From Neoconidiobolus thromboides FSU 785 (Eukaryota; Fungi; Entomophthoromycota), in assembly GCA_025603075.1 (NCBI GenBank), contig MU626367.1, forward strand, positions 10,261 to 74,260: a DNA stretch of 64,000 nucleotides, read 5' to 3'. This document shows positions 1 to 64,000 of this stretch, piece by piece. Numbering within the stretch: position 1 is the stretch's first letter; the number at the start of each line of letters is the position of its first letter. Position numbers and translations under genes: made by a program. The notes under the pieces were generated by a model, which was given only the letters and a program-made list of their open reading frames with translations, ran no database searches and was not told the origin of the DNA.

Positions 1-54
1 TTCCGTCGCCTTTCTCCTAGTGAAGTTAAGGATTATTTAGCTACTTCAAATTAA
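1..54 (+). CDS. PRE8: 3' end of 20S proteasome subunit alpha type-2 (partial, gene starts before the window)
   Basis: Bases 1-54 translate to FRRLSPSEVKDYLATSN*, matching the PSMA2/Pre8 C-terminus (FRRLTPTEVKDYL-type). Only 17 residues are visible. Confidence 0.7.
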   Translation, partial: FRRLSPSEVKDYLATSN

Positions 55-669
55 GTGATTAAATTGGCTATACTTTTTCCGGTTATTTTTAATATATATT
101 TGGTAAAATTATTAATAGTTAAGTTGATCTATGCTTTAAATGTTTTGAATTGTAAGATTAAACGATAATCTTTATTTTTTGTTGAATCTAAATGTTGATA
201 AAGCTTGGTTTTATTATTATAAATATCAATATACTACATAAAATCATCATATTCTATATATGTATAATATCGTAGTATATTGTTTTTAGTATATAATTTT
301 GTATATTTTAATATATTAGATATTATACCAATAAAAAAAATGAAATAGGTATTATTATCAAAAATCTACTTGCAAATTCATGTCTATTTTTGTTATCAAT
401 TCAGACCATTATTTAGATTGTTTACATGGTTTAATTCCTTCAAAGCTATTATTGTATATAGTAATTTGAATATTCAAAGCTAATAACTATATAACTAAAT
501 AAGCTTACACTTTATTATACACTTTAAACCAAGAATTCAAACCAATTAAATAATTAACAATAACAAAGCACAATTAAGTAATATTAGAAATGAACCCATC
601 ATGACGTAAAGTAATAAAAAACTATAAATAAAATGCTAAGTGAAAATAAACTTTAAAAGATTTTAAAAA

Positions 670-1091
670 ATGAGATTATTACGTTTATTACCCAAGATAT
701 CAACAGTGAGAGTAAGCAAGATGGGCAAGTTACAAATGATTTATGGTGTCAATCGAATAAGCATTGAAGGCTTCAAATCCAAAATTGAAGATCCAGCTGA
801 AAATAGAATCTTTGACATTATTAAGAAGGTGCAGGGCATAGATAAAGAGGTAATCGATAAAAAAGTAATTCAAATAAAACACATTTATAATCTCTATCTT
901 GATAGTTAAAACCCAATATGGAGTTATCTAAAGACTTGGGAGTGAACTCTAGTAATTTAGTTCCATTTCTTAATGCTTTAGAAAAGGAGCTACTCTTTAA
1001 TATTCCTATTGAGAAAGCTATCACTTTTACTACTCTTGCTGATCTCCTCAGATACCTTAGTGAATTGGAAGATAAAAGGGTTACAAAATAA
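670..1091 (+). CDS. Divergent mitochondrial acyl-carrier-protein-like protein (2 exons)
   Basis: Exon 1 670-864 (alternative in-frame donor after 849), intron ending TAG at 905, exon 2 906-1091 = LKPNMELSKDLGVNSSNLVPFLNALEKELLFNIPIEKAITFTTLADLLRYLSELEDKRVTK*. Aligns without gaps to exon 2 of the canonical ACP at 43613-44119, with a phase-0 intron in the same register. Basic, amphipathic N-terminus resembles a mitochondrial presequence. Confidence 0.7.
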
Positions 1092-1250
1092 ATGGTTATA
1101 TGTATTATGTAGTAAGATACTTGTATTTTATTTTGTTTTTATAAAATTTCAATATTGAAATCGATTCCATTTTAAACAAGAACTATTATTAGAATGATAA
1201 AAGATAAATTAATATTTAAATGTAGTTTATTATATTTTTGTAAAGAAAAT

Positions 1251-3309
1251 CTAAAGTTTAGCTTTTTCACTAGCAGCAAATACGGCTCTAATAAGCTCCA
1301 AAGATTTATGAAGTGAATCAGCCATAGCATTCACATCGGGTGTGATATAACCATCATTTGTATTATTTACTGGCTTAATAGCTGTAACATTAAATTGAAT
1401 TGCATCTTTTTTAATCATATAGGCAATACCATAACCATCAGGTACAACTTCACCCCAACCATAACCATCAAAGTGTTCAGAACTTAATTGAGAAGTAGAT
1501 AAGTTCCAATGGCTAGTAAAAGTATAAGAAGGGTCTTTGAATAGTTCTGGTACAGGTTCATCCTTATTTACGCTAAGTTTAAGACCTAATAAATGTCTAT
1601 CAACTCCTTTACCTTCTACAGCATCAGAAATATAAGCTACATGGGATTGAATTGCCTTTAAAACTAATTCATGTTTTTGTTTTAAACTTAATTGATCATT
1701 AACCATTCCTTTACAAAAAGCAACACTATCTTCAGATACAGTTCTACAAACTTCAGTACGTCCAGAATGGAATCTTCTTGTAGTAGCCGATTCATAAGTA
1801 GGTCCAAATTTACCATGTAAAAGATAAAAGGCTAATTGAATTACCATTTGAGCATAGGCATCCGGACTAACCTTAAATTTTTTAATACTATTTTTACCAT
1901 AGCTTGATTTAACCACTTTTAGATCATGTTTATTAATTAAATTATTAAAAGCAACTTCGGATTCCTTAATAATAGTTTGAATATCATTATTTAGTTCAAA
2001 TTTTAATTCTGTTGGTGGTAATAATCCTTCTTTATTGAAAGAAGTACCATGGTTGACTTGTTTTTTAGTTAAAACAGTATTGACATAATCATTTAAACGA
2101 CAAGTTGGAGTACCATCCATTCTTGAATGCTAAAGTAAATAATTATTATTAAACTGTATTAAGTATAATAAAATAAGCTTACTTCTCCGTTGAAACCAGC
2201 TACCCCATTTTCAAATACAATAAATTGAAGTGATTTATCAAAAAATCTGTTTTTACCATCTCCGTGCCAGCAAGCTCTAGAAGCCTCATCTTTATTAGCA
2301 GGTGAAGTTTCATCCAAACATAAAAGGAAAGAAGCAGATTCAACAGCATTTAATGATTCTGAATTTTTTTTAGAATGTTGAAGCAACTTATTACGTGCCT
2401 AAATAAATAAATAAATAAACTGATAGTTAAAAGAAATGCCAATAAACTTACATCTAACCAGATATCCCTATTTTGAGTAGTAAGAAGACCAATAGGATTT
2501 GGATCTGCTTTATCACCAGCTAATTCAATAATTTGACTTAATTGATAATCAATTTCTTTGGTAGATAATCGTTGACCATTTTTATTATTTAATTCCAATT
2601 TAAAAAATTTGTTTTTTCTAGCTACAATCACATGTTGATTCTTTTCCATATCAAAAGTTTCAACATAATCCGAACCTTCTGCTGGGATACGAGTAGCATT
2701 AAACATGTATTTATAGGTGGACATGCATAATGGTCCTTTACGATCTTTCTCTGGTTCTAGTTCTTCACTTACAACTAAATCTTTAAATTGTAAAGCAGCT
2801 TGAATAATCTCTGCACCTCTGGTAGTATTCTTAATTTGACTTGGTAGCATATTATAAACATAAAAATAAGATACATAAATAACAACTGGATCACGATACG
2901 AAAAATAAGCTATATCATTCCACCAAGCATCTAACCAGTTTAAAATAGATTCATTTGAAGCCCTAGCTTGTAATCTCTTTTGTAGTTCGGGTCCAACTTC
3001 GTTTTGAAACTTTTCAACTACTTTTAAAGTATTTTGATATTGCTCTTCAGATACCAATGGTTTAACAGTTTTAATATATTTCTTTAATGTAGCCTCTAAT
3101 TCAGGAACTGGAAGTTTTGGTAAACTATTTTGAAATTGATATAATGGTTTAGTTATTTCTGGAGTAGAGGTAGTAGCAGCTGCTAAGTTTAAATTGACTT
3201 TGGAAGTGCTCATAGTTCTAATTAAATTTCTAAAAATAAAGGAATTCAACATTTACATTAAAATATTATTCATTTTAACTTACCTGCTCTTTAAAAGGGT
3301 ACGTAACAT
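1251..3309 (-). CDS. CAT2: Carnitine O-acetyltransferase (4 exons), mitochondrial presequence plus PTS1
   Basis: Exons 3309-3284, 3229-2452, 2398-2183, 2129-1251 join in frame at GT-AG junctions. Motifs LPKLPVPELEATL, catalytic GEHSRMDGTP, TYESATTRRF, GVDRHLLGL; C-terminal -AKL. Confidence 0.92.
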
Positions 3310-3795
3310 TAAGCTTTTACTTTTTTTTAAATAAAAGACTTCGAGTAGATTTTCATGAGCTCTTTTTATTGCTCAACTGTGTCTCTTTTTCAATTGAAAG
3401 CACATGATCGAAAAATCTCTATATTAATTAAGCAACTTACCCAAAAATTTTCAAAAGAGCAGATGACCTCAATCCACCGCATAAACTCCAACCAATTATG
3501 CAGAACCTCAGTATGCAAGTTGTTTATTTATTGGTTGGAGTATAAGCTTCATCTTTAGCCGAGTTTAAACCCTAAAAATTAGAAACTTTAATGGATTAAA
3601 AATGCGAGCTTAAATGGTGTAAACTAGTTGAGTTTGGTAATATGCTAATTATATACGGAATGAGAAAACCCCTTCGATTGTAAGTTGGTGGGACTATTAT
3701 CCAGGATAATAGTGTAAGAGTGTTGTTTTTTTCGAAAATCATCATCTTAAATTTATGATTGTTTAAAAACAAAAATATCTATTAAATTAACAAAT

Positions 3796-3893
3796 GGGGA
3801 TGTATTTTTGTATTTAAGAATTTTACTAGCAATTTTTCCACTTAAATAACGCTTAAAAGATGTAAAAATAATGAAATCAAAAAAAACATCCCC
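3796..3893 (+). mobile_element. ~97-bp MITE copy 1 (Sola-like family)
   Basis: GGGGATGT...ACATCCCC termini; flanking 4-bp direct repeat AAAT. Confidence 0.85.
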
Positions 3894-4553
3894 AAATAAA
3901 ACACTACTTTTTTAATTAGTTTGGTCATGTTTTGAAGCCTAAAATTTAAAAAAATTTGAATGATCCAGACTAAACGTGACCAAATTTTTTAGTTTGAATT
4001 CTTTTAAGGCTTAAATCATACTATTTTTATAGTATTATCAAAAGTTTGATAAAAATAATAAAAAGTTTAAACGCACTTACTTTAAACCATTAGCAGTGAA
4101 ATAACAAAACAAAAGTGATTCCCACATTATTTTTAACAACTGTACAGGGTGTAATTTCGATGGATGAAATTCTTAAGCTCTATATTAATTGCATTAAGTT
4201 TCCTTTGATATTAAAATTAACTCATGTACTTAAACTAATAATGAAATATTTGATTAAAGATTAATATTTTATGTTTTATATTTTATGTATTCTATTTTTT
4301 ATTTTTCAACTACTACAATAAATGGTGTCTCATGTTTAACAAATTTGCTGATTATTAAACAGAAGTTTAGTTTTATGGACCAAACTAAATTAGCACTGCT
4401 TTTAATGATTTATGTATTATAAAATATCAAGCATTGAGAATTTATAAAATCTGTTTGAAATTTATCTTTTGCAAATTGTATATTTAAAAAACATCATTAA
4501 AAATCTACGAATTGAACATAATGAATTATTTATTATACTTTTAAATTAAAAGA

Positions 4554-7500
4554 TTAGGCATGTACTAATTCGTGGTTAAAGATAGGGATGGAAGGAGCAG
4601 GGGCCTTGGTTGGAAACTCCTTAGCTAGATTAGAATCATAGACGAAACCATTAAGTACAACCTTCTCAATCTTTCTAGAGTTATCAATAGATTTGAGTGG
4701 TGAATTTTCACTCTTATAAATAACCAAATCAGCTAAGAAACCAGGCTTAAGTTGACCAACACCATGGAGACCAAGGGATTGAGCAGGGTTACGAGTGGCA
4801 ACTTTAAGTACTTCATAATTGGTAAGGTTACCTTGAGAAAAGAATTTTAACTCCCAATGATAACCAACGCCCTTTCTTTGTCCATGAGCACCTGCATTGA
4901 CAAGACCGCCTTGGCGGATGACATCACGAGTAGAACGAGCAATTTCAAAATGAACATAATCCCTATCATCAGCAGCTGGTCTACGGAATGTATCAGCTTC
5001 AAGTGGACGAAGTGGATGGAATTCTCTAAGATTACTTTCTTCCCATACATTGGTATTTTGGTAAGCCCAGTTTTCACCCATAATACCACCATAAGATACA
5101 ATAAGAGTTGGGGTCCAAGCAGTACCAGCTTTAGCAAATAATTGGATGATATCTTGATAAATAGTACCACTTGGAAGAGAATGCTCAATAGTGGTATGGC
5201 CATCAATAATTTGATTAATATTCCAATAACCATTCATACCGCCTTCAGGTACAACAGTAACACCAAGTTTTCTAGCAGCTTCAAGAACCATTTGACGGGC
5301 TGAACGGGCAGGTTGATTGTAAGATTTTACTGACCAAGCACCATATGATTTATGGCGACGAAGAGCAGATAAAGCGTCTTCAATAGAGTTAATTTCAACT
5401 CTATAAGGACCAGCAGCACCATAAAGAATAGAACCAGTACCAAATAATCTTGGAGCAACCAATCTACCGGAGCGCTCATAATCTTGTTCAACATAATTAT
5501 CAACATTATCATAAGATGGGTTGTGTTGAGTAGTAACACCGTAAGCAAGTTGAAGTTGCTGTTCCCAATGGCCTTGAACTGGGAATTGAGGAGTATTCCA
5601 ATGGGCATGAGCATCGATGAAACCTGGAACTACAACACCACCATTGAGGTTATAAACTTTAGCATTTTGTGGAATTTTAGTATCCCAGGTTCTACCAACG
5701 GAAAGAATTTTATTGCCTTTAACTACAAGACGACCGTCTTTAATGATATCTTTCTTTTCATCTCCAGTTTGCATAGTAACAATAACAGCATTATCAAGAA
5801 CAAATACATCGTCATCACTTGGTTTGTTGGTTTTAAGGACAACTGAAAGATCGTGCTTCTTTAATAAGTCTTTAGCACAATCAGCACCAAATTTATTGGT
5901 ATCTTGAGCAGCAACGGCACCACATTTAGCTTGAACGGCGGCGATATCAGCTTCATATAAAGAAGAACCTAAAAGATAATAGACCCTTCCATTACTAATG
6001 ATAGGGTATTCACCACCATCAGAGGTAAGTCTAACAACATCTTTTGGTTGAGAACCAGGTTTAGACCAATAAACGAATTTTGGATCAGCTGAAGCTGAAG
6101 AAAGGAAAACATGATGATATTGGTTGAAAATAAATTTGGAAGCGTCGAAAGATACATCTGATCCTTGGTAAGAGTCTTTAACTGAACCATAGCTGACTGA
6201 TTCTTGAGTATTGATATCAAAGATATATGGGCTGTTTGTAACACCAGAAATCTTTAATTTTTTGCCATCAGCAGAGAACTTAGCTTGAGCAGATTCGAAT
6301 GGAATGTTTAATTTGAAAGAGTCTTTAACAAGTTGGTAGCTTGAATCAATTTGACCAATGTATACACCTGGTTTAGTAGTATATAAAGAGTTCCCTGAAA
6401 TGTCATCACCGGATGATTTGGTTACAGCAATAGATTTACTGTCATGAGATAAAGAAAAAAAGTCATATCTACCAGGTGGTAATTTTACTTCAGAAACAAC
6501 CTTGTTTTGTTTGAGATCAAGGATTTCAACAGTGGTCATGTTTTTGTCACTCCATCTTCCTTGGATAACGATGTTAGAGTCAGTAGGATGGAAGTTAGGG
6601 CTATAGCGATTTTGTTCTGAACTTGGAAGTTTAATTTCCTCAATCTTTCCACTTTCTAAATCTTTGACATAAGTTTTTCCAACAACTACAAAGACTACTT
6701 TTTTTCCGTCATGAGAAACATCATAATATTTGACAGCAGCGTTTTTGAATTCACCATTACAATTAAAGTCAACTAAATCAATCTTTGGACGAACAGTTTC
6801 AGCAATGTCTAAGTTAACATCAACTTCAAAAGGAATTTCCTTAATTGGTCTAGAGTCAACTGGGACATTCCAAAGCTTTCCTTTAGCCCAAATAATGATA
6901 GATTGATCATCTTTGGTCCATGAAAAACGAGGATAGACACCGTTGGAAGCGCTAGATTCTTGGTTATCACGGGATAAACCTTCCCAGAGAATTTTCTCAT
7001 TACCAGTTTCGAGTTCGCGTACAACTAATCCCCAATTAAATTCAATTTTACGTACAAAGGCCAAATATTTGCCACTGTTGGATGGAGTAGGACGAGCAGC
7101 ACCACCAGTTCCGCCAGTAACGGTTTCCTTTTCTTGGGAAGTAGTATTAAAGGAGTAAATGTTAAAGATACCCTTATGTGGGTCTTTACTATATTGCCAT
7201 CTGCCCTTATCAACGCTATTACCAGAGTAATAAATAAGGTCAGGGTGATTAGGGTCATAAATTGGCTCTTCAACACCTACTTGTTCATTAACAGCACCAA
7301 TTAATTTGGTAGCTTTCTTTGTTGCAAGATCATATTCATGGATAGTACCAGCTGGAATGGAACGTGAAGAAGTATACCATTTGACACCAACAACTTTATC
7401 ACCCTTTGGAGACCAATGACCATTAGTAACAAAACGGTAATTTTCATTACTGATTTGAGTTGGGTTACTCTTACCATCTCTATCAACAGTCCAAAGATTA

Positions 7501-7931
7501 TCAATTCCAGAGCGATCTGAAGTGAATAAAATACGTTTACCATCTTTAGAGTATTTAGCTTGAACTTCAAAAGAAGGACCAGTAAGGAGAGGTTTAGCTT
7601 TCCCACCAGTTACTGGGAGGGTGTAGATATCACCAAGAACATCAAAAAGAAGCTCACCACCATCTGGACTGACATCAACATTAACCCAGGTAGCTTCTTT
7701 AACTTTATAGCCAAGTTTTTTATTCAAGGATTTTTTAATGTCCCATTCACCAAGTGGACGAAGTGGGAGTTCATCATTGTCTTTACCAGCTTTACCGTCA
7801 TCAGCTTGAGGACCAGCATTACTGACAGTCTCTGGAGAGTAATGATCACCAAATTGACCAGTACCGTGTGAAAGTACTAATCCAATACTTCCACCTAACA
7901 AATATATTACAGAGGGATTAAATTTCACCAT
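4554..7931 (-). CDS. Secreted amidohydrolase-family protein with N-terminal TolB/PD40-like beta-propellers (1125 aa, intronless)
   Basis: Hydrophobic N-terminal signal; repeated propeller blades (VDVSPDGGELLFD, YSKDGKRILFTSDRSG, WSPKGDKVV); C-terminal TIM-barrel motifs PGFIDAHAH, KSYNQP, PEGG, DGHTTIEH, GAHGQ, LKPGFLADLVI. Confidence 0.88.
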   Translation of the reverse strand: MVKFNPSVIYLLGGSIGLVLSHGTGQFGDHYSPETVSNAGPQADDGKAGKDNDELPLRPLGEWDIKKSLNKKLGYKVKEATWVNVDVSPDGGELLFDVLGDIYTLPVTGGKAKPLLTGPSFEVQAKYSKDGKRILFTSDRSGIDNLWTVDRDGKSNPTQISNENYRFVTNGHWSPKGDKVVGVKWYTSSRSIPAGTIHEYDLATKKATKLIGAVNEQVGVEEPIYDPNHPDLIYYSGNSVDKGRWQYSKDPHKGIFNIYSFNTTSQEKETVTGGTGGAARPTPSNSGKYLAFVRKIEFNWGLVVRELETGNEKILWEGLSRDNQESSASNGVYPRFSWTKDDQSIIIWAKGKLWNVPVDSRPIKEIPFEVDVNLDIAETVRPKIDLVDFNCNGEFKNAAVKYYDVSHDGKKVVFVVVGKTYVKDLESGKIEEIKLPSSEQNRYSPNFHPTDSNIVIQGRWSDKNMTTVEILDLKQNKVVSEVKLPPGRYDFFSLSHDSKSIAVTKSSGDDISGNSLYTTKPGVYIGQIDSSYQLVKDSFKLNIPFESAQAKFSADGKKLKISGVTNSPYIFDINTQESVSYGSVKDSYQGSDVSFDASKFIFNQYHHVFLSSASADPKFVYWSKPGSQPKDVVRLTSDGGEYPIISNGRVYYLLGSSLYEADIAAVQAKCGAVAAQDTNKFGADCAKDLLKKHDLSVVLKTNKPSDDDVFVLDNAVIVTMQTGDEKKDIIKDGRLVVKGNKILSVGRTWDTKIPQNAKVYNLNGGVVVPGFIDAHAHWNTPQFPVQGHWEQQLQLAYGVTTQHNPSYDNVDNYVEQDYERSGRLVAPRLFGTGSILYGAAGPYRVEINSIEDALSALRRHKSYGAWSVKSYNQPARSARQMVLEAARKLGVTVVPEGGMNGYWNINQIIDGHTTIEHSLPSGTIYQDIIQLFAKAGTAWTPTLIVSYGGIMGENWAYQNTNVWEESNLREFHPLRPLEADTFRRPAADDRDYVHFEIARSTRDVIRQGGLVNAGAHGQRKGVGYHWELKFFSQGNLTNYEVLKVATRNPAQSLGLHGVGQLKPGFLADLVIYKSENSPLKSIDNSRKIEKVVLNGFVYDSNLAKEFPTKAPAPSIPIFNHELVHA

Positions 7932-9165
7932 ATTAAAAAAAGCTATATATTAATGAGATATACAAAGGATAAAAAAAATTAGATAGATTCAAACTAAAGG
8001 TTTGTTTTCCATTAGATTGCTATTTCAGACACTTATATATCCATCTTTTATTAGGCAAGATTTTTTTAACTGTGTAATATTAGGTATGATTTAAATAAGA
8101 AATCAAATGACTTAAATAATTTACTACTTTTAGCTCAAAAATCTCGTATTTGACAACAAATGACTTTCAAGTCTTCGATAGATTATATTGGCGTAATCAA
8201 ATGATGTAGTTTTTGAGAATAATTAGAAATCGAATATTCAAATTTCGAAAACATAGGAATAATAGGCAAGAAGATATATTATTCTTTAACTGTGAAAGCG
8301 CTTTTTTTCATCTTCTTGAACCTTCTATAGAGAGTATTGATACTATACTCAACCATTAAATTATATAATCTATCTCTACTCATCAGATCGTTATATTCTA
8401 TAAAAGCTTGATAACTAAAAATATCTTGTTTGTTTTTTAGACTCGTGATCTCCCACCTGAACAAAAAAATATTAGTTCCTAAGCTTAAAGGTAAAAAAAT
8501 AGTCAATAAAACTCAATGGTTCGAAGAATTTAAAGAATAGTTAAAACTCAAATTAGAAATAATCGTCGAAAATTAAGATGGATATTGTATCATTCCTTTA
8601 TTAATTTATTCTTACTGTTTTCTCAATGTATTAATATGATTTTTAATTTAATACGTTTTTTATAAATGATATAGCTTTATTAAAACTGCCCAAAACAACA
8701 TAAAATTATTTTTAGTATCTTACATTTATTATTATATGTTTTATTTTTTACACGATATGAAGTTTATAATCTTTGAACATTTGTATGAAAATTTAATATT
8801 TATATAAAACATTGTATCCCTTTTTTCATATCATGATAAAGATTTTATATTACTAACAGAAGTTGCTGGACTTTTCTTAATTTATATATTTTATAACGTG
8901 CCTTTGAAGAAATTATAGGTATTTTTATGGTGTCATAATACAGTAAAAAAACGGAAGCTGGGAGGAGTTGATAATAATTCACATATTTAAAAACATTTAT
9001 ATCTTGTTACTTTTATTTAATCTTTTTAGCAAAACTGATTTTTTTAAAATTTTGAAAGTAAACTCCCGAGTGGTTTATTATTGGGGCTAAATAAAATTAT
9101 AAAGAAACTGAATAATAAATAAACGAGTGAAGGATGAGGGGAAGCAAGAGTGAGAAGGAGGATAT

Positions 9166-9266
9166 GCGGATGTATTTTTGTGTTTAAGAATTTTTCTGAT
9201 AATTTTTCCACTCAAATAATGCCACTTAAAAAATGGAAAAAGTAATGAAGCCAAAAAAACACCCCC
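9166..9266 (+). mobile_element. MITE copy 2
   Basis: GCGGATGT...ACACCCCC; TSD ATAT. Confidence 0.85.
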
Positions 9267-9945
9267 ATATTATGTTAAGATTAGAAAATTTGTTAATTTG
9301 GCGTTATTGAAAAACATTACTGATTTTAGTTTAGAAACGATAATAATTATAATTAAAATATTGGTTATAATTAACGATAATTATATTGAAATTGATAACA
9401 AAGTAAATGACGTTTAGTTTATAAACTTTAATAATGATTGTTTTAACCTCCTAAACATTGTAATTGCAACTAATATTAAATGTTGTTTTATTATAGAGTT
9501 AAAAAGTAAATAAATTTATACAAATTAAAACTTTTAATAAAAATGACTAGTAAAAAAACCCAAATAATTGTATTAAATTGAAAAATAACCAAAACAGAAC
9601 ATGATTATCATAATAAGTTCATGAAAATTAACAAACATCAATATAATTTTTTATTTTCATAAAGTATACATCATATTCATCGATGCTTATATATTCTCAG
9701 TTCTCTACCAAGATGAAAGAATAGGTCTAAATCTAATCATCGATTTAGGATACTAATTGAAATTTTCTATATTAAGTAAATAGTTCATTCACTGAAATAA
9801 AATATTAAAAATCAACTTGAAAGCTTTAGCTTGATTTATATTAACTATAGCAATAATTTTCTATATTAAATGACCTTTGAGCTTCTTTATTCTTACAATT
9901 ATGTAAATTAATAAAGACACTTAATCGCTTAGATCAAATATTTAC

Positions 9946-10473
9946 AAAAATAGTAGTTTTTCAATCGAGCATTTAACACTAAAACTGTGCGGTATTAATG
10001 TTCTTAATTATATGGGGCTATTTTTTTTTGTTTCATTATTTTTCCATTTTTTAAGCGCTATTTGAGCGGAAAGATTGTAGTAAAATTCTTAAACAAAAAA
10101 ATACACCCCCATATAGATAAAATTATTAGTAATGGCGAATAGGGCTAACAGCTACAAGGATTGAAAGTGCCACTATATTTGTTGAAACACTATTTGCATC
10201 AGAAGTAAAGAATATGTGTGTTGTTATTATTGGACAAAATGCATATTTAGATTATGCTTTAAAGGGCATAATGATAGTTGATAAGGAGCCTTTTAATATT
10301 GGAGGAATTAGCTTGGAAGAAACTGAAGATGTTATTAATGATAAGGATCTTTTAGCAATTTGAGAAAGATATAAAAATATTTTTGTTATCTTGATGAAAA
10401 TTATAGCTACTTTTTAGCAGATTTTGAATTTCTATTCTTGAAACATCATGATGAACAAACTTTTTACAATTGA
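9946..10473 (+). pseudogene. NmrA-like (isoflavone reductase-like) pseudogene fragment interrupted by MITE copy 3
   Basis: Translates to NSSFSIEHLTLKLCGINVLNYIDKIISNGE..LTATRIESATIFVETLFASEVKNMCVVIIGQNAYLDYALKGIMIVDKEPFNIGGISLEETEDVINDKD..CYLDENYSYFLADFEFLFLKHHDEQTFYN*, collinear with the C-terminal half of the intact gene at 21452-22409. Contains frameshifts and a stop. Confidence 0.85.
10014..10110 (-). mobile_element. MITE copy 3 (inside NmrA pseudogene)
   Basis: GGGGCTAT...ACACCCCC; TSD ATAT. Confidence 0.85.
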
Positions 10474-10686
10474 AAAAGACTTATAATTATAATTAATTAG
10501 TTCTTCCAAAAATTAGCTAAATATATCACATATATCAAATTTTGTTCCAATTTAAATCACCTATATTTCGTATAATACATACTAAATAAAAAATTACTTA
10601 ATTCATAAATATACAATTTTTTATCTGAAATGCTAGCGTAGCAATCATTGACATCACTCATCTACAATGTCCAGGATTCAAAATAT

Positions 10687-10783
10687 GGGAATGTTTTTTT
10701 GACTTCACTACTTTTTCCATCTTTTAAGCACTATTAAGCGGAAAATTTGTTAGTAAAATTCTTAAACACAAAAATACATCCCC
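10687..10783 (-). mobile_element. MITE copy 4
   Basis: GGGAATGT...ACATCCCC; TSD ATAT. Confidence 0.85.
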
Positions 10784-11098
10784 ATATCCTCAATAGGGGC
10801 TATATTGGTGTTTAATAACAAACTATGATGTAATACTTTTAAGTGATTTTTACATATTAATATATTTATAACGCGCTTTATATTTCGAAATAGAGTTAAT
10901 GACTTTATTGATGTTGAATATTTTAGACTTTTACGCTTTATTATTAAATCTATTGTATTTTTTTTCATATCATAAACCAAAGAGTTATTAAAAAAACATC
11001 GTAAAATATGATAAGACTGTTTTAATACAACTCTTGTACATTTTATTAATAAAGTGTAGGCATATAAATACATAATAATATACAGATTTCCATAATAT

Positions 11099-11170
11099 GG
11101 ATCCATGGTGTAATGGTTAGCACCCAAGGTTTTGATCCTTGTAATCCGAGTTCGATTCTCGGTGGGTCCT
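11099..11170 (+). tRNA. tRNA-Gln(TTG): tRNA-Gln (anticodon TTG)
   Basis: GGATCCATGGTGTAATGGTTAGCACCCAAGGTTTTGATCCTTGTAATCCGAGTTCGATTCTCGGTGGGTCCT: cloverleaf with anticodon stem CAAGG/CCTTG, TTCGA T-loop, T-rich tract downstream. Confidence 0.95.
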
Positions 11171-11705
11171 TATATTTTAGTAAACTAATATTTTTAGTAA
11201 TTCATTTAAACTATTGTCTGACCAATAAAGGTATACTTTTTTAATTTCATAAATTGATAGTTTGCTGATTACAGTTAAAAAATAAACTTTAATATCTTTA
11301 AAATTAGTAGCTATCACCTGATTTTATTAGCATTTTGTTTTATAAGCTGGGTAACTTGATTTTTATTGAATATAACACTAAATAAAGCACTTGTTTTATG
11401 TTTAGCTATCTGTTTTATAAATCAAATCCTCATTGTACTCTTTATTGGATCTATCTTAACCTCTATGTGTTTTTAATTCTTTTACTACAACTTTTTTAAA
11501 GATAAACTATACTTTTAACTTAATGTCTGATATGTTATCAAAATAATAAAAACAAAGCACTTGTTGTTTGTTTCATTATTCAACCATATCATTTATATTA
11601 ACTATTATTGTATACAAAATTTATACAGGTGGACAAAAAATAAAACAAAATAACTATAAACTAAACAATTTTTTATGAAATGCATCATACTGAACTCTTC
11701 CTATT

Positions 11706-13325
11706 TTAACCGCAACGTCCTGGATTTAAAACACACCAAAGAGGTTGAAGAGCTTGAGCATTAAAGCCACGATCTGTCAAACGGAAGCGGAAGTTATTTA
11801 AACGATCCAAAATAAACTTTGGACTAATCATTTGATTGCTTTTATCTTTATTACCATACCAAAGGACTTCACCAGCAACGGCAGTACGTGGCCAAATTAA
11901 AGGGTCTAAATTAAAATGATCTGTTTGTTCACTCCACATAGCGACTTCACCACCATGAATTAATTTATATTGATTTGGTTCAATTTTATCAAACAAATCA
12001 TAACTATAAATTATTTGCCATGATTTATAAGGATCACACCACGAATTCCCTGTACCTACACCAATCCATTCACCACGTCCACAATCTAAATACCAGTATT
12101 TATATGAAGAGCTAATTACTTTATAACCTAAATCAACAATCTTTTTTGCATCCGAAGCATCTAACCAGGCATGAATTAAACTATCTTTGGGTAATTCTAC
12201 TTTATGATTTAATAGCATTTCTTGATAAACCATGACTTTTCTCTTATTATCCATAGCTCTTTTATGCATATCTTTAGCAAAAGATTCTAATAAATCATTA
12301 TAAGTAACATTATGTTTACTAACATAATCCACAATCTTAGGTGAACTCTTCCAACAGTTTAAATTAACTTCATCTCCAGATAAATGCATATATTTATCTT
12401 TAAAGACAGTTGAGAATTCATCAATTAAATCATTAACTATTTTTTTAGATAAAGGATTAGTTGGATCAATTTGTCCACTGGGTGGTTGCATTGCATTATC
12501 CCACCAAGCATCTTTATCCATACATACGCCAATTTCTGGATAAGCTACTCCCATAGCATAAGAATGAGCAGGTGCTTCTAATTCAGGTATAATCCTAATA
12601 CCACGATCTAAACCATATTCAACTAATTCTTTAATATCTTCCATTGAATAAACTTGTCCTGGTAATAGAGAACCTTTTTGCCATAATATTGGATGCTTTT
12701 TAGACATAAATGGAAAACTATTAGAATCCGTAAGATGCCAGTGAAATACATTCATTTTACTATAACCTAATCCATCAATGGTTTTCTTTAAAGTGGCTAA
12801 CGGATAATAATTTCTACTAGTATCCAATAGCAAACCACGATGTGGTAACTTTGGATAGTCTTTAATATAAATAGGAGTATTAGATATAAACTTCTTTCCA
12901 TTTTTAAATTGAACCATTTGTTGAAAAGATTCTAAGCCACGAATAACACCATAAACGGATTTAGCTTCTAAAGTACCACTACCATCTTCTTTAATATTAA
13001 GAATATAAGATTCATCCGTTTCATCATCAAATTTATCATCAGTGTTTTCAACTTTAACATTCAATTGACGTAAAACCTTATCATAATCTGAATAAGTGCC
13101 TCGAAACTTAGGTACTATAGGGACATACTTTTCTTGTTGAATTTGTTGAATTATACGAAAGAATACACGATTTAATCGACCACTGTTTTTATTACTTTGG
13201 ATATTAAAACCAGAACTTAATAAGACACTCTTTTTTCCTTCTGTAAATTCTTGAGGTGTTGGAAATAATAAGCTTGGAGTACTTATTATACTATTGATTA
13301 AAAATAATACATAAAGTAAATTCAT
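11706..13325 (-). CDS. Secreted beta-N-acetylhexosaminidase, GH20 (539 aa)
   Basis: Signal peptide; HRGLLLDTSRNY, FHWHLTDSNSFP, IIPELEAPAH, catalytic HLSGDE, YLDCG, GGEVAMWSE, WPR. Confidence 0.95.
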   Translation of the reverse strand: MNLLYVLFLINSIISTPSLLFPTPQEFTEGKKSVLLSSGFNIQSNKNSGRLNRVFFRIIQQIQQEKYVPIVPKFRGTYSDYDKVLRQLNVKVENTDDKFDDETDESYILNIKEDGSGTLEAKSVYGVIRGLESFQQMVQFKNGKKFISNTPIYIKDYPKLPHRGLLLDTSRNYYPLATLKKTIDGLGYSKMNVFHWHLTDSNSFPFMSKKHPILWQKGSLLPGQVYSMEDIKELVEYGLDRGIRIIPELEAPAHSYAMGVAYPEIGVCMDKDAWWDNAMQPPSGQIDPTNPLSKKIVNDLIDEFSTVFKDKYMHLSGDEVNLNCWKSSPKIVDYVSKHNVTYNDLLESFAKDMHKRAMDNKRKVMVYQEMLLNHKVELPKDSLIHAWLDASDAKKIVDLGYKVISSSYKYWYLDCGRGEWIGVGTGNSWCDPYKSWQIIYSYDLFDKIEPNQYKLIHGGEVAMWSEQTDHFNLDPLIWPRTAVAGEVLWYGNKDKSNQMISPKFILDRLNNFRFRLTDRGFNAQALQPLWCVLNPGRCG

Positions 13326-14288
13326 TTTGAATGAAATAAAGTTAAAATTGATATATTAATTTTGATTTTATTTATATACTCTTTGTTTATTTATAATATT
13401 TAGTCAATGACTTAATTTAAATGCTCTTTTGAAACGTGGTTATCAAATGATCCGTCAGTCTTTTTCAGTTTACCGCTGATTTGATTGAATTCAGAACCAT
13501 TTGGTGATTTCGAAGCTTAGACTTTAACTAAATTTGGGAATATGGGGATACAATCTATAACTTAGAACTTTAACTGTTATTGTAGATGATAGCTTTTATT
13601 TTTAGGCTTCTATTTTTATAGTCAGGGCATATCCCTAAATGTATCTATAATAAAGGACGTATCTATATTCTTAAGCTTCATAATTTAAGCTTTGTTATTA
13701 ACTTATCAATTCTTCCCTTCAACTTTTTTCGAAAATGTCAAAACTAGCTTTCGAGTGGTTGATTTTAACAAACAAAAGGAGGTAGAAAGGGAAAATCAAG
13801 ATTCTTTGTAGCATCAATAACATTTTTTTTCTTTATGACCAAGTAATAATTATGGGGTTCTGTAGCCTAAAGTGTTTTAATTCTGCATTTGTTTATCAAC
13901 TATAGTAAAAATCACATACATCAATTAGTGTATAGGACTAAAGCATTATTGAGCTATATCTAGACAGATTGTTAGAAAAAGACAACGTTAATAAAATATT
14001 AGGATCATAACACCTTTTAAACAATTAAATAGTTTTTGTTAACTAAACAATAGTGTATTGTTTTTGTTTGTAAAATTAAATTTGTTGTATAGCATTATAA
14101 ATTGAATGCTATTATTTTATAAAATAATTTTAGATTTATTTTATTACAACAGTAATAACTTATTATGTTACAATCAATTGTTAAATATTAGTAATAACTT
14201 AAGTCTCAAAATAACATTTATTTAGTAACAACAATAATACTAACATAAAACATAATTAATACTTAAAATTTGCAAGCTTATTTACAGC

Positions 14289-14385
14289 TATTTTATTTTA
14301 TATTTATTTTATTTTATATTTATTTTATATTTATTTTATTTTATATTTATTTTATTATATATTTATTCCATTTTATATTTATTTT
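14289..14385. repeat. Low-complexity (TATTT/TTTTATA)n tract
   Basis: Degenerate tandem of TTTTA and TTTTATATTTA units. Confidence 0.6.
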
Positions 14386-14407
14386 GTCCACTTTTCATAG
14401 CAAAAAA

Positions 14408-14478
14408 TTAAAAAATTTGCTAGTATTTTTCCCACTCAATAGTACTTAAAATGAAAAGTAATGAAACCAACACACCCC
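14408..14478 (+). mobile_element. MITE copy 5 (degenerate, left end lost)
   Basis: Internal TTTTCCCACTCAATAGTACTTAAAATGAAAAGTAATGAAACCAACACACCCC matches the family consensus. Confidence 0.6.
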
Positions 14479-15076
14479 TTAGTCATTGAAATAAAAAATA
14501 CATTCTTATATTATTTAACTTATAAATAGTATTAAAATAAATAGAATAACAATTAAACTATAATTACTTAATAATCTTCTTTTTTCAACAATTATAACGC
14601 TGATAATATTTATTTCTTTAATATTCAAAAATACAACTAATAATACTATTTGATTAATGCTAACAAATTCATCAATTTCATAAAGGACACTCGGAAGAGT
14701 ACTTGTATATTTTTAATTTTAGTTATAATATGAGTTAAATACTTTATATTGATATTATACAATACTTCAAATAAAGTACAACAGAAATCAATATAAATTC
14801 TTATTTTATAAAATAGCTTTATCTCATCATACATTTATTCACTAACAAAACAGCAATTAATTATACTAAATAAGTCCAAAATCCTAAATTTTCAAATAAT
14901 GCTTATCAAATCCAATAAACGCTCATCTTCAATAATAACTCCAGTTTACATAATAATCAAAGGGGATAATAGTCTGAAATTCTATAAAAAGGGTCTGTTC
15001 AACCAATCGTATAAAACCATTCACAACTAGAACCTATATAATCAACAAACTTCGAAAATTATTTGTTTTTATAATA

Positions 15077-16591
15077 ATGAAATCTTTATCTTTTCAACAA
15101 ACTAAGAATGAAGATCCATTTTATACAACAAGAAAACATAAATATGCTTTTTATTTACATACTTTGGGTGTAAGTTTAATTATTCAACTTCACAATGATC
15201 TCAAAATTAACTCTCTAACTCTCTAGTTTCTTCCCTATGCCTTAACTGCCGTCCATGTTATCCCAAGTTTACTTGATAGTTTAATCACTGAAAACGGCTA
15301 TCTAGCTGATGGTCTTACTCAATGTAATGGGAAAGATATATGTTATTTAAAAATCAATACCTTAATGATTCCCAATACTTCAGCAGTATTATATATCAAT
15401 GGAATTACAACAATATTTCAAGCTTTATTTTTGATTTTATTTTCTGGGTTAGCAGATCATGGAAACTATCGAAGTTATTTTTTATTGGTATTTACAATAT
15501 TAGGTAGTATAAGTTCCAGTATCATTGCATTAATTAATAGTTCTAACTATGTGGTATTGATTATATTGTGTATGTTAGCTAATGTATCAACAGTAATTGC
15601 ATCTGCTTTCTTCTTATCTTATATTTCATTTTTTGCGAATTTTGATCAAAGAGTAATGGAGTGTAATAGTGACAAAGAAGTTAAAAAGATTAAAGATTCA
15701 ATAACAACAGAGTTATCAGCCAATCCATTTAGCTTAGCTATGTTATTAACTTTTGGAATATCATTAACAAGTTCATTAATATCCTTAAATAACAATAATA
15801 GTATTTTTAGTTTACAATTAGGAGTTAGTCTTCCTGGGTTGTTTTGGTTAATATTAGGCTTGATATCTTACATTTATCTCCCTAAATACAAATTCCCATC
15901 AATACCAAATGATCAAAATATATTTACTTACTCTATAATAGAAATTTATAAAATTATTATAAATTTCAAACAATATAAAGATATTTGGTTGGGTTTAGTT
16001 TCTTGGTTTTTCTTATCTGACGGATTATCAACTGGAATATCAACAGCAATTTTTGTTGGCCGTAGAGAGTTAGCAATTACTTCAAGTGATACTTTATTAA
16101 TTAATGCTATTGGTCCTTTAGTTGAAGGTGTAGCAGTAACAATATTATATTTTCTAAAAAAGTGGTTTCCAAAGCAACTCAATATTCTTAACCTAACAAA
16201 TTATCTCTCATTATTTTCATTAATCTTTCCAATCTGGGGTTTATTTGGACTATATCTTTCTGTTGGAATCAAAAGCAAAGTAGAGTATTATATCTATTAT
16301 TTATTTTTATTCTCCATTTATGCTACAATACAATGCTATCATCGAGCTTTGTATTCTCAAATGTTACCCAAATCAAAAGATGCAATGTTTTTTGCTATTT
16401 ATCTAATTTCTTATAAAGGGACTTCTTGGATTGGTTCAATATCTCTTGGGGCTATTGTTAATACTACAAATCAAATTAGATTAGGTTATTATTTAGTATT
16501 TGGACTTTTAGCAGCTGGGGTTATTTGTTTATTTTTTATTAAGTTGGAGAGAGCTACTAGGGTTCATAATTTGATATTGCAGACAGAGTAG
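15077..16591 (+). CDS. ATG22: Atg22-like MFS vacuolar amino-acid effluxer (2 exons)
   Basis: Exon 1 15077-15169, intron GTAAGT..CTCTAG, exon 2 15227-16591. Multiple TM helices; SGLADHGNYR, SWFFLSDGLST, RALYSQMLPKSKDAMFFAIYLISYKGTSWIG resemble Atg22 motifs. Confidence 0.8.
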
Positions 16592-17562
16592 ATAGAGTTG
16601 AGTGATTAATAAAGTTGATTTTTTGGTTTTTAAACATAACAAATTGACAATTGCTCATTTGAAATTTGAAATAAAAATGAGTAAAAAATATTAATAAGCA
16701 AATTTAAAAGTATTTTAAATTTCAGAACTATGATAAAAAAGGGAAGCTTTTATTTCTAGATTCATAATACCAATAAAAGGGTGAGTTGCCATCTTATTAA
16801 TCTATTTTATTTGTCAAGTTTTAGCTCTCACCTACATTTAACTATATACAAGAAATTAGTTGACTAATGTTAAAAATCAATATTCCCCCTATTTAGCACA
16901 ATAATTACTTTATGTAAAATCATCATTACTTGGGATAATATTCTATTTTGTTCTAAAAATTTAGATTATTAATTTCATTTTGTTGTTAAATGTTAATTTA
17001 CATACGCTTACTTAATACAATAAAAATAAACGATGGGGTCCATTTTAAACATTAATAAAATGAATATTAAATATGAAAATATGAAAACTAAGTCGTAAAA
17101 CGCATACATTAAACTCAATATAAATAAATAAAAACAAACAATAACAAACTAGTCAACCCCTTTTAATTAAATATCTAACGAATTAGCCTAAACAAAAAAA
17201 CAATCCTTAATTTCTATATTAATAAGAAATAATCCAAATGACTTCATTTTTTAAATTAGCAAATTTTTACACTCGTATTGAAATATTCCTATTTAATTGG
17301 TTAAGTGTGAAATGATACTATCTTTGAATTCGCGCAATAAATACGAAAAATTAAATTAAAAATTTCACTTTCGAAACTTTGGACTATAAATAGAAAGCAC
17401 CACTATAAAGAGTAACTTGAAAAAGGTCTTTTTTTTCTATATTCTATATTTTAACTATTTAATATTTATTTTCAAATTTATCGACATTTATCTTCTCCAT
17501 TTTATTTCGATTAAATAGTATAACAATTCAAACTCCAACTTCTCATTCATATAAATAAAACA

Positions 17563-18315
17563 ATGTTTACAGTTTTAAAACCACGTTCATTAAACCAATT
17601 AAAATATATCACTCATAGACTAACTAATACACGTCCAACCAGTAGTACAATTCCATTGAAACAATCAAATGAACCTTTTTTAGCATCCTGGAAAGCAGGG
17701 GGATTGTTATTAAGTGGAGGCTTAATTGGCGGAGAGGTTTACCGACAATATCAATCTCCAGGTTCAGATATAAGTAACAAACTTCACTCCCATCCATGGA
17801 CAACCGAACTTGAATCCAATACCTCATTTGATGATATAGGTGAAATGATAGTTGAAAGAATAGTTAAGGGGTTGATATCAGATGATCATATTACATTTAA
17901 TTATTATTATAAAGATAATATTTTAGCTTTATTACCAAGGATGTTTTTTAATAAAGAAAAAAAACAAGGTATTGAAGTTCATTATATTGGTACCAAAGCA
18001 GTAGATCATGATGATAGAATTCATCAAGGGATTTTAACTCATATGTTAGATGAAGCCTTTTACAGAGTAGCAGTATTATCTACTAGTAATGGAAAAAATA
18101 GAAATATGTTTACTGTTAATTTAAGTACGGAGTTTAATGCGGAGGGAATGAAGGAATTACCAAATGCGGATACTTTTGTTAAATTTATAATTGATTATGA
18201 AGATAGTAAAAGTAAACCCTATAAAGCTGTATTATCTGCAAAGATATTTAATCAATTTGATGAATTAGTTGGAACTGCTGAATGTACTTATGTAATTCCT
18301 AAAGATAGACGTTAA
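17563..18315 (+). CDS. Mitochondrial hot-dog-fold (PaaI-like) thioesterase-family protein
   Basis: Presequence-like N-terminus, TM segment, IHQGILTHMLDEAF (variant of HGGxLAxxLDE), FTVNLSTEF. Confidence 0.65.
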   Translation: MFTVLKPRSLNQLKYITHRLTNTRPTSSTIPLKQSNEPFLASWKAGGLLLSGGLIGGEVYRQYQSPGSDISNKLHSHPWTTELESNTSFDDIGEMIVERIVKGLISDDHITFNYYYKDNILALLPRMFFNKEKKQGIEVHYIGTKAVDHDDRIHQGILTHMLDEAFYRVAVLSTSNGKNRNMFTVNLSTEFNAEGMKELPNADTFVKFIIDYEDSKSKPYKAVLSAKIFNQFDELVGTAECTYVIPKDRR

Positions 18316-18435
18316 TAATTGCCATTATTAATTATAATAAAATTATTTTTTCTTAAATAAATAAAATTTGATAGTTTAATAATGCATGCTTTCATTTAAT
18401 AATACACAAATTTAAATAAGAATTATAGATATATA

Positions 18436-19979
18436 TTAAAATGGATTACATTGACAAGCGATTGCCAACCAAATAAAGGACATAGAAGAGCCTATGGATA
18501 AACCTAAAGTTAATGTAAGTGCCATAAGGGATGCCATAGTAGGCCTTGATTCTACATTAGTTGTACTAGGGCCTAATATCATAGTCATAGTGCCTAAATA
18601 ACCATTGGTCGTTGCGAACAATAACATCAAAGTGAAAAATAGAACATCATTTCCCAAATAATGATTTGTTCCTAACTTAGTATTACTCCATAAAAATAAA
18701 GGTACAAAGAGAAATCTTAAGATAGAAGCAAGGAGTAAATGCTTTGTATTGGTAATGAATAGAGTTGATATAGAAGGTAAATAACGACCTAATAAATCAC
18801 CTAGATTGTAGATAATAAAGCCTATTTCAATAAAATAAATCGATATAAAGGTGTCATTATTCGTTGATGTAATTGTGGTCGTAATAGCAGGAAATAAAGA
18901 TAAGGTAACAATAAATGTAAGCAATAAACTTATTAAAAGCTTCCCGTTTTCATTAATTAAAACTTTACATTCATTAACTTTCTCTTTGATCAATTCTGAA
19001 AAACTTAGCTCATGATCATCTTTTAATTCCATTTTAATTAACATAAACTGTGGATGTTTTCTTGAACCAAAAAAACAAACAAAGGTTAATAAACTTGTCA
19101 TTACTGCTGTTAAAAAATAATAATAACCTTGGTTCAAAATTAATTCTTCTGGTAATTGAATCAAATTCATTTGACCATGATAAGCAATCCCCAATTGAGC
19201 AATAGCTACCGCTAATCCTGCCAATGCTTGGCCCATTAAACTAGCTTGTACATAATTACTACCAAAAGTAGAGGCTAAAGCGAGACCGTCACTATTTAAA
19301 AAAGAAGCACTTGAAATGGATAAAAAGAGTAAGAGGATTGATATATAAAAATTAGTTTCAGGAAGGAAATTGGTTTGAGTAAATATTAACATGAAAATAA
19401 AACAGAGTGTTAAATAAAATATACTGGTCAAACTACGGGTATATAATCTAGACTATTAATATATGAGTTAATTAAATATTAATGTTATTTATGCAAGGAT
19501 GTGTTCATAAAAAAATACTTACCTTCCTTTGACTTCCTAATGAATAAAATAAAAACAATAGATTAGTTGTTGACCCAATAACTGAAAACCAACCATTGAA
19601 ATTGGTTTCATAGCGACTGTTTTTAAATTTATAAGAAAAGAAACTGGTAGCTGTGATGAAAACTAATCATAATTAAAAAGTATATTAATACCCAATTTCA
19701 ATTGAAATCATTTAAAAAGAAATGATAAAAATATAATAAAAATAAACGGTAAAACCTACCATTCCAAGGTAACAACATAGCTACCCCTAACATGAAAAAA
19801 GTGATATAGAGTAAACAATATGGGTCATCAATACTTTGTTTGAGTTCAGATTCTCCAGATTCTATTAGTGCGTAACCACTTCCTTGTGCTCGACCATTTC
19901 CTTCTTCTCCTTCACTGTAGTTAACATATCGCTCATCCATCAATGGTGTATTTAAATTTGATTTTATGTCTTGTGGCAT
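18436..19979 (-). CDS. Equilibrative nucleoside transporter (Fun26/ENT-like, 3 exons)
   Basis: Exons 19979-19760, 19662-19523, about 19452-18436. Motifs LGVAMLLPWN(V)FITA, MGQALAG, SLFPAIT, YNLGDLLGR, TNGYLGT, GLSIGS. Confidence 0.9.
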
Positions 19980-20304
19980 TAAGTTTGATAAAAAGATAAG
20001 ATGGAGGAATTGATCAAATTATAATATAATCATTCTTTTTATTAACGTTAGAAAAACTATGATAAGCTAAGTTGCTATTTTTGGTCAATTGACAGCTTTA
20101 TTTTTTTTCAAAATAGCTTATTTTATTGCTAATTTCTGAGGATAATTTAATTTCAATATGGATCAAATTATTGGACAGTGGTAGTGATGACTTAATATAA
20201 TGCAAATGGATAATGATTGAATATGAAATATTTGAAAAATATAAATATTGAAAAATATCAATGTAATTTAACATTAAAACAAAAACTAACAAAAATCTTA
20301 ATAT

Positions 20305-20390
20305 GGACATGTCTTTTTTTAGATTCTACTACTCAGCTTTTCCACTCAATAGTGCTTAAAAACCAACAAAGTAATGAAGCTAAAAAAGAT
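20305..20390 (+). mobile_element. MITE copy 6 (degenerate)
   Basis: ATAT-GGACATGT left end; TTTTCCACTCAATAGTGCTTAAAA and GTAATGAAGCTAAAAAA core; right end decayed. Confidence 0.55.
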
Positions 20391-20429
20391 AGTTCAATAC
20401 AAATTCTATTGTAGAAAAATATGCCTTGA

Positions 20430-20501
20430 AGGACCCACCGAGAATCGAACTCGGATTACAAGGATCAAAACCTTGGGTGCTAACCATTACACCATGGATC
20501 C
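20430..20501 (-). tRNA. tRNA-Gln(TTG): tRNA-Gln (anticodon TTG), identical to the copy at 11099
   Basis: Exact reverse complement of 11099-11170. Confidence 0.95.
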
Positions 20502-20564
20502 ATATTCTAAGGATTACCATTTGGTATTTTGGTTGTATATAAATCTTAATTTAACTAATAAAAT

Positions 20565-20661
20565 GAGAATATATTTTTTTGTTTAGGAATTTTACTAACA
20601 ATCTTTCCGCTCAAATAGCGCTTAAAAAACGTAAAAGTAGTGAAATCAAAAAAACATCCCC
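20565..20661 (+). mobile_element. MITE copy 7
   Basis: GAGAATAT...ACATCCCC; TSD AAAT. Confidence 0.85.
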
Positions 20662-21451
20662 AAATGTTTTATTATCATATTAACTATGTAGATGTTTGCT
20701 TTATATCTTTATGAAAATATTATTCCGATTTCAATAGTATAATTTGAAAAACCGTTTGACTCTAAAATAAAAAATAAGTACTAAATAAAAGATTGATTCA
20801 TTTAATAGTGTTAGGTGCTTATACTGTTTTAAAATCTAATTAAATCTAACAATCTATACATAGACTGATACCTTTTGAAAAGATGGCTTAGATTAGACAA
20901 AAATATAAATACATTATCAATTTACTTGTCTATATTAAGTATCTCAAAGTTTTTCTACCTTGAATTTCGCTAAATATTAGTATAAATCATTATCTGATTT
21001 CTGTTTTAATAAAAGCTATTAATATCTTGAATTATTACAAAATGACTTATTATTGAAGTTTAATAAATTTCCATAGTCTTATTTTAACAAATGAGAGCCA
21101 TCTTTTATTATAGTAAAACGATGATTTATTATTCAATCAAGTTTATTTACTGGAAGATGTTAAAAGGTAGTGAAAACATTATTTGAATTATGGCCTTAAT
21201 AACCAGACTCTTCAGTCTCTTTAATAAGTTTTAATTGTCAGCATTATAAGTGACTTTTATGGTTGCATTTCAAGAAAAGTAGCTTGTATTTCATTTTAAT
21301 TTTAATTACCACATATTATGAAAATTATTGAGATTTTACGTAGAATATAAGTACAATGTGTTATATCAACATAAACTTGTAAAAAAGCCAGATTGTAAAT
21401 GAAGGATTATAAAAATAGTAATAACAAAGAAAAGCTGGATTCATATTTATT

Positions 21452-22409
21452 TTAGTTAAAAAAAGTTTGTTTAACATACTCTTTTATGGATACAAACTTA
21501 AAGCCAGGAAAAAAATGGTTGAAATTTCCAGCAAGATAACAATAACCTTTTTCAATATCTCTCTTAAACAAATAAGATATTTGTGTCATTAACTCAGTAT
21601 CCTTAGCATTAATAACGTCCTCGGCTTCCTCTAAGGTAATTTTTTCAACTTCAAAAGGTTTATTACTAATTTCTGATATGTTTTTTAATACTTCATTTAA
21701 GCATGCATTTTCTCCAACGATATTAACAAATTTATTTTTTACTCCTGGAAGGAAATAGGTATTTACAACACATTTAGCCACATCTTTTACACTAGTAATA
21801 GTCAGCTTTGTTTCCCCACTCCCAACAATTTTAGCTTTATGGTTTGGAACATCAATACCAAATAATTCAGATAGTAAATGTTCCATAAGGAAACCATTAT
21901 TATAATAAATATAATCTAAACCAGAACTTTCAAGGTGACTTCTAACTTCTTTTTTTGGTAAAGTGAATGGATTATCTACTCTAACAAATAAAAACTCAAA
22001 CATCTAATTAATGTCAAATATACAACTTAACTTACCCTTCTACTTTAGCACCAAACTCAGAAGGTATGAATAATTTAACGTTGGCTTTAACAGAAGCATC
22101 AATCAAAGTAACGCTTGCTTTGACAAGGTCTGGAAGGCTTAAAGTTACTATTACTACATCAATGTCTATCAGCGCTTTTAAAACACTGTCTTGGTTATTA
22201 TAATTCACTTCCACAATCTGTCCACCTTGCTTAATAAAGCTATCTTTCAATTCTTTTTTGGTATCGTTTTCACTAGAAGCTCGGGTTAAGATTGTTACTT
22301 TAAGATCTTTGTCTTTTAAGAATTCTTCCACGAGATAATGGCCCAGTTCTCCAGTTCCACCTGCAATTGCTATGTTTTGATAGTGTTTTGAGATGCTTGA
22401 GGTTGACAT
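21452..22409 (-). CDS. NmrA-like / isoflavone-reductase-like NAD(P)-binding protein (2 exons)
   Basis: Exons 22409-22036 and 21980-21452. Rossmann motif IAGGTGELG, VKLFIPSEFG, KKEVRSHLESSGLDY, TSVKDVAK. TATA-like element about 40 bp upstream. Confidence 0.88.
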
Positions 22410-23675
22410 AATGTTTCAAAGTTACAAATTACTGAGTTTATGATTGCTATTTATATGTCAATTTCTTTCAAAAGTACCTTGTCATATTGAAATAATACTT
22501 TTATAAGTTTATGCAAACTAAGTTGCTTTCTATTTAAGGTATAAAACTAAACAAATGTGATATTTAAATTCATCAAATGCTCAAATTATAACAAAATTAT
22601 CAATCATTGCAAACTAAATATTTAGTTTTCTTTATTATTATATTTTCTAATATATTTTTTAAACATTAAATTGAGTTTAGATCATATCATCGCTATATCA
22701 ATATAAACCGAATCATAACATTTCATTTTTACATAGATATTGATATTAATAAATAGCATAATAATAATAACTTTATAGAATGTTCAATTAGTAATGTGTT
22801 AAAAATTTAATGTATGATTGAAGATTAGACACAAAATGCATTCAAAAATAAAATAGAAATTGATAGACTAAGAGATTGTCTTAATAAAAATGCTATCAAC
22901 TTCAAATTCCATTATACGTTTTAAATAAAATCCTTGTTAAATGATCAATATTTTTATCATAAATGAATTAAGTATATTAATGAAGGATTTTGAAATTTGT
23001 TTTAAACTTAATTATAAGATCATTTTAAGTAATCATAGCTTTTTGATTAAATACAGAGTTCATTACTGGTTACAGCATAATATATTTCCTATGCCTATGG
23101 ACAAGATTATTTTAATGCGAAATACTTTGTTGCAATTTTGTACTTTTACAAACTTGGGTTTGCTCAAAAAATATATACACTTGGTTCATAAAGCCAAAAT
23201 TTATTTTAAAGTAGTTTCTTGGCTACTCAAAGTTGAATGTATTATACATTTATTTTCATACAACTAATTCAGTTAAAAACTAAGATTATTATTTTTTTAA
23301 AGCTGTCAGATGGCACACATCTCCATGTCAGGCTCTGGAATATGAACCGACAAGATCATCAACTTTTACAAAGACATAAAGCCTAAGTAAACCCTTCCCT
23401 TTTTAGAGACCGTGCTAACCATCATCAACCAACCTTATGAAGTTTTCAATGTTGTTAAACATTGTTACGAAATATACTAAACATGTGATCCTGTAAAGTA
23501 CAGTCGATAAAGTTGATTAGATAAATCCAGTTTCAGTAGTAACTTTTCTTTTTAAAAGTTAAGTTGTGGGATTAACAATTCGATAGCTTTTGTTGCGTGA
23601 GTTGGTATTTTCTAAACATTTTGATTGGCTACCTTGGCTTTAACTAAGTAATTTGGTTGGTTGTCTTAACTACGA

Positions 23676-23735
23676 TTTTTTTGACTCAAATAGCGCTTAA
23701 AAAATAGAAAGTAATGAAATCAAAAAAACATCTCC
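23676..23735 (+). mobile_element. MITE copy 8 (right half only)
   Basis: CTCAAATAGCGCTTAAAAAATAGAAAGTAATGAAATCAAAAAAACATCTCC followed by AAAT. Confidence 0.7.
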
Positions 23736-24069
23736 AAATGCTTTACAAATCCTTTAATTAGTTTCAGTTTTAGTAATACATAAATTTGTGATGGGATTAG
23801 GGCTCACTGATGTCTATTATAAGCATAATATTAGAACAGGCATTTCCTGGCTGTTTACAATATAGCATTTGAGCGTAAGGTTATGGGGATTGGGCAAGTC
23901 CATTTGTTAAAGTAGTCAGTATAGTTTACTTTATCACTGAAGGATTTAAGAAGTGGGCTAGTAAATACACGTTAAGCTAGGTTTAAACACCTATTTTGGA
24001 CAGAACAGCTGCTTAATCTATATTAATTAGTCTCGCAGTGGTACATACATATATTAATATTAAACATAT

Positions 24070-24165
24070 GTGGATGTATTTTTATATTTAAGAGTTTTAC
24101 TAACAATTTTTTCACTTAAATAGCGCTTAAAAGATGGAAAAAGTAATGAAGTCAAAAACATCTCC
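24070..24165 (+). mobile_element. MITE copy 9
   Basis: GTGGATGT...ACATCTCC; TSD ATAT. Confidence 0.85.
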
Positions 24166-25347
24166 ATATAAAGTTGAGTAGTTTGTTTGTCTAATGGATT
24201 TGTTATAATTATAAAATGCTTAAAATATGAAATATGAAATAAAAATAAAACCTATTCGATTATAACTAACAAAAGCTACTATTGTATGTTACTTCAACTA
24301 TCTTCTTATCAAACTATTGTTGTTTAAATGATTGGCTGATATTTAGATAGTTTTGTTAGTATAATTGGCAAAAGGCTGTAACTTGTAAAAATTTATACTC
24401 CTTAAACCTTTAATTGAAGTACAGTGAAATTAAAGATAAGGATAAGCGGAAATAAAGACTGGCTAAACATAAATGAGGTTTTCATCTATAAATTAAATGA
24501 AAAGTGAAGATGCTGTTGAAACAAAAAATATTTAATTTGCAATAGTATTGCACTGAAAAAATTCAAAATTCTCGATAAAGAATAAATTCTAATGATATCA
24601 TTAGACAAAAACTATCAATAAAATTTCAAAACTTAATACAACATTAGTATAACACTAACTATAATCTACAGTGATATAGAAATTTTAAGTAAGTTTGAGA
24701 CTTATTAAAAGTATACATTGTTCATTTAAGCAAAAATGCATCTTATTATCTATTTTAGTATAGTAAAAATTCGCTCTAAATTTAAAGTCGCTTTAAACAA
24801 CGTAAACAAAAAACCTATTTCTATGGCAAACAAATAAACCTTAATATTTCCAAGACTCAAATAATCTCTATTAATGATGTTTCTTATTAAAAATCTGGTT
24901 TATTTTTATTGTTGTTTTGGTTTTTAAAATCTTTTTGAGGTTTTGTAGAATTATTGTCAGTTTCAGCAACTCAAAATTACAAAAAAGCTAGCTAAAGTTT
25001 TTCACAAAAGTCTTGAAGATAAAGATCCTTGAGAAAATTAGAACAAAACGGCTCCTAAATTGGAAAATAAAAATAAAAAAATGAATTTTCGGGTAGTAAA
25101 TAAAGTATCTGGTAAGCAATATCTGATAGCCCTATATTGTTTTAACAGAGAAATAGTGGCTTATTTATTACTATATGTATTTAAAATTTTATTTCAATCA
25201 AACAATAGGTGATAAGTAGTGATAGTAACAATATGAGGGATTGATAGTATATAATGGTGAAAAAAACACAACACAATTGCCAAAAAAACCAAGATAAAAT
25301 AATTATTTATTGCTACTCTTTTATCATTTATCATCACTCTTAACAGA

Positions 25348-25810
25348 TGTGAAATATCGCTTTGTCAGTCCCATGGTTAGTTATAGCATAACAATCGCCT
25401 AAGCTGTTGTGTTCTCGAGTTCAGAGAAAATCAGTTCCACGTTCTTAGTTTGATTTGCTATGAGAATTTCTAGCTCCATCCCAAAGAATATTATCTTCTC
25501 GTTTTGATATCTATACTTTTCAGAGTATAAAAGAGTTTACAGAGTATAGTAGTTCGAGGCTTTTTAACTGAATTATTCCCTGATATCTCAAACATTTAAT
25601 AAAGCCACTAAGTTTTCTTAGTAGTATTTTACGTAGATTTACATTAGTATTGTCTATTCTATTTGTTTTACATAGTCTGTAGCCTACTACGTGCTATTCT
25701 TCACAATTCAAGTCTATCTTAGTCACATAAACTAAGACCTTTCGACTTATAGTGTAGTCAACCCAGCAATAGCTGTTCTTGACTCCAAGCACTGAATACC
25801 AGATTTCACA
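25348..25810 (+). mobile_element. Solo LTR copy A (463 bp)
   Basis: TGTGAAAT...ATTTCACA 8-bp terminal inverted repeat with TG..CA ends; internal TATAAAA then AATAAA; collinear homolog at 39870-40336. Flanks CAGA/CTTA, no TSD. Confidence 0.75.
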
Positions 25811-25820
25811 CTTATTATAT

Positions 25821-25917
25821 GGTAATATTTTTTTGATTTCATTATTTTTCCATTTTTTGAGCGCTATTTGAGTGGAAAAATTATTAGTAAAATTCTTAAA
25901 TACAAAGAAACATCCCC
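25821..25917 (-). mobile_element. MITE copy 10
   Basis: GGTAATAT...ACATCCCC; TSD ATAT; 10 bp from solo LTR A. Confidence 0.85.
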
Positions 25918-26702
25918 ATATATTGAGTTGTAATTTAATACTTTAGATAAATATTTAAAACAAACTTCGCTTATTATTTTATCACTTTCTAGATATAAGA
26001 GACTAAATTTTAATACTAATATAGTTTATTTATTATAATAGTTTAAATTTGTCAAATCTTGTTTTGTTTTTGTTTTTATATTTTATTTAAAATCATATAC
26101 AACTTTTATTATTTAATTTTTTAATAGTTTTATTAAATATATTTTTTTGAGTATTGATACAAAATTTACGTAATTTGTATAGCTTTTTTTCACTGTTTTT
26201 TTTGTTTTTGCTTTATTTATTATTATTACTATTAATTGCTTTTAAATAATTATATTAATTTCTACTTATATAAATCTAAAACTTCTATACTTATTGAAAA
26301 ATATACCAAAGCTATAGTTGATGACAATGATGTTGGGTTTTATTTCTTGTTCCTTTTAAAGTACTAGTTTTATACATTATTTGATTAAGCTTATTATTAT
26401 TATAAATATTATAAACTCTGGGCTATTATGAATAGTTTTCAAAATTAATTTGAATAAATCAAAATGTTTATATTATCTGCTTTTCCTTATACTATAATTC
26501 TAAAAAATGTTATTTCGATGTTTAGTTATAAAAGGTTGCATTTTGTTTCTTATTTTATTTTAATAAAAAGTAAAGTAAAATAATCACATATATTATATAT
26601 TTATTAACCATTTAACAAAGATATTTTTAATTACATACTTTATACTATTTTCATCAAATATTAAAAAATTAGTTATTAAAAAAAAAGAGATAACTAATAA
26701 TA

Positions 26703-26799
26703 GGGGATGTATTTTTGTGTTTAAGAATTTTACTAATAATTTTTCCACTCAAATAGCGCTTAAAAATAGAAAAAGTGATGAAGCCAAAAAAACATCCTC
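26703..26799 (+). mobile_element. MITE copy 11
   Basis: GGGGATGT...ACATCCTC; TSD AATA. Confidence 0.85.
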
Positions 26800-27538
26800 A
26801 ATAAATCTTTTAAATCTTTTTATTTTACTTTAAACTTTTTAAATTGAGACTAATTTTTAAGTAATTTTGAGGCCAATTTGGACATCCCCAAATGTTAGCT
26901 AGTCAAAAACAAAAGCCATGTTTTAATTTTAAATGGAGGCTAAAATGTATTTCAAGCATTAAAAGCTGATTTCTTAAGACTAAAACATGTTCTTTATGGC
27001 GAGACCTTACCATCTAAACCTTGGGTACTTGTTATTAATAGAATCTCTATCGAAACTGTTACTGGTAAAATTATCACTTGATAAATTCATTATCAATTGA
27101 CTTATATTTATTTTAAAATTATATTCTATTTTAATTATATTCTATTTTATGATTCAAAAATAAGACCATAACAATACAAACGATATAACAAATGGTTTTT
27201 ATGTTATCTGATGTTCTTTTTATAATATACAACATTATATTTTATAGCATTAATAGTTTTTAAGTCTTTATTTAAACCTTGTAACCAAATATAGAGTTTT
27301 CGTTGTTTCGATAATCTTCTAAGCTATCAAAGCAATGGAAAAAGCTTCTATATTAAGAATTAAGATAAACTCTGGTTATTGTAAATAAATAATTTAGTTA
27401 TCTACTCTGAAAACTAACTTTATAAAAAGTTTAAGCTTATATTAATTCAAGTAATTCAAGTTATAAGGATATTTTTTTTAATATTATTTGAAACCGAAAA
27501 TAACAACTGAAATGAGGTTAAAAAAACAACGAATTGAG

Positions 27539-27543
27539 CCAAT
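27539..27543 (+). promoter_or_regulatory. CCAAT box upstream of the ankyrin-chitin synthase
   Basis: GAGCCAAT about 230 bp before the ATG; same motif recurs upstream of other genes (see finding). Confidence 0.3.
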
Positions 27544-27774
27544 AAAAAGTAAGTGAAAATCAAATTATTAGTTAAATAAAAATAAAAATCATTTTAAAAA
27601 AATAAACGTTAGTAAAAAAGAAGATAATGAAAATAAACAGAGGCAGTAATAAACTATAAGGAAATATCAACAATGAAATGGAAAAAATGAAAAGTAATAA
27701 TTTGTTATTATTATTGTTTTTCATTTTCAATTCATCTATTTATTTATTCATTTGCATAACTTTTAATTAATATC

Positions 27775-30700
27775 ATGAAAGAAGAGCTACTAACTAATAA
27801 TAATGACATTGACGATTTAAGTGAAGATGAAGATGAAGATAATTTACTAATAACTAATATAACATTAAAGCAATATTATAAAAGATTAAAAAAATTGATA
27901 TTAAAAAGTCAAAGTAAAAAATTTAAAAAAGAGTTAATTCAAACTTTGAACACCCATGAACTTATCACTCGAGACAGTCAAGAGTTTACCTTATTTATTC
28001 AACTGATATTAGAAGTTATCTTTTGTTATTTGGATTTCATCACCCTAGATGATCAAGATATTGATATATATAATGATATTTTAATGTTATTGATGAATCA
28101 CGAACAATTTCATGTTGACTTAAACTGGAGAGGTAGTTGAATTATTACAGTACAATCAACTGTTTTTAATATTTATTTTTAACTTAGATGAAAAAGGACA
28201 AACTATTCTGTTTAAAGCGACCTGTTTAGATTTAGTAGACAATATCAAAGTACTTATTGAACTAGGTGCTGATCCTACAAAACTAGATAATGATGGTAGA
28301 ACTCCTTTAGCAATAGCTGCTTCTTTAGGCCACGCTGCCTCTTGCCAATTATTTACGAGTCTGGAAAAATATCCCATCAACCAACCTGATCTTCAAGGAA
28401 ATACTCCTTTATCTTTGGCAGTAATAGGAAACCATTTAGATGCTGTAGTACAACTATTGTTAGATGCTAAAGTAAATGTAAATAAGGCGGATTTGGTAAG
28501 TGCTGTTTTGAATTTTATAGTTATGGCTATTTATAATTTTTTAGTATGGCTGGACTCCTTTGATGTTAGCTTCCCATTTGGGTTATTTGGATTTAATTGA
28601 GCCACTCTTGGCTGCTGGAGCAAATCGAGATTTGATAGCACTAAACAAGAAAAACGCAATTGAGTTAGCTCTTGAGAATAAACACAATCCAATAGCCAAA
28701 AGACTTGTGAGTTTTTCCAAAATCAGTGACAAATATAAGCATATACCTAAGCGAGATAAGGACATAACTATAAAAGAGAAAAAGAAGGAGATCAAAAAGG
28801 AAGCTAAAAAAGAGAGCTTCATGAAGTTTGAAGATTCTTTTATGAAAGATTTATCTCTATCCTCTTGTGAGCAATTAGAAATTCAATCTAGATTAAAAAG
28901 AAATTCAAGTTTAGGGAAATCTAGAAATGCTTCTCCAAAAGAAGAAACGATCGATGACAACTCAAGCTTTAGTGAAACTAGGAAATTGGTTAGGAACGGA
29001 ACTTTAAGAAATAGAAAGATATATAATCAACTTGTTGAAAACGAATTACAAATAGAACAAAGTGAAGTGCCATTGAGTAATTTATCAAACAATTTAGAAA
29101 ATGAAGAAGGTCCAAAAGAAGGAATAAGGGCTTACTTCAATTTAAGCCATTTAAATAAATGGGAATATTTCTCTAGATTGCTAACAATCTGTGTTATTCC
29201 GCCTTTCTTGAGTAAATTAGGTGGCATGAAAGACCCACATATACAACAAGCTTGGAGAGAGAAAGTAGCATTATGTTTTATTATTTTAATGATTTCGTTT
29301 GGTCTTGGATTTTTAACTTTTGGGTTTTCTTCAATTATTTGCCAAAAAATTATTCCCATATTTCCAGACCAAGTGGCACGTGATTTTGGTATACATGCAA
29401 ATGGAACCAAATTGATGATTGTAAGAGGACAGCTTTATGATGTGGGTTCTTATTTTCCAGTTGGAAATCATCGACCTATTTTACCATTTGTTGATGAAGA
29501 TTTAAAAGATACTATTGAGCCTTACTATGGACATGATATCTCCCATATATTTCCACCAGATAAAAAGAGTTCGTCTTGTAAGTTTTGGCCCAAAAATTTC
29601 GATGAAAAATGTAAAGGCCTACAAGACGACCCTAAATTACACTGTCATACCTCTGCAGAATCATGGCGTGCGTTAAAAGAACTTTCAATCAAGAACTACG
29701 TCGCATTTTCTTGGGCGAATATTACAAACTCAATCAATAATGATAAACTATTCGTATTTAATGAGAAAGTATATACTTTAAAAGATTACTTTCTAGTACC
29801 TGAAGAAGAGGAAGAAGATCCAGATCTTTATCTCGGTGAGGAGTTGACGGAAGTTTTAAAGTCCTTTATTGGTAGAGATGCTACAAAAGATATATTAAAC
29901 AATAATAAACTAGCTGAGTTAATCCCTTGTTTTGAAGATCAATTGTTGGTGGGCAAGCTGGATGGTACTACTATTGGATGTTTTGCTTCTAATTTAGCTA
30001 TGGTCATTGCTACCTCAATCTTATTAACAATCACCGTTATCAAGTTCCTTGCTGCCATAAGCTTTGATTGGTTCCTTTCCTGGAAGTTAGGAAAAATATC
30101 CAATAAACCTCGTAACAAGAATACCCTTCCTCACCTCTTATGTCTTGTAACTTGTTATTCAGAAGGTGAATCAAGTTTAAAAACAACCTTAGATTCTATT
30201 GCATTGTCCGATTATTATGATAAACACAAAATACTTTTTGTAATTGCAGATGGTGACATCACTGGTTCAGGTAATGAAAAATCTACACCAGATATCTTAT
30301 TAGACATGCTCGAACCCTTAGATAAAGATGAAGAAATTAAACCAAAAGCGTATATTTCTATTGGAGATGCTAAAAAACAAATGAATATGGCGAAAGTTCA
30401 TATCGGAAATTATGTAGTACAAAATGACCGAAGAGTCCCTATGGTGTTGATAAATAAATGTGGTTTGCCATATGAAAGAAATCAACCTAAGGCTGGAAAT
30501 AGAGGGAAAAGGGACTCTCAATTGATATTAATGCGTTTCCTGTCAAACCTATGCTTTAACGAAAGGATGACCCCACTTGAATTTGACTTGTTTGAAAAGC
30601 TTTATCGTTTGACTAATATTACAGCTGATAAATATGAAATGGTATTAATGGTAGATGCAGATACAATGGTACTACCAGATGCTATTTCTAAGATGGTATC

Positions 30701-32342
30701 AGCTATGGAGAGAGATCCAACTGTTATGGGGCTTTGCGGTGAAACTAAGATTGAAAATAAAAGACAAAGCTGGGTGACGATGATTCAAGTGTATGAGTAT
30801 TATATATCTCATCACTTAGGAAAAGCATTTGAATCCATCTTTGGTGGTGTTACTTGTTTACCAGGTTGTTTTTGTATGTATCGTATCAAAGTAAGTAAAC
30901 CAGATGGTTACTGTGTTCCCATATTAGCTAACCCTGATATTGTTAAAAACTACTCTTCCAATGATGTATCAACTTTGCATAAGAAAAACCTTTTGTTATT
31001 GGGTGAAGATCGTTACCTAACCACACTAATGCTTAGAGCTTTCCCAAGGAGAAAAATGATTTATGTTCCTAAAGCTATTTGTAAAACAGTTGTACCTGAT
31101 GAGTTTAAAGTACTATTATCACAAAGGAGAAGATGGATTAATTCTACAGTACACAATTTGTTAGAGTTGGTATTAGTACCACAATTGTGCGGTATTTTTT
31201 GTTGTTCTATGCAGTTTGTTATTTTATTAGAGCTTTTGGGAACAGTTGTAATGCCAGCTTCATTACTATTTTTATCTTACTTGATAGTTAGTGCTTTCAT
31301 GGGTCAAGATGTATGGCTACCCCTTTTCTTTATGGCCTGTCTTTATTTTATGCAAGCTATATTAATCGGAGTTACGACACGTAAAGTATCTTACATAGGA
31401 TGGATGTTTATTTTTATTCTAGCTATGCCTATATGGAATTTTGTATTACCAGTCTATTCTTTCTGGCATTTTGATGATTTTTCATGGGGCGCAACTAGGA
31501 AAATTGATGGCCCAGATAACGGCCACGGTGATTCTAATGGGGAGAAGGAAGATGAAATAGAATGCATTGAACAAAAAAAGATTGGTGAATGGCAAAAATT
31601 ATCAAATAAAAAGAAAGAAAAGAGAATGAGTTACCAAGCTAAGGCAGAACAAAATAAGCTTAGAAGCATACGTATTCAAGAACTAGAATTAGCTAAAAAT
31701 TTTAAAGATGATAAGCTTAAACAATATCATCAAACTTTAAATAAGATTAAATTAGTTCAACTCAAAGAAAATAAAATTGAAATTGCACCTAATCATGAAA
31801 CTATAGAAACAACAAAAGCGCTTGCTAGTCCTACTTCGCCAAGCGCTGAGATAACGACTGAGAAGTTGTTCTTTGAGAAACAAATCCATGAAAGACCCAA
31901 ATCCGTTGCAATGGAACAATTGAACACAACACTAAAAAACGTTCCAAAGAAACCAAATAGAAGACTGTCAGTGGATAGAACTGAAGATAATGGGTTTTTA
32001 TTCTTAAATCAAAACAATATCACAGTTGGAATCCAACCACCGTTTAATAATAAACCTACAATAGATACTTTTGATGGCCAAGAAGAGGTTCAAGGAACAA
32101 TATTAAAGGATAATCGTTCCCCTGAGCAGCCTCCTTTAGAGCTAGGGTTATCAAGGTTAAATCTTAAGATTGAATCAAATATTTATGATCGCCCAAAAAC
32201 ATTACCTAGGGGACCTAGACTAGATAATAAATTCAAAGAAATTCAACATGAAGATGAAGGGTTTGATAATAGTAGCATCTCGAAACCTCTTCAAGTGCAT
32301 ACAGTTAAAGGAAAGCGAGTATCTCGGGACATGGATTTTTAA
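27775..32342 (+). CDS. Class IV (Chs3-like) chitin synthase with N-terminal ankyrin repeats (3 exons, about 1487 aa)
   Basis: Exons 27775-28132, 28188-28495, 28545-32342 join in frame. Ankyrin motifs GQTILF, GRTPLAIA, GNTPLSLA, GWTPLMLA; AWREKVALC, cytochrome-b5-like region (IVRGQLYDV), TCYSEG, NRGKRDSQ, VDADT, CLPGCF, LGEDRYLT, QRRRW, WHFDDFSWG. Confidence 0.9.
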
Positions 32343-32448
32343 ATTGATAGTAAATAAATATTTTTTTATATTAAATGTATTATTTTTATAACGAATAATT
32401 GATAAATAATTTTAAAAAATAAAGACAAAAATAAAATTATTAACGTTT

Positions 32449-33054
32449 TCATTGCTGTAAAAATGGATTGCTAATTTCAATAGCTTCCTCTTCAGGATGA
32501 ATCAATACTACAGTAGGGCCACGACATACTAGTAAACCTAACTCTCTAGTTTTATCTGAACCTTTGGCTTTATGAAAATATAAGTTTTAAATTGTATATA
32601 ATTGAAATAATCTTACTATTGCTTTCATTTGAATCCGCTATTAACAAGTTAAAGATTAATATTTTATATTAAGATTTAAAATGATTTTGCTTTACCTCTT
32701 ATAATTTCTATAGTATGGTCTAAAACCAAGTTTAAAAGGGGGTCGAACCCTTTTAAAATACCAGAAACTAAAAATTAGGTCATTGAATTTGAAAAGTGAA
32801 GGAAAAAGTAATTTACCTTCTCTGCCACCTGAAAATTTAACATGTACTTTTTTTTCTAAAAATTTAGAAAGATCCAATATCGACTCTTTCTTCTTCTTAG
32901 GTTTATCTAAATTATCCTTATTTCTATCGCCGTTATTGTTTGAATTTCCTCCTCTTCCTCGAGTGCTATTTCCTCCTCTTCCTGTACCACGTCCCTATAC
33001 ATTTAATCAGTTTTATTCTTTATTATTTTATTTCATCATTACTCTTCCTGACAT
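32449..33054 (-). CDS. LSM7: U6 snRNA-associated Sm-like protein LSm7 (5 exons)
   Basis: Spliced product MSGR|GRGTGRGG..KKKKESILDLSKFLEKKVHVKFSGGRE|VSGILKGFDPLLNLVLD..|..TRELGLLVCRGPTVVLIHP..ISNPFLQQ*. Confidence 0.9.
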
Positions 33055-33124
33055 TTTAAAATTGCTAAAAATGATTTTTTAAAATTTTAAAATTTTTAGT
33101 TTTTAAAAAATTCAAGTTGGTGTG

Positions 33125-33129
33125 ATTGG
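33125..33129 (-). promoter_or_regulatory. CCAAT box upstream of LSM7
   Basis: TGATTGGT about 70 bp before the ATG at 33054. Confidence 0.35.
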
Positions 33130-33632
33130 TGCAGCTTAAATTTGCAAATTTGTAGGGAACATAATAATGTCTAATTTATTTACGTTTAGGATATTATATC
33201 CTTTTATTATAGTACTGCTTGCCCTTTTATTTCGATATTGACAGGGGGTAGCGTGGTATTTGGTGATAACGGTTTTAACTTTGTGTCTCTTCATTGCGGC
33301 TCACTAAATATCAAAATATATATTAATTGTTATAGTAAACTATATATATTTAAAATTGACAATGAATAGAAAGTCTTTTGTCCTTGTTTAGAGCTAGTGC
33401 TTTTACTATACTTATTGCTTGCTATTATGTTATATGTTTATACTTGATATTTAAAAAAGTTATGCTTGGACACATTGACTGATATAAGACTTTTATGTTA
33501 TTGCTATTTAGCCATATAAAGTGACTAGATAAGGTGGCCTTCAATTTACCTTTAAGGAAAAATTATACTTTGTACAATAAATGGATTTTTAATCTTATTC
33601 TGACTTTTTTCAAATAATACTATTTACTATTT

Positions 33633-33728
33633 GGGGCTGTTTTTTTTGGCTTCATTATTTTTCCATTTTTAAGCGCTACTTAAGTAGAAAGATTATAGTA
33701 AAATTCTTAAATAAAAAAACACACCCCT
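33633..33728 (-). mobile_element. MITE copy 12
   Basis: GGGGCTGT...ACACCCCT; TSD ATTT. Confidence 0.85.
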
Positions 33729-34347
33729 ATTTACTGTTTACATATTATGCTAACATCCAATTTTATTTACATTTATGTAAAATCAAATGATTCCAACTAG
33801 TTGGAAACTTATACCATTTCTTTATGAGCTATGACATCCAATATTAACTTAATAACTATACAGGGTTTTACTGATCGCTATTAGAATTGAATACATTAAT
33901 TTAGTTATTTTAAAAATATACAATAGTTTTATTTATTAGTTGAAAGGGGCTAATACTTCAAATACATAACATTTAAAAATATATAACAAAAAATGGTGTA
34001 TAAAATAACAAAACTAAATTTGTTTTTTCAATTAAGAGACACTTCACAATATAGACATTAGCATTTCCAGAGTATAGAAAGATGAGATCAATAAACAAAA
34101 CAAACAAATACTTAAATGAAAACTTACTAAAAAAGATAAAAAATAGAACCAATAGTTTCAAAACGGAATTTAAAATTACATCTTAAAATAAAGTTTAATA
34201 ACATATATAAAAAATTATATTAAAGAATTTTAAATTCTACTAACAATAAACTAAATCTTATTAATACCCATTATTGCTACTTTATAGCATTTTGTTTTAA
34301 ATATATTGGATCCATTAATTACTATATTGCTATTTTTCATATAGTTT

Positions 34348-34399
34348 AACACTACTTTTTAACACTACTTTTTAATACTACTTTTTAATACTACTTTTT
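34348..34399. repeat. Tandem repeat, 13-bp unit AAYACTACTTTTT x4
   Basis: Four consecutive copies read directly from the sequence. Confidence 0.8.
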
Positions 34400-35252
34400 A
34401 CTATAGCTTAACAGTAATAGTCTTCAATTTTTTATAGTGTTTCAACTCTAATATTATTTTTTGCTATTTCTAGCGGTATAAAATTAAATCTTACATTTTA
34501 TTTAATTTCTTCTAAAAAAATCAAAGTGTATCATTATTTGATAATATTTATTAGTATTATTGTTACCATACTAACTTATAAAGCTTAATATCAAAGTATT
34601 CTTTAAATTTGCGGAAAGAAAGGATTCAAAAACCATTAATTATCGTCTTAAATGGGGTGGTAAGCTAGAGAAGATGGATAAAAGTAATAATAGTATAAAA
34701 CAAAGTTAGATAAAAAATAAAGTTTAAAACTCCATTATGTTCATTTAACTTGATTTTAAAATCCAGCAAATTAATTTTATCACTTTATTATGTTTATTAC
34801 GTCTATTATTGTATTTATATTTGTTATGTTAAATAATAAATAATCGATTTTAACTATTTTAAACAAAGTAAAAAGGTTGAAACACTATTTAAAAATTAGT
34901 TGATTTAATTGGTGGATTTCTACAAATCATCCTTTTAAGGGGATAGATTGTTGTGTGAGTAAAATAAAAATTGACCAAGTAAAGTAATTAAAATAAAAAT
35001 TGACAATCATTTTATAAATAAGAAGATCGAAAAAAAGAAAATAAAGGGGAAATGTTTAGTATATAAACGAAAAGGAATCCTTGTTTATTTTAAAATTATT
35101 TGAATTGTTATTTTATATAGACAGGTTTAAAACATTTTTTTAATCCAATCATCTTTAAACTACCCCACTTAGATTATTAATATAATTATTTATACGCCTT
35201 ACTTATCCTTACAACTTTTATTTACAAACATTCATTTTTAAAAAACAAAATA

Positions 35253-35699
35253 ATGGAATATAAATTAATTGGAAAAACGCCTTATAGTTATCATAACTCA
35301 CAACGATTAACACAATGTATAATAAGTATTACGACTGTATTAACCATGACTCCGTATTTAAAACAAAATAGCTTTTGTATAGCTTTATTAGCGATAAGTT
35401 TAACTTCTTTTTTATGCTCTAGTGTCTTTTTAGAAATAGAAACTTGGTGTAAAAAATATCGCAGTCACTTATTACTTGTTTTAATGATCCCAATGGTTGA
35501 GCCTCTCATCTCTTTGTTTATTTCTTTTATGTGGCTGCTTTTAGCCGTCGTAGCTCCTATTCATGCAAACCATAAACTCTTGTCACTATCTTCACAATGT
35601 GGCTTGTTACTCTTAAATTCTTGTGCTTGGTCTCTGCCAGTTATCATCAACCTTACCGTTATATTCTGGCCTAACTTAAGTATTTTTTGTAAAAAATAA
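35253..35699 (+). CDS. Hypothetical multi-pass membrane protein (148 aa)
   Basis: Open frame with four hydrophobic segments, slightly higher GC than its flanks, A-rich start context; no family recognised. Confidence 0.5.
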   Translation: MEYKLIGKTPYSYHNSQRLTQCIISITTVLTMTPYLKQNSFCIALLAISLTSFLCSSVFLEIETWCKKYRSHLLLVLMIPMVEPLISLFISFMWLLLAVVAPIHANHKLLSLSSQCGLLLLNSCAWSLPVIINLTVIFWPNLSIFCKK

Positions 35700-37346
35700 A
35701 AAATTCGTCGAATTTATTTTATTGTAAATATACAAATATATAAATAAGGGTCAAAAACAAGTTTAAAAATAGTCGCATCCCTTTCATTAGTTTTATTTTA
35801 AATATATTATAACCAATTACTAAATTTAAATTGCTGAAAATAAAGGGAAGTTTTTCTAGTACCTAAATCGTTTAGTAGGAAAGTCTACTATTTTTAAAAA
35901 CTGAAAAGAGATTAATTTATTAACTTGCTCTTTAGTTTTACACCAAATTACATTAGATTTTACAACTAATATGCAAAAGCTTAAGCAAACCAATCATTTT
36001 TAGAGTAGTAAATAACTTTTTGCTGTTCTCAACAAAATAGTTGTTTAATTTGAGCTAAATTAAAATTAAAAGTAAAATTAAAATGAATTTAATAATAATT
36101 CTGCTTACAAAAAACACCTTATTAAATTTAAAAGACTCAAATATTTATTAAGGTGTTGTTTTTGAATTTTAGACATACCAGTATAACACTATGATAAGAT
36201 AATAAATGACAAAAACAAATCATTAATAGATAAGATAAAATATTAGTGGAAAAGAACACCTATAAGGATTATTAGTAGAATCTTTATAAACTCATAGCAT
36301 GTGATTTTAGATCTAATAATAGTTTACTATTTCTGTACAAAACTTGTAGGTTAATTCGTAATGAAATTAATAATTATATTACAAGGATATATTAAATATC
36401 CTTGACAATTCGGATGTTTTTTAATATACTATATGACCTTCACAGCAGTTAATAGTATTTATAAAGCTACTTTTGACGATTTTTTGATTTAAAGACTAGA
36501 AAGTAACAAGAATGCTAAAATTAAGACTGTTTGCAGCTTAAAATAGCAAAGCTGCTCTCTTTCTTAATAAGTGTTATTACGTTCGAATTACTTAAGTCAT
36601 TAAAGTAAAAACTTGTTTTTATTGCAGTAGATATCAGTTTTATTTTGATATTTTGATCGAATGATTTAACAATGCAAAATATAGATTTGTTTTTAGCCTT
36701 TGGCAATGGACAAATTTAAAGAATAACACTATAATTGACCGTAATTCTGTAAAATAACTCCACAAATTGTAATCTCTTTTTTAAATTCTTTTGGTCAAAA
36801 CCATAAATTTTTAATTTTAATTTTATTAATTTATTTATGCTACTTTATAGACTCTTATTTTTTTGATTCTCCTCTTTTATTTTTGTATTTCCCCTAATTA
36901 GTTCATGTTAATTGAAAAATCCTTCGTTAATTTATTGCTCATAACCATAGTCAAAAGGGAGGAATTAATTGGCTGATTTTGAGTTTGTTTGAAGCCGTTG
37001 TTACTTTTATTGGTTAGTAGAAAAAGAACTTTGCTTTAATGATTTCACTACTAGAGCCAATCAATAGTCTAAGATTTGGGTTAATTGGGGATTTTAAGTT
37101 TGTCTCCGCCTTTAAATAGCTTTGAGTTTACCAATTAAATCACTTATAGAGGTTAAGGCACTTCGAAAGAATTTATGGCTTGGTAATTAACAGATATTTT
37201 TATTTTTATTTTGTGATTTAATATAGTTCTAGTTTTCAACTTACTATTAATCTTTCCGCTTTTTCATTTCTTATCTAGTAATTTAAATTTTTCTATTCAG
37301 CTAAAAATTCAACTAAATATATAGTATATAGAATTAATACATATTA

Positions 37347-38135
<789 letters not shown>

Positions 38136-38380
38136 AAGTGAATAGTTTTGAAGAGGATACTAAAGTATTATAAGTAAGAGAAGGCCAACATACAAACTCT
38201 ACTTCCATTTAAGCTACTATTTTAACGATCAATTACACTAGTTGTTTTCTTATTACAATTTTAATTTTTACCCTTACTTAACCTATAAAACCACCACTCA
38301 ATTAATTTTACACATCTTTTATCCCCTTTTATTTGCTTTAACTTTACATATTTCTTATTTTATAAAATACTAAACAGACT

Positions 38381-38382
38381 TG

Positions 38383-38410
<28 letters not shown>
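38381..38410. repeat. (TGATAA)5 microsatellite
   Basis: Read directly, downstream of RHO1. Confidence 0.8.
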
Positions 38411-38414
<4 letters not shown>

Positions 38415-39023
38415 TGAGTAATTAAAGGACTATATTAAACCCTCCAATTACTAAAAAATAAAGTGATAGTATCGTTTCATATAGAGTACTAGAATATTCA
38501 TAAATAGCATCAATTAATTATAATTCATAACAATTTGTACTTTAATCTTTAAAGTAAAATATATGCTCAACTTTGAAAAGTGGCACCTGATCTGAATTTG
38601 AATTTAAAGTTTAAAATTAACCAAGTTATTACTTTACTATGTAAAGGCTGAATATCCCATTAATTAAAAGTAAAGAGGAAGGAAATTTTCAAAGTGATTC
38701 ATTTTACCAAAGTGGTTTTGAAACAAGCCACAAGAGATTGTAAAGTTATGGAATTGAACTCAGTCTTCTTAATTTATAAATTTATAAATAATTCTGGAAT
38801 TGATTATGATAAAAAACAAATAATAAAGAAACCCTTTAAGTATATAAATTTATATAGCCGAGTGTTAAAACATGTTTTTTTACTATTTTAAATAAATTAT
38901 ATTGTAAATATCTTTTGAATTTAGATTTTAATATTCAATTATAGTAATTTTTCACCATACTTATTTTTTAGAATAAATTTAAAATTTCATAAGCTTTATT
39001 AGCATTTTTAAAAACAAACATAT

Positions 39024-39119
39024 GGGGATGTATTTTTGTTCAAGAATTTTACTAACAATTTTTCCGTTCAAATAGGGCTTAAAAAATGAAAAAAGTAATG
39101 AAACCAAAAAAACATCCCC
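39024..39119 (+). mobile_element. MITE copy 13
   Basis: GGGGATGT...ACATCCCC; TSD ATAT. Confidence 0.88.
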
Positions 39120-39770
39120 ATATTTTAAATTTACAAATTTTGTATAATTTAAACAATCAAATTTATATTGCGATTGATATAATTGAATTATATACTTATT
39201 TAAAAATAATTCAAAAGAAACAATACCTCAAATGTTCTATAATAATAAAATTATAAAAAAAATAAGGTAGTATAGTTTAAAAAAAATTATAAAAAAGTAT
39301 ACAAAAAACCATTAAAAATATTTTTTGATTCAAAAATAACTGTTTAGTTATAATCAAGCTATGTTAAATCATTCAAATTTAAAATTTAAGTTTTAAATTG
39401 TTTAATCAGGACTAATAATACTATATCAGTATTTAATATAAACCCAGTTTTTTTCAGCTTTTCTAGCTTAAAAAATTAAGGTTGTTAATTTTTTAATATT
39501 TTTTGTGTTATTACTTATTAAATTATCATTATTATTATTTAATAAATTAATATTATTTTATAATATACTTTTATTATTTTATTAATGAATATATTTATTT
39601 TTATTATACTTGTTTTTATTGTTTTATACGATTTAATAAACATTTTATACTTATGAACTATAATTTGTTTTAATTATATAAATTAAAAATTATTAATTAT
39701 CAACTTTATTTAACATTACAATATTGTGGATAGCAGTTATTTCTACTTAAAATGTAACATTTCATTATAT

Positions 39771-39867
39771 GGGAGTGTTTTTTTTGAGTTCATTATTTTT
39801 CTATTTTTAAGTGCTATTTAAGTGGAAAATTTGTTAGTAAAATTCTTAAATACAAAAATGCATCCCT
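39771..39867 (-). mobile_element. MITE copy 14 (right TSD split by solo LTR B)
   Basis: GGGAGTGT...GCATCCCT; left ATAT; right ATAT is restored when LTR B and one CTAT are removed. Confidence 0.85.
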
Positions 39868-39869
39868 AT

Positions 39870-40336
39870 TGTGAAATATCGCTTTGTCAGCCCCATGGTT
39901 AATTATAGTATAACAATCGCCTAAGCTGTCGTGTTCTCGATTATAGAGACAATTAGTCTCATGCTCTTATTCTGATTTGTTAAGAGAATTTCTATCTTCT
40001 TCGTCTCAAAGAATATTCTCCCGTCGTTTTGATATTTATACTTATTGGAGTATAAAAGAGATTCTAAAACATAATAGCTTGAGGCTTTTTAACTGAATTA
40101 TTCCTTGATACCTTGAACATTTAATAAAGCCACTAAGTTTGCTTAACAGTATTTTACGTAGATTTTACATTAGTATTGTCTATTCTATTTGTCTTATATA
40201 GCTTGTAACCTATTACGTGCTATTCCTCATAATCCAAGTCTATCTTAGTCACATAAACTAAGACCTTTCGACTTATAGTGTACTCAACCCAGCAATAGCT
40301 GTCCTTGACTCCAAACACTGAGTACCAGATTTCACA
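39870..40336 (+). mobile_element. Solo LTR copy B (467 bp)
   Basis: TGTGAAAT...ATTTCACA; TATAAAA and AATAAA inside; perfect 4-bp TSD CTAT (39866-39869 and 40337-40340). Confidence 0.8.
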
Positions 40337-40821
40337 CTATATAGTAAAATTTTAAACTTTGTTTATATGTATAACTTTTTGTTATAATTTTTTTTCTACC
40401 TTTTAGCTTTTTACAATTAATATAAAATAAGTAGGCTTTGAGCATTAAATTTAATAACCCTTACTAATTTAATTTTATATTTAATTGCAGTATAATATAA
40501 CAATATAACAATATAACTTAGTTTACTAAATAGTTTTTTATATTTAATATTAACAAACTTTTTATATTTTTTAAGTATTATGTTTTTTGATAAAAAAATA
40601 ATCTTAATCTGATTCAATCTTTATTTTTTCATGTTTTTATTTAAAATAACTTTATTGTTAAATTTTAAAATATATACATGTGTTTAACTTTTTTTAACCC
40701 TTAAGCATTGTTTGGGTAAAAAGAATTTCAACAAGATTCTTAAAGACAAAAAGATATGTTTATACATTAATAATGCTCCTATTTTATTTTTATTAGCTTT
40801 TCTAGTTTACTAGCATAATAT

Positions 40822-40906
40822 AGGGATGTTTTTTTATTACTTTTTCATTAGCGTTATTTGAGTGGAAAGATTGTTAGTAAAATTCTTAAATAAAAAATAC
40901 ATCCAC
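40822..40906 (-). mobile_element. MITE copy 15 (internal deletion)
   Basis: AGGGATGT...ACATCCAC; TSD ATAT. Confidence 0.8.
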
Positions 40907-41951
40907 ATATTTTGATATTTATTTTGTTTTTTTAAAAAGCTGAAGTTACATATAATTTACATATAAATTAATATTAAATATTTACAAACTAATTTAGTTA
41001 TGAACCTTGTATTTTTATGTATAGTATTAATATTTTTATAATATATTTGAAATAATTCTAAGTTTTTTGATCAAAAAATAGTAGTTATTGATTGGAGCAG
41101 ATATTAATCTTAGATCAGTATAAAAATTATTTTCATGTAAAAATATTTTGATGTTGCAATCTTATACCCCTACAACTAATTTTTCATAAAGTACCATATC
41201 GCAAGTTATTGAAAAATTAATAGTATATATAATCAAACATACTCTATTAATAAATAAATACCTTATAATTTCACATAACCAAATTTTATACTAAGTTAAT
41301 AACAAAAAAGCTATTAACCTAAGAATAAATGATAGTATTCAAAAATAACTCACTTTAAACCAGCTTAAATTGAATCTTACAGTTAATTTTTATTGTTGAA
41401 AAAGTAAGCTTAAACTGCATAAAAGAGAGGAGGAGAATGGGAATTGGCTTTAATAACCGCTTTTTAAAAAATGTCATAAATTTTTATCCTGGAAAATTAA
41501 TTTCCCTTAGTTATGATGTCATTTCTTAAAAATTAGCCAAATAAAAATTGGGTGGGGAAAGCTGATGAAAAAATATTTTTCAAAAATGTCAAAAAATAGA
41601 TTGCTATTTACCAAATTTAGGAGGTGCAAAGTAATTTGTAATTTTTCAAACAATTTGAAACTTAATAACAAATTATATTGATTTAATTAATCCTTTAATT
41701 TGTCAATAAGTGATCAATTTTTAACAATCCCATTGATTTGAAAAAATATGATCCAAACAGAGAATTTATTAATTTTAATAGAGATAAGCTTTTGTAATTT
41801 CATTGGCTCTTAAAAATCACATTCTTTTGATATCTATTTAAGGGAGAATCCAAAAAAAGAGTATATAAATCAAAATAAACATAAAACTAAAAGAATTTAA
41901 TTTAAAATAAAACAAAAATAAAAATAATTTCAAAAAAATAACGACAGCAAT

Positions 41952-42626
41952 ATGTTAACTAAATTAAAGCAATTTAAATCCCTTTATCAAAGTAAAGCAG
42001 GGATAAGTATGACATCCAGTTTACCAGCCATTAATTATCCAACATCCAATTACAAACCCGCTTATTTAAGAAATACCTTATTATTAATAGCTGGTTTAGT
42101 TGCTCCAAGCTTGTATTATAGTACTAAATCAACATCAAACTCTGGTATAAAATTAGAACCTTACAACTTACCTGTTATTTCAAAACATAAAATCCAACTT
42201 GAAGCTAATGAAGAAGTCACTTTACTCAGTAAATTACAAACTCAATTATTCCCAACCTCTACTCATTTAACCAAACAAACATTAAAAAGAGAAGATTTAA
42301 TTCAAGCTGAGTTCAGCGGTAAATTAACTAAAGTTTATTATATGGGTGCCAATGTTTGTGGTCATAAAGGAATTATTCATGGAGGTTTATTAGCTACTTT
42401 ATTACAAGAAGCTACTAGAGAATTTGCTGGTTTTACAGATCCTAAGGTTAATGTTAAATATTCTGTTAATTATAGAAGACCAGCATTCTCGGATCAACCT
42501 TTAATTGTTATGGCTCAACCTCCGGTTAATTCTGTTGATGGAGTTACTATTAAGGCTGCTATTATGGATCAAAATGGTCAAGTGTTAACAGATATTATTA
42601 CCACGTTTCCAGGCCAAAAGATTTAA
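41952..42626 (+). CDS. Mitochondrial hot-dog-fold (PaaI-like) thioesterase-family protein
   Basis: Presequence and TM segment; GANVCGHKGIIHGGLLATLLQE; YSVNYRRP. Confidence 0.75.
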   Translation: MLTKLKQFKSLYQSKAGISMTSSLPAINYPTSNYKPAYLRNTLLLIAGLVAPSLYYSTKSTSNSGIKLEPYNLPVISKHKIQLEANEEVTLLSKLQTQLFPTSTHLTKQTLKREDLIQAEFSGKLTKVYYMGANVCGHKGIIHGGLLATLLQEATREFAGFTDPKVNVKYSVNYRRPAFSDQPLIVMAQPPVNSVDGVTIKAAIMDQNGQVLTDIITTFPGQKI

Positions 42627-43034
42627 GTTGATGCGGTTGGTTTACTTTTTTTTTATCTCTCTTGTTTCTATTTTTAATGGTTTAATACTATATCTCCTCC
42701 ACTTTACTCCTCCTTCTTTTGTTTACTAACTATAATAAACTATTTCTTGTTGGAATTGAACTTATATTTATTTCGTTATCTTATTAAATTCCCTGTTATT
42801 GTATCTATTTTTATTAATAAAATTAATCTATCGGTTATCAGGTTTTACCGGTTTTTAAGTTTAAGTCAATTGATCATTGAATTGAATCATGTTATTACTA
42901 TAGATAATAAACAAAAATAGTTTATCATATCTATTATTATAACATTCAATTATATATTTACAAGTAAAAATTAATTTTTTATTATACGTTTTACTTATTT
43001 GTTTTATTAATATATAGTATAAGTCAAACTATTT

Positions 43035-43133
43035 GGGGATGTTTTTTCTGGCTTCATTACTTTTTCCATCTTTTAAGCATTATCTGAACGGAAAAATTGT
43101 TAGTAAAATTCTTAAATACAAAAATACATCCCT
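43035..43133 (-). mobile_element. MITE copy 16
   Basis: GGGGATGT...ACATCCCT; TSD ATTT. Confidence 0.85.
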
Positions 43134-43377
43134 ATTTTCTATTTTCTATTTTTATTCTACATAACCAACGATATGAATGTATTTATTGTTCATACAAAAT
43201 TAATACTTCAAATTATAACTATTAAATCAATTTACATATGATATTAATTATCTATGATACTCATATAAGGTAAATAATAATAATAAATTATATCCTTGTT
43301 TTATATGGGAAACAATTAAATAGTTCAAACTACTAATTTGAGATCAATAAAAGACACTCAACATAAAAGTATAACAT

Positions 43378-43469
43378 GGGGATGATTTTTTAGTTTCGTT
43401 ACTTTTTCCATATTTTAAGTGCTATTTGAGCAAAAAGATTGTTAATAAAATTCTTAAAAATACATTCAC
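43378..43469 (-). mobile_element. MITE copy 17
   Basis: GGGGATGA...ACATTCAC; TSD ACAT. Confidence 0.8.
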
Positions 43470-43612
43470 ACATAATAAACAAACACAATAACATCAAGAA
43501 ATCTTACCATGAAAATTAAAAGCTTAAATTGAAAAACTAAACGTTAAACATCAAAAACTAGATATTGTAGAAAATGTTGCTTTATTTCTCAAGTCTTTAT
43601 ACCTTTAACTCT

Positions 43613-44119
43613 TTAGACAGCATCATTTCTTAAACTAATATATTCAATAACGTCTTTAACAGTTTTAATTTCAACTGAATCATGTTCCGGTATTTCAATA
43701 GAAAACTCTTCTTCAACTGCCATAATAACTTCAACTGTATCTAAACTATCCAATTTTAAATCTTTGGTTAAATGGGCTTCAGCAGTGAGCTAAAAAAGAG
43801 AGAGAAAGGATTAATTATTGTCTTATGAATGAAAAAAATAAACTTGTTATAGAAGTATGATTAAAATAAAAAATTATTATCATTAATTATAAAGCTAATA
43901 GAATAGTAATTAATGGAATATAAAAAAACTTACTAAACCTTGATCAACTTTATCGAAGTCCTTCAATAAATCTAAAACTCTTTCTTGAATTATTAACTTT
44001 GGGTTACCACTTGGAGCACCATAAAAACGTAAACTTTGATTATTTACAATCATATTGGATTTCATTAAATTCTTTCCATTGAATAATTTTAAACTGGCTA
44101 AAGATCTCAAATAACGCAT
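43613..44119 (-). CDS. ACP1: Mitochondrial acyl carrier protein (2 exons)
   Basis: Exons 44119-43934 and 43789-43613; presequence; LTKDLKLDSLDTVEVIMAVEEEFSIEIPE with an intact DSL phosphopantetheine site. Confidence 0.93.
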
Positions 44120-44472
44120 CTTTTATTGTTCTATTTTAGTTGTATAGAAAGTAGTTTAATCAAAAATTATGTTGTTAGATTATCTTAGATTTCGAAGTCT
44201 GGTTTTTGAAATTTTGAGCTAAATTTAAAGTTTGTTACTTGATTGAAGTTTATTGGACAATACAGTGAAGTTGTTATTTTATTGGTTCAAATCACTCAAT
44301 AAAATTAGAATCCCATTCCAATTATCTTCTTATAATTGGGTATTATTTTTCAACTTAATTTTTCCAAACAAAATCAAATTAATTTTGTATTATAATCTTC
44401 AAGAATTCACTTTATTAGCCTGATCTTTAATGTATCTTCCATATGTAAACCCAATTTCAAATTTAAAGATAT

Positions 44473-44570
44473 AGGGGGGGGGTTTTTTGGTTCCATCACT
44501 TTTTCTATTTTTTAAGCGCTATTTAAGTGGAAAAATTATTAGTAAAATTCTTAAACAAAAACACATCCCC
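44473..44570 (-). mobile_element. MITE copy 18
   Basis: G-run left end ...ACATCCCC; TSD ATAT. Confidence 0.82.
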
Positions 44571-44704
44571 ATATCTTAATGAGTTAGTATTATGAAACAT
44601 TTAGGTCCATTATAATAAGAGCTGTTTATATATTGACTACTAATACTTAATTTGTAATTGGGTTAAAAATTAATTATTGTATTATTATTTTGAAAACAAT
44701 AAAT

Positions 44705-44802
44705 GGGGGTGTTTTTTTGGCTTCATTATTTTTTCCATCTTTTAAGTGCCATTTAAGTAGAATAATTATTAGTAAAATTCTTAAATACAAAAATACATTC
44801 TC
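44705..44802 (-). mobile_element. MITE copy 19
   Basis: GGGGGTGT...ACATTCTC; flanks AAAT/AATA (imperfect). Confidence 0.8.
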
Positions 44803-44853
44803 AATAATAAAGTAACTTGTCTTAAAACTTTTATTTCAATAAACATAATATAG

Positions 44854-45991
44854 TTAATCCAGTAATAAACTGTTTTTTAAATCCAAAGGTAACATAATAA
44901 ATTCCAAATCAGTAGTAGTGATCCCATCAATAAATTTGTAGCACATCATAATACTACATAATTGACTAACCTGAAAGAAAAATATACCATCTAAATAATG
45001 CTTAAAGGATTGACATAGTGGTATTGATAATAAAGATAAAAATAACAAGCCTGATAAATAGAATAAATAACCTATAACAATATCGCCTAAACAATAATAA
45101 CAATAATTAATAATAGTAATAATAGTAATAATAGTAAAATAAAATTAATGGCTAATATTATATTACTATTTAATAGATAGAATTTACCTAATGCCCATCG
45201 GTTTTCAATATAATAAAAAGTAAAACATAATTGAGATATCATATATAATGTAATTAATAAATTGGGTAATAATAAATGAAGAAACCATAATAAAGATGGG
45301 TTTTTGGAATCTAATCCCCCCATGTTTTTAATAGTCAATATACTAATTAAAAACATTATTAAAAATAAACTTAATGAAATGAGCTTGATGTACTAAGAAT
45401 AATAATATTAATGTTAATGTCAGTTTAAGGATATAATAATGAAGAACTTACTAAATTGATTCGATTAACTTTTAATATGAATGGAAAATTTAACAATCCA
45501 GTTAAAAATAAAAAGATTGATAAACTTAAATTCAAAGAAGTATTTAAAAGTACTAAAAACTATAATAATGTTATTAGTTTCATATAACAATACAATGTCT
45601 AATTAAACTTACTGTATAAAACCCTGAATTTGATGGTATGATATTTGTAATAGTTACTGAATCCACAGTCAACATAAATAAATAGAAATAAAAAAAAATT
45701 ATCATATTTTTAATCACTAGTAATTTGTCATTAATAAAAAAGTAATTTATTATAATATTACTAATACTTACCTTCTGTCATTGTTTTCTTTTTTAAATTA
45801 TATAAAATAATTGACAACATAATAAAAGCAATTAAATAAATAAAAAAATAACAATATTCAAATAGATAGGAATTAAACCATTGATAAGTACGAGTATAAC
45901 ATTTGGTTGATAAGCCGGTGGAATTGTTGAGTAAATTACAAATACTTAATGCACTTGAATCACATACTTCAATGTAACTACCAAATTTCAT
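44854..45991 (-). CDS. CHS7: Chs7-like chitin synthase export chaperone (5 exons, about 289 aa)
   Basis: Exons 45991-45772, 45716-45613, 45559-45452, 45392-45188, 45086-44854 sum to 870 nt in frame. MKFG..VC..L.IC..CY.R..N..LF N-terminus; RWALGD; HYLDGIFF..C..MMCYKFIDGITTTDLEF matches the Chs7 C-terminal signature (HYLDGxFF..MMVYKYWDSITxEDLEF). Confidence 0.85.
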
Positions 45992-46622
45992 CTTCTCTTT
46001 ATTATTTTTATTGTTTTATGTTTTATAGTTGTGATTATTAATTTTACTATTTGTATTTACTTTTTATATTTATATTGCTTTTTTTACTCTTTACATTTTG
46101 TAAGTTTCAAAAGACAATTTTTAGTGTAATGGAATTATTAGGCTTGCGTCAAATCATTTTTTATGCTACAAAATTGTTAAATGCTACCTTTTCTTTTTTT
46201 AGTATTTTGAAAAATTTGAACTAAATTTAATTCATTCTTTTGAAACTATTAAGAAATAATAAAATTGTATTTTTATTATTGTTTATTATTAGAAATAGTA
46301 ATTATGATAATAATAAAAATTTATGGCAGTGATGAAGAGGATAATAATGATATTAGTAATGTTAAAAGTTGAATCTCTATTATCAAACTCTTTATTTGAA
46401 TATGTTAATCAATTTTTTTAATAAAAGTTGATCTTTTAAAAATAAACGTGACTGTTTTACAATTTTCTATCATAATTCAACCAATCACCTTAATTTGACT
46501 ATTTGAAAATTTGCAGTCTACCAAATTATTATCACTTTCATAATATTTTCTTCATTCTTTTTTTAATCAATTTACTTCAACTCAACCAAAGAAAAAGAAA
46601 AGGCCGAAATTAACTCTCTCTA

Positions 46623-47887
46623 ATGTCCAAATACAAATCTCTCCATAAAAGAGACGAATTATTCTCCACCACAGGTCTTCCAAAACCATATAAAAAGAAA
46701 GAAGAAGTTATAAAATATCAACCATATTTAGATAAGTTTGCTGATAAAAGGTATCGTCAATATGAAGGTAAGAAAAGATTGGAATAAATCATATTAAGAT
46801 TTAAGATTTATTAATTAAATTTCTTTATTTTATAGAATTAATAAAAAACCTTAAAACAAAAAATAGCGAGTTAGCTAGGTAAGTATTATCTTTTATAGTC
46901 ATCAATTCATAAATAAACCTATTAATAATCTCCTACAGAAGCCATAATCACTCCAAACTCCATCGTCAAAAACTAGAAACAGAAAACACTTCATTGAAAG
47001 TACAATCTGTGGAGCTTTCTTTATCGCTTAATCAATCTAATCTCAAAATTCAAGAATTAGAAAGTAAATTAAGTTTACAGAATATAGTGATTCAAGATTT
47101 ATTATTAAAACAAAGTAATATGATTAAGATGATTAAACAACAAGGATTGGATTTATTAAATGTATCTAAGAATACTAAAAAAGTGAATTTGGAATTCTGC
47201 AAAAAATTAAACTTACCAATTACTGACTTATTGTCACCATTGGTATCCTTGGAATTGAGTAATAACAATAGCTTGAATACGGAAAATGGAATTGATAAAG
47301 AGGATGGTGTGGATAAAAGTATTGAGCTTCCGCCTTTGGAAAGCTTGAGCTTAACGGATAAGGAGCAACTTAATTTTGTATCTTTCAATGAAAACAATGA
47401 GAAGCAGATAGTTAAATTAAGTAATCAAATGAACAGTACAGAAAGAGAAAGTTTATCAGCTAGAGAAAGAAATAAAATTACAATTGAAAGTAGAAATAAT
47501 CTACAAGATGTAGAAAGAAACGATTTAAAAACTGTGAAGAGAAAAGATCTACAAAGTGAAGATATTAATAAATCACAAATACAACTTAGTGAACAATTAA
47601 AAGTAAATAAAAAGGGTTCGGGTTTATCTGTAGTTCCAATTAATAAAAAGAAAATGGAGGAGATGAGGGTAAACAAAAGAAAAGAAAAAGAAGAAAAAGA
47701 AGAAAAAGAAGAAAAAGAAGAAGAAAAGGGAGAAGAAGAAGAAAAGGGAGAAGAAGAAGAAAAAGTAGAAGTAGAAAAATGTTCACGTAATTTAAGAAAA
47801 CAAAAAAGGATCAATTATACTATTTTAAAGGGCAAAATGTTTTTTAAAGCTGGATCAAGACGTGCTAGGAAATTAATGAAAACCTAA
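46623..47887 (+). CDS. Coiled-coil protein, possibly shugoshin-like (3 exons)
   Basis: Exons 46623-46767, 46836-46878, 46939-47887 join in frame. KNSELARSHNHSKLHRQKLETENTSL resembles the Sgo N-terminal coiled coil; C-terminal basic SRNLRKQKRINY..KM resembles the SGO motif. Confidence 0.5.
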
Positions 47888-48089
47888 AATATTGATGGTT
47901 TCTTTATTGTTATGATTATTTGAATTCTAATTCCTTATCCTGCATTTGCTAATTTATTATTATTGAAACTCAAATCACTCAGTTTTTTATACTTACTCCT
48001 TTATTCATAGCTTAATTTATCAAAATAAAAGTATAAAAAAGTAAAAGTAAATTTAATTAGCTAATTTTCATATATAAATATATGTATAT

Positions 48090-49922
48090 TTAATAACTTT
48101 CTAAATTTAAAATTTTAGCAGCCGATCTCATACAATTCCAATATTTAGCATGACAACTAATTACTTCATAAACATCTTTTTTGCCCTTCTCACTTACATC
48201 TTCAAATTCAATTGTATTGGGTACATCACCTAATAATACTTTACATACTGCTAAAACTGATTTAGCAATTGCATCTGGATTATACCCTCCCTATTAAAAT
48301 AAAATTAGTTTAACTTAGTTATTAGAATAAATATTTTATTTACTTCTAGACAAACTGCTAATTTACCATTAGCCAATCCTTTCAATAAATAAGTCATCAT
48401 CGCATAACCATCAGGAGTTACTTTAAATTCTCCAATAGGATCGCCTTATTTATATTAGTTTATATAAAAATATTAGTTTTATTTTAAAAACTACCTTTAG
48501 CTGCATCAAATCCAGCAGAAACTATTAAAAAGAATAGTCATTTTAAAAGGATCATAATAATTATATAATATTAAACCTTACTAACAACCAATTCAGGATT
48601 GAATTCCATAGCCATTGGCATCACCACTTTAATAAAAGCATAAATATAATCAGCATCTCCCATTTCTTTTTCAGTAAAGGCAATATTTACATTTCTATTA
48701 TATTTTGTATTTTATTTTAATATTTAATTTAATTTTATAATAAGTTACCTTCCAATACCTTCTCCTTTACCAATATCTCCTGGATGTCCAGTCATTGGAT
48801 AAAATTCATTACCATATCTATGTAATGATATATAAAGTACATCTTTTTCATTAATAAATGCGTCTTCAATTCCGTTTCCTTTATTATTTTATTTAATTAT
48901 CTTAATTATCTTATTCTAATTATCTTATTTATACCATGATGTACATCCCTTAACTTAATTAATATTATATAATATTATTTTAAACAGTTTAATATTTATT
49001 ACCAATCCAATATTAACACTTTCTTTACTCCATATGTCCGTCTTAATTTTTCTACTCCAATAACCTTAATTATTGATTATTATGACCATATATTGTAAGT
49101 TATGAATTGACTTACAACATTATTGAAGAAACAAAATCCCCTTTTAAAAAAGCATTAAAACCTAATTTTTATATTTTAAAAAAGCAAATCCCAAATATTA
49201 CATTGCCTAGACAATAATTCATTAATACAATATATCTAATACTCTTGTAAAAACAATAAAATTACATTTTTTTTCTCTGCATGATGGCCGCTAATAAAAA
49301 TTAATTAATATCCTTTGTATAATTTATACAAATTAGAAATAAATTTTTACGGCGGTCTAACTACTGCAATCCCATTACTAATATTATTTAATGCAATTTC
49401 TTTAAGCAGTTCAAGTACTCCACCACATGATAATCGTGCACAAAAATGGGTACTTTTATTAAAATAAACAGAATCCCCATCTTGAGTCAATTCTTTTAAT
49501 CTTTTTAAGCTTAATTCTATAAATAAAAAAATAATATTAGCTTCCTCCATCTTTTTAATTTAAATTCACAGATCCTTTAACTTACTTTCTGTATCTTGCA
49601 TAAATTCTAAATGTTCTCTATCGTGGTAATACAAAATTTCAAAATCATTCACTTCTCTACATGGTATATTTTTCATTCTTTTTAATAAACCCAGTTCTTG
49701 TAATAATTTATAAATTTTATAAATTCGTACTGGATTTTCTGGATGGATTCCAGAAGCTTGATCTATTTGATCATGATTCAATAAACGTGCATCATATACT
49801 ATTCCAGTCCCATGTGTAAGCTCCGATAATAATGTTTCCTGTTCTTTTTTCTAATTGAAAATTGATGTTGAATGAAATTATTGTTTTGAATATTCGAGTT
49901 GACTTACTATGTTATCGTTCAT
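48090..49922 (-). CDS. Class II histone deacetylase (Hda1/Clr3-like catalytic domain, many short exons)
   Basis: Spliced motifs TGIVYD, HPENPVRI, AVVRPPGHHA, AMGFCFFNNV, LILDWDVHHGNG, SLHRY..FYP, SAGFDAA.GDPIG, EGGYN; stop at 48090-48092. Confidence 0.9.
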
Positions 49923-50016
49923 TTTTAAACGAATTGAAAAATTGAAAATACAATTTAACTTGACTATTATTTTTGTAATATGTTGTGTAATGCAGTTTAA
50001 TTTCTAGAATAGTAAA

Positions 50017-50021
50017 CCAAT
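50017..50021 (+). promoter_or_regulatory. CCAAT box upstream of the HDAC gene
   Basis: AACCAATCA about 95 bp before the ATG at 49922. Confidence 0.35.
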
Positions 50022-50387
50022 CAGGTTTGAATTTCTTTGTCATAAAATAAAATCAAAAATTTCAATTCTAATATTGATAAAGTTAATTAAATGTACATGG
50101 GCAAATGATTAAACTAACAAAAATTAATTAAATTTATTTTTGAAAGTTAAATATTACAAATGAATTGTTTATAAAACAAAATATGATAAATAATATGAAA
50201 GGATGGGAAATGTCATCAAAATAAGATAGAGTGGCTGAATTAACTAAGCTTTAGAAAAATACTAATTACTTAACAAAACAAAATATATTCAACATATTCT
50301 ATTAAACAAATAAAGCACAAAAGAAGCTAAAAACAAAATAATAAATATATTTAAAAGCAACAGCTAATATTTCAACCTCTTAACAAA

Positions 50388-52143
50388 TTAATTTAAAAAC
50401 ATCCAATATTTTTTAAATCTATTATTAAATGCTTTGACTATTGAAATAATTTCTTCTGAAGGTTTATAATTCGTTGGTATATCGTTGCTATTGATATTTT
50501 TACCCATAAATAATTTAACACATTCTTCCATTATATTTTTAATATTTTCAATGGAATTATCTACCTAATTAATAATATTAGAGATTAATTAAATGCTAAT
50601 GGTGTTATACTGCTTACTTCTACTGCTAAGATTAATTTCTCCTTTTGTACCATTGACAAGTAATATAATAAATGAATATAAGTACTTGTATTCAATTGTT
50701 TATGTTCTATTTAATATTTAATCATTAAAGTTAATTATAAACGTAAAATTATATAAATAAACTTACTTTCATTTCTATTAAAATGTGTTGGTACTATAAT
50801 ATTATTATTATCAACATAAATATAATAAATAAATAATATAATTCAATTACTTAAAACAAAATCTGGATTAAACTCCAATAATATTGGTAATAAAAGTTGA
50901 TGAAATAAAAATAAAATATCTTGATTAATTGTATCATTGAATTTTAAATCTAGACTAATATTCCTTAAAATGAAAATGATTGCTAAACTCGACTTTAATA
51001 TTAATATGAAATATGTAAACTTACTTTCTTATGTTATTCTTACTTAGCTCTTCATTTCCATTATTTCTATTTTGATTATTTGTTATTGTATTAATACTGA
51101 TTACTAATACATCTTTATCATTAAAATTATTTTCAATTTCCTTACCTAATTTAAAATTTAGTATATTGTCATAATAATTTAATTAGTTTTATATTTATTA
51201 CTATGACATAAATCCCTAATTATATGAATTACTTTAATTAAAAATAGTATTGTATTAATTTAAATTACCAATTAAATATAGCTACTCTTGATTTAGGTGA
51301 CTGTACAAAATGATGGTTAAGGGCATCAGCCTAATATTTTAATTATTATTTTAATTAAAATATGTAATAAAACTTACAATACTATAAATGATAAACAAGA
51401 TAAATAATAACTATGATTTAGTATATTGCTTTTATAAACAAAATTTAAGTTACTATTTCTAATTAATGATATTAGTAAATAAATTAAATTAATTAATAAT
51501 AATTTACTTTTTCATTATCAACTTCAGGACCGCTATTAATAATAATTATATTAATATAAATAAAATAAAAGATTAAATTACCAGGTTTGAACCAAACAAA
51601 TTGATGGGTTAAATATACCAAACAAGCATGAATTAATAGCCAGTTTAATTATATCTGTTGATATACAATTACATAAATTTTTCATTAGTTTATAACCTTC
51701 TGAGTTTTTGTCGCTGAATTCTTTTTTTGTTTCTTTCTTTTTTAATATGTTATCTAAAAATAAGAATTTGATTTATTGATGTTTATAAATTAAATCAAAA
51801 AATTACAATATCGTTCCATAATTAAGTTAGTATATCCATTTTCATCCATTTTATTAATAAAAAAACCCAATTCAGGCTGAGTATCCTTCAATAATAAGAA
51901 AGGATAAAATAATTTAACTGGATCTTTTGAATCATCTCCTTTAATATAGCTTGTATTATTGCCTTTATCTAACATAAATAATGCGCTATTATAAATCAAT
52001 TGTACTTTTTTTTTAATATTCTCTTTTTTAATTTCGTTTCGTGTTTTTATTTCTCTTGAATTATTTAATGTAGTTGATGTTTCCGAAATATCATTTTGTT
52101 GTTTAAGTTTTTTAATAATTTTTTCAGGTATTTTGTTATTCAT
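50388..52143 (-). CDS. Hypothetical multi-exon protein; exon structure only partly resolved
   Basis: Long first exon (MNNKIPEK..), several GT-AG-bounded open segments, last exon ending ..FNNRFKKYWMFLN*. One junction could not be phased by eye. Confidence 0.45.
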
Positions 52144-52280
52144 CTTTTAATATATTAAATTTAAAAAATATTAAAAATTAATAAAATAGATAAAACTAAT
52201 AATCATCAAAAAAAAACACTATTTATTCCAATTGACTAACTCTTTGCCCTAGTTCTCATTGGTCAATTCGAATCATTCCA

Positions 52281-52811
52281 TCATTTCTTTAAATTCAAAT
52301 TCAACTTATCCAAAACTGGTACTATAAATCCAACAATATCTTCAATATCATCTTCCGCTTTAATGTTTATTATATGAACATCCTCCTCCTTGTTTTTATC
52401 GGGTACTTCTAATGTATCAAACTGAGATCTTAATAGCTTAGTGCCCATAAAATGATTTTTCCTTAGCATTAATCTTTGATAAATAGTTTCATATTTTAAA
52501 TCCAAATAAACAATAATAAATCTTTCAACTCCTTTCTTTAACTTATTTCTGTATTCGTTTTTTAAAGCAGAACAAGCTAAGATTACCGTATCATCTGGAT
52601 GGGTTTTCAATACTTCACTTAAAGATAACAACCAGGGTTGACGATCAAGATCAGTTAATGGATGACCTAACTTCATTTTTTGTTTATTACTATCACTATG
52701 GTAATCATCCGCTTCAATATAAGATATGTTATAATGTTGACTTAATTTGGATGCAATACTACTTTTTCCACTACCACTAACACCCATAATTAAAATTACT
52801 GTTTTGGCCAT
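52281..52811 (-). CDS. Gluconokinase (GntK/IdnK-type carbohydrate kinase)
   Basis: P-loop MGVSGSGKS, EADDYH..NKQKM..GHPLTDLDRQPWL, ACSALKNEYR, R..HFM..LLRSQFDTLE. Confidence 0.93.
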   Translation of the reverse strand: MAKTVILIMGVSGSGKSSIASKLSQHYNISYIEADDYHSDSNKQKMKLGHPLTDLDRQPWLLSLSEVLKTHPDDTVILACSALKNEYRNKLKKGVERFIIVYLDLKYETIYQRLMLRKNHFMGTKLLRSQFDTLEVPDKNKEEDVHIINIKAEDDIEDIVGFIVPVLDKLNLNLKK

Positions 52812-53098
52812 TTTGTTTGTTTTTGATTTTTTGATTCAAATTGAAATTGAAATAAAATAAGCTAATATTTATATTTATTAATTTTTTATTTCAAATACGA
52901 TATCAAGATTAAATCATATTAAAAAATTCAAGAATAAATATTTCAAAAAAAAGGCTGATATTCAATTTATAAAATTTTAATAATGAAATATGAAAATAGA
53001 ATAAAAAAAGAAGAGATAGATCGTAATTAAACTTTAAGATGTAAAATAACAAAAAAAAAACTGGGATCGTATAAGAAATAAAACTTTCACTTAATTCT

Positions 53099-54923
53099 TT
53101 ACTCAGGAGTATCCTTTTCCTTATTATTGGTACTTTCCTTATTAACCTCAACATTATGTCCTTCACCATCTGAGCCACTCAATTTACTATTACTTTGTTT
53201 CCAAGGAACGGCAATCCTCTTAAATGCAGTTCTAAAACTAAAGATACTAGGACTTGTCAAATTTTCTCCTTTTTCCCCATCCAAATTTGAATTAATACTA
53301 CTAACTGACATAGATTTTGCCCTTCTAGTACGTACACCATTTTCTTTTCCTTTAACACTTTGTTTACTTTCTTCTCGTATCATTGTTAATGGTTCTCGAG
53401 TAAGGTCAATACTATCAGTTGAATTTCGACTGGGTTTTAAATGTTCTTCTCTATTGGGTTTAGGTAAATCAAAAGAAACTCTTCCTGGGTTAGCAGAATT
53501 AGCTGTGACAGATAAATTGGTGGGTGGTGTTTGTGCTGTAAAGGTAGGGGAAAAGAAAGAAAATCGACTAATGTTATTTTTATTAGTAGTAGCTTCTTTA
53601 GATTTTGTATCTTTAGATTCTTTGTTTTCTTTAACCTCTTTGGATTTGATACTATTCCCAGGTAAAATTTCTTTACTTTCTTTAGTTGATATAGTATCCG
53701 CATTATTAGTAATAGCATCCGCTAATACTGGATTACTCATAATTTTGGCTAATATTTTGGTAATATACAAAGTTAATGCTTTGTTTTCGTCCTTGAGGAA
53801 TTTCAATTCATCTTTTTGTTGATTACTTGAATTAATAAATTTAATATCACTATCTTCTTCTTCATCTGAATCAATATTACTTAAGGCAGTACCTAAATTA
53901 GCACCTAAACTATTATTGGAATTGGATGTATTATTAAATAATTCTTGAGGTTGTAAATTTGGAGTGGAATCAAATTGATTTAAAGAAAACTGGCCCTTTA
54001 ATGTTTTTTCTTGTAACAAAAATTGATACGATTCATTATCTTCTAGTAGTTTGTTATTAGATAAAACCAACTGTTGTACCTCCTCTTTTAAAGTACTAAT
54101 TTGTTTAATATATAATTCTTTTTGCTCAACAGCTTGTTGATTTAATTGTTTAACTGTTCCTTTTAACTCCCCTATTTCTTTTAACTGTTGGCGTATTGTT
54201 CGATTAGCTACTTTATTTTCATGCACTAAGGAAGCCTCGGTACGATCAGAGGGATCTTTATTATTGATTTCTTCTTCTTCTGGCTCATTAAAATGACCAA
54301 AATTACTGGGTATAAAATTGACTGAGACTGAACGTGTACGTGTGGGTCGTGGTGAGGTGGAATTATTGGCTAATTTTTCTTTATATTGATTATGGAGATT
54401 TTTTAATTGTTCTTTTAAGTGTTCTTCTCGTTGTGAAAATTTGGTTTTATCTTGTTCAAAGGATTTGGTCTTTTTTTATAAATAATAAATAATTGTAAAT
54501 GATATAAAAATTAACCACTTACTTCATTTGTTAACTTAACTTCCATTTCTCGGATTTTTTTATTATTTTCTAACTCCGCTTCTTTACTTAAATCTAACTC
54601 GGCTTCCAATTTATAAAACTGTTTCTCTAGTTTACTTTGAGCCTCTAAAGCATTATTCAATTCTTCTTGTAAACCCGAATATTTCTAATAAAAATAAAAT
54701 AAAAATATTCAAATAAAAACTAAAGTAAAACAAAATTTACCTTTTTTAAAAAATCAAATTGTAAATTAATATCGGTGTTATTTTTAATAGCTTTATCTAA
54801 CTCAATTGTCAATAACTCTTCCTTTGAAAACCCATTGTTATTATTTTGTAATACTTCTTTTTCTATATCATGCTTAATACTCTCCGTTTGTTGTAATAAA
54901 TTATTATTACTCGAGGCTATCAT
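53099..54923 (-). CDS. Long coiled-coil protein with a Rab11-FIP RBD-like segment (3 exons)
   Basis: Exons 54923-54741, 54684-54523, 54469-53099 join in frame; heptad-rich; LKDENKALTLYITKILAKIMSNP resembles the FIP-RBD YIDxILxxIMxxP motif. Confidence 0.55.
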
Positions 54924-56473
54924 AATGGAATTAATAATATGTGTTAATTAAAGTAAGTTAATTGCTAATAATGATTGTTGTAATTCCAACAAAAATGAAA
55001 ATGGAAGTAAAAAAGAGATAAAATATTAAAAAAAACAATAATTGGAACTTAATAAATTAGTTATTTTTCAGTTAAATTTAAAAACACCATTTAATTAAAT
55101 AAGTTCTCAAAAATTAACGTTTTTAATAACCAATAAATAAAACCTCCAATTCTTGAGTTGGGTTAATGATTGGCTCGTGACCCATTCCTCCGATCTCAAT
55201 TATTCACCCTTTTAATTTCCTATTTTTTTACGGACGTTTTTTCATTAATATTATTTCATTATTAACTTTTTTTCTATTTTAAATACTTCAATTGAATCAA
55301 TTGGCTCCTTTGGAGCGTATTTTTTGATCTATTGAGTATTTTTTTTATAATTGTAATATATGGAACTTTCAATATGTAAAAAATGTAATTCCTTACTTTA
55401 GCATATTCATTGAAAATTTATCCCATTTGAGTTTTACACTTTAATTGATGTGGGGTTTTGTTTATTATTGATCACAAGTATAAGTGATAGCCTTTTTAAA
55501 TTAATATTTTGATATTCAAATATTAAAAATGACTAACTTTACAATGTTAAAAATAATATATATGAATTGATTCAAAAACTTGGCTTAAGCTTTGTTTAAT
55601 TTTGATTTAACAAATATTATAAATTTAGAACTAAATTTATAGAAAAGTAAACTTTTTTTGTTTAATTTTAAAATAGTTAACTCATGAAACGTTTTTTTTG
55701 TCCAATTTTAATACTTTTTAAAAATTTATCTCAGATAGCAAATGAACAAAGATATGAAATTAGTGAATTTTATTTCTTATTTTAACCAGGTTTTAAACTT
55801 ATTTAAATATTTGGATATCTTAATTTATACTTAATATTTTAAATTTGTTATTTGATTTAATATTGTAAAATCATTCTATATTTAGAGTAATAAAATAAAT
55901 AAAACACATCATTAATTTTTTTATTCAAATACACTAATAAACATAACCAAATTTACATTCATCATTATATATTGGGGAGATTTTGAAATTTTCTACTAAC
56001 ATTAACTAAATATCAAGGCTATTCTGTATTATTTTATATTAACTTATCAGTTGTTACACCACTGAGTGTAAAAATTTTGAAGCTTTTTTGAATTATATAT
56101 AATACCGTCATATCTAGAATTTAAAATTTTAAAACAAATATATACAACTTACTTTACTTCAAACATATATTGACATTAAAATTAGTCATATAAATAATAG
56201 CAAACTATAATTTAATTGCAGAAATTTTAAAATTCGAAGATAGGGGACTATAACTTTTAAATAAATTAAAACGATTTAATTATATCCTAATTATATAATA
56301 GAACATGAATAAAAATTAACAAAAACATAAGGTATAGAAGAAGAAAAACAGAAAAAAACTAAAGAGAAAAACAGCAACTACTTCATTTGAAGAATTTTTA
56401 AAAAAAACGTTCAAAGGCTATTTTATATTTCTGGTCCCTTGGAATTGCTTGTAATTTTATTTATGACCATAAT

Positions 56474-57465
56474 ATGAGTCTATCCAATACCTTGTCCAGA
56501 GTAGTTATCTTGAATTTATCACTAGCTATTTATTATTATAAAGTAGTAAATCAAGTTTTATTAAGATTACGAACTGCAATAGCAGTTTACGATCTTTGAT
56601 TATATACTGCACTATTGCAGCGTTGTCCATTTATAAAGAGTATGAGTTCAATATGCACATCTATTATATGGGGATGTATTTTTGTGTTTAAAAATTTTAC
56701 TAACAAATTTTCCGCTTAAATAGCGCTTAAAAAATGGAAAAAATAATGAAGTCAAAAAAAACACTCCCATATGGTCATTTTTAGCATTCAGGTTGTCCTA
56801 TCTTTTTATAAATATACTAATTGCTGTAAACCTACAGCTCGTCTTCATTCATAATATCTCAATTACTAAGGAAATTAAAGCTGTATATTTGATAACTCCT
56901 ATCTTAGCCATCATCCTTATTACAATTCCACCACTTGGTAATTAGAATGTTTTCATATTAATATTATCAGATTACAAAATCAGCTCTAGGTATATTAGAT
57001 TACAGTAGTTGCTACGGATATTATATCTCCAAAGCTGTTACAGGTAATTTTCAGGCTACAATATTCAATATATTTGCAAACTAAGTACGACATGTAATTA
57101 CACTTGTATATCTTATAGTTGCTATTGTCATCCTATTTTTGAAGCTGGACCGAAAAGCTATTTTAGTTGATTGTTGTAAACTAAGCGTGGACCAAGAAAA
57201 TTCAACTAAAGCTATAAAAGCTATAGAAGCATTAGGTTATAGGATATATTTGTTTATTTCTATTTTAAAAAATTAATAGTTTAGACTATTATATACGATA
57301 GCTATAGAAATCACCAACTTCACTGGAATTATATTGTAATTACATCATGATTTTAATACCAAATCAAGTGCTTTTTTTAGATAACTGAACTACTATCTAT
57401 CCATTTTAGGCGCATTAAATTTTGTAGCTTCTTGTTGTAACTCTACTGTTCATAATCGAGTTTAG
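56474..57465 (+). pseudogene. 7TM receptor-like pseudogene (Git3/cAMP-receptor-like), interrupted by MITE copy 20
   Basis: Conceptual translation gives hydrophobic helices: VVILNLSLAIYYY, LLRLRTAIAVYDL*, ICTSIIWSFLAF..NILIAVNLQLVFIH, YLITPILAIILITIPP, LVYLIVAIVILFLKL, RLLYTIAI, GALNFVA. Several in-frame stops. Confidence 0.65.
56670..56768 (+). mobile_element. MITE copy 20 (inside 7TM pseudogene)
   Basis: GGGGATGT...ACACTCCC; TSD ATAT. Confidence 0.88.
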
Positions 57466-57542
57466 TTGTCTATTATAGAATCAAAAAGAAAAATAGTAGC
57501 AATTCAAAAGATAAAAGTATATATACTTATTTATTCATTTCA

Positions 57543-58079
57543 TTTAAACTAACCTATTTTAAATTGTCATTCTAATGTTGAATTGAATAGGGTAGATTCA
57601 GATATAGAAAAAGAAAAAACAATACCAACTTTAATAGCGATTATGAAAGTAATTTGACATTTTCTAAATTAATAAAAGTCACTATACTTATAGTAATTAT
57701 ATATCAACAAATTTATATTAACATTGGTATTCTAAATTATATCAAATTGATCTAGTTTTTATAATATGGTATATACACTACTGGTATTTATTGAATAAAA
57801 AGTGTTCTATTGATGAAGTTAAAATTAGCAGTATCGACAAAAAGATAAAATGAGTTTTTAATATTTTTATTAAAGTTGACTAAATGATTTAAATTCTAAT
57901 TAAAATAAAATTGTTGATATATAATTACTATAAGTATAATGACTTTTATTAATTTAGAAAATGTCAAATTACTTTCATAATCGTTATTAAAGTTGGTATT
58001 GTTTTTTCTTTTTTCTATATCTGAATCCACCCTATTCAATTCAACATTAAAATAATAATTTAAAATAGATTAGTTTAAA
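57543..58079. repeat. Long inverted repeat, about 178-bp arms and about 180-bp spacer
   Basis: 57543-57720 is the near-exact reverse complement of 57902-58079 (roughly 10 mismatches by eye). Confidence 0.88.
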
Positions 58080-58555
58080 AAACTATAATAAAATTGGAAG
58101 TGAGAAAGTTTACTAAAGCTATTTTATACCAGTTCTCTTAAAAGTGCAAAGATTCCTATTAAAGAATTCCAAATTATGAATTATTCTTTTCCTAACAAAG
58201 TCGCTTTAGATAAGAGTATTATGTAAAAAGAAAATTATTAAACAAAATAAATATAAAAAGTCTCTAGATTTATATTAAACAACACAAACGAAGTTGGCCT
58301 TTTGGATTAATTCTTGATATTTATAAACTTATTATTAATTCTAACATCATTTTTATATTCATAAATAAGACAATTCCACTTTAAGATTCTAAAAATGGCT
58401 TTAAAGTCTATTAAATAATGAACATTAAGTCATAATGGCATTTCAAAATGACACTGAGGCTTTTTATAATAAACAAATAATCGAGGATAGTATTTAAAAA
58501 AAGATTTAAATAAAGACTTCATAATACAACTTGATAATATTTTTTTAAATAAAAC

Positions 58556-59326
58556 ATGCAACTTCTACCAAAATTGAGTATACTATTGTTACTCTTATTT
58601 TGTATTCAACTCAATGCTCAACAATTTGTTACTAAATTAACTGAATGTATTCAAAAATGTCCATCCAAATTTTATTTCACCTGTATAGGTCAATGTATTA
58701 AAGATTTTTCAATTTCTAACCCAGATGTATCTACCGATAGTCAAAGTGGAGGAAATTCAAATAATTCATCTAATGGCACTTCTAATTCTAATTCTAGTTC
58801 TAATGATGTGGTAACCAATACTATAACCAGTGTTGTAGTTGTAGATGGAAATAGTAATACTCCTACTGTTGGCGTCCCCACTACTACAGTTACTTCTATA
58901 ATTCCGGCTTCTAATAGTAATAATGAATCTAATAATCCTACTGCAACGTCTACATCAGGATCGAATAATGTCAACAATAATAATGATAATAGTAACAATG
59001 GTGTTACTACGATTACTTCCACTGTTGATAACAACGGTAATAATAATAGCGATAATACTTCAGCTACTACTACCACTAATAGTAATGGAGGGAATGGAGG
59101 CGTTATTGTTACAAGTAATGTACCAGCTTCCTCATCGTCACCAAGTAGCAACCAATCTAGAAATTCAGCAACTAATGGAGAAACAGTTGGTTATACGACT
59201 TACGGAGCGTATATTTTAAGTCGTAGTGGGGGAGGCCTATCTACTACAGTGGTTAATTCATCATCTGAAAGGAGTTCAATGAATTTTGGAGTAGTAGCAG
59301 TTTGTATATTATTGAGTATTTTTTAA
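58556..59326 (+). CDS. Secreted Ser/Thr/Asn-rich, probably GPI-anchored surface protein (256 aa)
   Basis: Signal peptide, N-terminal CxxxC-x7-CxxxC, low-complexity S/T/N stalk, small-residue omega region and hydrophobic C-terminal tail. Confidence 0.75.
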   Translation: MQLLPKLSILLLLLFCIQLNAQQFVTKLTECIQKCPSKFYFTCIGQCIKDFSISNPDVSTDSQSGGNSNNSSNGTSNSNSSSNDVVTNTITSVVVVDGNSNTPTVGVPTTTVTSIIPASNSNNESNNPTATSTSGSNNVNNNNDNSNNGVTTITSTVDNNGNNNSDNTSATTTTNSNGGNGGVIVTSNVPASSSSPSSNQSRNSATNGETVGYTTYGAYILSRSGGGLSTTVVNSSSERSSMNFGVVAVCILLSIF

Positions 59327-59533
59327 TTTTTAAATAAATAAAAATAAAGCTGAAGATAAAATTTAAACTTTTTTTTATTACAGAAGAAAAATTAATGTAG
59401 GAAATAAATAAAAAATGATTAAAAGATAATTATCTTTTAAGCCTTTCATTGTCTTGTATAAACTAAATCTTTCGTATAGGTAAATAGTCAAAAATGATAA
59501 AACAATAAAACCTACGTTAATTACTATTATAAT

Positions 59534-59668
59534 TTAGGTTTGTTGTGGTTTGAGGGCACTAAGGAAAGCAGGATGGGGCAATGGTAACATAGGTATATAA
59601 GGTAGTTTGAATGGCATACTTAATATTGTACATAGAAATAAAGTAAATAGCAAGAAATACAATTTCAT
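59534..59668 (-). CDS. Putative small secreted Pro-rich peptide (44 aa, below the ORF-track cut-off)
   Basis: MKLYFLLFTLFLCTILSMPFKLPYIPMLPLPHPAFLSALKPQQT*; ACAACA-ATG start context; TATATAAAT at 59783-59791 on the same strand. Confidence 0.5.
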   Translation of the reverse strand: MKLYFLLFTLFLCTILSMPFKLPYIPMLPLPHPAFLSALKPQQT

Positions 59669-60547
59669 TGTTGTATTGTTAAATCGGTAGTAAAATAGCA
59701 AAAAAATAATACTATCAAAGTAATTATTTGAGGTTTAAAGCTTGTGAATTGTTAATCTCCAGTAGATTGATTAAGAGGGAGTATTTATATACCTGTTTTA
59801 TAATTTTTTATGATTCGATATCTATGGTTTAGACTTAGAAGTTCTTAGTTTAGTATTGATTTTCAATCTATGTAAGCTTTGTTTCGGACTAATTTTATAA
59901 TATAATTAATTTTGGTAAATAACTTGAGTTTATCTATGATAATTATTGTTAGCTAAAAAGCAATTTAAGATTGAATTATTATTTCATAGCTAAAGTTTCG
60001 AAGTGCTTCAAAACAAATAATTGTTGATGCAGAAAGGCTAAAATAAAATAAGGAAATAAAACAATTGTGGATTTTACTAGAAGATTTGCCTGTAGACTTG
60101 GCTACTTCGATTTTTTGATCTTTTTTACTTGACCTAAATCTATTATTTAATTAGTATTAATAATTTATTACTATTAGTATTGATAGCAATAAATGACCAA
60201 TGAGATACTAAAGATTAAGCTAACTATATATCTTTAATACTATAATAACAGACAAATTTATTATTTGAATATCATAAGTTTGTTTTAAGAAATTTACATA
60301 ACAATCCAATGCTTATAAATTAAACAATCAACATTATTATCCACTCCTTTTGATTTAAATTAACAATTTTACATTCTTGTAAAATTTCATTAAATTAAAC
60401 TCTTTCTTCATATAATCTAATTCAATATAAAAAATATATTTACATTTTAAGGAAATTTTAATTCATTAATAGTTGGATTCAAAATAAATCGGTTAATTTA
60501 TCCGAGTTTTGGTGCAAATATATTTAAATTTTGTATAAACAAGATAA

Positions 60548-60620
60548 GCTTCTTTGGCGCAGCTGGCAGCGCGTGAGTCTCATAATCTCAAGGTCGTGGG
60601 TTCGATCCCCACAGGGAGCA
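60548..60620 (+). tRNA. tRNA-Met(CAT): Elongator tRNA-Met (CAT)
   Basis: GCTTCTTTGGCGCAGCTGGCAGCGCGTGAGTCTCATAATCTCAAGGTCGTGGGTTCGATCCCCACAGGGAGCA; G1-C72 pair and TTCGA T-loop indicate elongator type; T-run downstream. Confidence 0.93.
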
Positions 60621-61888
60621 TTGAATTATATTTTTTACTGCTATCCCTAATAACTGGAGACATTAAAACCTGTTTGATATGAATGATTCTATCATTACTA
60701 TCCCTTTAATCTTTTGTTTAAGACTAGCCCAGTTAAACACTCATGGCTTCTACCATTGTTTTTCTGAAAATTATCAAAGCCTAATTTTCTTTACCAACCC
60801 TTGCATCTCATAAATAGCTCATCGTTTATAGTTTAGTTTAAATTATAAGTCTTACTTAAACCTACAGTCATTAAAAGTCAATGGATATCTTTCTAAAAAG
60901 CACAGTCAATGTGGCCATCACCTTGATTTCTTAGCTTTATGAAAGATAGAGAATCTTTGAGAATGCTTTCTACTTTTTCAAAAAGCTACTCCTGACGAAT
61001 TTCTGAATTTAAACTAACTATTCAAGTATACAAACAAACTGATATCATAGATAGATAATCAAATTGAGATAGTATTAAAATCATAGATTTGAGTTTCATT
61101 TTGTTCTTATTGATATAAAAATGGAAAAGTTAGAATAATTATAATATTTAATATCAGTGGTTATGTTTACTTAACCCAGATGCATAAATTATAAGATAAA
61201 TAAAATGAGGATATAAAAACAAATAAAATATGGAGAATAAGAGGATTTTACTAAGATAGAATAGTAAAATCATGATGTATTTTGAGTGAATAAAATCTAA
61301 TGATTACAATATTGGGTATCTTGGGGTTTGTAGTGGTTTTAGTCTATATATGAGGGTAGTTTAAGTCTATTTCTAGCTTATAAGGTTTTATTTAAAAATG
61401 AACAAATTGGTTATAGTTGATAAGAATTAGTGGGTAGGAAGGAAATAATGATAAATAACTAAAAATCGATTAAAAAATACTATTCAAAAGCTAATAAGTG
61501 ATGTTGTTATAATGACTTATTTAGAATAAGTAAAAGAAAAAACACTTCTTACACAAAGAAAGGACCTTAGAGGGACCAATTTTTTAATGAGTTTTCGTCA
61601 AGGTGAAAGCTTAAGGATTGTATAAAAACAATAACAGTGATACTTGATTTAATAAATTAATTTAACTAATTGCGCAATGTATTAAGGTAAACAGGTTTAT
61701 ACCTTTTCAAAAAAAACAAGATCATAATTAAAAACTTTTATTTGTGATGTTACATTTATTAACAAAATTAAAAACAAAGTAGTATGGTGTCAAACTATTT
61801 CACAGAAAGGAGAAAAAAGAGATCAAACATAGTTTAATGAATTTGTCAATCAACAGTTAATAATTAAGGAAGAGGGGAATTAATTAAA

Positions 61889-62854
61889 TTAAAATAACTT
61901 TGATTTGATTTTAGACATTAAACTAAAAAAATCCTTATTAATTTTAGAATGTAGGAATAAAACCAATATTGGATTAAATAATTCAATGGAATGTAAAGTA
62001 ACTGCAGTTAAGTTATCAAGACTAGATGGACGTTGCTCTTGTGTTATAATATCCCACAGAAGTGCAATTAGATTAGGCAAAAAAGAAATGTTATATGCGA
62101 TTAGAAAGAGAATAGCTCTAATTGCAATTTTCCTTGATATTTCTTCTGGATTACTAATAGGGATCTCTGGTAACGCTAGTTCAAGATGATTTGGATTTTG
62201 ACTCCGTTTCATTAATCTTAATCTTCTTTGATTATTTCGAATCATTGGCTCTAGTGATTGATTTCTTTTCAATAGAACATTAAAAAAGAAATAATTTAAA
62301 AACTGAAGGCCAATAATAGAAATAAAAGCTAGGATATAATAATAAATGATACTAATTATACTCCCCTTAAAGTTAGGCATACAATATGTTTTCCCACTTG
62401 ATATTATATATTGTCCTGTACTCGCTGATATGACTCCAAATATCACTACTAGACTGATAATGATTATCGGTATACTCCATACTACCTTTTCATTAAGTTT
62501 GTTGGGATGACACAATATCAAATATCTTTCAAAAGATAAAGCAATAACAAAAGAGGAAGAACTAATCAACAGCGTAATTACAACAAAACCCATTAGTTGA
62601 CAATAAGAAGGATAATTTAAATAAAGCTTATAAGTAAAATTTAATTCCATTATGGCGAAAAATAAGTTAAATAAATTGGTAGTTATATCAATTAAAGAAA
62701 TCATAAAGATTAACTTTAAATCTAATGACCATTGTTTTTTACGTAATACTAAATGAAATACAATCCCATTTAATGTCATTGAAAATATTGACATAACCAA
62801 TACACACCAATTGATTATGCTTGTTGTACGTGTTATATTTGAATAATCTTCCAT
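61889..62854 (-). CDS. Rhodopsin-family (class A)-like 7TM receptor (321 aa, intronless)
   Basis: Seven hydrophobic helices; N in TM1, LSxxD-like SLID in TM2, Cys at the top of TM3 plus ECL2 Cys (YCMP), ALSFERY, TM6 FLP, TM7 NPIL. Confidence 0.8.
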   Translation of the reverse strand: MEDYSNITRTTSIINWCVLVMSIFSMTLNGIVFHLVLRKKQWSLDLKLIFMISLIDITTNLFNLFFAIMELNFTYKLYLNYPSYCQLMGFVVITLLISSSSFVIALSFERYLILCHPNKLNEKVVWSIPIIIISLVVIFGVISASTGQYIISSGKTYCMPNFKGSIISIIYYYILAFISIIGLQFLNYFFFNVLLKRNQSLEPMIRNNQRRLRLMKRSQNPNHLELALPEIPISNPEEISRKIAIRAILFLIAYNISFLPNLIALLWDIITQEQRPSSLDNLTAVTLHSIELFNPILVLFLHSKINKDFFSLMSKIKSKLF

Positions 62855-64000
62855 TTATGAATTATTTGTTGTGGTTAATTAAAAACAATATAGAAAAGAA
62901 AAGATAAAAAACTAAATGATTTACGAAAAAAATTAATTTATAAATATACAAAGTGAGGCTTTATATCGGTATTAAGTTTGCAATTGTGGTGGATTTACCT
63001 TCGCTAATACATAAATATTAATTCATGAGGCTAGGTATTGCTTACAATATAGATTTATAATTATTTACAACCCAGTTTATTGGCTCAATGAATTTAAATT
63101 TAAATTAGATTTTTATTGATTACTAAATTTAGTGCGCACCCTTTCATTAATTCATGCTATATCTATTAATTTTTTTGGCTTATTCTCTTCTTTTTACTAT
63201 CGGTATATTATATCACTACTTTTGTTAAATTGTTTAAATAGAATAATGTTGTAAATAATATAATAGTATAAAGATCAAGTGGTTGGTAAAAGTAAGTTAG
63301 TTACATTGTTTCTGATTTTTTTGATATTAATTAATTTTTTAATTTTATACCACTTGTTTTTCGATTTCTATGTTATCAAAAAATCAAGTACGTACTTTTA
63401 TAAAAACTATATTCTGAATGAAACAATAAATGATTAAAAAACGATAAAATAATACTAAAGTATAAAGCTTGTATTTCTCACCGTTTATGTCTTTAACATT
63501 ATAAAACACTTGAAGTTTCAACACCTTCAATTTTGTTAAAATTAAACTTTTAAAATTATTTAGTCATCTAGAAAAAGAGAGGAGGTGAATCCATGTTTAA
63601 ATAAAATACAAAATTTCAATTAAATGGGTTAACTAAGCTTATAGTAGCTTGCAGCTAATTGTTTATGTTGCTTTAAATTTGTAGCTCATTTTTTTTAATA
63701 TGAATTTAAGAGCTGCAGCTTTTAATAATTTACAAATTCATATTGAAAAAAACGAACTACAAACTAAAAATATTAAATGACATTTGACTGCAAGTTGCTT
63801 TAAGATTCTCAATTTTTTCCCAGATTTGATTTCTTCGAAAATTAAAAATAGTTTGAATGTTAAAAATAATTCCCTTTAATCTTAAAATTATTTGTGAGCT
63901 TTTATTCAGCGTTTGATTTTAATTATTTTTAAATCTTACAATACCTTAAAAATAGACAAATACTGTTAGTAAGGTTTTATATAGATTTTGCAAATTTAAG

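What the first reader, a model, noticed from the sequence alone, without database searches (positions are those of the whole stretch)
670..1091. Second mitochondrial ACP-like gene with a degenerate phosphopantetheine motif (DSLD replaced by NSSN)
Seen: splicing the 79-aa ORF to a downstream exon gives a ~127-aa protein that aligns in register with the canonical ACP at 43613-44119 (LKPNMELSKDLGVNSSNLV vs LTAEAHLTKDLKLDSLDTV), with an intron in the same position and phase. Known: PPTases recognise the DSL motif, and mtACP also acts as an adaptor for LYRM proteins (complex I, Fe-S assembly, mitoribosome). Inference: this paralog keeps the serine but has lost both flanking acidic residues and is far less acidic overall, so it may be a non-acylated scaffold, a decoy or a neofunctionalised carrier. 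The ORF track misses it.
Basis: partly seen in the sequence, partly recalled or inferred. Interest (0 to 1): 0.7.

Follow-up and report, generated by a model that had tools for sequence, protein, structure and literature searches.

The report
Expressed, charge-stripped duplicate of mitochondrial ACP
The insect-pathogenic fungus Neoconidiobolus thromboides carries, beside its normal mitochondrial acyl carrier protein, an old, spliced and transcribed duplicate that keeps the carrier fold and the cofactor serine but has lost nearly all the acidic partner-docking surface, so it probably works as something other than a fatty-acid carrier, and no relative of it is known.

Summary

**Gene model.** Window 670-849 plus 906-1091 (+) is a real two-exon gene of Neoconidiobolus thromboides FSU 785. 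Contigs of two independent public runs skip exactly 850-905 (GT..AG). The same run also skips an intron of the neighbouring carnitine acetyltransferase gene, so it holds RNA.

**Corrections.** The product is 121 aa, not about 127 aa: donor 849 is used, not 864. The gene is not unannotated; GenBank holds it as hypothetical protein KAI9293905.1.

**Fold and origin.**
- It passes Pfam PP-binding (34.7 bits, cut-off 20.8).
- It models as a four-helix ACP, and every top solved-structure match is a type II ACP.
- It shares intron position, intron phase and presequence traces with the canonical mtACP 43 kb away.

**What changed.**
- DSLD has become NSSN.
- Net charge of the ACP domain is -2 (pI 5.1), against -12 (pI 4.3) in the canonical protein.
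- A proline replaces the helix II glutamate.

**Relatives.** An exhaustive search of 1.84 billion representatives found nothing closer than generic ACP domains.

**Reading.** The divergence is old (dS above 1) and has preserved the fold, which argues against simple decay. Whether Ser75 carries the cofactor, and what the protein binds, is untested. My best guess, at 0.42, is a partner-binding ACP-fold subunit that has left mtFAS.

The scan had noted this same stretch in an overlapping window, not on other DNA.

The parts
670..849 (+). Exon 1 (60 codons). Residues 1-40 are presequence-like. Residues 41-60 form ACP helix I.
   Evidence: Translation. It is identical to residues 1-60 of P0001. Contigs cover 678-847. 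Helix 42-55 in the AF2 model.
670..789 (+). Presequence-like N-terminus (residues 1-40). It has 9 basic and 2 acidic residues and still aligns with the canonical presequence (MRxLRxL, VNxxS).
   Evidence: Mean pLDDT is 52-68. Targeting itself was not tested, and the ATG at 670 is not covered by any laid contig.
850..905 (+). Intron, 56 nt, GT..AG, phase 0. Same position and phase as the canonical ACP intron.
   Evidence: Skipped in contigs of X1 (word depth about 1992) and X2 (5.3). The joint is reported as 847/904 with the cut 2 places further right.
906..1091 (+). Exon 2 (61 codons plus TAA at 1089-1091). It encodes the loop, helices II-IV and the C-terminal tail.
   Evidence: Alone it scores 29.4 bits on Pfam PP-binding, cut-off 20.8. 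NCBIfam ACP models score it up to 28.8 bits, all below their cut-offs.
945..956 (+). Degenerate attachment motif N74-S75-S76-N77 (AAC TCT AGT AAT), aligned with canonical D-S-L-D (GAT AGT TTA GAT).
   Evidence: Codon view. In 43 other ACP sequences the -1 position is Asp in 39 and the +1 position is Ile, Leu or Val in 39.
963..965 (+). Pro80 codon (CCA), at the place of the helix II glutamate (E41 in E. coli numbering).
   Evidence: Glu stands here in 36 of 43 ACP sequences and Pro in none. The model starts helix II at residue 78, three residues after the serine; the canonical model starts it at the serine.
43613..44119 (-). Canonical mitochondrial ACP gene (P0079, 120 aa). Exons 44119-43934 and 43789-43613. 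This is the parent-type paralogue used for comparison.
   Evidence: It matches Yarrowia ACPM2 at 86 bits and the Chaetomium complex I ACP at 78 bits.

Best explanation
The locus is an old DNA-level duplicate of the fungus's own mitochondrial ACP gene, and it is still spliced and transcribed. It encodes a 121-aa protein with a presequence-like N-terminus and a four-helix ACP fold.

Selection has kept the fold (hydrophobic core, DLG loop, IP turn, TxxDxxxY) and the serine. It has replaced the surface that canonical ACPs use to dock on PPTases, mtFAS enzymes and LYRM proteins:
- D35N, L37S, D38N, E41P, M44N and E48K in helix II (E. coli numbering).
- D51L, E53N, D56I and E60I in the helix II-III face.

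I infer that it no longer shuttles acyl chains in mtFAS. I infer that it acts as an ACP-fold protein-binding subunit or adaptor in mitochondria, held to its partner mainly by the new, less charged and more hydrophobic face, and probably unmodified or poorly modified.

Shown: gene structure, splicing, transcription, fold, paralogy, charge loss and absence of known orthologues. Inferred: location, lack of cofactor and the adaptor role.
For: - **Splicing.** The spliced form is present in two runs from two studies. X1 also skips the CAT intron 2130-2182, so it holds RNA.
- **Identity.** The model is identical to GenBank KAI9293905.1.
- **Family.** Pfam PP-binding scores 34.7 bits over residues 46-111.
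- **Fold.** The AF2 model has pLDDT 85-95 for residues 41-120, with helices 42-55, 78-89, 95-98 and 104-120. All top Foldseek hits in the PDB are type II ACPs, with TM 0.72-0.84 and rmsd 1.5-2.0 Å. The nearest ESM Atlas clusters are eukaryotic mitochondrial-type ACPs.
- **Paralogy.** Intron position and phase are the same as in the canonical gene, and the N-terminus still aligns.
- **Age.** dS is about 1.3-1.5 and dN about 0.7-0.8, so the duplication is old.
- **Against neutral drift.** Unconstrained drift of exon 2 to 31% identity keeps the frame open in only 2.3% of trials. Drifted sequences score a mean of 1.0 and a maximum of 20.7 bits on an ACP HMM. The real exon 2 scores 58.8 bits; 0 of 2000 trials reach it.
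- **Charge.** Net -2 against -12.
- **Deviant positions.** The residues at -1, +1 and +5 from the serine are unusual among ACPs.
- **Literature.** The residue after the serine and the helix II hydrophobic patch are needed for Sfp activity (PMC8857579). LYRM binding in yeast and human depends on the acyl-Ppant group and on Asp/Glu residues of ACP (PMC8547962).
Against: - The serine is retained, with a second serine beside it. That would be unnecessary for a pure scaffold.
- Asn at -1 occurs in trypanosomatid mitochondrial ACP. Ser at +1 occurs in 3 of 43 ACP domains. So modification is not excluded.
- No orthologue exists, so constraint could not be measured by dN/dS along this lineage.
- The HMM was built from hits chosen with this protein and is biased in its favour. 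The independent Pfam model gives 29.4 bits for this exon 2 against 36.7 for the canonical one.
- No partner, no localisation and no protein-level evidence is available.
Confidence: 0.42

Rival explanations
1. It is still a true carrier. Ser75 (or Ser76) is phosphopantetheinylated and the protein is a specialised holo-ACP. It would be dedicated to one LYRM partner or complex I position, or to a separate acyl pathway, as Yarrowia divides labour between ACPM1 and ACPM2.
For: - The serine and the DLG loop are kept through an old divergence.
- The match passes the Pfam cut-off.
- NSLD is functional in trypanosomatid mtACP, which appears in mitoribosome assembly structures.
- Fungi with two mtACPs, each with its own role, are known (PMC4381221).
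Against: - The +1 Leu, which Sfp-type PPTases need, is gone.
- By my recollection of the AcpS-ACP complex, all helix II residues that AcpS-type enzymes contact are replaced (D35, L37, D38, E41, M44). This was not checked against a paper here.
- The model places the serine in a loop three residues before helix II.
- Only 3 of the 12 acidic positions between D35 and E60 remain acidic (read from the sequence).
- There is no specific similarity to ACPM1 or ACPM2; neither is among the best 60 PDB matches.
Confidence: 0.3
2. It is a functionless relic. The duplicate is transcribed and spliced because its promoter and splice sites survive, but the protein does nothing and is drifting.
For: - There is no orthologue anywhere: a singleton cluster in 15 billion proteins and nothing in metagenome contigs.
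- The functional motif is degenerate.
- Pairwise dN/dS is fairly high, about 0.5.
Against: - The frame, start codon and both splice sites are intact although dS exceeds 1.
- Substitutions spare fold-defining positions far more than drift would (Pfam above its cut-off).
- The structure is predicted with high confidence.
- In X1 the transcript contig has a word depth of the same order as the neighbouring CAT gene, which is a weak measure.
Confidence: 0.17
3. It is a decoy or regulator. An apo-ACP mimic would sequester a PPTase, mtFAS enzymes or LYRM proteins away from the canonical ACP.
For: It has the ACP fold, the serine loop is retained, and it may share a compartment with the canonical ACP.
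Against: Those partners recognise the acidic helix II/III face, and LYRMs also recognise the acyl-Ppant group. Exactly these features are lost here, so competitive binding is unlikely.
Confidence: 0.06
4. It is not mitochondrial. Translation would start at Met18 (ATG 721), the product would lack most of the presequence, and it would act elsewhere.
For: No laid contig covers the ATG at 670. The furthest 5' contig begins at 678.
Against: - Contig ends are not transcript ends here. The CAT contig also stops inside its coding sequence.
- The N-terminus keeps similarity to the canonical presequence.
- The ATG at 670 has an A-rich context.
Confidence: 0.05

Closest known systems
Canonical fungal mitochondrial ACP (Acp1 / NDUFAB1 / ACPM), here P0079 at window 43613-44119(-)
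   Same: - Two-exon gene with the intron at the same codon and phase.
- Presequence-like N-terminus that still aligns.
- PP-binding domain and four-helix fold.
- DLG loop and serine kept.
   Different: - 28% identity.
- NSSN instead of DSLD.
- Net charge -2 against -12.
- Pro in helix II.
- Several acidic positions turned hydrophobic (D51L, D56I, E60I in E. coli numbering).
- Predicted helix II starts three residues after the serine.
Yarrowia lipolytica / Pichia pastoris ACPM1 and ACPM2 (two mtACP paralogues in complex I; PMC4381221, PMC2953923)
   Same: A fungus with two mtACP-derived genes, which suggests a division of labour.
   Different: - ACPM2 keeps DSLD and the acidic helix II (alignment).
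- The canonical gene here resembles ACPM2 (86 bits) and ACPM1 (67 bits).
- The paralogue shows no special likeness to either.
- Both Yarrowia proteins are described as cofactor-bearing.
Plasmodium falciparum divergent mitochondrial ACP (PMC8547962)
   Same: An ACP-fold protein whose canonical carrier chemistry is compromised. It is proposed to act as a protein adaptor through a more hydrophobic contact.
   Different: - Plasmodium replaced the serine by Phe, lacks mitochondrial FASII and has only this mACP.
- Plasmodium keeps the acidic residues that pair with Isd11.
- Here the serine stays, the acidic surface goes, and a canonical mtACP coexists.
Trypanosomatid mitochondrial ACP (PDB 5zws, 2m5r, 6sga)
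   Same: Asn precedes the carrier serine (LGLNSLDVV). These are among the best sequence matches (28-30 bits).
   Different: The trypanosomatid protein keeps Leu and Asp after the serine and the acidic helix II.

Membership tests
PP-binding / ACP-like superfamily (Pfam PF00550) | Profile match above the curated cut-off | tested here: met
   34.7 bits for the whole protein and 29.4 bits for exon 2 alone. The cut-off is 20.8.
PP-binding / ACP-like superfamily (Pfam PF00550) | Four-helix bundle with a long loop between helices I and II and a short helix III | tested here: met
   AF2 gives helices 42-55, 78-89, 95-98 and 104-120 with pLDDT 85-95. The top Foldseek hits are all ACPs, TM 0.72-0.84.
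PP-binding / ACP-like superfamily (Pfam PF00550) | Serine at the N-terminus of helix II within a (D/H)S(L/I) motif | tested here: inconclusive
   The serine is present at the aligned column. The flanks are N and S. In 43 ACP sequences these are Asp in 39 and Ile/Leu/Val in 39. The model puts the serine three residues before the helix.
PP-binding / ACP-like superfamily (Pfam PF00550) | Covalent 4'-phosphopantetheine on that serine | not testable with these tools
   This needs mass spectrometry or an in vitro PPTase assay.
Mitochondrial ACP (Acp1/NDUFAB1/ACPM) | Descent from the eukaryotic mtACP gene | tested here: met
   Same intron position and phase, an alignable presequence, and the same 74-kb contig. 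The nearest Atlas clusters are eukaryotic 120-130 aa ACPs. No tree could be built, because no other fungal ACP sequences were available by reference.
Mitochondrial ACP (Acp1/NDUFAB1/ACPM) | Cleavable mitochondrial presequence and matrix location | tested here: inconclusive
   The first 40 residues hold 9 basic and 2 acidic residues, with low pLDDT. The R-x-Y cleavage motif of the canonical protein (RFY|G) is not kept. The 5' end of the transcript is unknown.
Mitochondrial ACP (Acp1/NDUFAB1/ACPM) | Strongly acidic protein (pI about 4) with an acidic recognition helix II | tested here: not met
   pI 5.09 and net charge -2, against pI 4.26 and -12. Of the acidic positions D35-E60, 3 of 12 are kept, against 9 of 12 in the canonical protein (read from the sequences).
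Mitochondrial ACP (Acp1/NDUFAB1/ACPM) | Acyl-Ppant-dependent binding of LYRM proteins; substrate of mtFAS enzymes | not testable with these tools
   No complex prediction or biochemistry is available here.
Acylation-independent divergent mACP (Plasmodium type) | Carrier serine replaced by a hydrophobic residue that enters the LYRM interface | tested here: not met
   Ser75 is retained. For the Plasmodium Phe113 see PMC8547962.

The most novel reading that the evidence does not exclude
A fungus that still has mtFAS and a normal mtACP has evolved a second, acylation-independent ACP-fold adaptor. The electrostatic and acyl-Ppant plug-in mode of binding would be replaced by a permanent hydrophobic interface. 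One ACP-dependent assembly (a LYRM complex, a complex I position or a mitoribosome factor) would thereby be uncoupled from the acetyl-CoA/acyl-ACP signal. This would be a natural counterpart, within an organism that has mtFAS, of what Plasmodium did after losing mtFAS.
Probability: 0.15. Interest if true: 0.65.

Novelty: new variant of a known kind. Interest (0 to 1): 0.4.

Why it matters
Mitochondrial ACP is now seen as a hub that reports mtFAS and acetyl-CoA status to Fe-S synthesis, respiratory-complex assembly and the mitoribosome. It does this through acyl-Ppant-dependent binding of LYRM proteins.

This is a natural paralogue that keeps the fold and the serine, has shed the acidic docking surface, and sits beside an intact canonical copy. 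It offers a ready-made separation-of-function variant. Finding whether it is modified and what it binds would show which ACP surface features are needed for which partnership.

If it proves to be a drifting orphan, it is only a note on gene duplication in an early-diverging fungus. At present it is a single-species curiosity without functional data.

Tried and rejected
- **Alternative donor at 864 (126-aa product).** No contig supports it. All joints use 849/906.
- **Orthologue searches.** All returned only the protein itself or generic ACP domains: the word-index search with the 79-aa ORF and with the full protein, exhaustive phmmer against 1.84 billion representatives, cluster look-up and a metagenome contig scan. 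So dN/dS along the lineage could not be done.
- **Pairwise dN/dS against the canonical paralogue.** dS is saturated at 1.3-1.5 and YN00 failed. The ratio of about 0.5 averages over both lineages and is not trustworthy.
- **First drift simulation.** It timed out. I re-ran it with nonsense mutations simply rejected. The HMM used there is biased because its members were picked with this protein.
- **Third ACP copy in the window.** None found (tblastn).
- **A tree to test ACPM1- or ACPM2-type affinity.** Not possible.
- **Papers on AcpS-ACP contacts.** Beld 2014 and Gong 2007 are not held. The statement on AcpS contacts rests on my own knowledge.
- **Earlier notes of this scan.** Word searches for ACP, LYRM and PPTase gave nothing useful.
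- **Joined exons.** I never typed or concatenated them. Exon-wise searches were by reference. The full-length protein was used only as database record P0001, which a search returned.

Full report
**Gene model**

The window is AT-rich eukaryotic DNA (26% G+C). Reading 670-1091 on the + strand gives these parts:
- An ATG at 670 in an A-rich context, followed by 60 codons to 849.
- A 56-nt GT..AG intron at 850-905.
- 61 codons plus TAA at 906-1091.

The canonical ACP lies on the minus strand. Exon 1 is 44119-43934 (62 codons). The intron is 144 nt and runs GTAAGT..AG. Exon 2 is 43789-43613 (my first coordinates were off by one).

In both genes the carrier serine is the 15th codon of exon 2 and the intron is in phase 0.

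**Transcription and splicing**

The run index listed nine runs holding parts of 560-1200. I laid contigs of four of them on window 1-3600.
- A 344-nt contig of X1 covers 691-847 and 904-1090. A 253-nt contig of X2, from another study, covers 706-847 and 904-1014.
- Both skip 56 bases with GT..AG ends once the cut is moved two places right. That is exactly 849/906.
- X1 also skips 2130-2182 in the neighbouring gene (CT..AC on the + strand), so X1 holds RNA.
- An X4 contig ends at 847 and an X3 contig begins at 904.
- Nothing supports a donor at 864.

Contig ends are not transcript ends. The contig of the neighbouring gene also stops inside its coding sequence. So the 5' end is unknown, and the ATG at 670 is not covered; the furthest 5' contig starts at 678.

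**Identity of the organism and the record**

The 79-aa read-through ORF retrieved one database protein, P0001. It is 121 aa and is named 'hypothetical protein K502DRAFT_342815 [Neoconidiobolus thromboides FSU 785]', KAI9293905.1, with PF00550 precomputed. Its sequence equals the spliced model residue for residue. The gene is therefore annotated, though unnamed.

Exon-wise searches were made by reference, and the full length was used only as P0001.

The canonical gene is P0079, 'acyl carrier protein', 120 aa, on the same 74-kb contig.

**Family and fold**

- Exon 2 alone scores 29.4 bits on Pfam PP-binding (cut-off 20.8). The canonical exon 2 scores 36.7 bits.
- The whole protein scores 34.7 bits over residues 46-111.
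- NCBIfam ACP models match at up to 28.8 bits, all below their cut-offs. The canonical exon 2 reaches 71 bits.
- Against PDB sequences the best matches are bacterial and trypanosomatid ACPs at 28-32 bits.
- An AlphaFold2 model built on a 45-row alignment has pLDDT 85-95 for residues 41-120. Its helices are 42-55, 78-89, 95-98 and 104-120. The first 40 residues are of low confidence.
- Every top Foldseek match in the PDB is a type II ACP, including ACP bound to ISD11 and ACP in complex I. TM by target is 0.72-0.84 and rmsd 1.5-2.0 Å.
- The nearest ESM Atlas clusters by features are eukaryotic ACPs of 120-130 aa.

The transcript is spliced, the ACP fold is hit, and the four helices are predicted.

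**Origin**

P0001 and P0079 align over 116 residues at 28% identity, E 8e-11. The alignment includes their N-termini: MRLLRLL against MRYLRSL, and MIYGVNRIS against MI--VNNQS. Together with the shared intron and the same contig, this points to a DNA-level duplication of the whole mtACP gene.

The duplication is old. dS is about 1.3-1.5 (saturated) and dN about 0.7-0.8. Only 7 of the 16 conserved residues keep the same codon, and the serine itself is TCT against AGT.

P0079 is an ordinary fungal mtACP. It scores 86 bits to Yarrowia ACPM2, 78 to the Chaetomium complex I ACP and 67 to ACPM1. P0001 has no special likeness to either Yarrowia paralogue. There is no third copy in the window.

**What changed**

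E. coli ACP numbering follows from the gap-free register between the DLGxxS and IP motifs; P0001 residue number equals the E. coli number plus 39. The substitutions are D35N, L37S, D38N, E41P, M44N, E48K, D51L, E53N, D56I, E58K and E60I. E47, E49 and E57 stay acidic.

That leaves 3 of 12 acidic positions in this stretch, against 9 of 12 in P0079 (read). Net charge of the domain is -2 with pI 5.09, against -12 with pI 4.26.

Among 43 other ACP sequences the -1 position is Asp in 39, the +1 position is Ile, Leu or Val in 39, and the E41 position is Glu in 36 and never Pro.

The model of the canonical protein starts helix II at its serine (helix 77-91). In the paralogue helix II starts at residue 78, three residues after Ser75.

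What is kept:
- Asp70, Leu71 and Gly72.
- Ser75.
- The hydrophobic periodicity of helix II.
- Ile93 and Pro94.
- Thr103-x-x-Asp106-x-x-x-Tyr110.

**Is it decaying?**

- Unconstrained AT-biased drift of the canonical exon 2 to 31% identity leaves the frame open in 2.3% of trials.
- When only nonsense changes are forbidden, drifted sequences score a mean of 1.0 and a maximum of 20.7 bits on an ACP HMM. The real exon 2 scores 58.8 bits, and 0 of 2000 trials reach it.
- That HMM was built from hits selected with P0001 and is biased towards it. The independent Pfam model still puts the exon above its cut-off.

So the substitutions spared the positions that define the fold. This argues for selection on a folded protein rather than neutral decay. 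It does not say which function.

**No relatives**

- The word-index search found only P0001 itself.
- Exhaustive phmmer against 1.84 billion representatives gave P0001 at 246 bits. Next came multi-domain proteins whose several ACP-like stretches add up to at most 62 bits, and single-domain ACPs at 36-38 bits. One of these, from the amoebozoan Sappinia pedata, aligns over almost the whole length.
- The 90% cluster is a singleton.
- A metagenome scan found nothing.

Because the duplication is old, orthologues are likely to exist in unsequenced Neoconidiobolus species, but none is on record.

**Mechanism**

According to the papers read:
- ACP helix II is the acidic recognition helix for partner enzymes, and Asp35/Asp38 and Glu47/Asp51/Glu53/Asp56 form its two cation sites (PMC12469350).
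- Sfp-type PPTases need the hydrophobic residues of helix II, including the residue after the serine (PMC8857579).
- Isd11 binding in yeast and human needs the acyl-Ppant group and Asp/Glu residues of ACP. Plasmodium mACP replaced the serine by Phe and binds Isd11 without a cofactor (PMC8547962).
- Yarrowia uses two cofactor-bearing mtACPs with separate roles (PMC4381221).

The paralogue has lost just the features needed for PPTase, mtFAS and canonical LYRM docking, and it has gained hydrophobic residues on that face.

My best reading, at 0.42, is an ACP-fold binding subunit or adaptor that has left mtFAS and is unmodified or poorly modified. The rivals are:
- A specialised holo-carrier (0.30). 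It is favoured by the retained serine and by the fact that NSLD works in trypanosomatids.
- A transcribed relic (0.17).
- A decoy (0.06).
- A non-mitochondrial product starting at Met18 (0.05).

**Verdict**

This is a new variant of a known kind (mtACP paralogues), and interest is moderate at 0.4. The sequence facts are clean and the protein is a natural separation-of-function variant, but it is a single-species orphan with no functional evidence.

Noticed in passing
window 1251-3309 (-): The convergent neighbour is a carnitine O-acetyltransferase gene (Pfam Carn_acyltransf, 312 and 242 bits on two exon ORFs). Its stop codon lies 160 nt from the paralogue's stop. Its intron 2130-2182 is skipped in run X1.
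   Followed up: partly
window 41952-42626 (+): A 224-aa intronless ORF lies convergent with the canonical ACP gene, about 1 kb from its stop. It contains a GHKGIIHGG-type stretch that earlier notes call a hotdog thioesterase. Pfam gave no family at E <= 0.001, so that name is unconfirmed here. Both ACP genes thus face an acyl-thioester enzyme gene tail to tail, which may be coincidence.
   Followed up: partly
window 43613-44119 (-): The canonical mtACP is closer to Yarrowia ACPM2 (86 bits) and the Chaetomium complex I ACP (78 bits) than to Yarrowia ACPM1 (67 bits). This suggests that ACPM1 is the derived yeast paralogue.
   Followed up: no
window 560-581 and 2283 onward: A 3771-nt contig of run X1 matches only 22 bases at 560-581 and then jumps to 2283, with the shorter side 21 letters. 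This is most likely a chance or repeat match, not a transcript joint.
   Followed up: no
window 1533: A single G>A difference in one low-depth contig of run X4, inside the carnitine acetyltransferase gene. All other laid contigs are identical to the window, so the runs filed under four coded organism names hold essentially the same strain or species.
   Followed up: no
P0018:304-390 (a 401-aa protein from the representative library): An ACP-like domain with DLSIRSSRLP. It has Ser-Ser at the attachment site and a proline early in helix II, much as here, but with basic flanks. It is unrelated in context.
   Followed up: no

Follow-up and report, generated by a model that had tools for sequence, protein, structure and literature searches.

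An ankyrin chitin synthase and a divergent Chs7-family gene in Neoconidiobolus thromboides: a possible remnant of an ancestral synthase-chaperone pair

In a 64,000-nucleotide stretch of contig MU626367.1 (hereafter the window) from the insect-pathogenic fungus Neoconidiobolus thromboides FSU 785, an ankyrin-bearing chitin synthase gene (ank-CHS) and a divergent gene of the Chs7 family (CHS7, P0241) lie in one neighbourhood, and the physical association of CHS with Chs7 is supported as recurring independently in other fungi. Our best explanation, which we believe about as much as we doubt, is that the window pair is a loosened remnant of an ancestral synthase-chaperone pair, with a chaperone paralogue possibly dedicated to ank-CHS, and that the nearby RHO1 and GH20 genes are chance neighbours. 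The 34-kb stretch that holds these genes is not a four-gene functional unit.

Table 1. Features of the window between the GH20 and CHS7 genes (strand and remarks as far as assigned).
Feature	Position	Strand	Remarks
GH20 beta-N-acetylhexosaminidase	11706-13325	-	single exon/ORF, 539 aa
GH20-to-CHS interval	15227-26900		unrelated genes and repeats
ATG22-like gene	15365-16591	+	Pfam
ORF, no function assigned	17563-18315	+	
ENT nucleoside transporter	18436-20018	-	Pfam
NmrA-like gene, split	21452-22415	-	Pfam
MITE-like repeats	~24000-26900		also on N. thromboides scaffold L004
ank-CHS	27775-28132, 28188-28495, 28545-32342	+	3 exons, ~1487 aa; exon 1 putative
Fragment, Sm-like by eye	32695-32994	-	no Pfam match
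Membrane ORF, 148 aa	35253-35699	+	no Pfam match
RHO1	37347-37442, 37495-37582, 37633-37742, 37794-37928, 37977-38135	+	5 exons, 195 aa
Repeat or LTR debris	~39000-41000		repeat matches
Thioesterase-like gene, weak	41952-42626	+	weak 4HBT match
Mitochondrial ACP	43616-44122	-	PP-binding 5e-9
CHS7 (P0241, KAI9293920.1)	45991-45772, 45716-45613, 45559-45452, 45392-45188, 45086-44854	-	5 exons, 289 aa

A preliminary description of this DNA had placed four cell-wall genes, GH20, ank-CHS, RHO1 and CHS7, in one neighbourhood, and gene models and Pfam matches confirmed all four, each intact at the positions in Table 1. RHO1 and CHS7 had indeed been missing or fragmented in the open reading frame track, because four introns split each of them. 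The GH20 protein matched Glyco_hydro_20 (PF00728, 3e-88) and the N-terminal GH20b2 domain (PF14845), and its catalytic Asp-Glu pair is intact in HLSGDEV, which aligned to HMGGDEV of the chitinolytic enzyme OfHex1, its best solved relative in the PDB (3nsm, 1.5e-86). Catalytic domain and Asp-Glu pair together place it in GH20. For RHO1, the five exon pieces matched the Ras profile collinearly, the CKIDL motif is present, and the C-terminus is the CAAX box CELL. In structure searches, run exon by exon only, fungal Rho1 structures were the best matches of exons 4 and 5; exon 4 scored about 17 bits above Cdc42 and RhoA, and the two best chains for exon 5 (6jik and 8etd) scored 8-15 bits above RhoA. 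A Rho-type G domain, nearest to Rho1, and a CAAX box ending in L make it a member of the Rho1/RhoA subfamily.

The chitin synthase carries Chitin_synth_2 (4e-228) and CHS4 domains (Pfam), ankyrin repeats encoded at 28188-28495 (Ank_2, 4e-15), and the motifs QVYEY, LGEDR, QRRRW and SWG, all intact. Repeats, domains, the QxxEY, EDR and QRRRW motifs and clade placement agree in assigning it to the ankyrin class of division 2. In a quick tree it grouped with its Entomophthora muscae orthologue inside an ank-CHS clade (support 99 for the core and 89 for the base) that spans Blastocladiomycota to Mucoromycota and Zoopagomycota; no Dikarya members were found among the matches listed. Assignment to canonical class IV (Chs3-type) was considered and rejected, as the N. 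thromboides paralogue P0082 and the non-ankyrin class IV synthases form a separate clade in the same tree (support 99). The two paralogues are 62% identical over the catalytic half. Many ank-CHS entries of other species carry the name "ATP-dependent RNA helicase". Both CHS and CHS7 had been described as divergent; for CHS7 this stands (see below), but ank-CHS is 69% identical to the E. muscae orthologue, with an ordinary branch length and slow evolution. The window CHS is thus not divergent; it belongs to an old clade of ankyrin synthases and is an ordinary, well-conserved member of it.

Four wall-related genes among about 13 in 34 kb, together with the Ascomycota precedent for cell-wall gene clusters (PMC4141765, PMC4964407, PMC7053769), might suggest that all four are co-regulated as a cluster serving a particular life stage, similar to the chsD/Chs-activator/GH17/FPWD cluster of Pezizomycotina. 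The absence of synteny weakens this reading. The flanks of 91 CHS or Chs7 loci from other organisms were examined and held neither RHO1 nor GH20; only CHS and Chs7 recurred together, at 2 of about 7 informative ank-CHS loci. Between the four genes lie about nine unrelated genes and transposon debris, as the preliminary description had cautioned. RHO1, moreover, is a pleiotropic, highly conserved GTPase, and the chitinolytic-type GH20, whose N-terminus resembles a signal peptide by eye, could equally serve nutrition on insect cuticle. We therefore consider a co-regulated four-gene cluster highly improbable, and judge RHO1 and GH20 to be ordinary genes that are neighbours by chance. Of the proposed linkage of synthase, chaperone, regulator and hydrolase, the synthase-chaperone part survived and the regulator and hydrolase did not.

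PF12271 comprises Shr3-like chitin synthase export chaperones. Three exon pieces of P0241 matched this family collinearly (profile positions 1-77, 165-235 and 236-283), a PF12271 match was also precomputed, and our gene model is identical to the deposited protein KAI9293920.1; P0241 is thus a member of the Chs7/CSE family. Its identity to other Chs7 proteins is only 27-36%. The protein keeps 47 of the 92 columns that are nearly invariant in the family, versus 78 in the canonical paralogue P0263, and it lacks the KYTAVGRKE, EDGT and WDSITKE motifs and the entire C-terminal tail, ending at residue 289. Its terminal branch is 7 to 25 times the median.

Such losses could mean that the window CHS7 is neofunctionalised or decaying and escorts no chitin synthase, in which case its position would be irrelevant to its function. 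Against this, the reading frame runs unbroken through all five exons and the splice sites are canonical, CY-R, KHYLDG-FF and DLEF are kept as core motifs, and an orthologue is retained in E. muscae. The AF2 prediction is also confident (pLDDT 83.8, pTM 0.82), with strands at residues 36-38 and 41-43 followed by seven long helices within residues 46-267; no solved structure was found for comparison with the model. The predicted fold is retained, as it matches the family architecture of two N-terminal strands and seven transmembrane helices (PMC11803449). Loss of the chaperone role is accordingly an explanation to which we give little credence.

Besides P0241, N. thromboides carries at least two further PF12271 genes, P0263 and P0292, the three lying on three scaffolds and all deposited as hypothetical proteins. 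P0263, on a scaffold other than that of the window, is a canonical Chs7 (53-59% identity). A careful tree placed P0241 and P0292 in a Chs7 clade confined to Entomophthorales (support 100/99), in which P0241 grouped with E. muscae P0246 and P0384 (sub-lineage A, support only 86/78) and P0292 with E. muscae P0374 and P0412 (a second sub-lineage). Since each groups with E. muscae copies, the divergent copies arose before the two genera separated and have been retained since. The placement of P0241 itself is less certain because of its biased composition and very long branch. Membership of P0241 in the canonical CSE-7/Chs7 clade was rejected, as it falls outside that clade (100/99) and lacks the disordered C-terminal tail typical of it. 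A divergent paralogue in the window and a canonical Chs7 elsewhere in the genome fit a putative specialised chaperone.

In two distant relatives the ank-CHS orthologue has a Chs7 gene as its head-to-head partner, at a distance of 2,199 bp in Syncephalis fuscata and of 1,088 bp in Coemansia sp. IMI 203386. No other gene is common to the two loci (about 24 kb each). The window CHS and CHS7 are convergent, with 12.5 kb and five genes between them, and so cannot share a promoter. Within about 10 kb no pair was present in Basidiobolus ranarum, B. meristosporus, Calcarisporiella or Blastocladiella, nor around the Dimargaris Chs7, nor on a 13.9-kb metagenome contig with a 67%-identical ank-CHS. The flanks of the E. 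muscae gene also showed no pair, but are uninformative because transposons have bloated that genome and the contig breaks off in one flank. No Chs7 was near the control loci, namely the canonical class IV CHS gene of N. thromboides and some five different metagenome loci for non-ankyrin synthases, these with full 10-kb flanks.

Could the window pair be pure coincidence, in a genome with many CHS and several Chs7-family genes, the canonical pairs of the relatives being real but irrelevant to it? The convergent orientation, the five intervening genes, the location of P0263 on another scaffold and the absence of the pair in Basidiobolus and the metagenome relative are all compatible with coincidence, as are the three or more Chs7-family genes and the CHS paralogue P0082. 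The family has expanded in this lineage, with four copies in Conidiobolus coronatus and nine in B. meristosporus (PMC11803449), which makes chance proximity likelier. On the other side, our own rough arithmetic (3 Chs7-family genes x ~26 kb, over a few tens of Mb of genome) yields about 0.3% for a Chs7-family gene within 13 kb of this one CHS, members of both families lie directly next to each other in two other subphyla, and a Chs7-family duplication that left the window copy behind is consistent with local duplication. Overall we regard pure chance as somewhat unlikely, though it is a serious contender.

The remnant explanation would run as follows. In Zoopagomycotina (Syncephalis) and Kickxellomycotina (Coemansia), Chs7 and ank-CHS are divergently transcribed from a common intergenic region of 1-2 kb, and any resulting co-regulation may balance the polytopic synthase against its ER-export chaperone, which is limiting. 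Duplication of the Chs7 family in Entomophthorales would have yielded a canonical copy alongside a subfamily that evolves fast and comprises two sub-lineages; the copy from sub-lineage A would have remained in the ank-CHS neighbourhood, where rearrangement and insertions may then have produced the present spacing and orientation. Counting against a remnant with a dedicated chaperone, the linked Chs7 of Syncephalis and Coemansia is of the canonical type, whereas the window copy is of the divergent type. The CHS evolves slowly and the CHS7 extremely fast, with no mirror-tree pattern. The earlier suggestion of a co-evolving, specialised pair thus holds in part, in that CHS7 is a divergent paralogue with a canonical copy elsewhere, but its divergence is not mirrored by the CHS.

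As to clients, Neurospora crassa CSE-7 serves a class IV CHS and CSE-8 a class I CHS (PMC11803449). By analogy with these separate clients, P0241 would be the ER-export or escort factor of ank-CHS, and canonical P0263 would serve the canonical class IV synthase. In Coemansia, the matches among the 120 proteins listed all belonged to the ankyrin-CHS group (some as truncated models without the Ank domain), and Kickxellomycotina are reported to have a single Chitin_synth_2 synthase (PMC8778642), which makes ank-CHS the evident client of Chs7 in these fungi.

Chitin synthases with ankyrin repeats occur widely among early-diverging fungi, and no functional study of them was found in the literature; from the genome side, the conserved back-to-back arrangement is a first hint that their export runs through Chs7, and P0241 is put forward as a candidate for a dedicated chaperone in an insect pathogen. 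The vague cluster gives way to two specific pairs that can be tested, one of ank-CHS and P0241 and one of the canonical class IV synthase P0082 and P0263, and the annotation of the hypothetical Chs7-family proteins and of the misnamed helicase entries is corrected. On a broader and rather speculative view, which we think probably goes too far, Zoopagomycota inherited a selectively maintained divergent ank-CHS/Chs7 pair, and Entomophthorales then evolved a fast dedicated chaperone subfamily for this synthase that might gate chitin deposition between walled stages and wall-less or thin-walled stages in the insect; the window would retain the last trace of the linkage.

With respect to known proteins, ank-CHS resembles class IV synthases of the Saccharomyces cerevisiae Chs3 type in its CHS4 and Chitin_synth_2 domains and in having all catalytic motifs, but differs in its N-terminal ankyrin repeats and separate clade. 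P0241 is like S. cerevisiae Chs7 and N. crassa CSE-7 and CSE-8 in its PF12271 domain, length of about 290 aa and predicted strands and seven helices; unlike the CSE-7/Chs7 clade it has no C-terminal tail, and its identity to any other family member is only 27-36%. Its subfamily did not group with the CSE-8 type, represented in the trees by one likely sequence only (Protomyces).

Head-to-head arrangements are known in Ascomycota for class IV chs4 with its activator csa1 and for class V with class VII synthases (PMC7053769; PMC4141765). The Syncephalis and Coemansia pairs are similar in that a CHS and a gene for its own activity or delivery share a short divergent intergenic region, suggesting a bidirectional promoter. 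They differ in pairing a synthase of the ankyrin class with an ER-export chaperone, where the Ascomycota arrangements have a Skt5-like activator or a second synthase. Whereas those two fungi keep the head-to-head pair, that of the window is broken up. The Pezizomycotina cell-wall metabolism cluster of chsD, a Chs activator, a GH17 glucanase and FPWD is syntenic across many species (PMC4141765, PMC4964407). What the window has in common with it is the proposed grouping of a wall hydrolase with a synthase and an accessory factor; unlike in that cluster, only the synthase-chaperone association recurs elsewhere, while GH20 and RHO1 do not.

Each of the four cell-wall genes of the preliminary description, for a GH20 hexosaminidase, an ankyrin-bearing Chitin_synth_2/CHS4 chitin synthase (ank-CHS), RHO1 and CHS7, was present at the position assigned to it in the AT-rich window (GC ~25%). 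The closest solved relative of the GH20 enzyme was OfHex1, the chitinolytic insect moulting hexosaminidase (1.5e-86), ahead of Aspergillus 5oar (5.5e-79); the catalytic motif, HLSGDEV, has Ser at the Gly position of the aligned OfHex1 chain (HMGGDEV). No gene on record matched the GH20 ORF exactly. For ank-CHS, the long third-exon ORF and exon 2, which encodes the ankyrin repeats, were used separately as search queries; the catalytic motifs are complete. No self-match to ank-CHS was found among the 693-2205 aa proteins of a large collection in which both its paralogue P0082, the canonical class IV synthase of N. thromboides, and the CHS7 product were found, and the ank-CHS gene may be absent from, or split in, the deposited annotation. 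The RHO1 comparisons rest on exon-by-exon queries, in which the Ras profile was matched collinearly and the top structures were fungal Rho1. The CHS7 gene model is identical to the deposited 289-aa KAI9293920.1 (P0241), encoded on a 74,260-bp scaffold, and P0241 was used for full-length queries. Between the four genes lie about nine further genes and transposon debris. One of the other genes in the window, NmrA-like, is split, whether by a short intron or by a frameshift. Copies of the MITE-like repeats flank several of the genes discussed, some immediately 3' of CHS7, and the repeats are also found on another N. thromboides scaffold (L004 1-400, ~20900-21030 and 22440-23230).

Genes and repeats in the window
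Feature	Position	Strand	Remarks
GH20 hexosaminidase	11706-13325	-	single ORF; two GH20 domains; Asp-Glu pair intact
NmrA-like gene, C-terminal ORF	21452-22003	-	
NmrA-like gene, N-terminal ORF	22032-22415	-	
ank-CHS	27775-28132, 28188-28495, 28545-32342	+	three exons, exon 1 putative; ~1487 aa
RHO1	37347-38135	+	five exons; CAAX box CELL
Mitochondrial acyl carrier protein	43616-44122	-	PP-binding 5e-9; tandem with CHS7, ~730 bp from its 3' end
CHS7	44854-45991	-	five exons; three exon pieces match PF12271 collinearly
MITE-like repeats (many copies)	3756-3911, 9090-9269, 24063-24251, 25523-25942, 26579-26830, 39788-40362, 43018-43161, 44475-44812, 56590-56942		

All window ORF fragments were compared with the neighbourhoods of relatives' ank-CHS orthologues and Chs7 genes, the comparison set being 11 curated loci and 80 metagenome CHS loci. 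The metagenome loci came from a scan with the window CHS and were mostly short or non-ankyrin, so that they were usable solely as a negative control. The proposal that the four genes form a linked cell-wall cluster is unsupported, because RHO1 and GH20 were seen at none of the 11 curated and none of the 80 metagenome loci. The part of the proposed linkage that did recur was the synthase-chaperone pair. In Syncephalis fuscata, ank-CHS and a 328-aa Chs7 gene are head-to-head with a gap of 2,199 bp, and in Coemansia sp. IMI 203386, ank-CHS and a 355-aa Chs7 gene are head-to-head with a gap of 1,088 bp. When the two loci (~24 kb each) were compared directly, ank-CHS and Chs7 were the sole genes in common; the pair was either kept amid reshuffled surroundings or formed twice. 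The N. thromboides canonical class IV CHS and some five distinct non-ankyrin CHS loci whose flanks were complete served as controls, and none had a Chs7 nearby. The pairing is not universal: no ank-CHS/Chs7 pair was found within ~10 kb in two Basidiobolus species, Calcarisporiella, Blastocladiella, a metagenome relative or the surroundings of Dimargaris Chs7. The E. muscae flanks were uninformative because they are transposon-bloated. In Calcarisporiella, a Chs7 gene (VTP21DRAFT_9188) and ank-CHS (VTP21DRAFT_9165) are 23 locus tags apart, on contigs equal in size; a RhoGEF gene (L008 18642-21811) lies 4.6 kb downstream of this ank-CHS. The B. ranarum gene that is head-to-head with ank-CHS is not a Chs7 and appears cyclin-like by eye. 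Both Basidiobolus species have a Chitin_synth_1-type synthase 7-8 kb upstream of ank-CHS (L005 1-2077; L010 279-2687) with the same intervening genes, a conserved two-synthase neighbourhood.

CHS and CHS7 had both been described as divergent, which holds for CHS7 but not for the synthase. The window ank-CHS is 69% identical to its E. muscae orthologue and ~60% identical to Basidiobolus and Glomeromycotina proteins of the same ankyrin-CHS4-catalytic architecture; its branch length is ordinary (0.27 vs a median of 0.29), and a quick tree placed it in the ank-CHS clade, apart from canonical class IV. Many NCBI ank-CHS orthologues, from Entomophthora, Basidiobolus, Coemansia and Blastocladiella (L001, L007, L009, L010), carry the name 'ATP-dependent RNA helicase', apparently a misannotation that has spread between records. 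P0241, judged by its sequence, is strongly divergent: of 92 near-invariant columns, 47 are conserved in it, the C-terminal tail is missing, and its full-length identity is 36% with E. muscae proteins and 27-33% with canonical Chs7. Canonical proteins across phyla share ~57-65% identity over the C-terminal half. An exhaustive search with the last exon returned itself and then no match above 52% identity, a full-length word search returned P0241 and one Logan protein, and the alignment of divergent Chs7 proteins gave no matches when scanned against metagenomes. AlphaFold2 modelled P0241 confidently (pLDDT 83.8), with two strands and seven helices, the architecture of the Chs7 family (PMC11803449); no solved Chs7 structure was found for fold comparison.

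N. thromboides has at least two further Chs7-family members on other scaffolds, the canonical P0263 (53-59% identity, 78 of 92 near-invariant columns) and the divergent P0292; like P0241, both are deposited as 'hypothetical protein'. In a careful tree, with a Protomyces protein as the one likely CSE-8-type sequence, P0263 was placed among canonical proteins and an Entomophthorales-only clade was recovered with support of 100/99. The clade falls into two sub-lineages, both of which include one gene from N. thromboides alongside E. muscae genes, so the divergent copies are old and have been retained. Support for P0241 with the E. muscae genes of sub-lineage A was moderate (86/78), and P0241 is long-branched and compositionally biased. 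Elsewhere, the Chs7-family proteins P0211 and P0343 of Piptocephalis tieghemiana are on contigs that are both 39,267 bp, and so are possibly linked paralogues.

Chs3 has a dedicated factor, Chs7, that exports it from the ER and escorts it. In N. crassa, each of two Chs7-family paralogues works for a separate class of synthase (PMC11803449). The pairs in Syncephalis and Coemansia point to ank-CHS as a client of Chs7. The window shows a looser form of the association: ank-CHS and CHS7 are convergent, five genes lie in the 12.5 kb that separates them, and the partner is a divergent paralogue. The window was also screened for a decayed Chs7 upstream of CHS and for a decayed CHS next to CHS7; no match was better than E = 0.27. 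The proximity could be pure chance, which we consider rather unlikely. For this single CHS, the probability of such proximity by chance is roughly put at 0.3%, a figure tempered by the family expansions reported for the lineage and by the post hoc origin of the hypothesis. We favour over chance, with about even confidence, the reading that the proximity is a remnant of an ancestral pair, possibly with client specialisation. A literature search on an ankyrin-CHS class, or on linkage of the Chs7 chaperone with CHS, found nothing relevant. In Ascomycota, chitin synthase genes are known to lie head-to-head with accessory genes (PMC7053769, PMC4141765, PMC4964407), and the Syncephalis and Coemansia loci widen this pattern to a chaperone and to the ankyrin class of synthase.

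What the first reader, a model, noticed from the sequence alone, without database searches (positions are those of the whole stretch)
27775..32342. Ankyrin-repeat domain fused to a class IV chitin synthase
Seen: four full ankyrin repeats plus a capping repeat precede the CHS core. The last full repeat (YGWTPLMLASHLGYLDLIEPLLAAGAN) is in the same uninterrupted 3.8-kb exon as the QRRRW catalytic domain, so the fusion does not depend on my splice model. An acidic N-terminal leader and a basic, Ser-rich linker flank the repeats. Known: fungal CHS accessory domains are typically myosin motor (class V/VII), cytochrome-b5-like and DEK_C; class IV enzymes rely on separate partners (Chs4/Skt5, Bni4, exomer) binding the cytosolic N-terminus. 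Inference: a built-in protein-interaction module that may localise or activate the enzyme. I do not recall this architecture as a standard CHS class but cannot confirm novelty.
Basis: partly seen in the sequence, partly recalled or inferred. Interest (0 to 1): 0.85.

Follow-up and report, generated by a model that had tools for sequence, protein, structure and literature searches.

The report
Ankyrin-repeat chitin synthase, conserved clade
This is a real, expressed fungal gene that joins an ankyrin-repeat protein-binding module to a chitin synthase. The same design occurs in many early-diverging fungi as a clade next to the classical class IV enzymes, and the papers I could search do not discuss it.

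Summary
A three-exon gene (27775-32342, +) encodes a 1487-aa protein. It has an acidic leader, five recognisable ankyrin (ANK) repeats, a basic Ser-rich linker of about 155 aa, and a complete division-2 chitin synthase (CHS4/b5-like domain, Chitin_synth_2, DADT, EDR, QRRRW, SWG).

RNA contigs run from about 27647 through the ANK region into the synthase, and both introns are seen spliced exactly as modelled. One caveat: the main contig of the best-matching run keeps intron 2, which would stop the frame at 28600.

The architecture is not unique. At least 28 deposited proteins carry the same collinear ANK module. They come from Entomophthorales, Basidiobolus, Zoopagales, Kickxellales, about 14 Glomeromycota genera, Endogone and Calcarisporiella. 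The Entomophthora muscae orthologue encodes ANK plus CHS in a single uninterrupted ORF.

On the catalytic core, all ANK-bearing enzymes form one clade (100/100 support). That clade is sister to canonical class IV, not inside it. No Dikarya, chytrid or Mucorales hit carried ANK.

The only literature trace I found is a supplementary-table line in Liu et al. [quoted passage not shown] CHS classification papers and a 2025 review do not mention it.

The scan also noted this same stretch in an overlapping window (s1-259493). The function, a flexibly tethered partner-binding module for targeting or activation, is inferred and not shown.

The parts
27647..27774 (+). 5' untranslated leader, with two short upstream ORFs (ATG at 27673 and at 27678)
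   Evidence: RNA contigs of two runs begin at 27647 (X1, preceded by adapter letters) and 27651 (X7). The upstream ATGs were read from the sequence.
27775..28132 (+). Exon 1: acidic leader (residues 1-30, pI 4.05) plus a helical region of about 90 aa with no detectable homology. The sixth, N-terminal ANK repeat of the clade consensus is degenerate or absent here.
   Evidence: hhalign against the family profile gave probability 0.2%. Exon 1 is spliced to exon 2 in RNA.
28133..28187 (+). Intron 1 (55 nt, GT..AG)
   Evidence: Skipped in the 4888-nt contig of X1 and in a contig of X3. A loose end in X9 at 28132 continues with exon 2 letters.
28188..28495 (+). Exon 2: three ANK repeats
   Evidence: Pfam Ank E 4.9e-14 and Ank_2 E 9e-14. 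Collinear with 20 homologues.
28496..28544 (+). Intron 2 (49 nt, GTAAGT..TAG). Retained in the main contig of run X1; if retained, the frame stops at 28600.
   Evidence: Spliced in X7 and X8 contigs of a relative about 94% identical. Retained in the X1 contig. The spliced junction restores a canonical ANK repeat that aligns without indel to all homologues.
28545..28703 (+). Start of exon 3: the last full ANK repeat (YGWTPLM motif) plus a degenerate capping repeat
   Evidence: Pfam Ank at residues 1-30 (E 8.1e-5) and Ank_2 at 2-56. The W and M of the motif are invariant in 16 aligned family members.
28704..29168 (+). Basic, Ser-rich linker (about 155 aa, pI 9.18), probably disordered
   Evidence: Composition. 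The equivalent segment of the E. muscae orthologue has pLDDT below 50.
29259..29345 (+). First predicted membrane helix, directly after the conserved QAWREK motif
   Evidence: Hydropathy scan, model residues 461-489. The motif is invariant in the family alignment.
29700..29954 (+). CHS4 (cytochrome-b5-like) domain typical of division-2 chitin synthases
   Evidence: PF22997, E 5e-12
30111..31598 (+). Chitin_synth_2 catalytic domain with DADT, EDR and QRRRW (31122-31136), then SWG
   Evidence: PF03142, E 3.9e-228. Motif positions.
31611..32342 (+). Basic, low-complexity C-terminal tail (about 243 aa) and the stop codon
32343..32567 (+). 3' untranslated region, overlapping the 3' end of the convergent LSm7-like gene
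   Evidence: The X1 contig runs on to 32567. A minus-strand-type joint (CT..AC) lies at 32567/32617.

Best explanation
The locus is one expressed gene of an entomophthoralean-type fungus. It encodes a membrane chitin synthase of division 2 whose cytosolic N-terminus carries a folded module of five ankyrin repeats. A disordered basic linker of 90-155 residues joins the module to the first membrane helix.

The gene belongs to an old, vertically inherited clade of ANK-bearing chitin synthases. The clade is present in all three subphyla of Zoopagomycota, in Glomeromycota, and in Endogone and Calcarisporiella. It is the sister group of canonical class IV (Chs3-type) enzymes.

Shown:
- the fusion in the ORF, in RNA and in orthologues;
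- intact catalytic motifs;
- one clade containing every ANK-bearing CHS recovered here;
- conservation of the ANK module.

Inferred: the ANK module is a built-in docking site for one or more cytosolic partners that control where or when the enzyme works (ER exit, vesicle sorting, anchoring at growth sites, or activation). It would be functionally analogous to the myosin motor of class V/VII enzymes, or to the trans-acting Chs4/Bni4/exomer partners of yeast Chs3. The W and M of the YGWTxLM motif in the penultimate repeat are invariant in the 16 aligned members and are not part of the generic ankyrin consensus as I know it. That motif is the best candidate for the contact surface.
For: Gene and domains.

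Transcript:
- X1 contig of 4888 nt, depth 108, covers 27647-32567 with intron 1 removed.
- X7 contig of 1130 nt from a close relative has both introns removed at exactly the modelled sites, and an X8 contig has intron 2 removed.

Orthologues with the same collinear ANK module:
- 22, more (Coemansia, Entrophospora, Cetraspora, a second JGI protein).
- The alignment across the exon 2/3 junction has no indel.
- In E. muscae the ANK repeats and the CHS lie in one 3432-nt ORF.

Phylogeny:
- Careful IQ-TREE, 42 rows x 805 columns: ANK clade 100/100, class IV clade 100/97, sister groups.
- With Coemansia and chytrid sequences added, all 23 ANK rows stay in one clade, SH-aLRT 99.

Structure: ANK residues 7-162 have pLDDT 80-90 with five helix pairs; the linker 163-251 has pLDDT below 50.

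Constraint:
- 16 synonymous against 5 non-synonymous differences in ANK codons versus organism C.
- D104, W108 and M112 of the E. muscae numbering are invariant in 16 sequences.

A Chs7-type export chaperone gene lies 12.7 kb away.
Against: No experiment or interaction data exist for any member, so the partner-binding role is an argument from what ankyrin repeats generally do.

The dominant contig of the best-matching RNA run keeps intron 2. That would truncate the protein after the third repeat (stop at 28600) and uncouple the ANK module from the synthase.

Exon 1 has no detectable homologue, and its substitutions are 6 synonymous to 7 non-synonymous. The true N-terminus is therefore less certain.

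Six clade members lack ANK in their deposited models. At least one Diversispora pair may be a real loss, which would show that the catalytic part can persist without the module.

The synonymous/non-synonymous count uses only the 34 best-supported differences listed by the tool.
Confidence: 0.7

Rival explanations
1. The ANK module acts within the enzyme rather than on outside partners. It would be an autoinhibitory lid or an oligomerisation element that docks on the catalytic or b5-like domain of the same or a neighbouring subunit and gates activity.
For: The long flexible linker would let the module fold back onto the cytosolic face. The ANK module has stayed with this catalytic-core clade across phyla. 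From general knowledge, solved chitin synthases are dimers and the N-terminus of yeast Chs3 contributes to oligomerisation.
Against: No contact information was available: the structure tool returns no inter-domain error map, and pTM is only 0.50. No coevolution test was run.
Confidence: 0.2
2. The fusion is conditional. Retention of the 49-nt intron 2 is the main state in the sequenced strain. Most transcripts would then encode a 256-aa ANK-only peptide (or be degraded), and full-length ANK-CHS would be made only under some conditions. The intron would work as an on/off switch.
For: The single high-depth contig of run X1 (99%+ identical to the window) has intron 1 removed but intron 2 kept. 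No contig in X1-X4 shows the 28495/28545 joint. The retained intron shifts the frame to a stop at 28600 (ORF 28415-28600).
Against: Assembled contigs keep one path and drop the other, so they cannot give proportions. The spliced form is seen in two runs of a close relative. The spliced reading is the only one that matches all orthologues. The E. muscae orthologue has no intron there at all.
Confidence: 0.1
3. The ANK region and the synthase are two neighbouring genes joined by an assembly or annotation error.
For: None found. Several deposited homologues lack the ANK part.
Against: The last ANK repeat and QRRRW share one ORF. RNA contigs cross every junction. The same order and spacing occur in more than 25 independent assemblies. 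E. muscae has one ORF. The ANK-less models begin at or after the first membrane helix, as truncated predictions do.
Confidence: 0.01

Closest known systems
Class IV chitin synthases (S. cerevisiae Chs3, Aspergillus ChsD, Exophiala Chs4)
   Same: Division-2 core: Chitin_synth_2, a CHS4/b5-like domain ahead of it, QRRRW/EDR/DAD motifs, no myosin motor and no DEK_C. Identity is 55-60% over the catalytic part. A Chs7-type chaperone gene lies nearby.
   Different: Separate sister clade with full support. The N-terminus carries five to six ankyrin repeats. No class IV hit from Dikarya, Mucorales, Mortierellomycota or chytrids carries them.
ANK-bearing chitin synthases already deposited (Entomophthora muscae P0001, Basidiobolus ranarum P0003, Rhizophagus irregularis P0021/P0025, Endogone P0012, Coemansia P0296 and others)
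   Same: Same domain order, same position of the ANK module, same YGW motif, and the same clade. P0001 is 60% identical by BLASTP and 70% over the tree columns.
   Different: The window's exon 1 leader is unrelated to theirs, and its first repeat is degenerate or absent. Several of these entries are named 'ATP-dependent RNA helicase' in their records.
Rozella allomycis EPZ33276.1, the one ANK-CHS recorded in the literature (Liu et al. 2017, PMC5353729, Tables S2/S3)
   Same: Listed there with PF12796, PF13637, PF00173 and PF03142 and classed as CHSIV.
   Different: I could not fetch its sequence, so its membership of the clade described here is untested. The paper treats the domain as a rarity found in a single protein.
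Class V/VII myosin-motor chitin synthases
   Same: Division-2 synthases with an N-terminal cytosolic module fused on. For the myosin motor, a CHS classification paper describes a role in intracellular trafficking and site-specific chitin secretion (PMC5122149). This is the best functional analogy.
   Different: A different module (motor versus repeat scaffold) and a different clade; they were used here as the outgroup.

Membership tests
Chitin synthase, division 2 (Chitin_synth_2 type) | PF03142 catalytic domain above the curated cut-off | tested here: met
   E 3.9e-228, 758.8 bits against a cut-off of 27
Chitin synthase, division 2 (Chitin_synth_2 type) | Catalytic motifs D,D,D / EDR / Q(R/Q)XRW and the SWG motif | tested here: met
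   DADT at residue 926, EDR at 1043, QRRRW at 1082, SWG at 1202 of the 1487-aa model
Chitin synthase, division 2 (Chitin_synth_2 type) | Cytochrome-b5-like / CHS4 domain N-terminal to the catalytic domain | tested here: met
   PF22997, E 5e-12. PF00173 itself was not detected in the window but is detected in some clade members.
Chitin synthase, division 2 (Chitin_synth_2 type) | Chitin-polymerising activity | not testable with these tools
No division-2 structure exists in the PDB copy; the nearest entries are division-1 and oomycete enzymes at E 2e-20.
Class IV in the strict sense (Chs3/ChsD/Chs4 clade) | Falls inside the clade that holds the named class IV enzymes | tested here: not met
   It falls in the sister clade. 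ANK clade 100/100, class IV clade 100/97; the same holds with chytrid class IV sequences added.
Class IV in the strict sense (Chs3/ChsD/Chs4 clade) | No myosin motor and no DEK_C domain | tested here: met
   Neither was found by Pfam
ANK-bearing chitin synthase clade (unnamed) | Five to six ankyrin repeats between the N-terminus and the first membrane helix, collinear with other members | tested here: met
   Pfam. Alignment without indels to 20 members, with the module at about residues 85-257 in most of them.
ANK-bearing chitin synthase clade (unnamed) | Invariant W and M of the YGWTxLM motif in the penultimate repeat | tested here: met
   The window has YGWTPLM. W108 and M112 are invariant in the 16-sequence alignment A2.
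ANK-bearing chitin synthase clade (unnamed) | Catalytic core groups with the other ANK-bearing enzymes | tested here: met
   Sister to E. muscae P0001 (96/88) within the 100/100 clade
Ankyrin repeat fold | Stacked helix-turn-helix pairs of about 33 residues | tested here: met
   Five helix pairs at pLDDT 80-90 in the model of the orthologue. The window's own ANK region was not modelled, because a spliced protein cannot be given by reference.

The most novel reading that the evidence does not exclude
ANK-bearing chitin synthases are an ancient CHS class in their own right that has not been recognised. The class would already have existed in the common ancestor of Zoopagomycota and Mucoromycota, perhaps as far back as Rozella, and would later have been lost in Dikarya and Mucorales. 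In it, a built-in ankyrin adaptor would take over the targeting or activation job that yeast Chs3 leaves to separate partners. Retention of intron 2 might add a switch between the fused and the truncated product.
Probability: 0.3. Interest if true: 0.6.

Novelty: new variant of a known kind. Interest (0 to 1): 0.45.

Why it matters
Work on how chitin synthases reach the right place on the cell surface rests almost wholly on yeasts and a few filamentous Dikarya.

A conserved synthase with its own protein-docking domain offers a one-gene handle on that question in lineages that are poorly studied. These include arbuscular mycorrhizal fungi, insect pathogens and mycoparasites.

It also shows that CHS classifications built on Dikarya miss a whole clade.

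The practical value is modest. The genes are already in public databases and carry domain annotation. What is new is recognising the clade and its distribution, not discovering a new kind of molecule.

Tried and rejected
- **ANK-region search.** I searched the protein database with the ANK region of P0007 alone. The result was swamped by large generic ankyrin proteins, whose scores add up over many repeats. It added only one new ANK-CHS (P0202).
- **Family-alignment search.** Same problem, and no new members.
- **Exhaustive profile search.** It also mixed giant ankyrin proteins with synthases. Only the matched-range columns were usable. They yielded about ten 50%-identity clusters with both parts, which I named through.
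- **Exon 1 against the family profile.** hhalign found no similarity. I dropped the idea that the window keeps the sixth, N-terminal repeat in recognisable form.
- **Assembly or annotation chimera.** Rejected on the ORF, the RNA and the orthologues.
- **Strict class IV membership.** Rejected on the tree.
- **Sequence search of the PDB.** No solved division-2 synthase exists, so no structural inference on ANK docking was possible.
- **Literature.** Seven full-text searches found no paper describing the fusion. The library holds open-access papers and bioRxiv only, so a description in a subscription journal cannot be excluded.
- **Organism.** I did not establish the organism myself. An earlier unchecked note of the scan names Neoconidiobolus thromboides.
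Full report
**What is there.**
The window is very AT-rich (about 25% G+C). Between 27775 and 32342 on the + strand lies a gene of three exons, read directly from the sequence:
- exon 1, 27775-28132;
- a 55-nt GT..AG intron;
- exon 2, 28188-28495;
- a 49-nt GTAAGT..TAG intron;
- exon 3, 28545-32342.

The joined CDS is 4464 nt and encodes 1487 residues without an internal stop.

Pfam gives the following:
- The exon 2 translation matches Ank (E 4.9e-14) and Ank_2 (E 9e-14).
- The exon 3 ORF matches Ank at residues 1-30, the CHS4 (b5-like) domain at 386-470 (E 5e-12) and Chitin_synth_2 at 523-1018 (E 3.9e-228).

The catalytic motifs DADT, EDR, QRRRW and SWG are all present. The leader is acidic (pI 4.05 over the first 30 residues). 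The 155-residue linker after the repeats is basic and Ser-rich (pI 9.18).

**Is the fusion real?**
Three independent lines say yes.
1. The last full ankyrin repeat and QRRRW share one open frame, so no splice model is needed.
2. RNA contigs support it.
   - In run X1 (99%+ identical to the window) a single 4888-nt contig at depth 108 runs from 27647 to 32567 with intron 1 removed. Adapter letters precede its first base, so this is probably close to the 5' end.
   - In run X7, from a relative about 94% identical, a 1130-nt contig covers 27651-28129 / 28186-28494 / 28544-28878. Both introns are removed exactly where modelled.
   - Run X8 shows the intron 2 joint as well. A loose end in X9 shows the intron 1 joint.
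3. The closest orthologue (Entomophthora muscae, P0001) is encoded by one uninterrupted 3432-nt ORF holding both the repeats and the synthase.

**A caveat worth recording.**
The X1 contig keeps intron 2, and none of X1-X4 shows the 28495/28545 joint. With the intron retained, the frame ends at 28600 (ORF 28415-28600). The product would then be an ANK-only peptide of about 256 residues.

Assembled contigs keep one path and cannot give proportions. This may be an assembler choice, ordinary incomplete splicing, or a real regulatory isoform.

The spliced reading is the only one that continues the ankyrin periodicity. It also aligns without any indel to all 20 homologues compared (..NKADL|YGWTPLMLASHLGY.. 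against ..DHQDRYGWTPLMLSAHLGF.. in E. muscae).

**How widespread is it?**
The first database search already returned 22 proteins with both Ank and Chitin_synth_2 domains. They come from:
- E. muscae and Basidiobolus ranarum;
- Syncephalis fuscata;
- Acaulospora, Paraglomus, Geosiphon, Ambispora, Diversispora, Glomus, Funneliformis, Gigaspora, Rhizophagus and Entrophospora;
- Endogone and Calcarisporiella;
- unnamed JGI and Logan records.

The exhaustive profile search, cluster look-up and Pfam scans added Coemansia (Kickxellomycotina; ANK at 71-233 plus CHS), Cetraspora, Racocetra and more Glomeromycota paralogues. The ESM Atlas has one cluster of 50 members in which all carry Ank and Chitin_synth_2. 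AlphaFold DB has two fold clusters whose representatives align from the first repeat to the end of the synthase.

In these proteins the module sits at about residues 85-257. The family consensus shows six repeats. In the window the most N-terminal repeat is degenerate or absent: exon 1 alone shows no profile similarity.

No hit from Dikarya, Mucorales, Mortierellomycota or chytrids carried ANK.

**Where does it sit among chitin synthases?**
I built trees on the shared core, with columns filled in at least 85% of rows, so the ANK columns were not used.

The careful IQ-TREE analysis used 42 rows and 805 columns, rooted on myosin-type class V/VII enzymes.
- The ANK-bearing proteins fall in one clade with 100/100 support and a stem of 0.46.
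- That clade is sister to a 100/97 clade holding Aspergillus ChsD, Exophiala Chs4, basidiomycete, Mucor and Mortierella class IV enzymes.
- Inside the ANK clade the window pairs with E. muscae (96/88), then a JGI protein, then Basidiobolus and the Zoopagales.
- Glomeromycota form two paralogous subclades, both with ANK. The order roughly follows the species tree.

Adding Coemansia, a second JGI protein and two chytrid class IV enzymes kept all 23 ANK rows in one clade (SH-aLRT 99). The chytrid enzymes fell on the class IV side (quick search, and Coemansia is a long branch).

Six rows inside the clade lack ANK. Five of them begin at or just before the first membrane helix, or after it, as truncated gene models do. 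The sixth has an unrelated 700-residue N-terminus. A pair of Diversispora orthologues may be a real loss.

One origin of the fusion, followed by vertical descent, is the simplest reading. 'Class IV' is right only in the broad sense (superclass IV of Gonçalves et al. 2016, PMC5122149). In the strict sense the membership test fails.

**Anatomy and likely mechanism.**
I modelled the E. muscae orthologue with AlphaFold2 using the 16-sequence family alignment:
- the ANK domain is confident (residues 7-162, pLDDT 80-90, five helix pairs);
- a segment of about 90 residues follows with pLDDT below 50;
- the synthase core is of moderate confidence (overall pTM 0.50).

The picture is a compact repeat domain on a flexible tether at the cytosolic face.

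The module is under constraint. Among the best-supported differences from organism C, ANK codons show 16 synonymous against 5 non-synonymous changes, whereas exon 1 shows 6 against 7 (a partial list, so indicative only). D104, W108 and M112 (E. muscae numbering) are invariant across 16 members. By my knowledge of the repeat, W and M lie outside the generic ankyrin consensus. A conserved binding surface would look like this.

I therefore favour a docking module that recruits a cytosolic partner for sorting, anchoring or activation. This is analogous to the myosin motor of class V/VII enzymes, for which a role in trafficking and site-specific secretion is described (PMC5122149). By my recollection it is also analogous to the separate Chs4/Bni4/exomer partners of yeast Chs3.

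An intramolecular role (autoinhibition or oligomerisation) is the main rival and cannot be excluded with these tools. No solved structure of any division-2 synthase exists to guide it. All of this paragraph beyond the anatomy is inference.

**What is known.**
Seven full-text searches of the open-access library found no paper that describes an ankyrin-chitin synthase fusion.
- Two large CHS classification papers contain no 'Ank' domain mention (PMC4734345 and PMC4141765).
- Gonçalves et al. 2016 has no such mention in text or supplements, and sampled neither Rhizophagus nor Conidiobolus.
- A 2025 review of fungal chitin synthases has zero occurrences of 'ankyrin' (PMC12653383).

The single trace is in Liu et al. 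2017 (PMC5353729). [quoted passage not shown] The main text says the 14 rare domains show no clear distribution pattern. In that paper the ten Conidiobolus coronatus synthases carry no ANK annotation.

I could not fetch the Rozella sequence, so its place in the clade is untested. If it belongs, the fusion predates the split of Rozella from other fungi.

**Verdict.**
The finding is real and correctly described. It is an ordinary member of a family that public databases already hold and annotate by domain. The published CHS classifications I could read appear to have overlooked that family.

I rate it a new variant of a known kind, with moderate interest. It is a tidy, testable piece of evolutionary cell biology rather than a surprise. 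The literature check is limited to open-access papers and preprints.

An earlier unchecked note of this scan (s1-062673) names the genome as Neoconidiobolus thromboides. That fits the tree but I did not test it. The scan also noted this same stretch from an overlapping window (s1-259493).

Noticed in passing
window 45087-45991 (-): A Chs7-type chitin synthase export chaperone gene, split over several exons, lies 12.7 kb downstream of the synthase on the other strand. Pfam PF12271 gives E 8.6e-12 for 45761-45991 and 5.8e-7 for 45087-45356. Whether this linkage with the ANK-CHS is conserved in other genomes was not checked.
   Followed up: partly
window 28496-28544: The 49-nt intron 2 is retained in the high-depth contig of RNA run X1, although intron 1 is removed in the same contig. 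In a close relative (runs X7, X8) intron 2 is spliced. Retention would end the frame at 28600.
   Followed up: partly
window 27673-27772: The 5' leader covered by RNA contigs holds two upstream ORFs before the main ATG at 27775: MKWKK-stop from 27673, and one of about 31 codons from 27678 that ends just before 27775. They could affect translation.
   Followed up: no
window 32343-32645: The synthase transcript contig runs 225 nt past its stop codon into the 3' end of the convergent LSm7-like gene. A minus-strand intron (joint 32567/32617, CT..AC) appears in the same run. The two convergent transcripts therefore overlap.
   Followed up: no
P0001, P0003, P0075 and the Coemansia cluster of P0296 (public records): Several ANK-chitin synthases of Entomophthora, Basidiobolus and Coemansia are named 'ATP-dependent RNA helicase' in their NCBI records, although Pfam finds only Ank and chitin synthase domains. 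This is probably a propagated naming error.
   Followed up: partly
P0015 and P0024 (Diversispora epigaea and D. eburnea): These two orthologous members of the ANK clade start right at the first membrane helix and have no ANK module. They are either a real secondary loss in a Diversispora paralogue or the same truncation in two annotations.
   Followed up: no
window 35253-35699 (+): This 148-aa ORF with several hydrophobic stretches, lying between the synthase and the CHS7 homologue, has no Pfam match at E up to 0.01.
   Followed up: no
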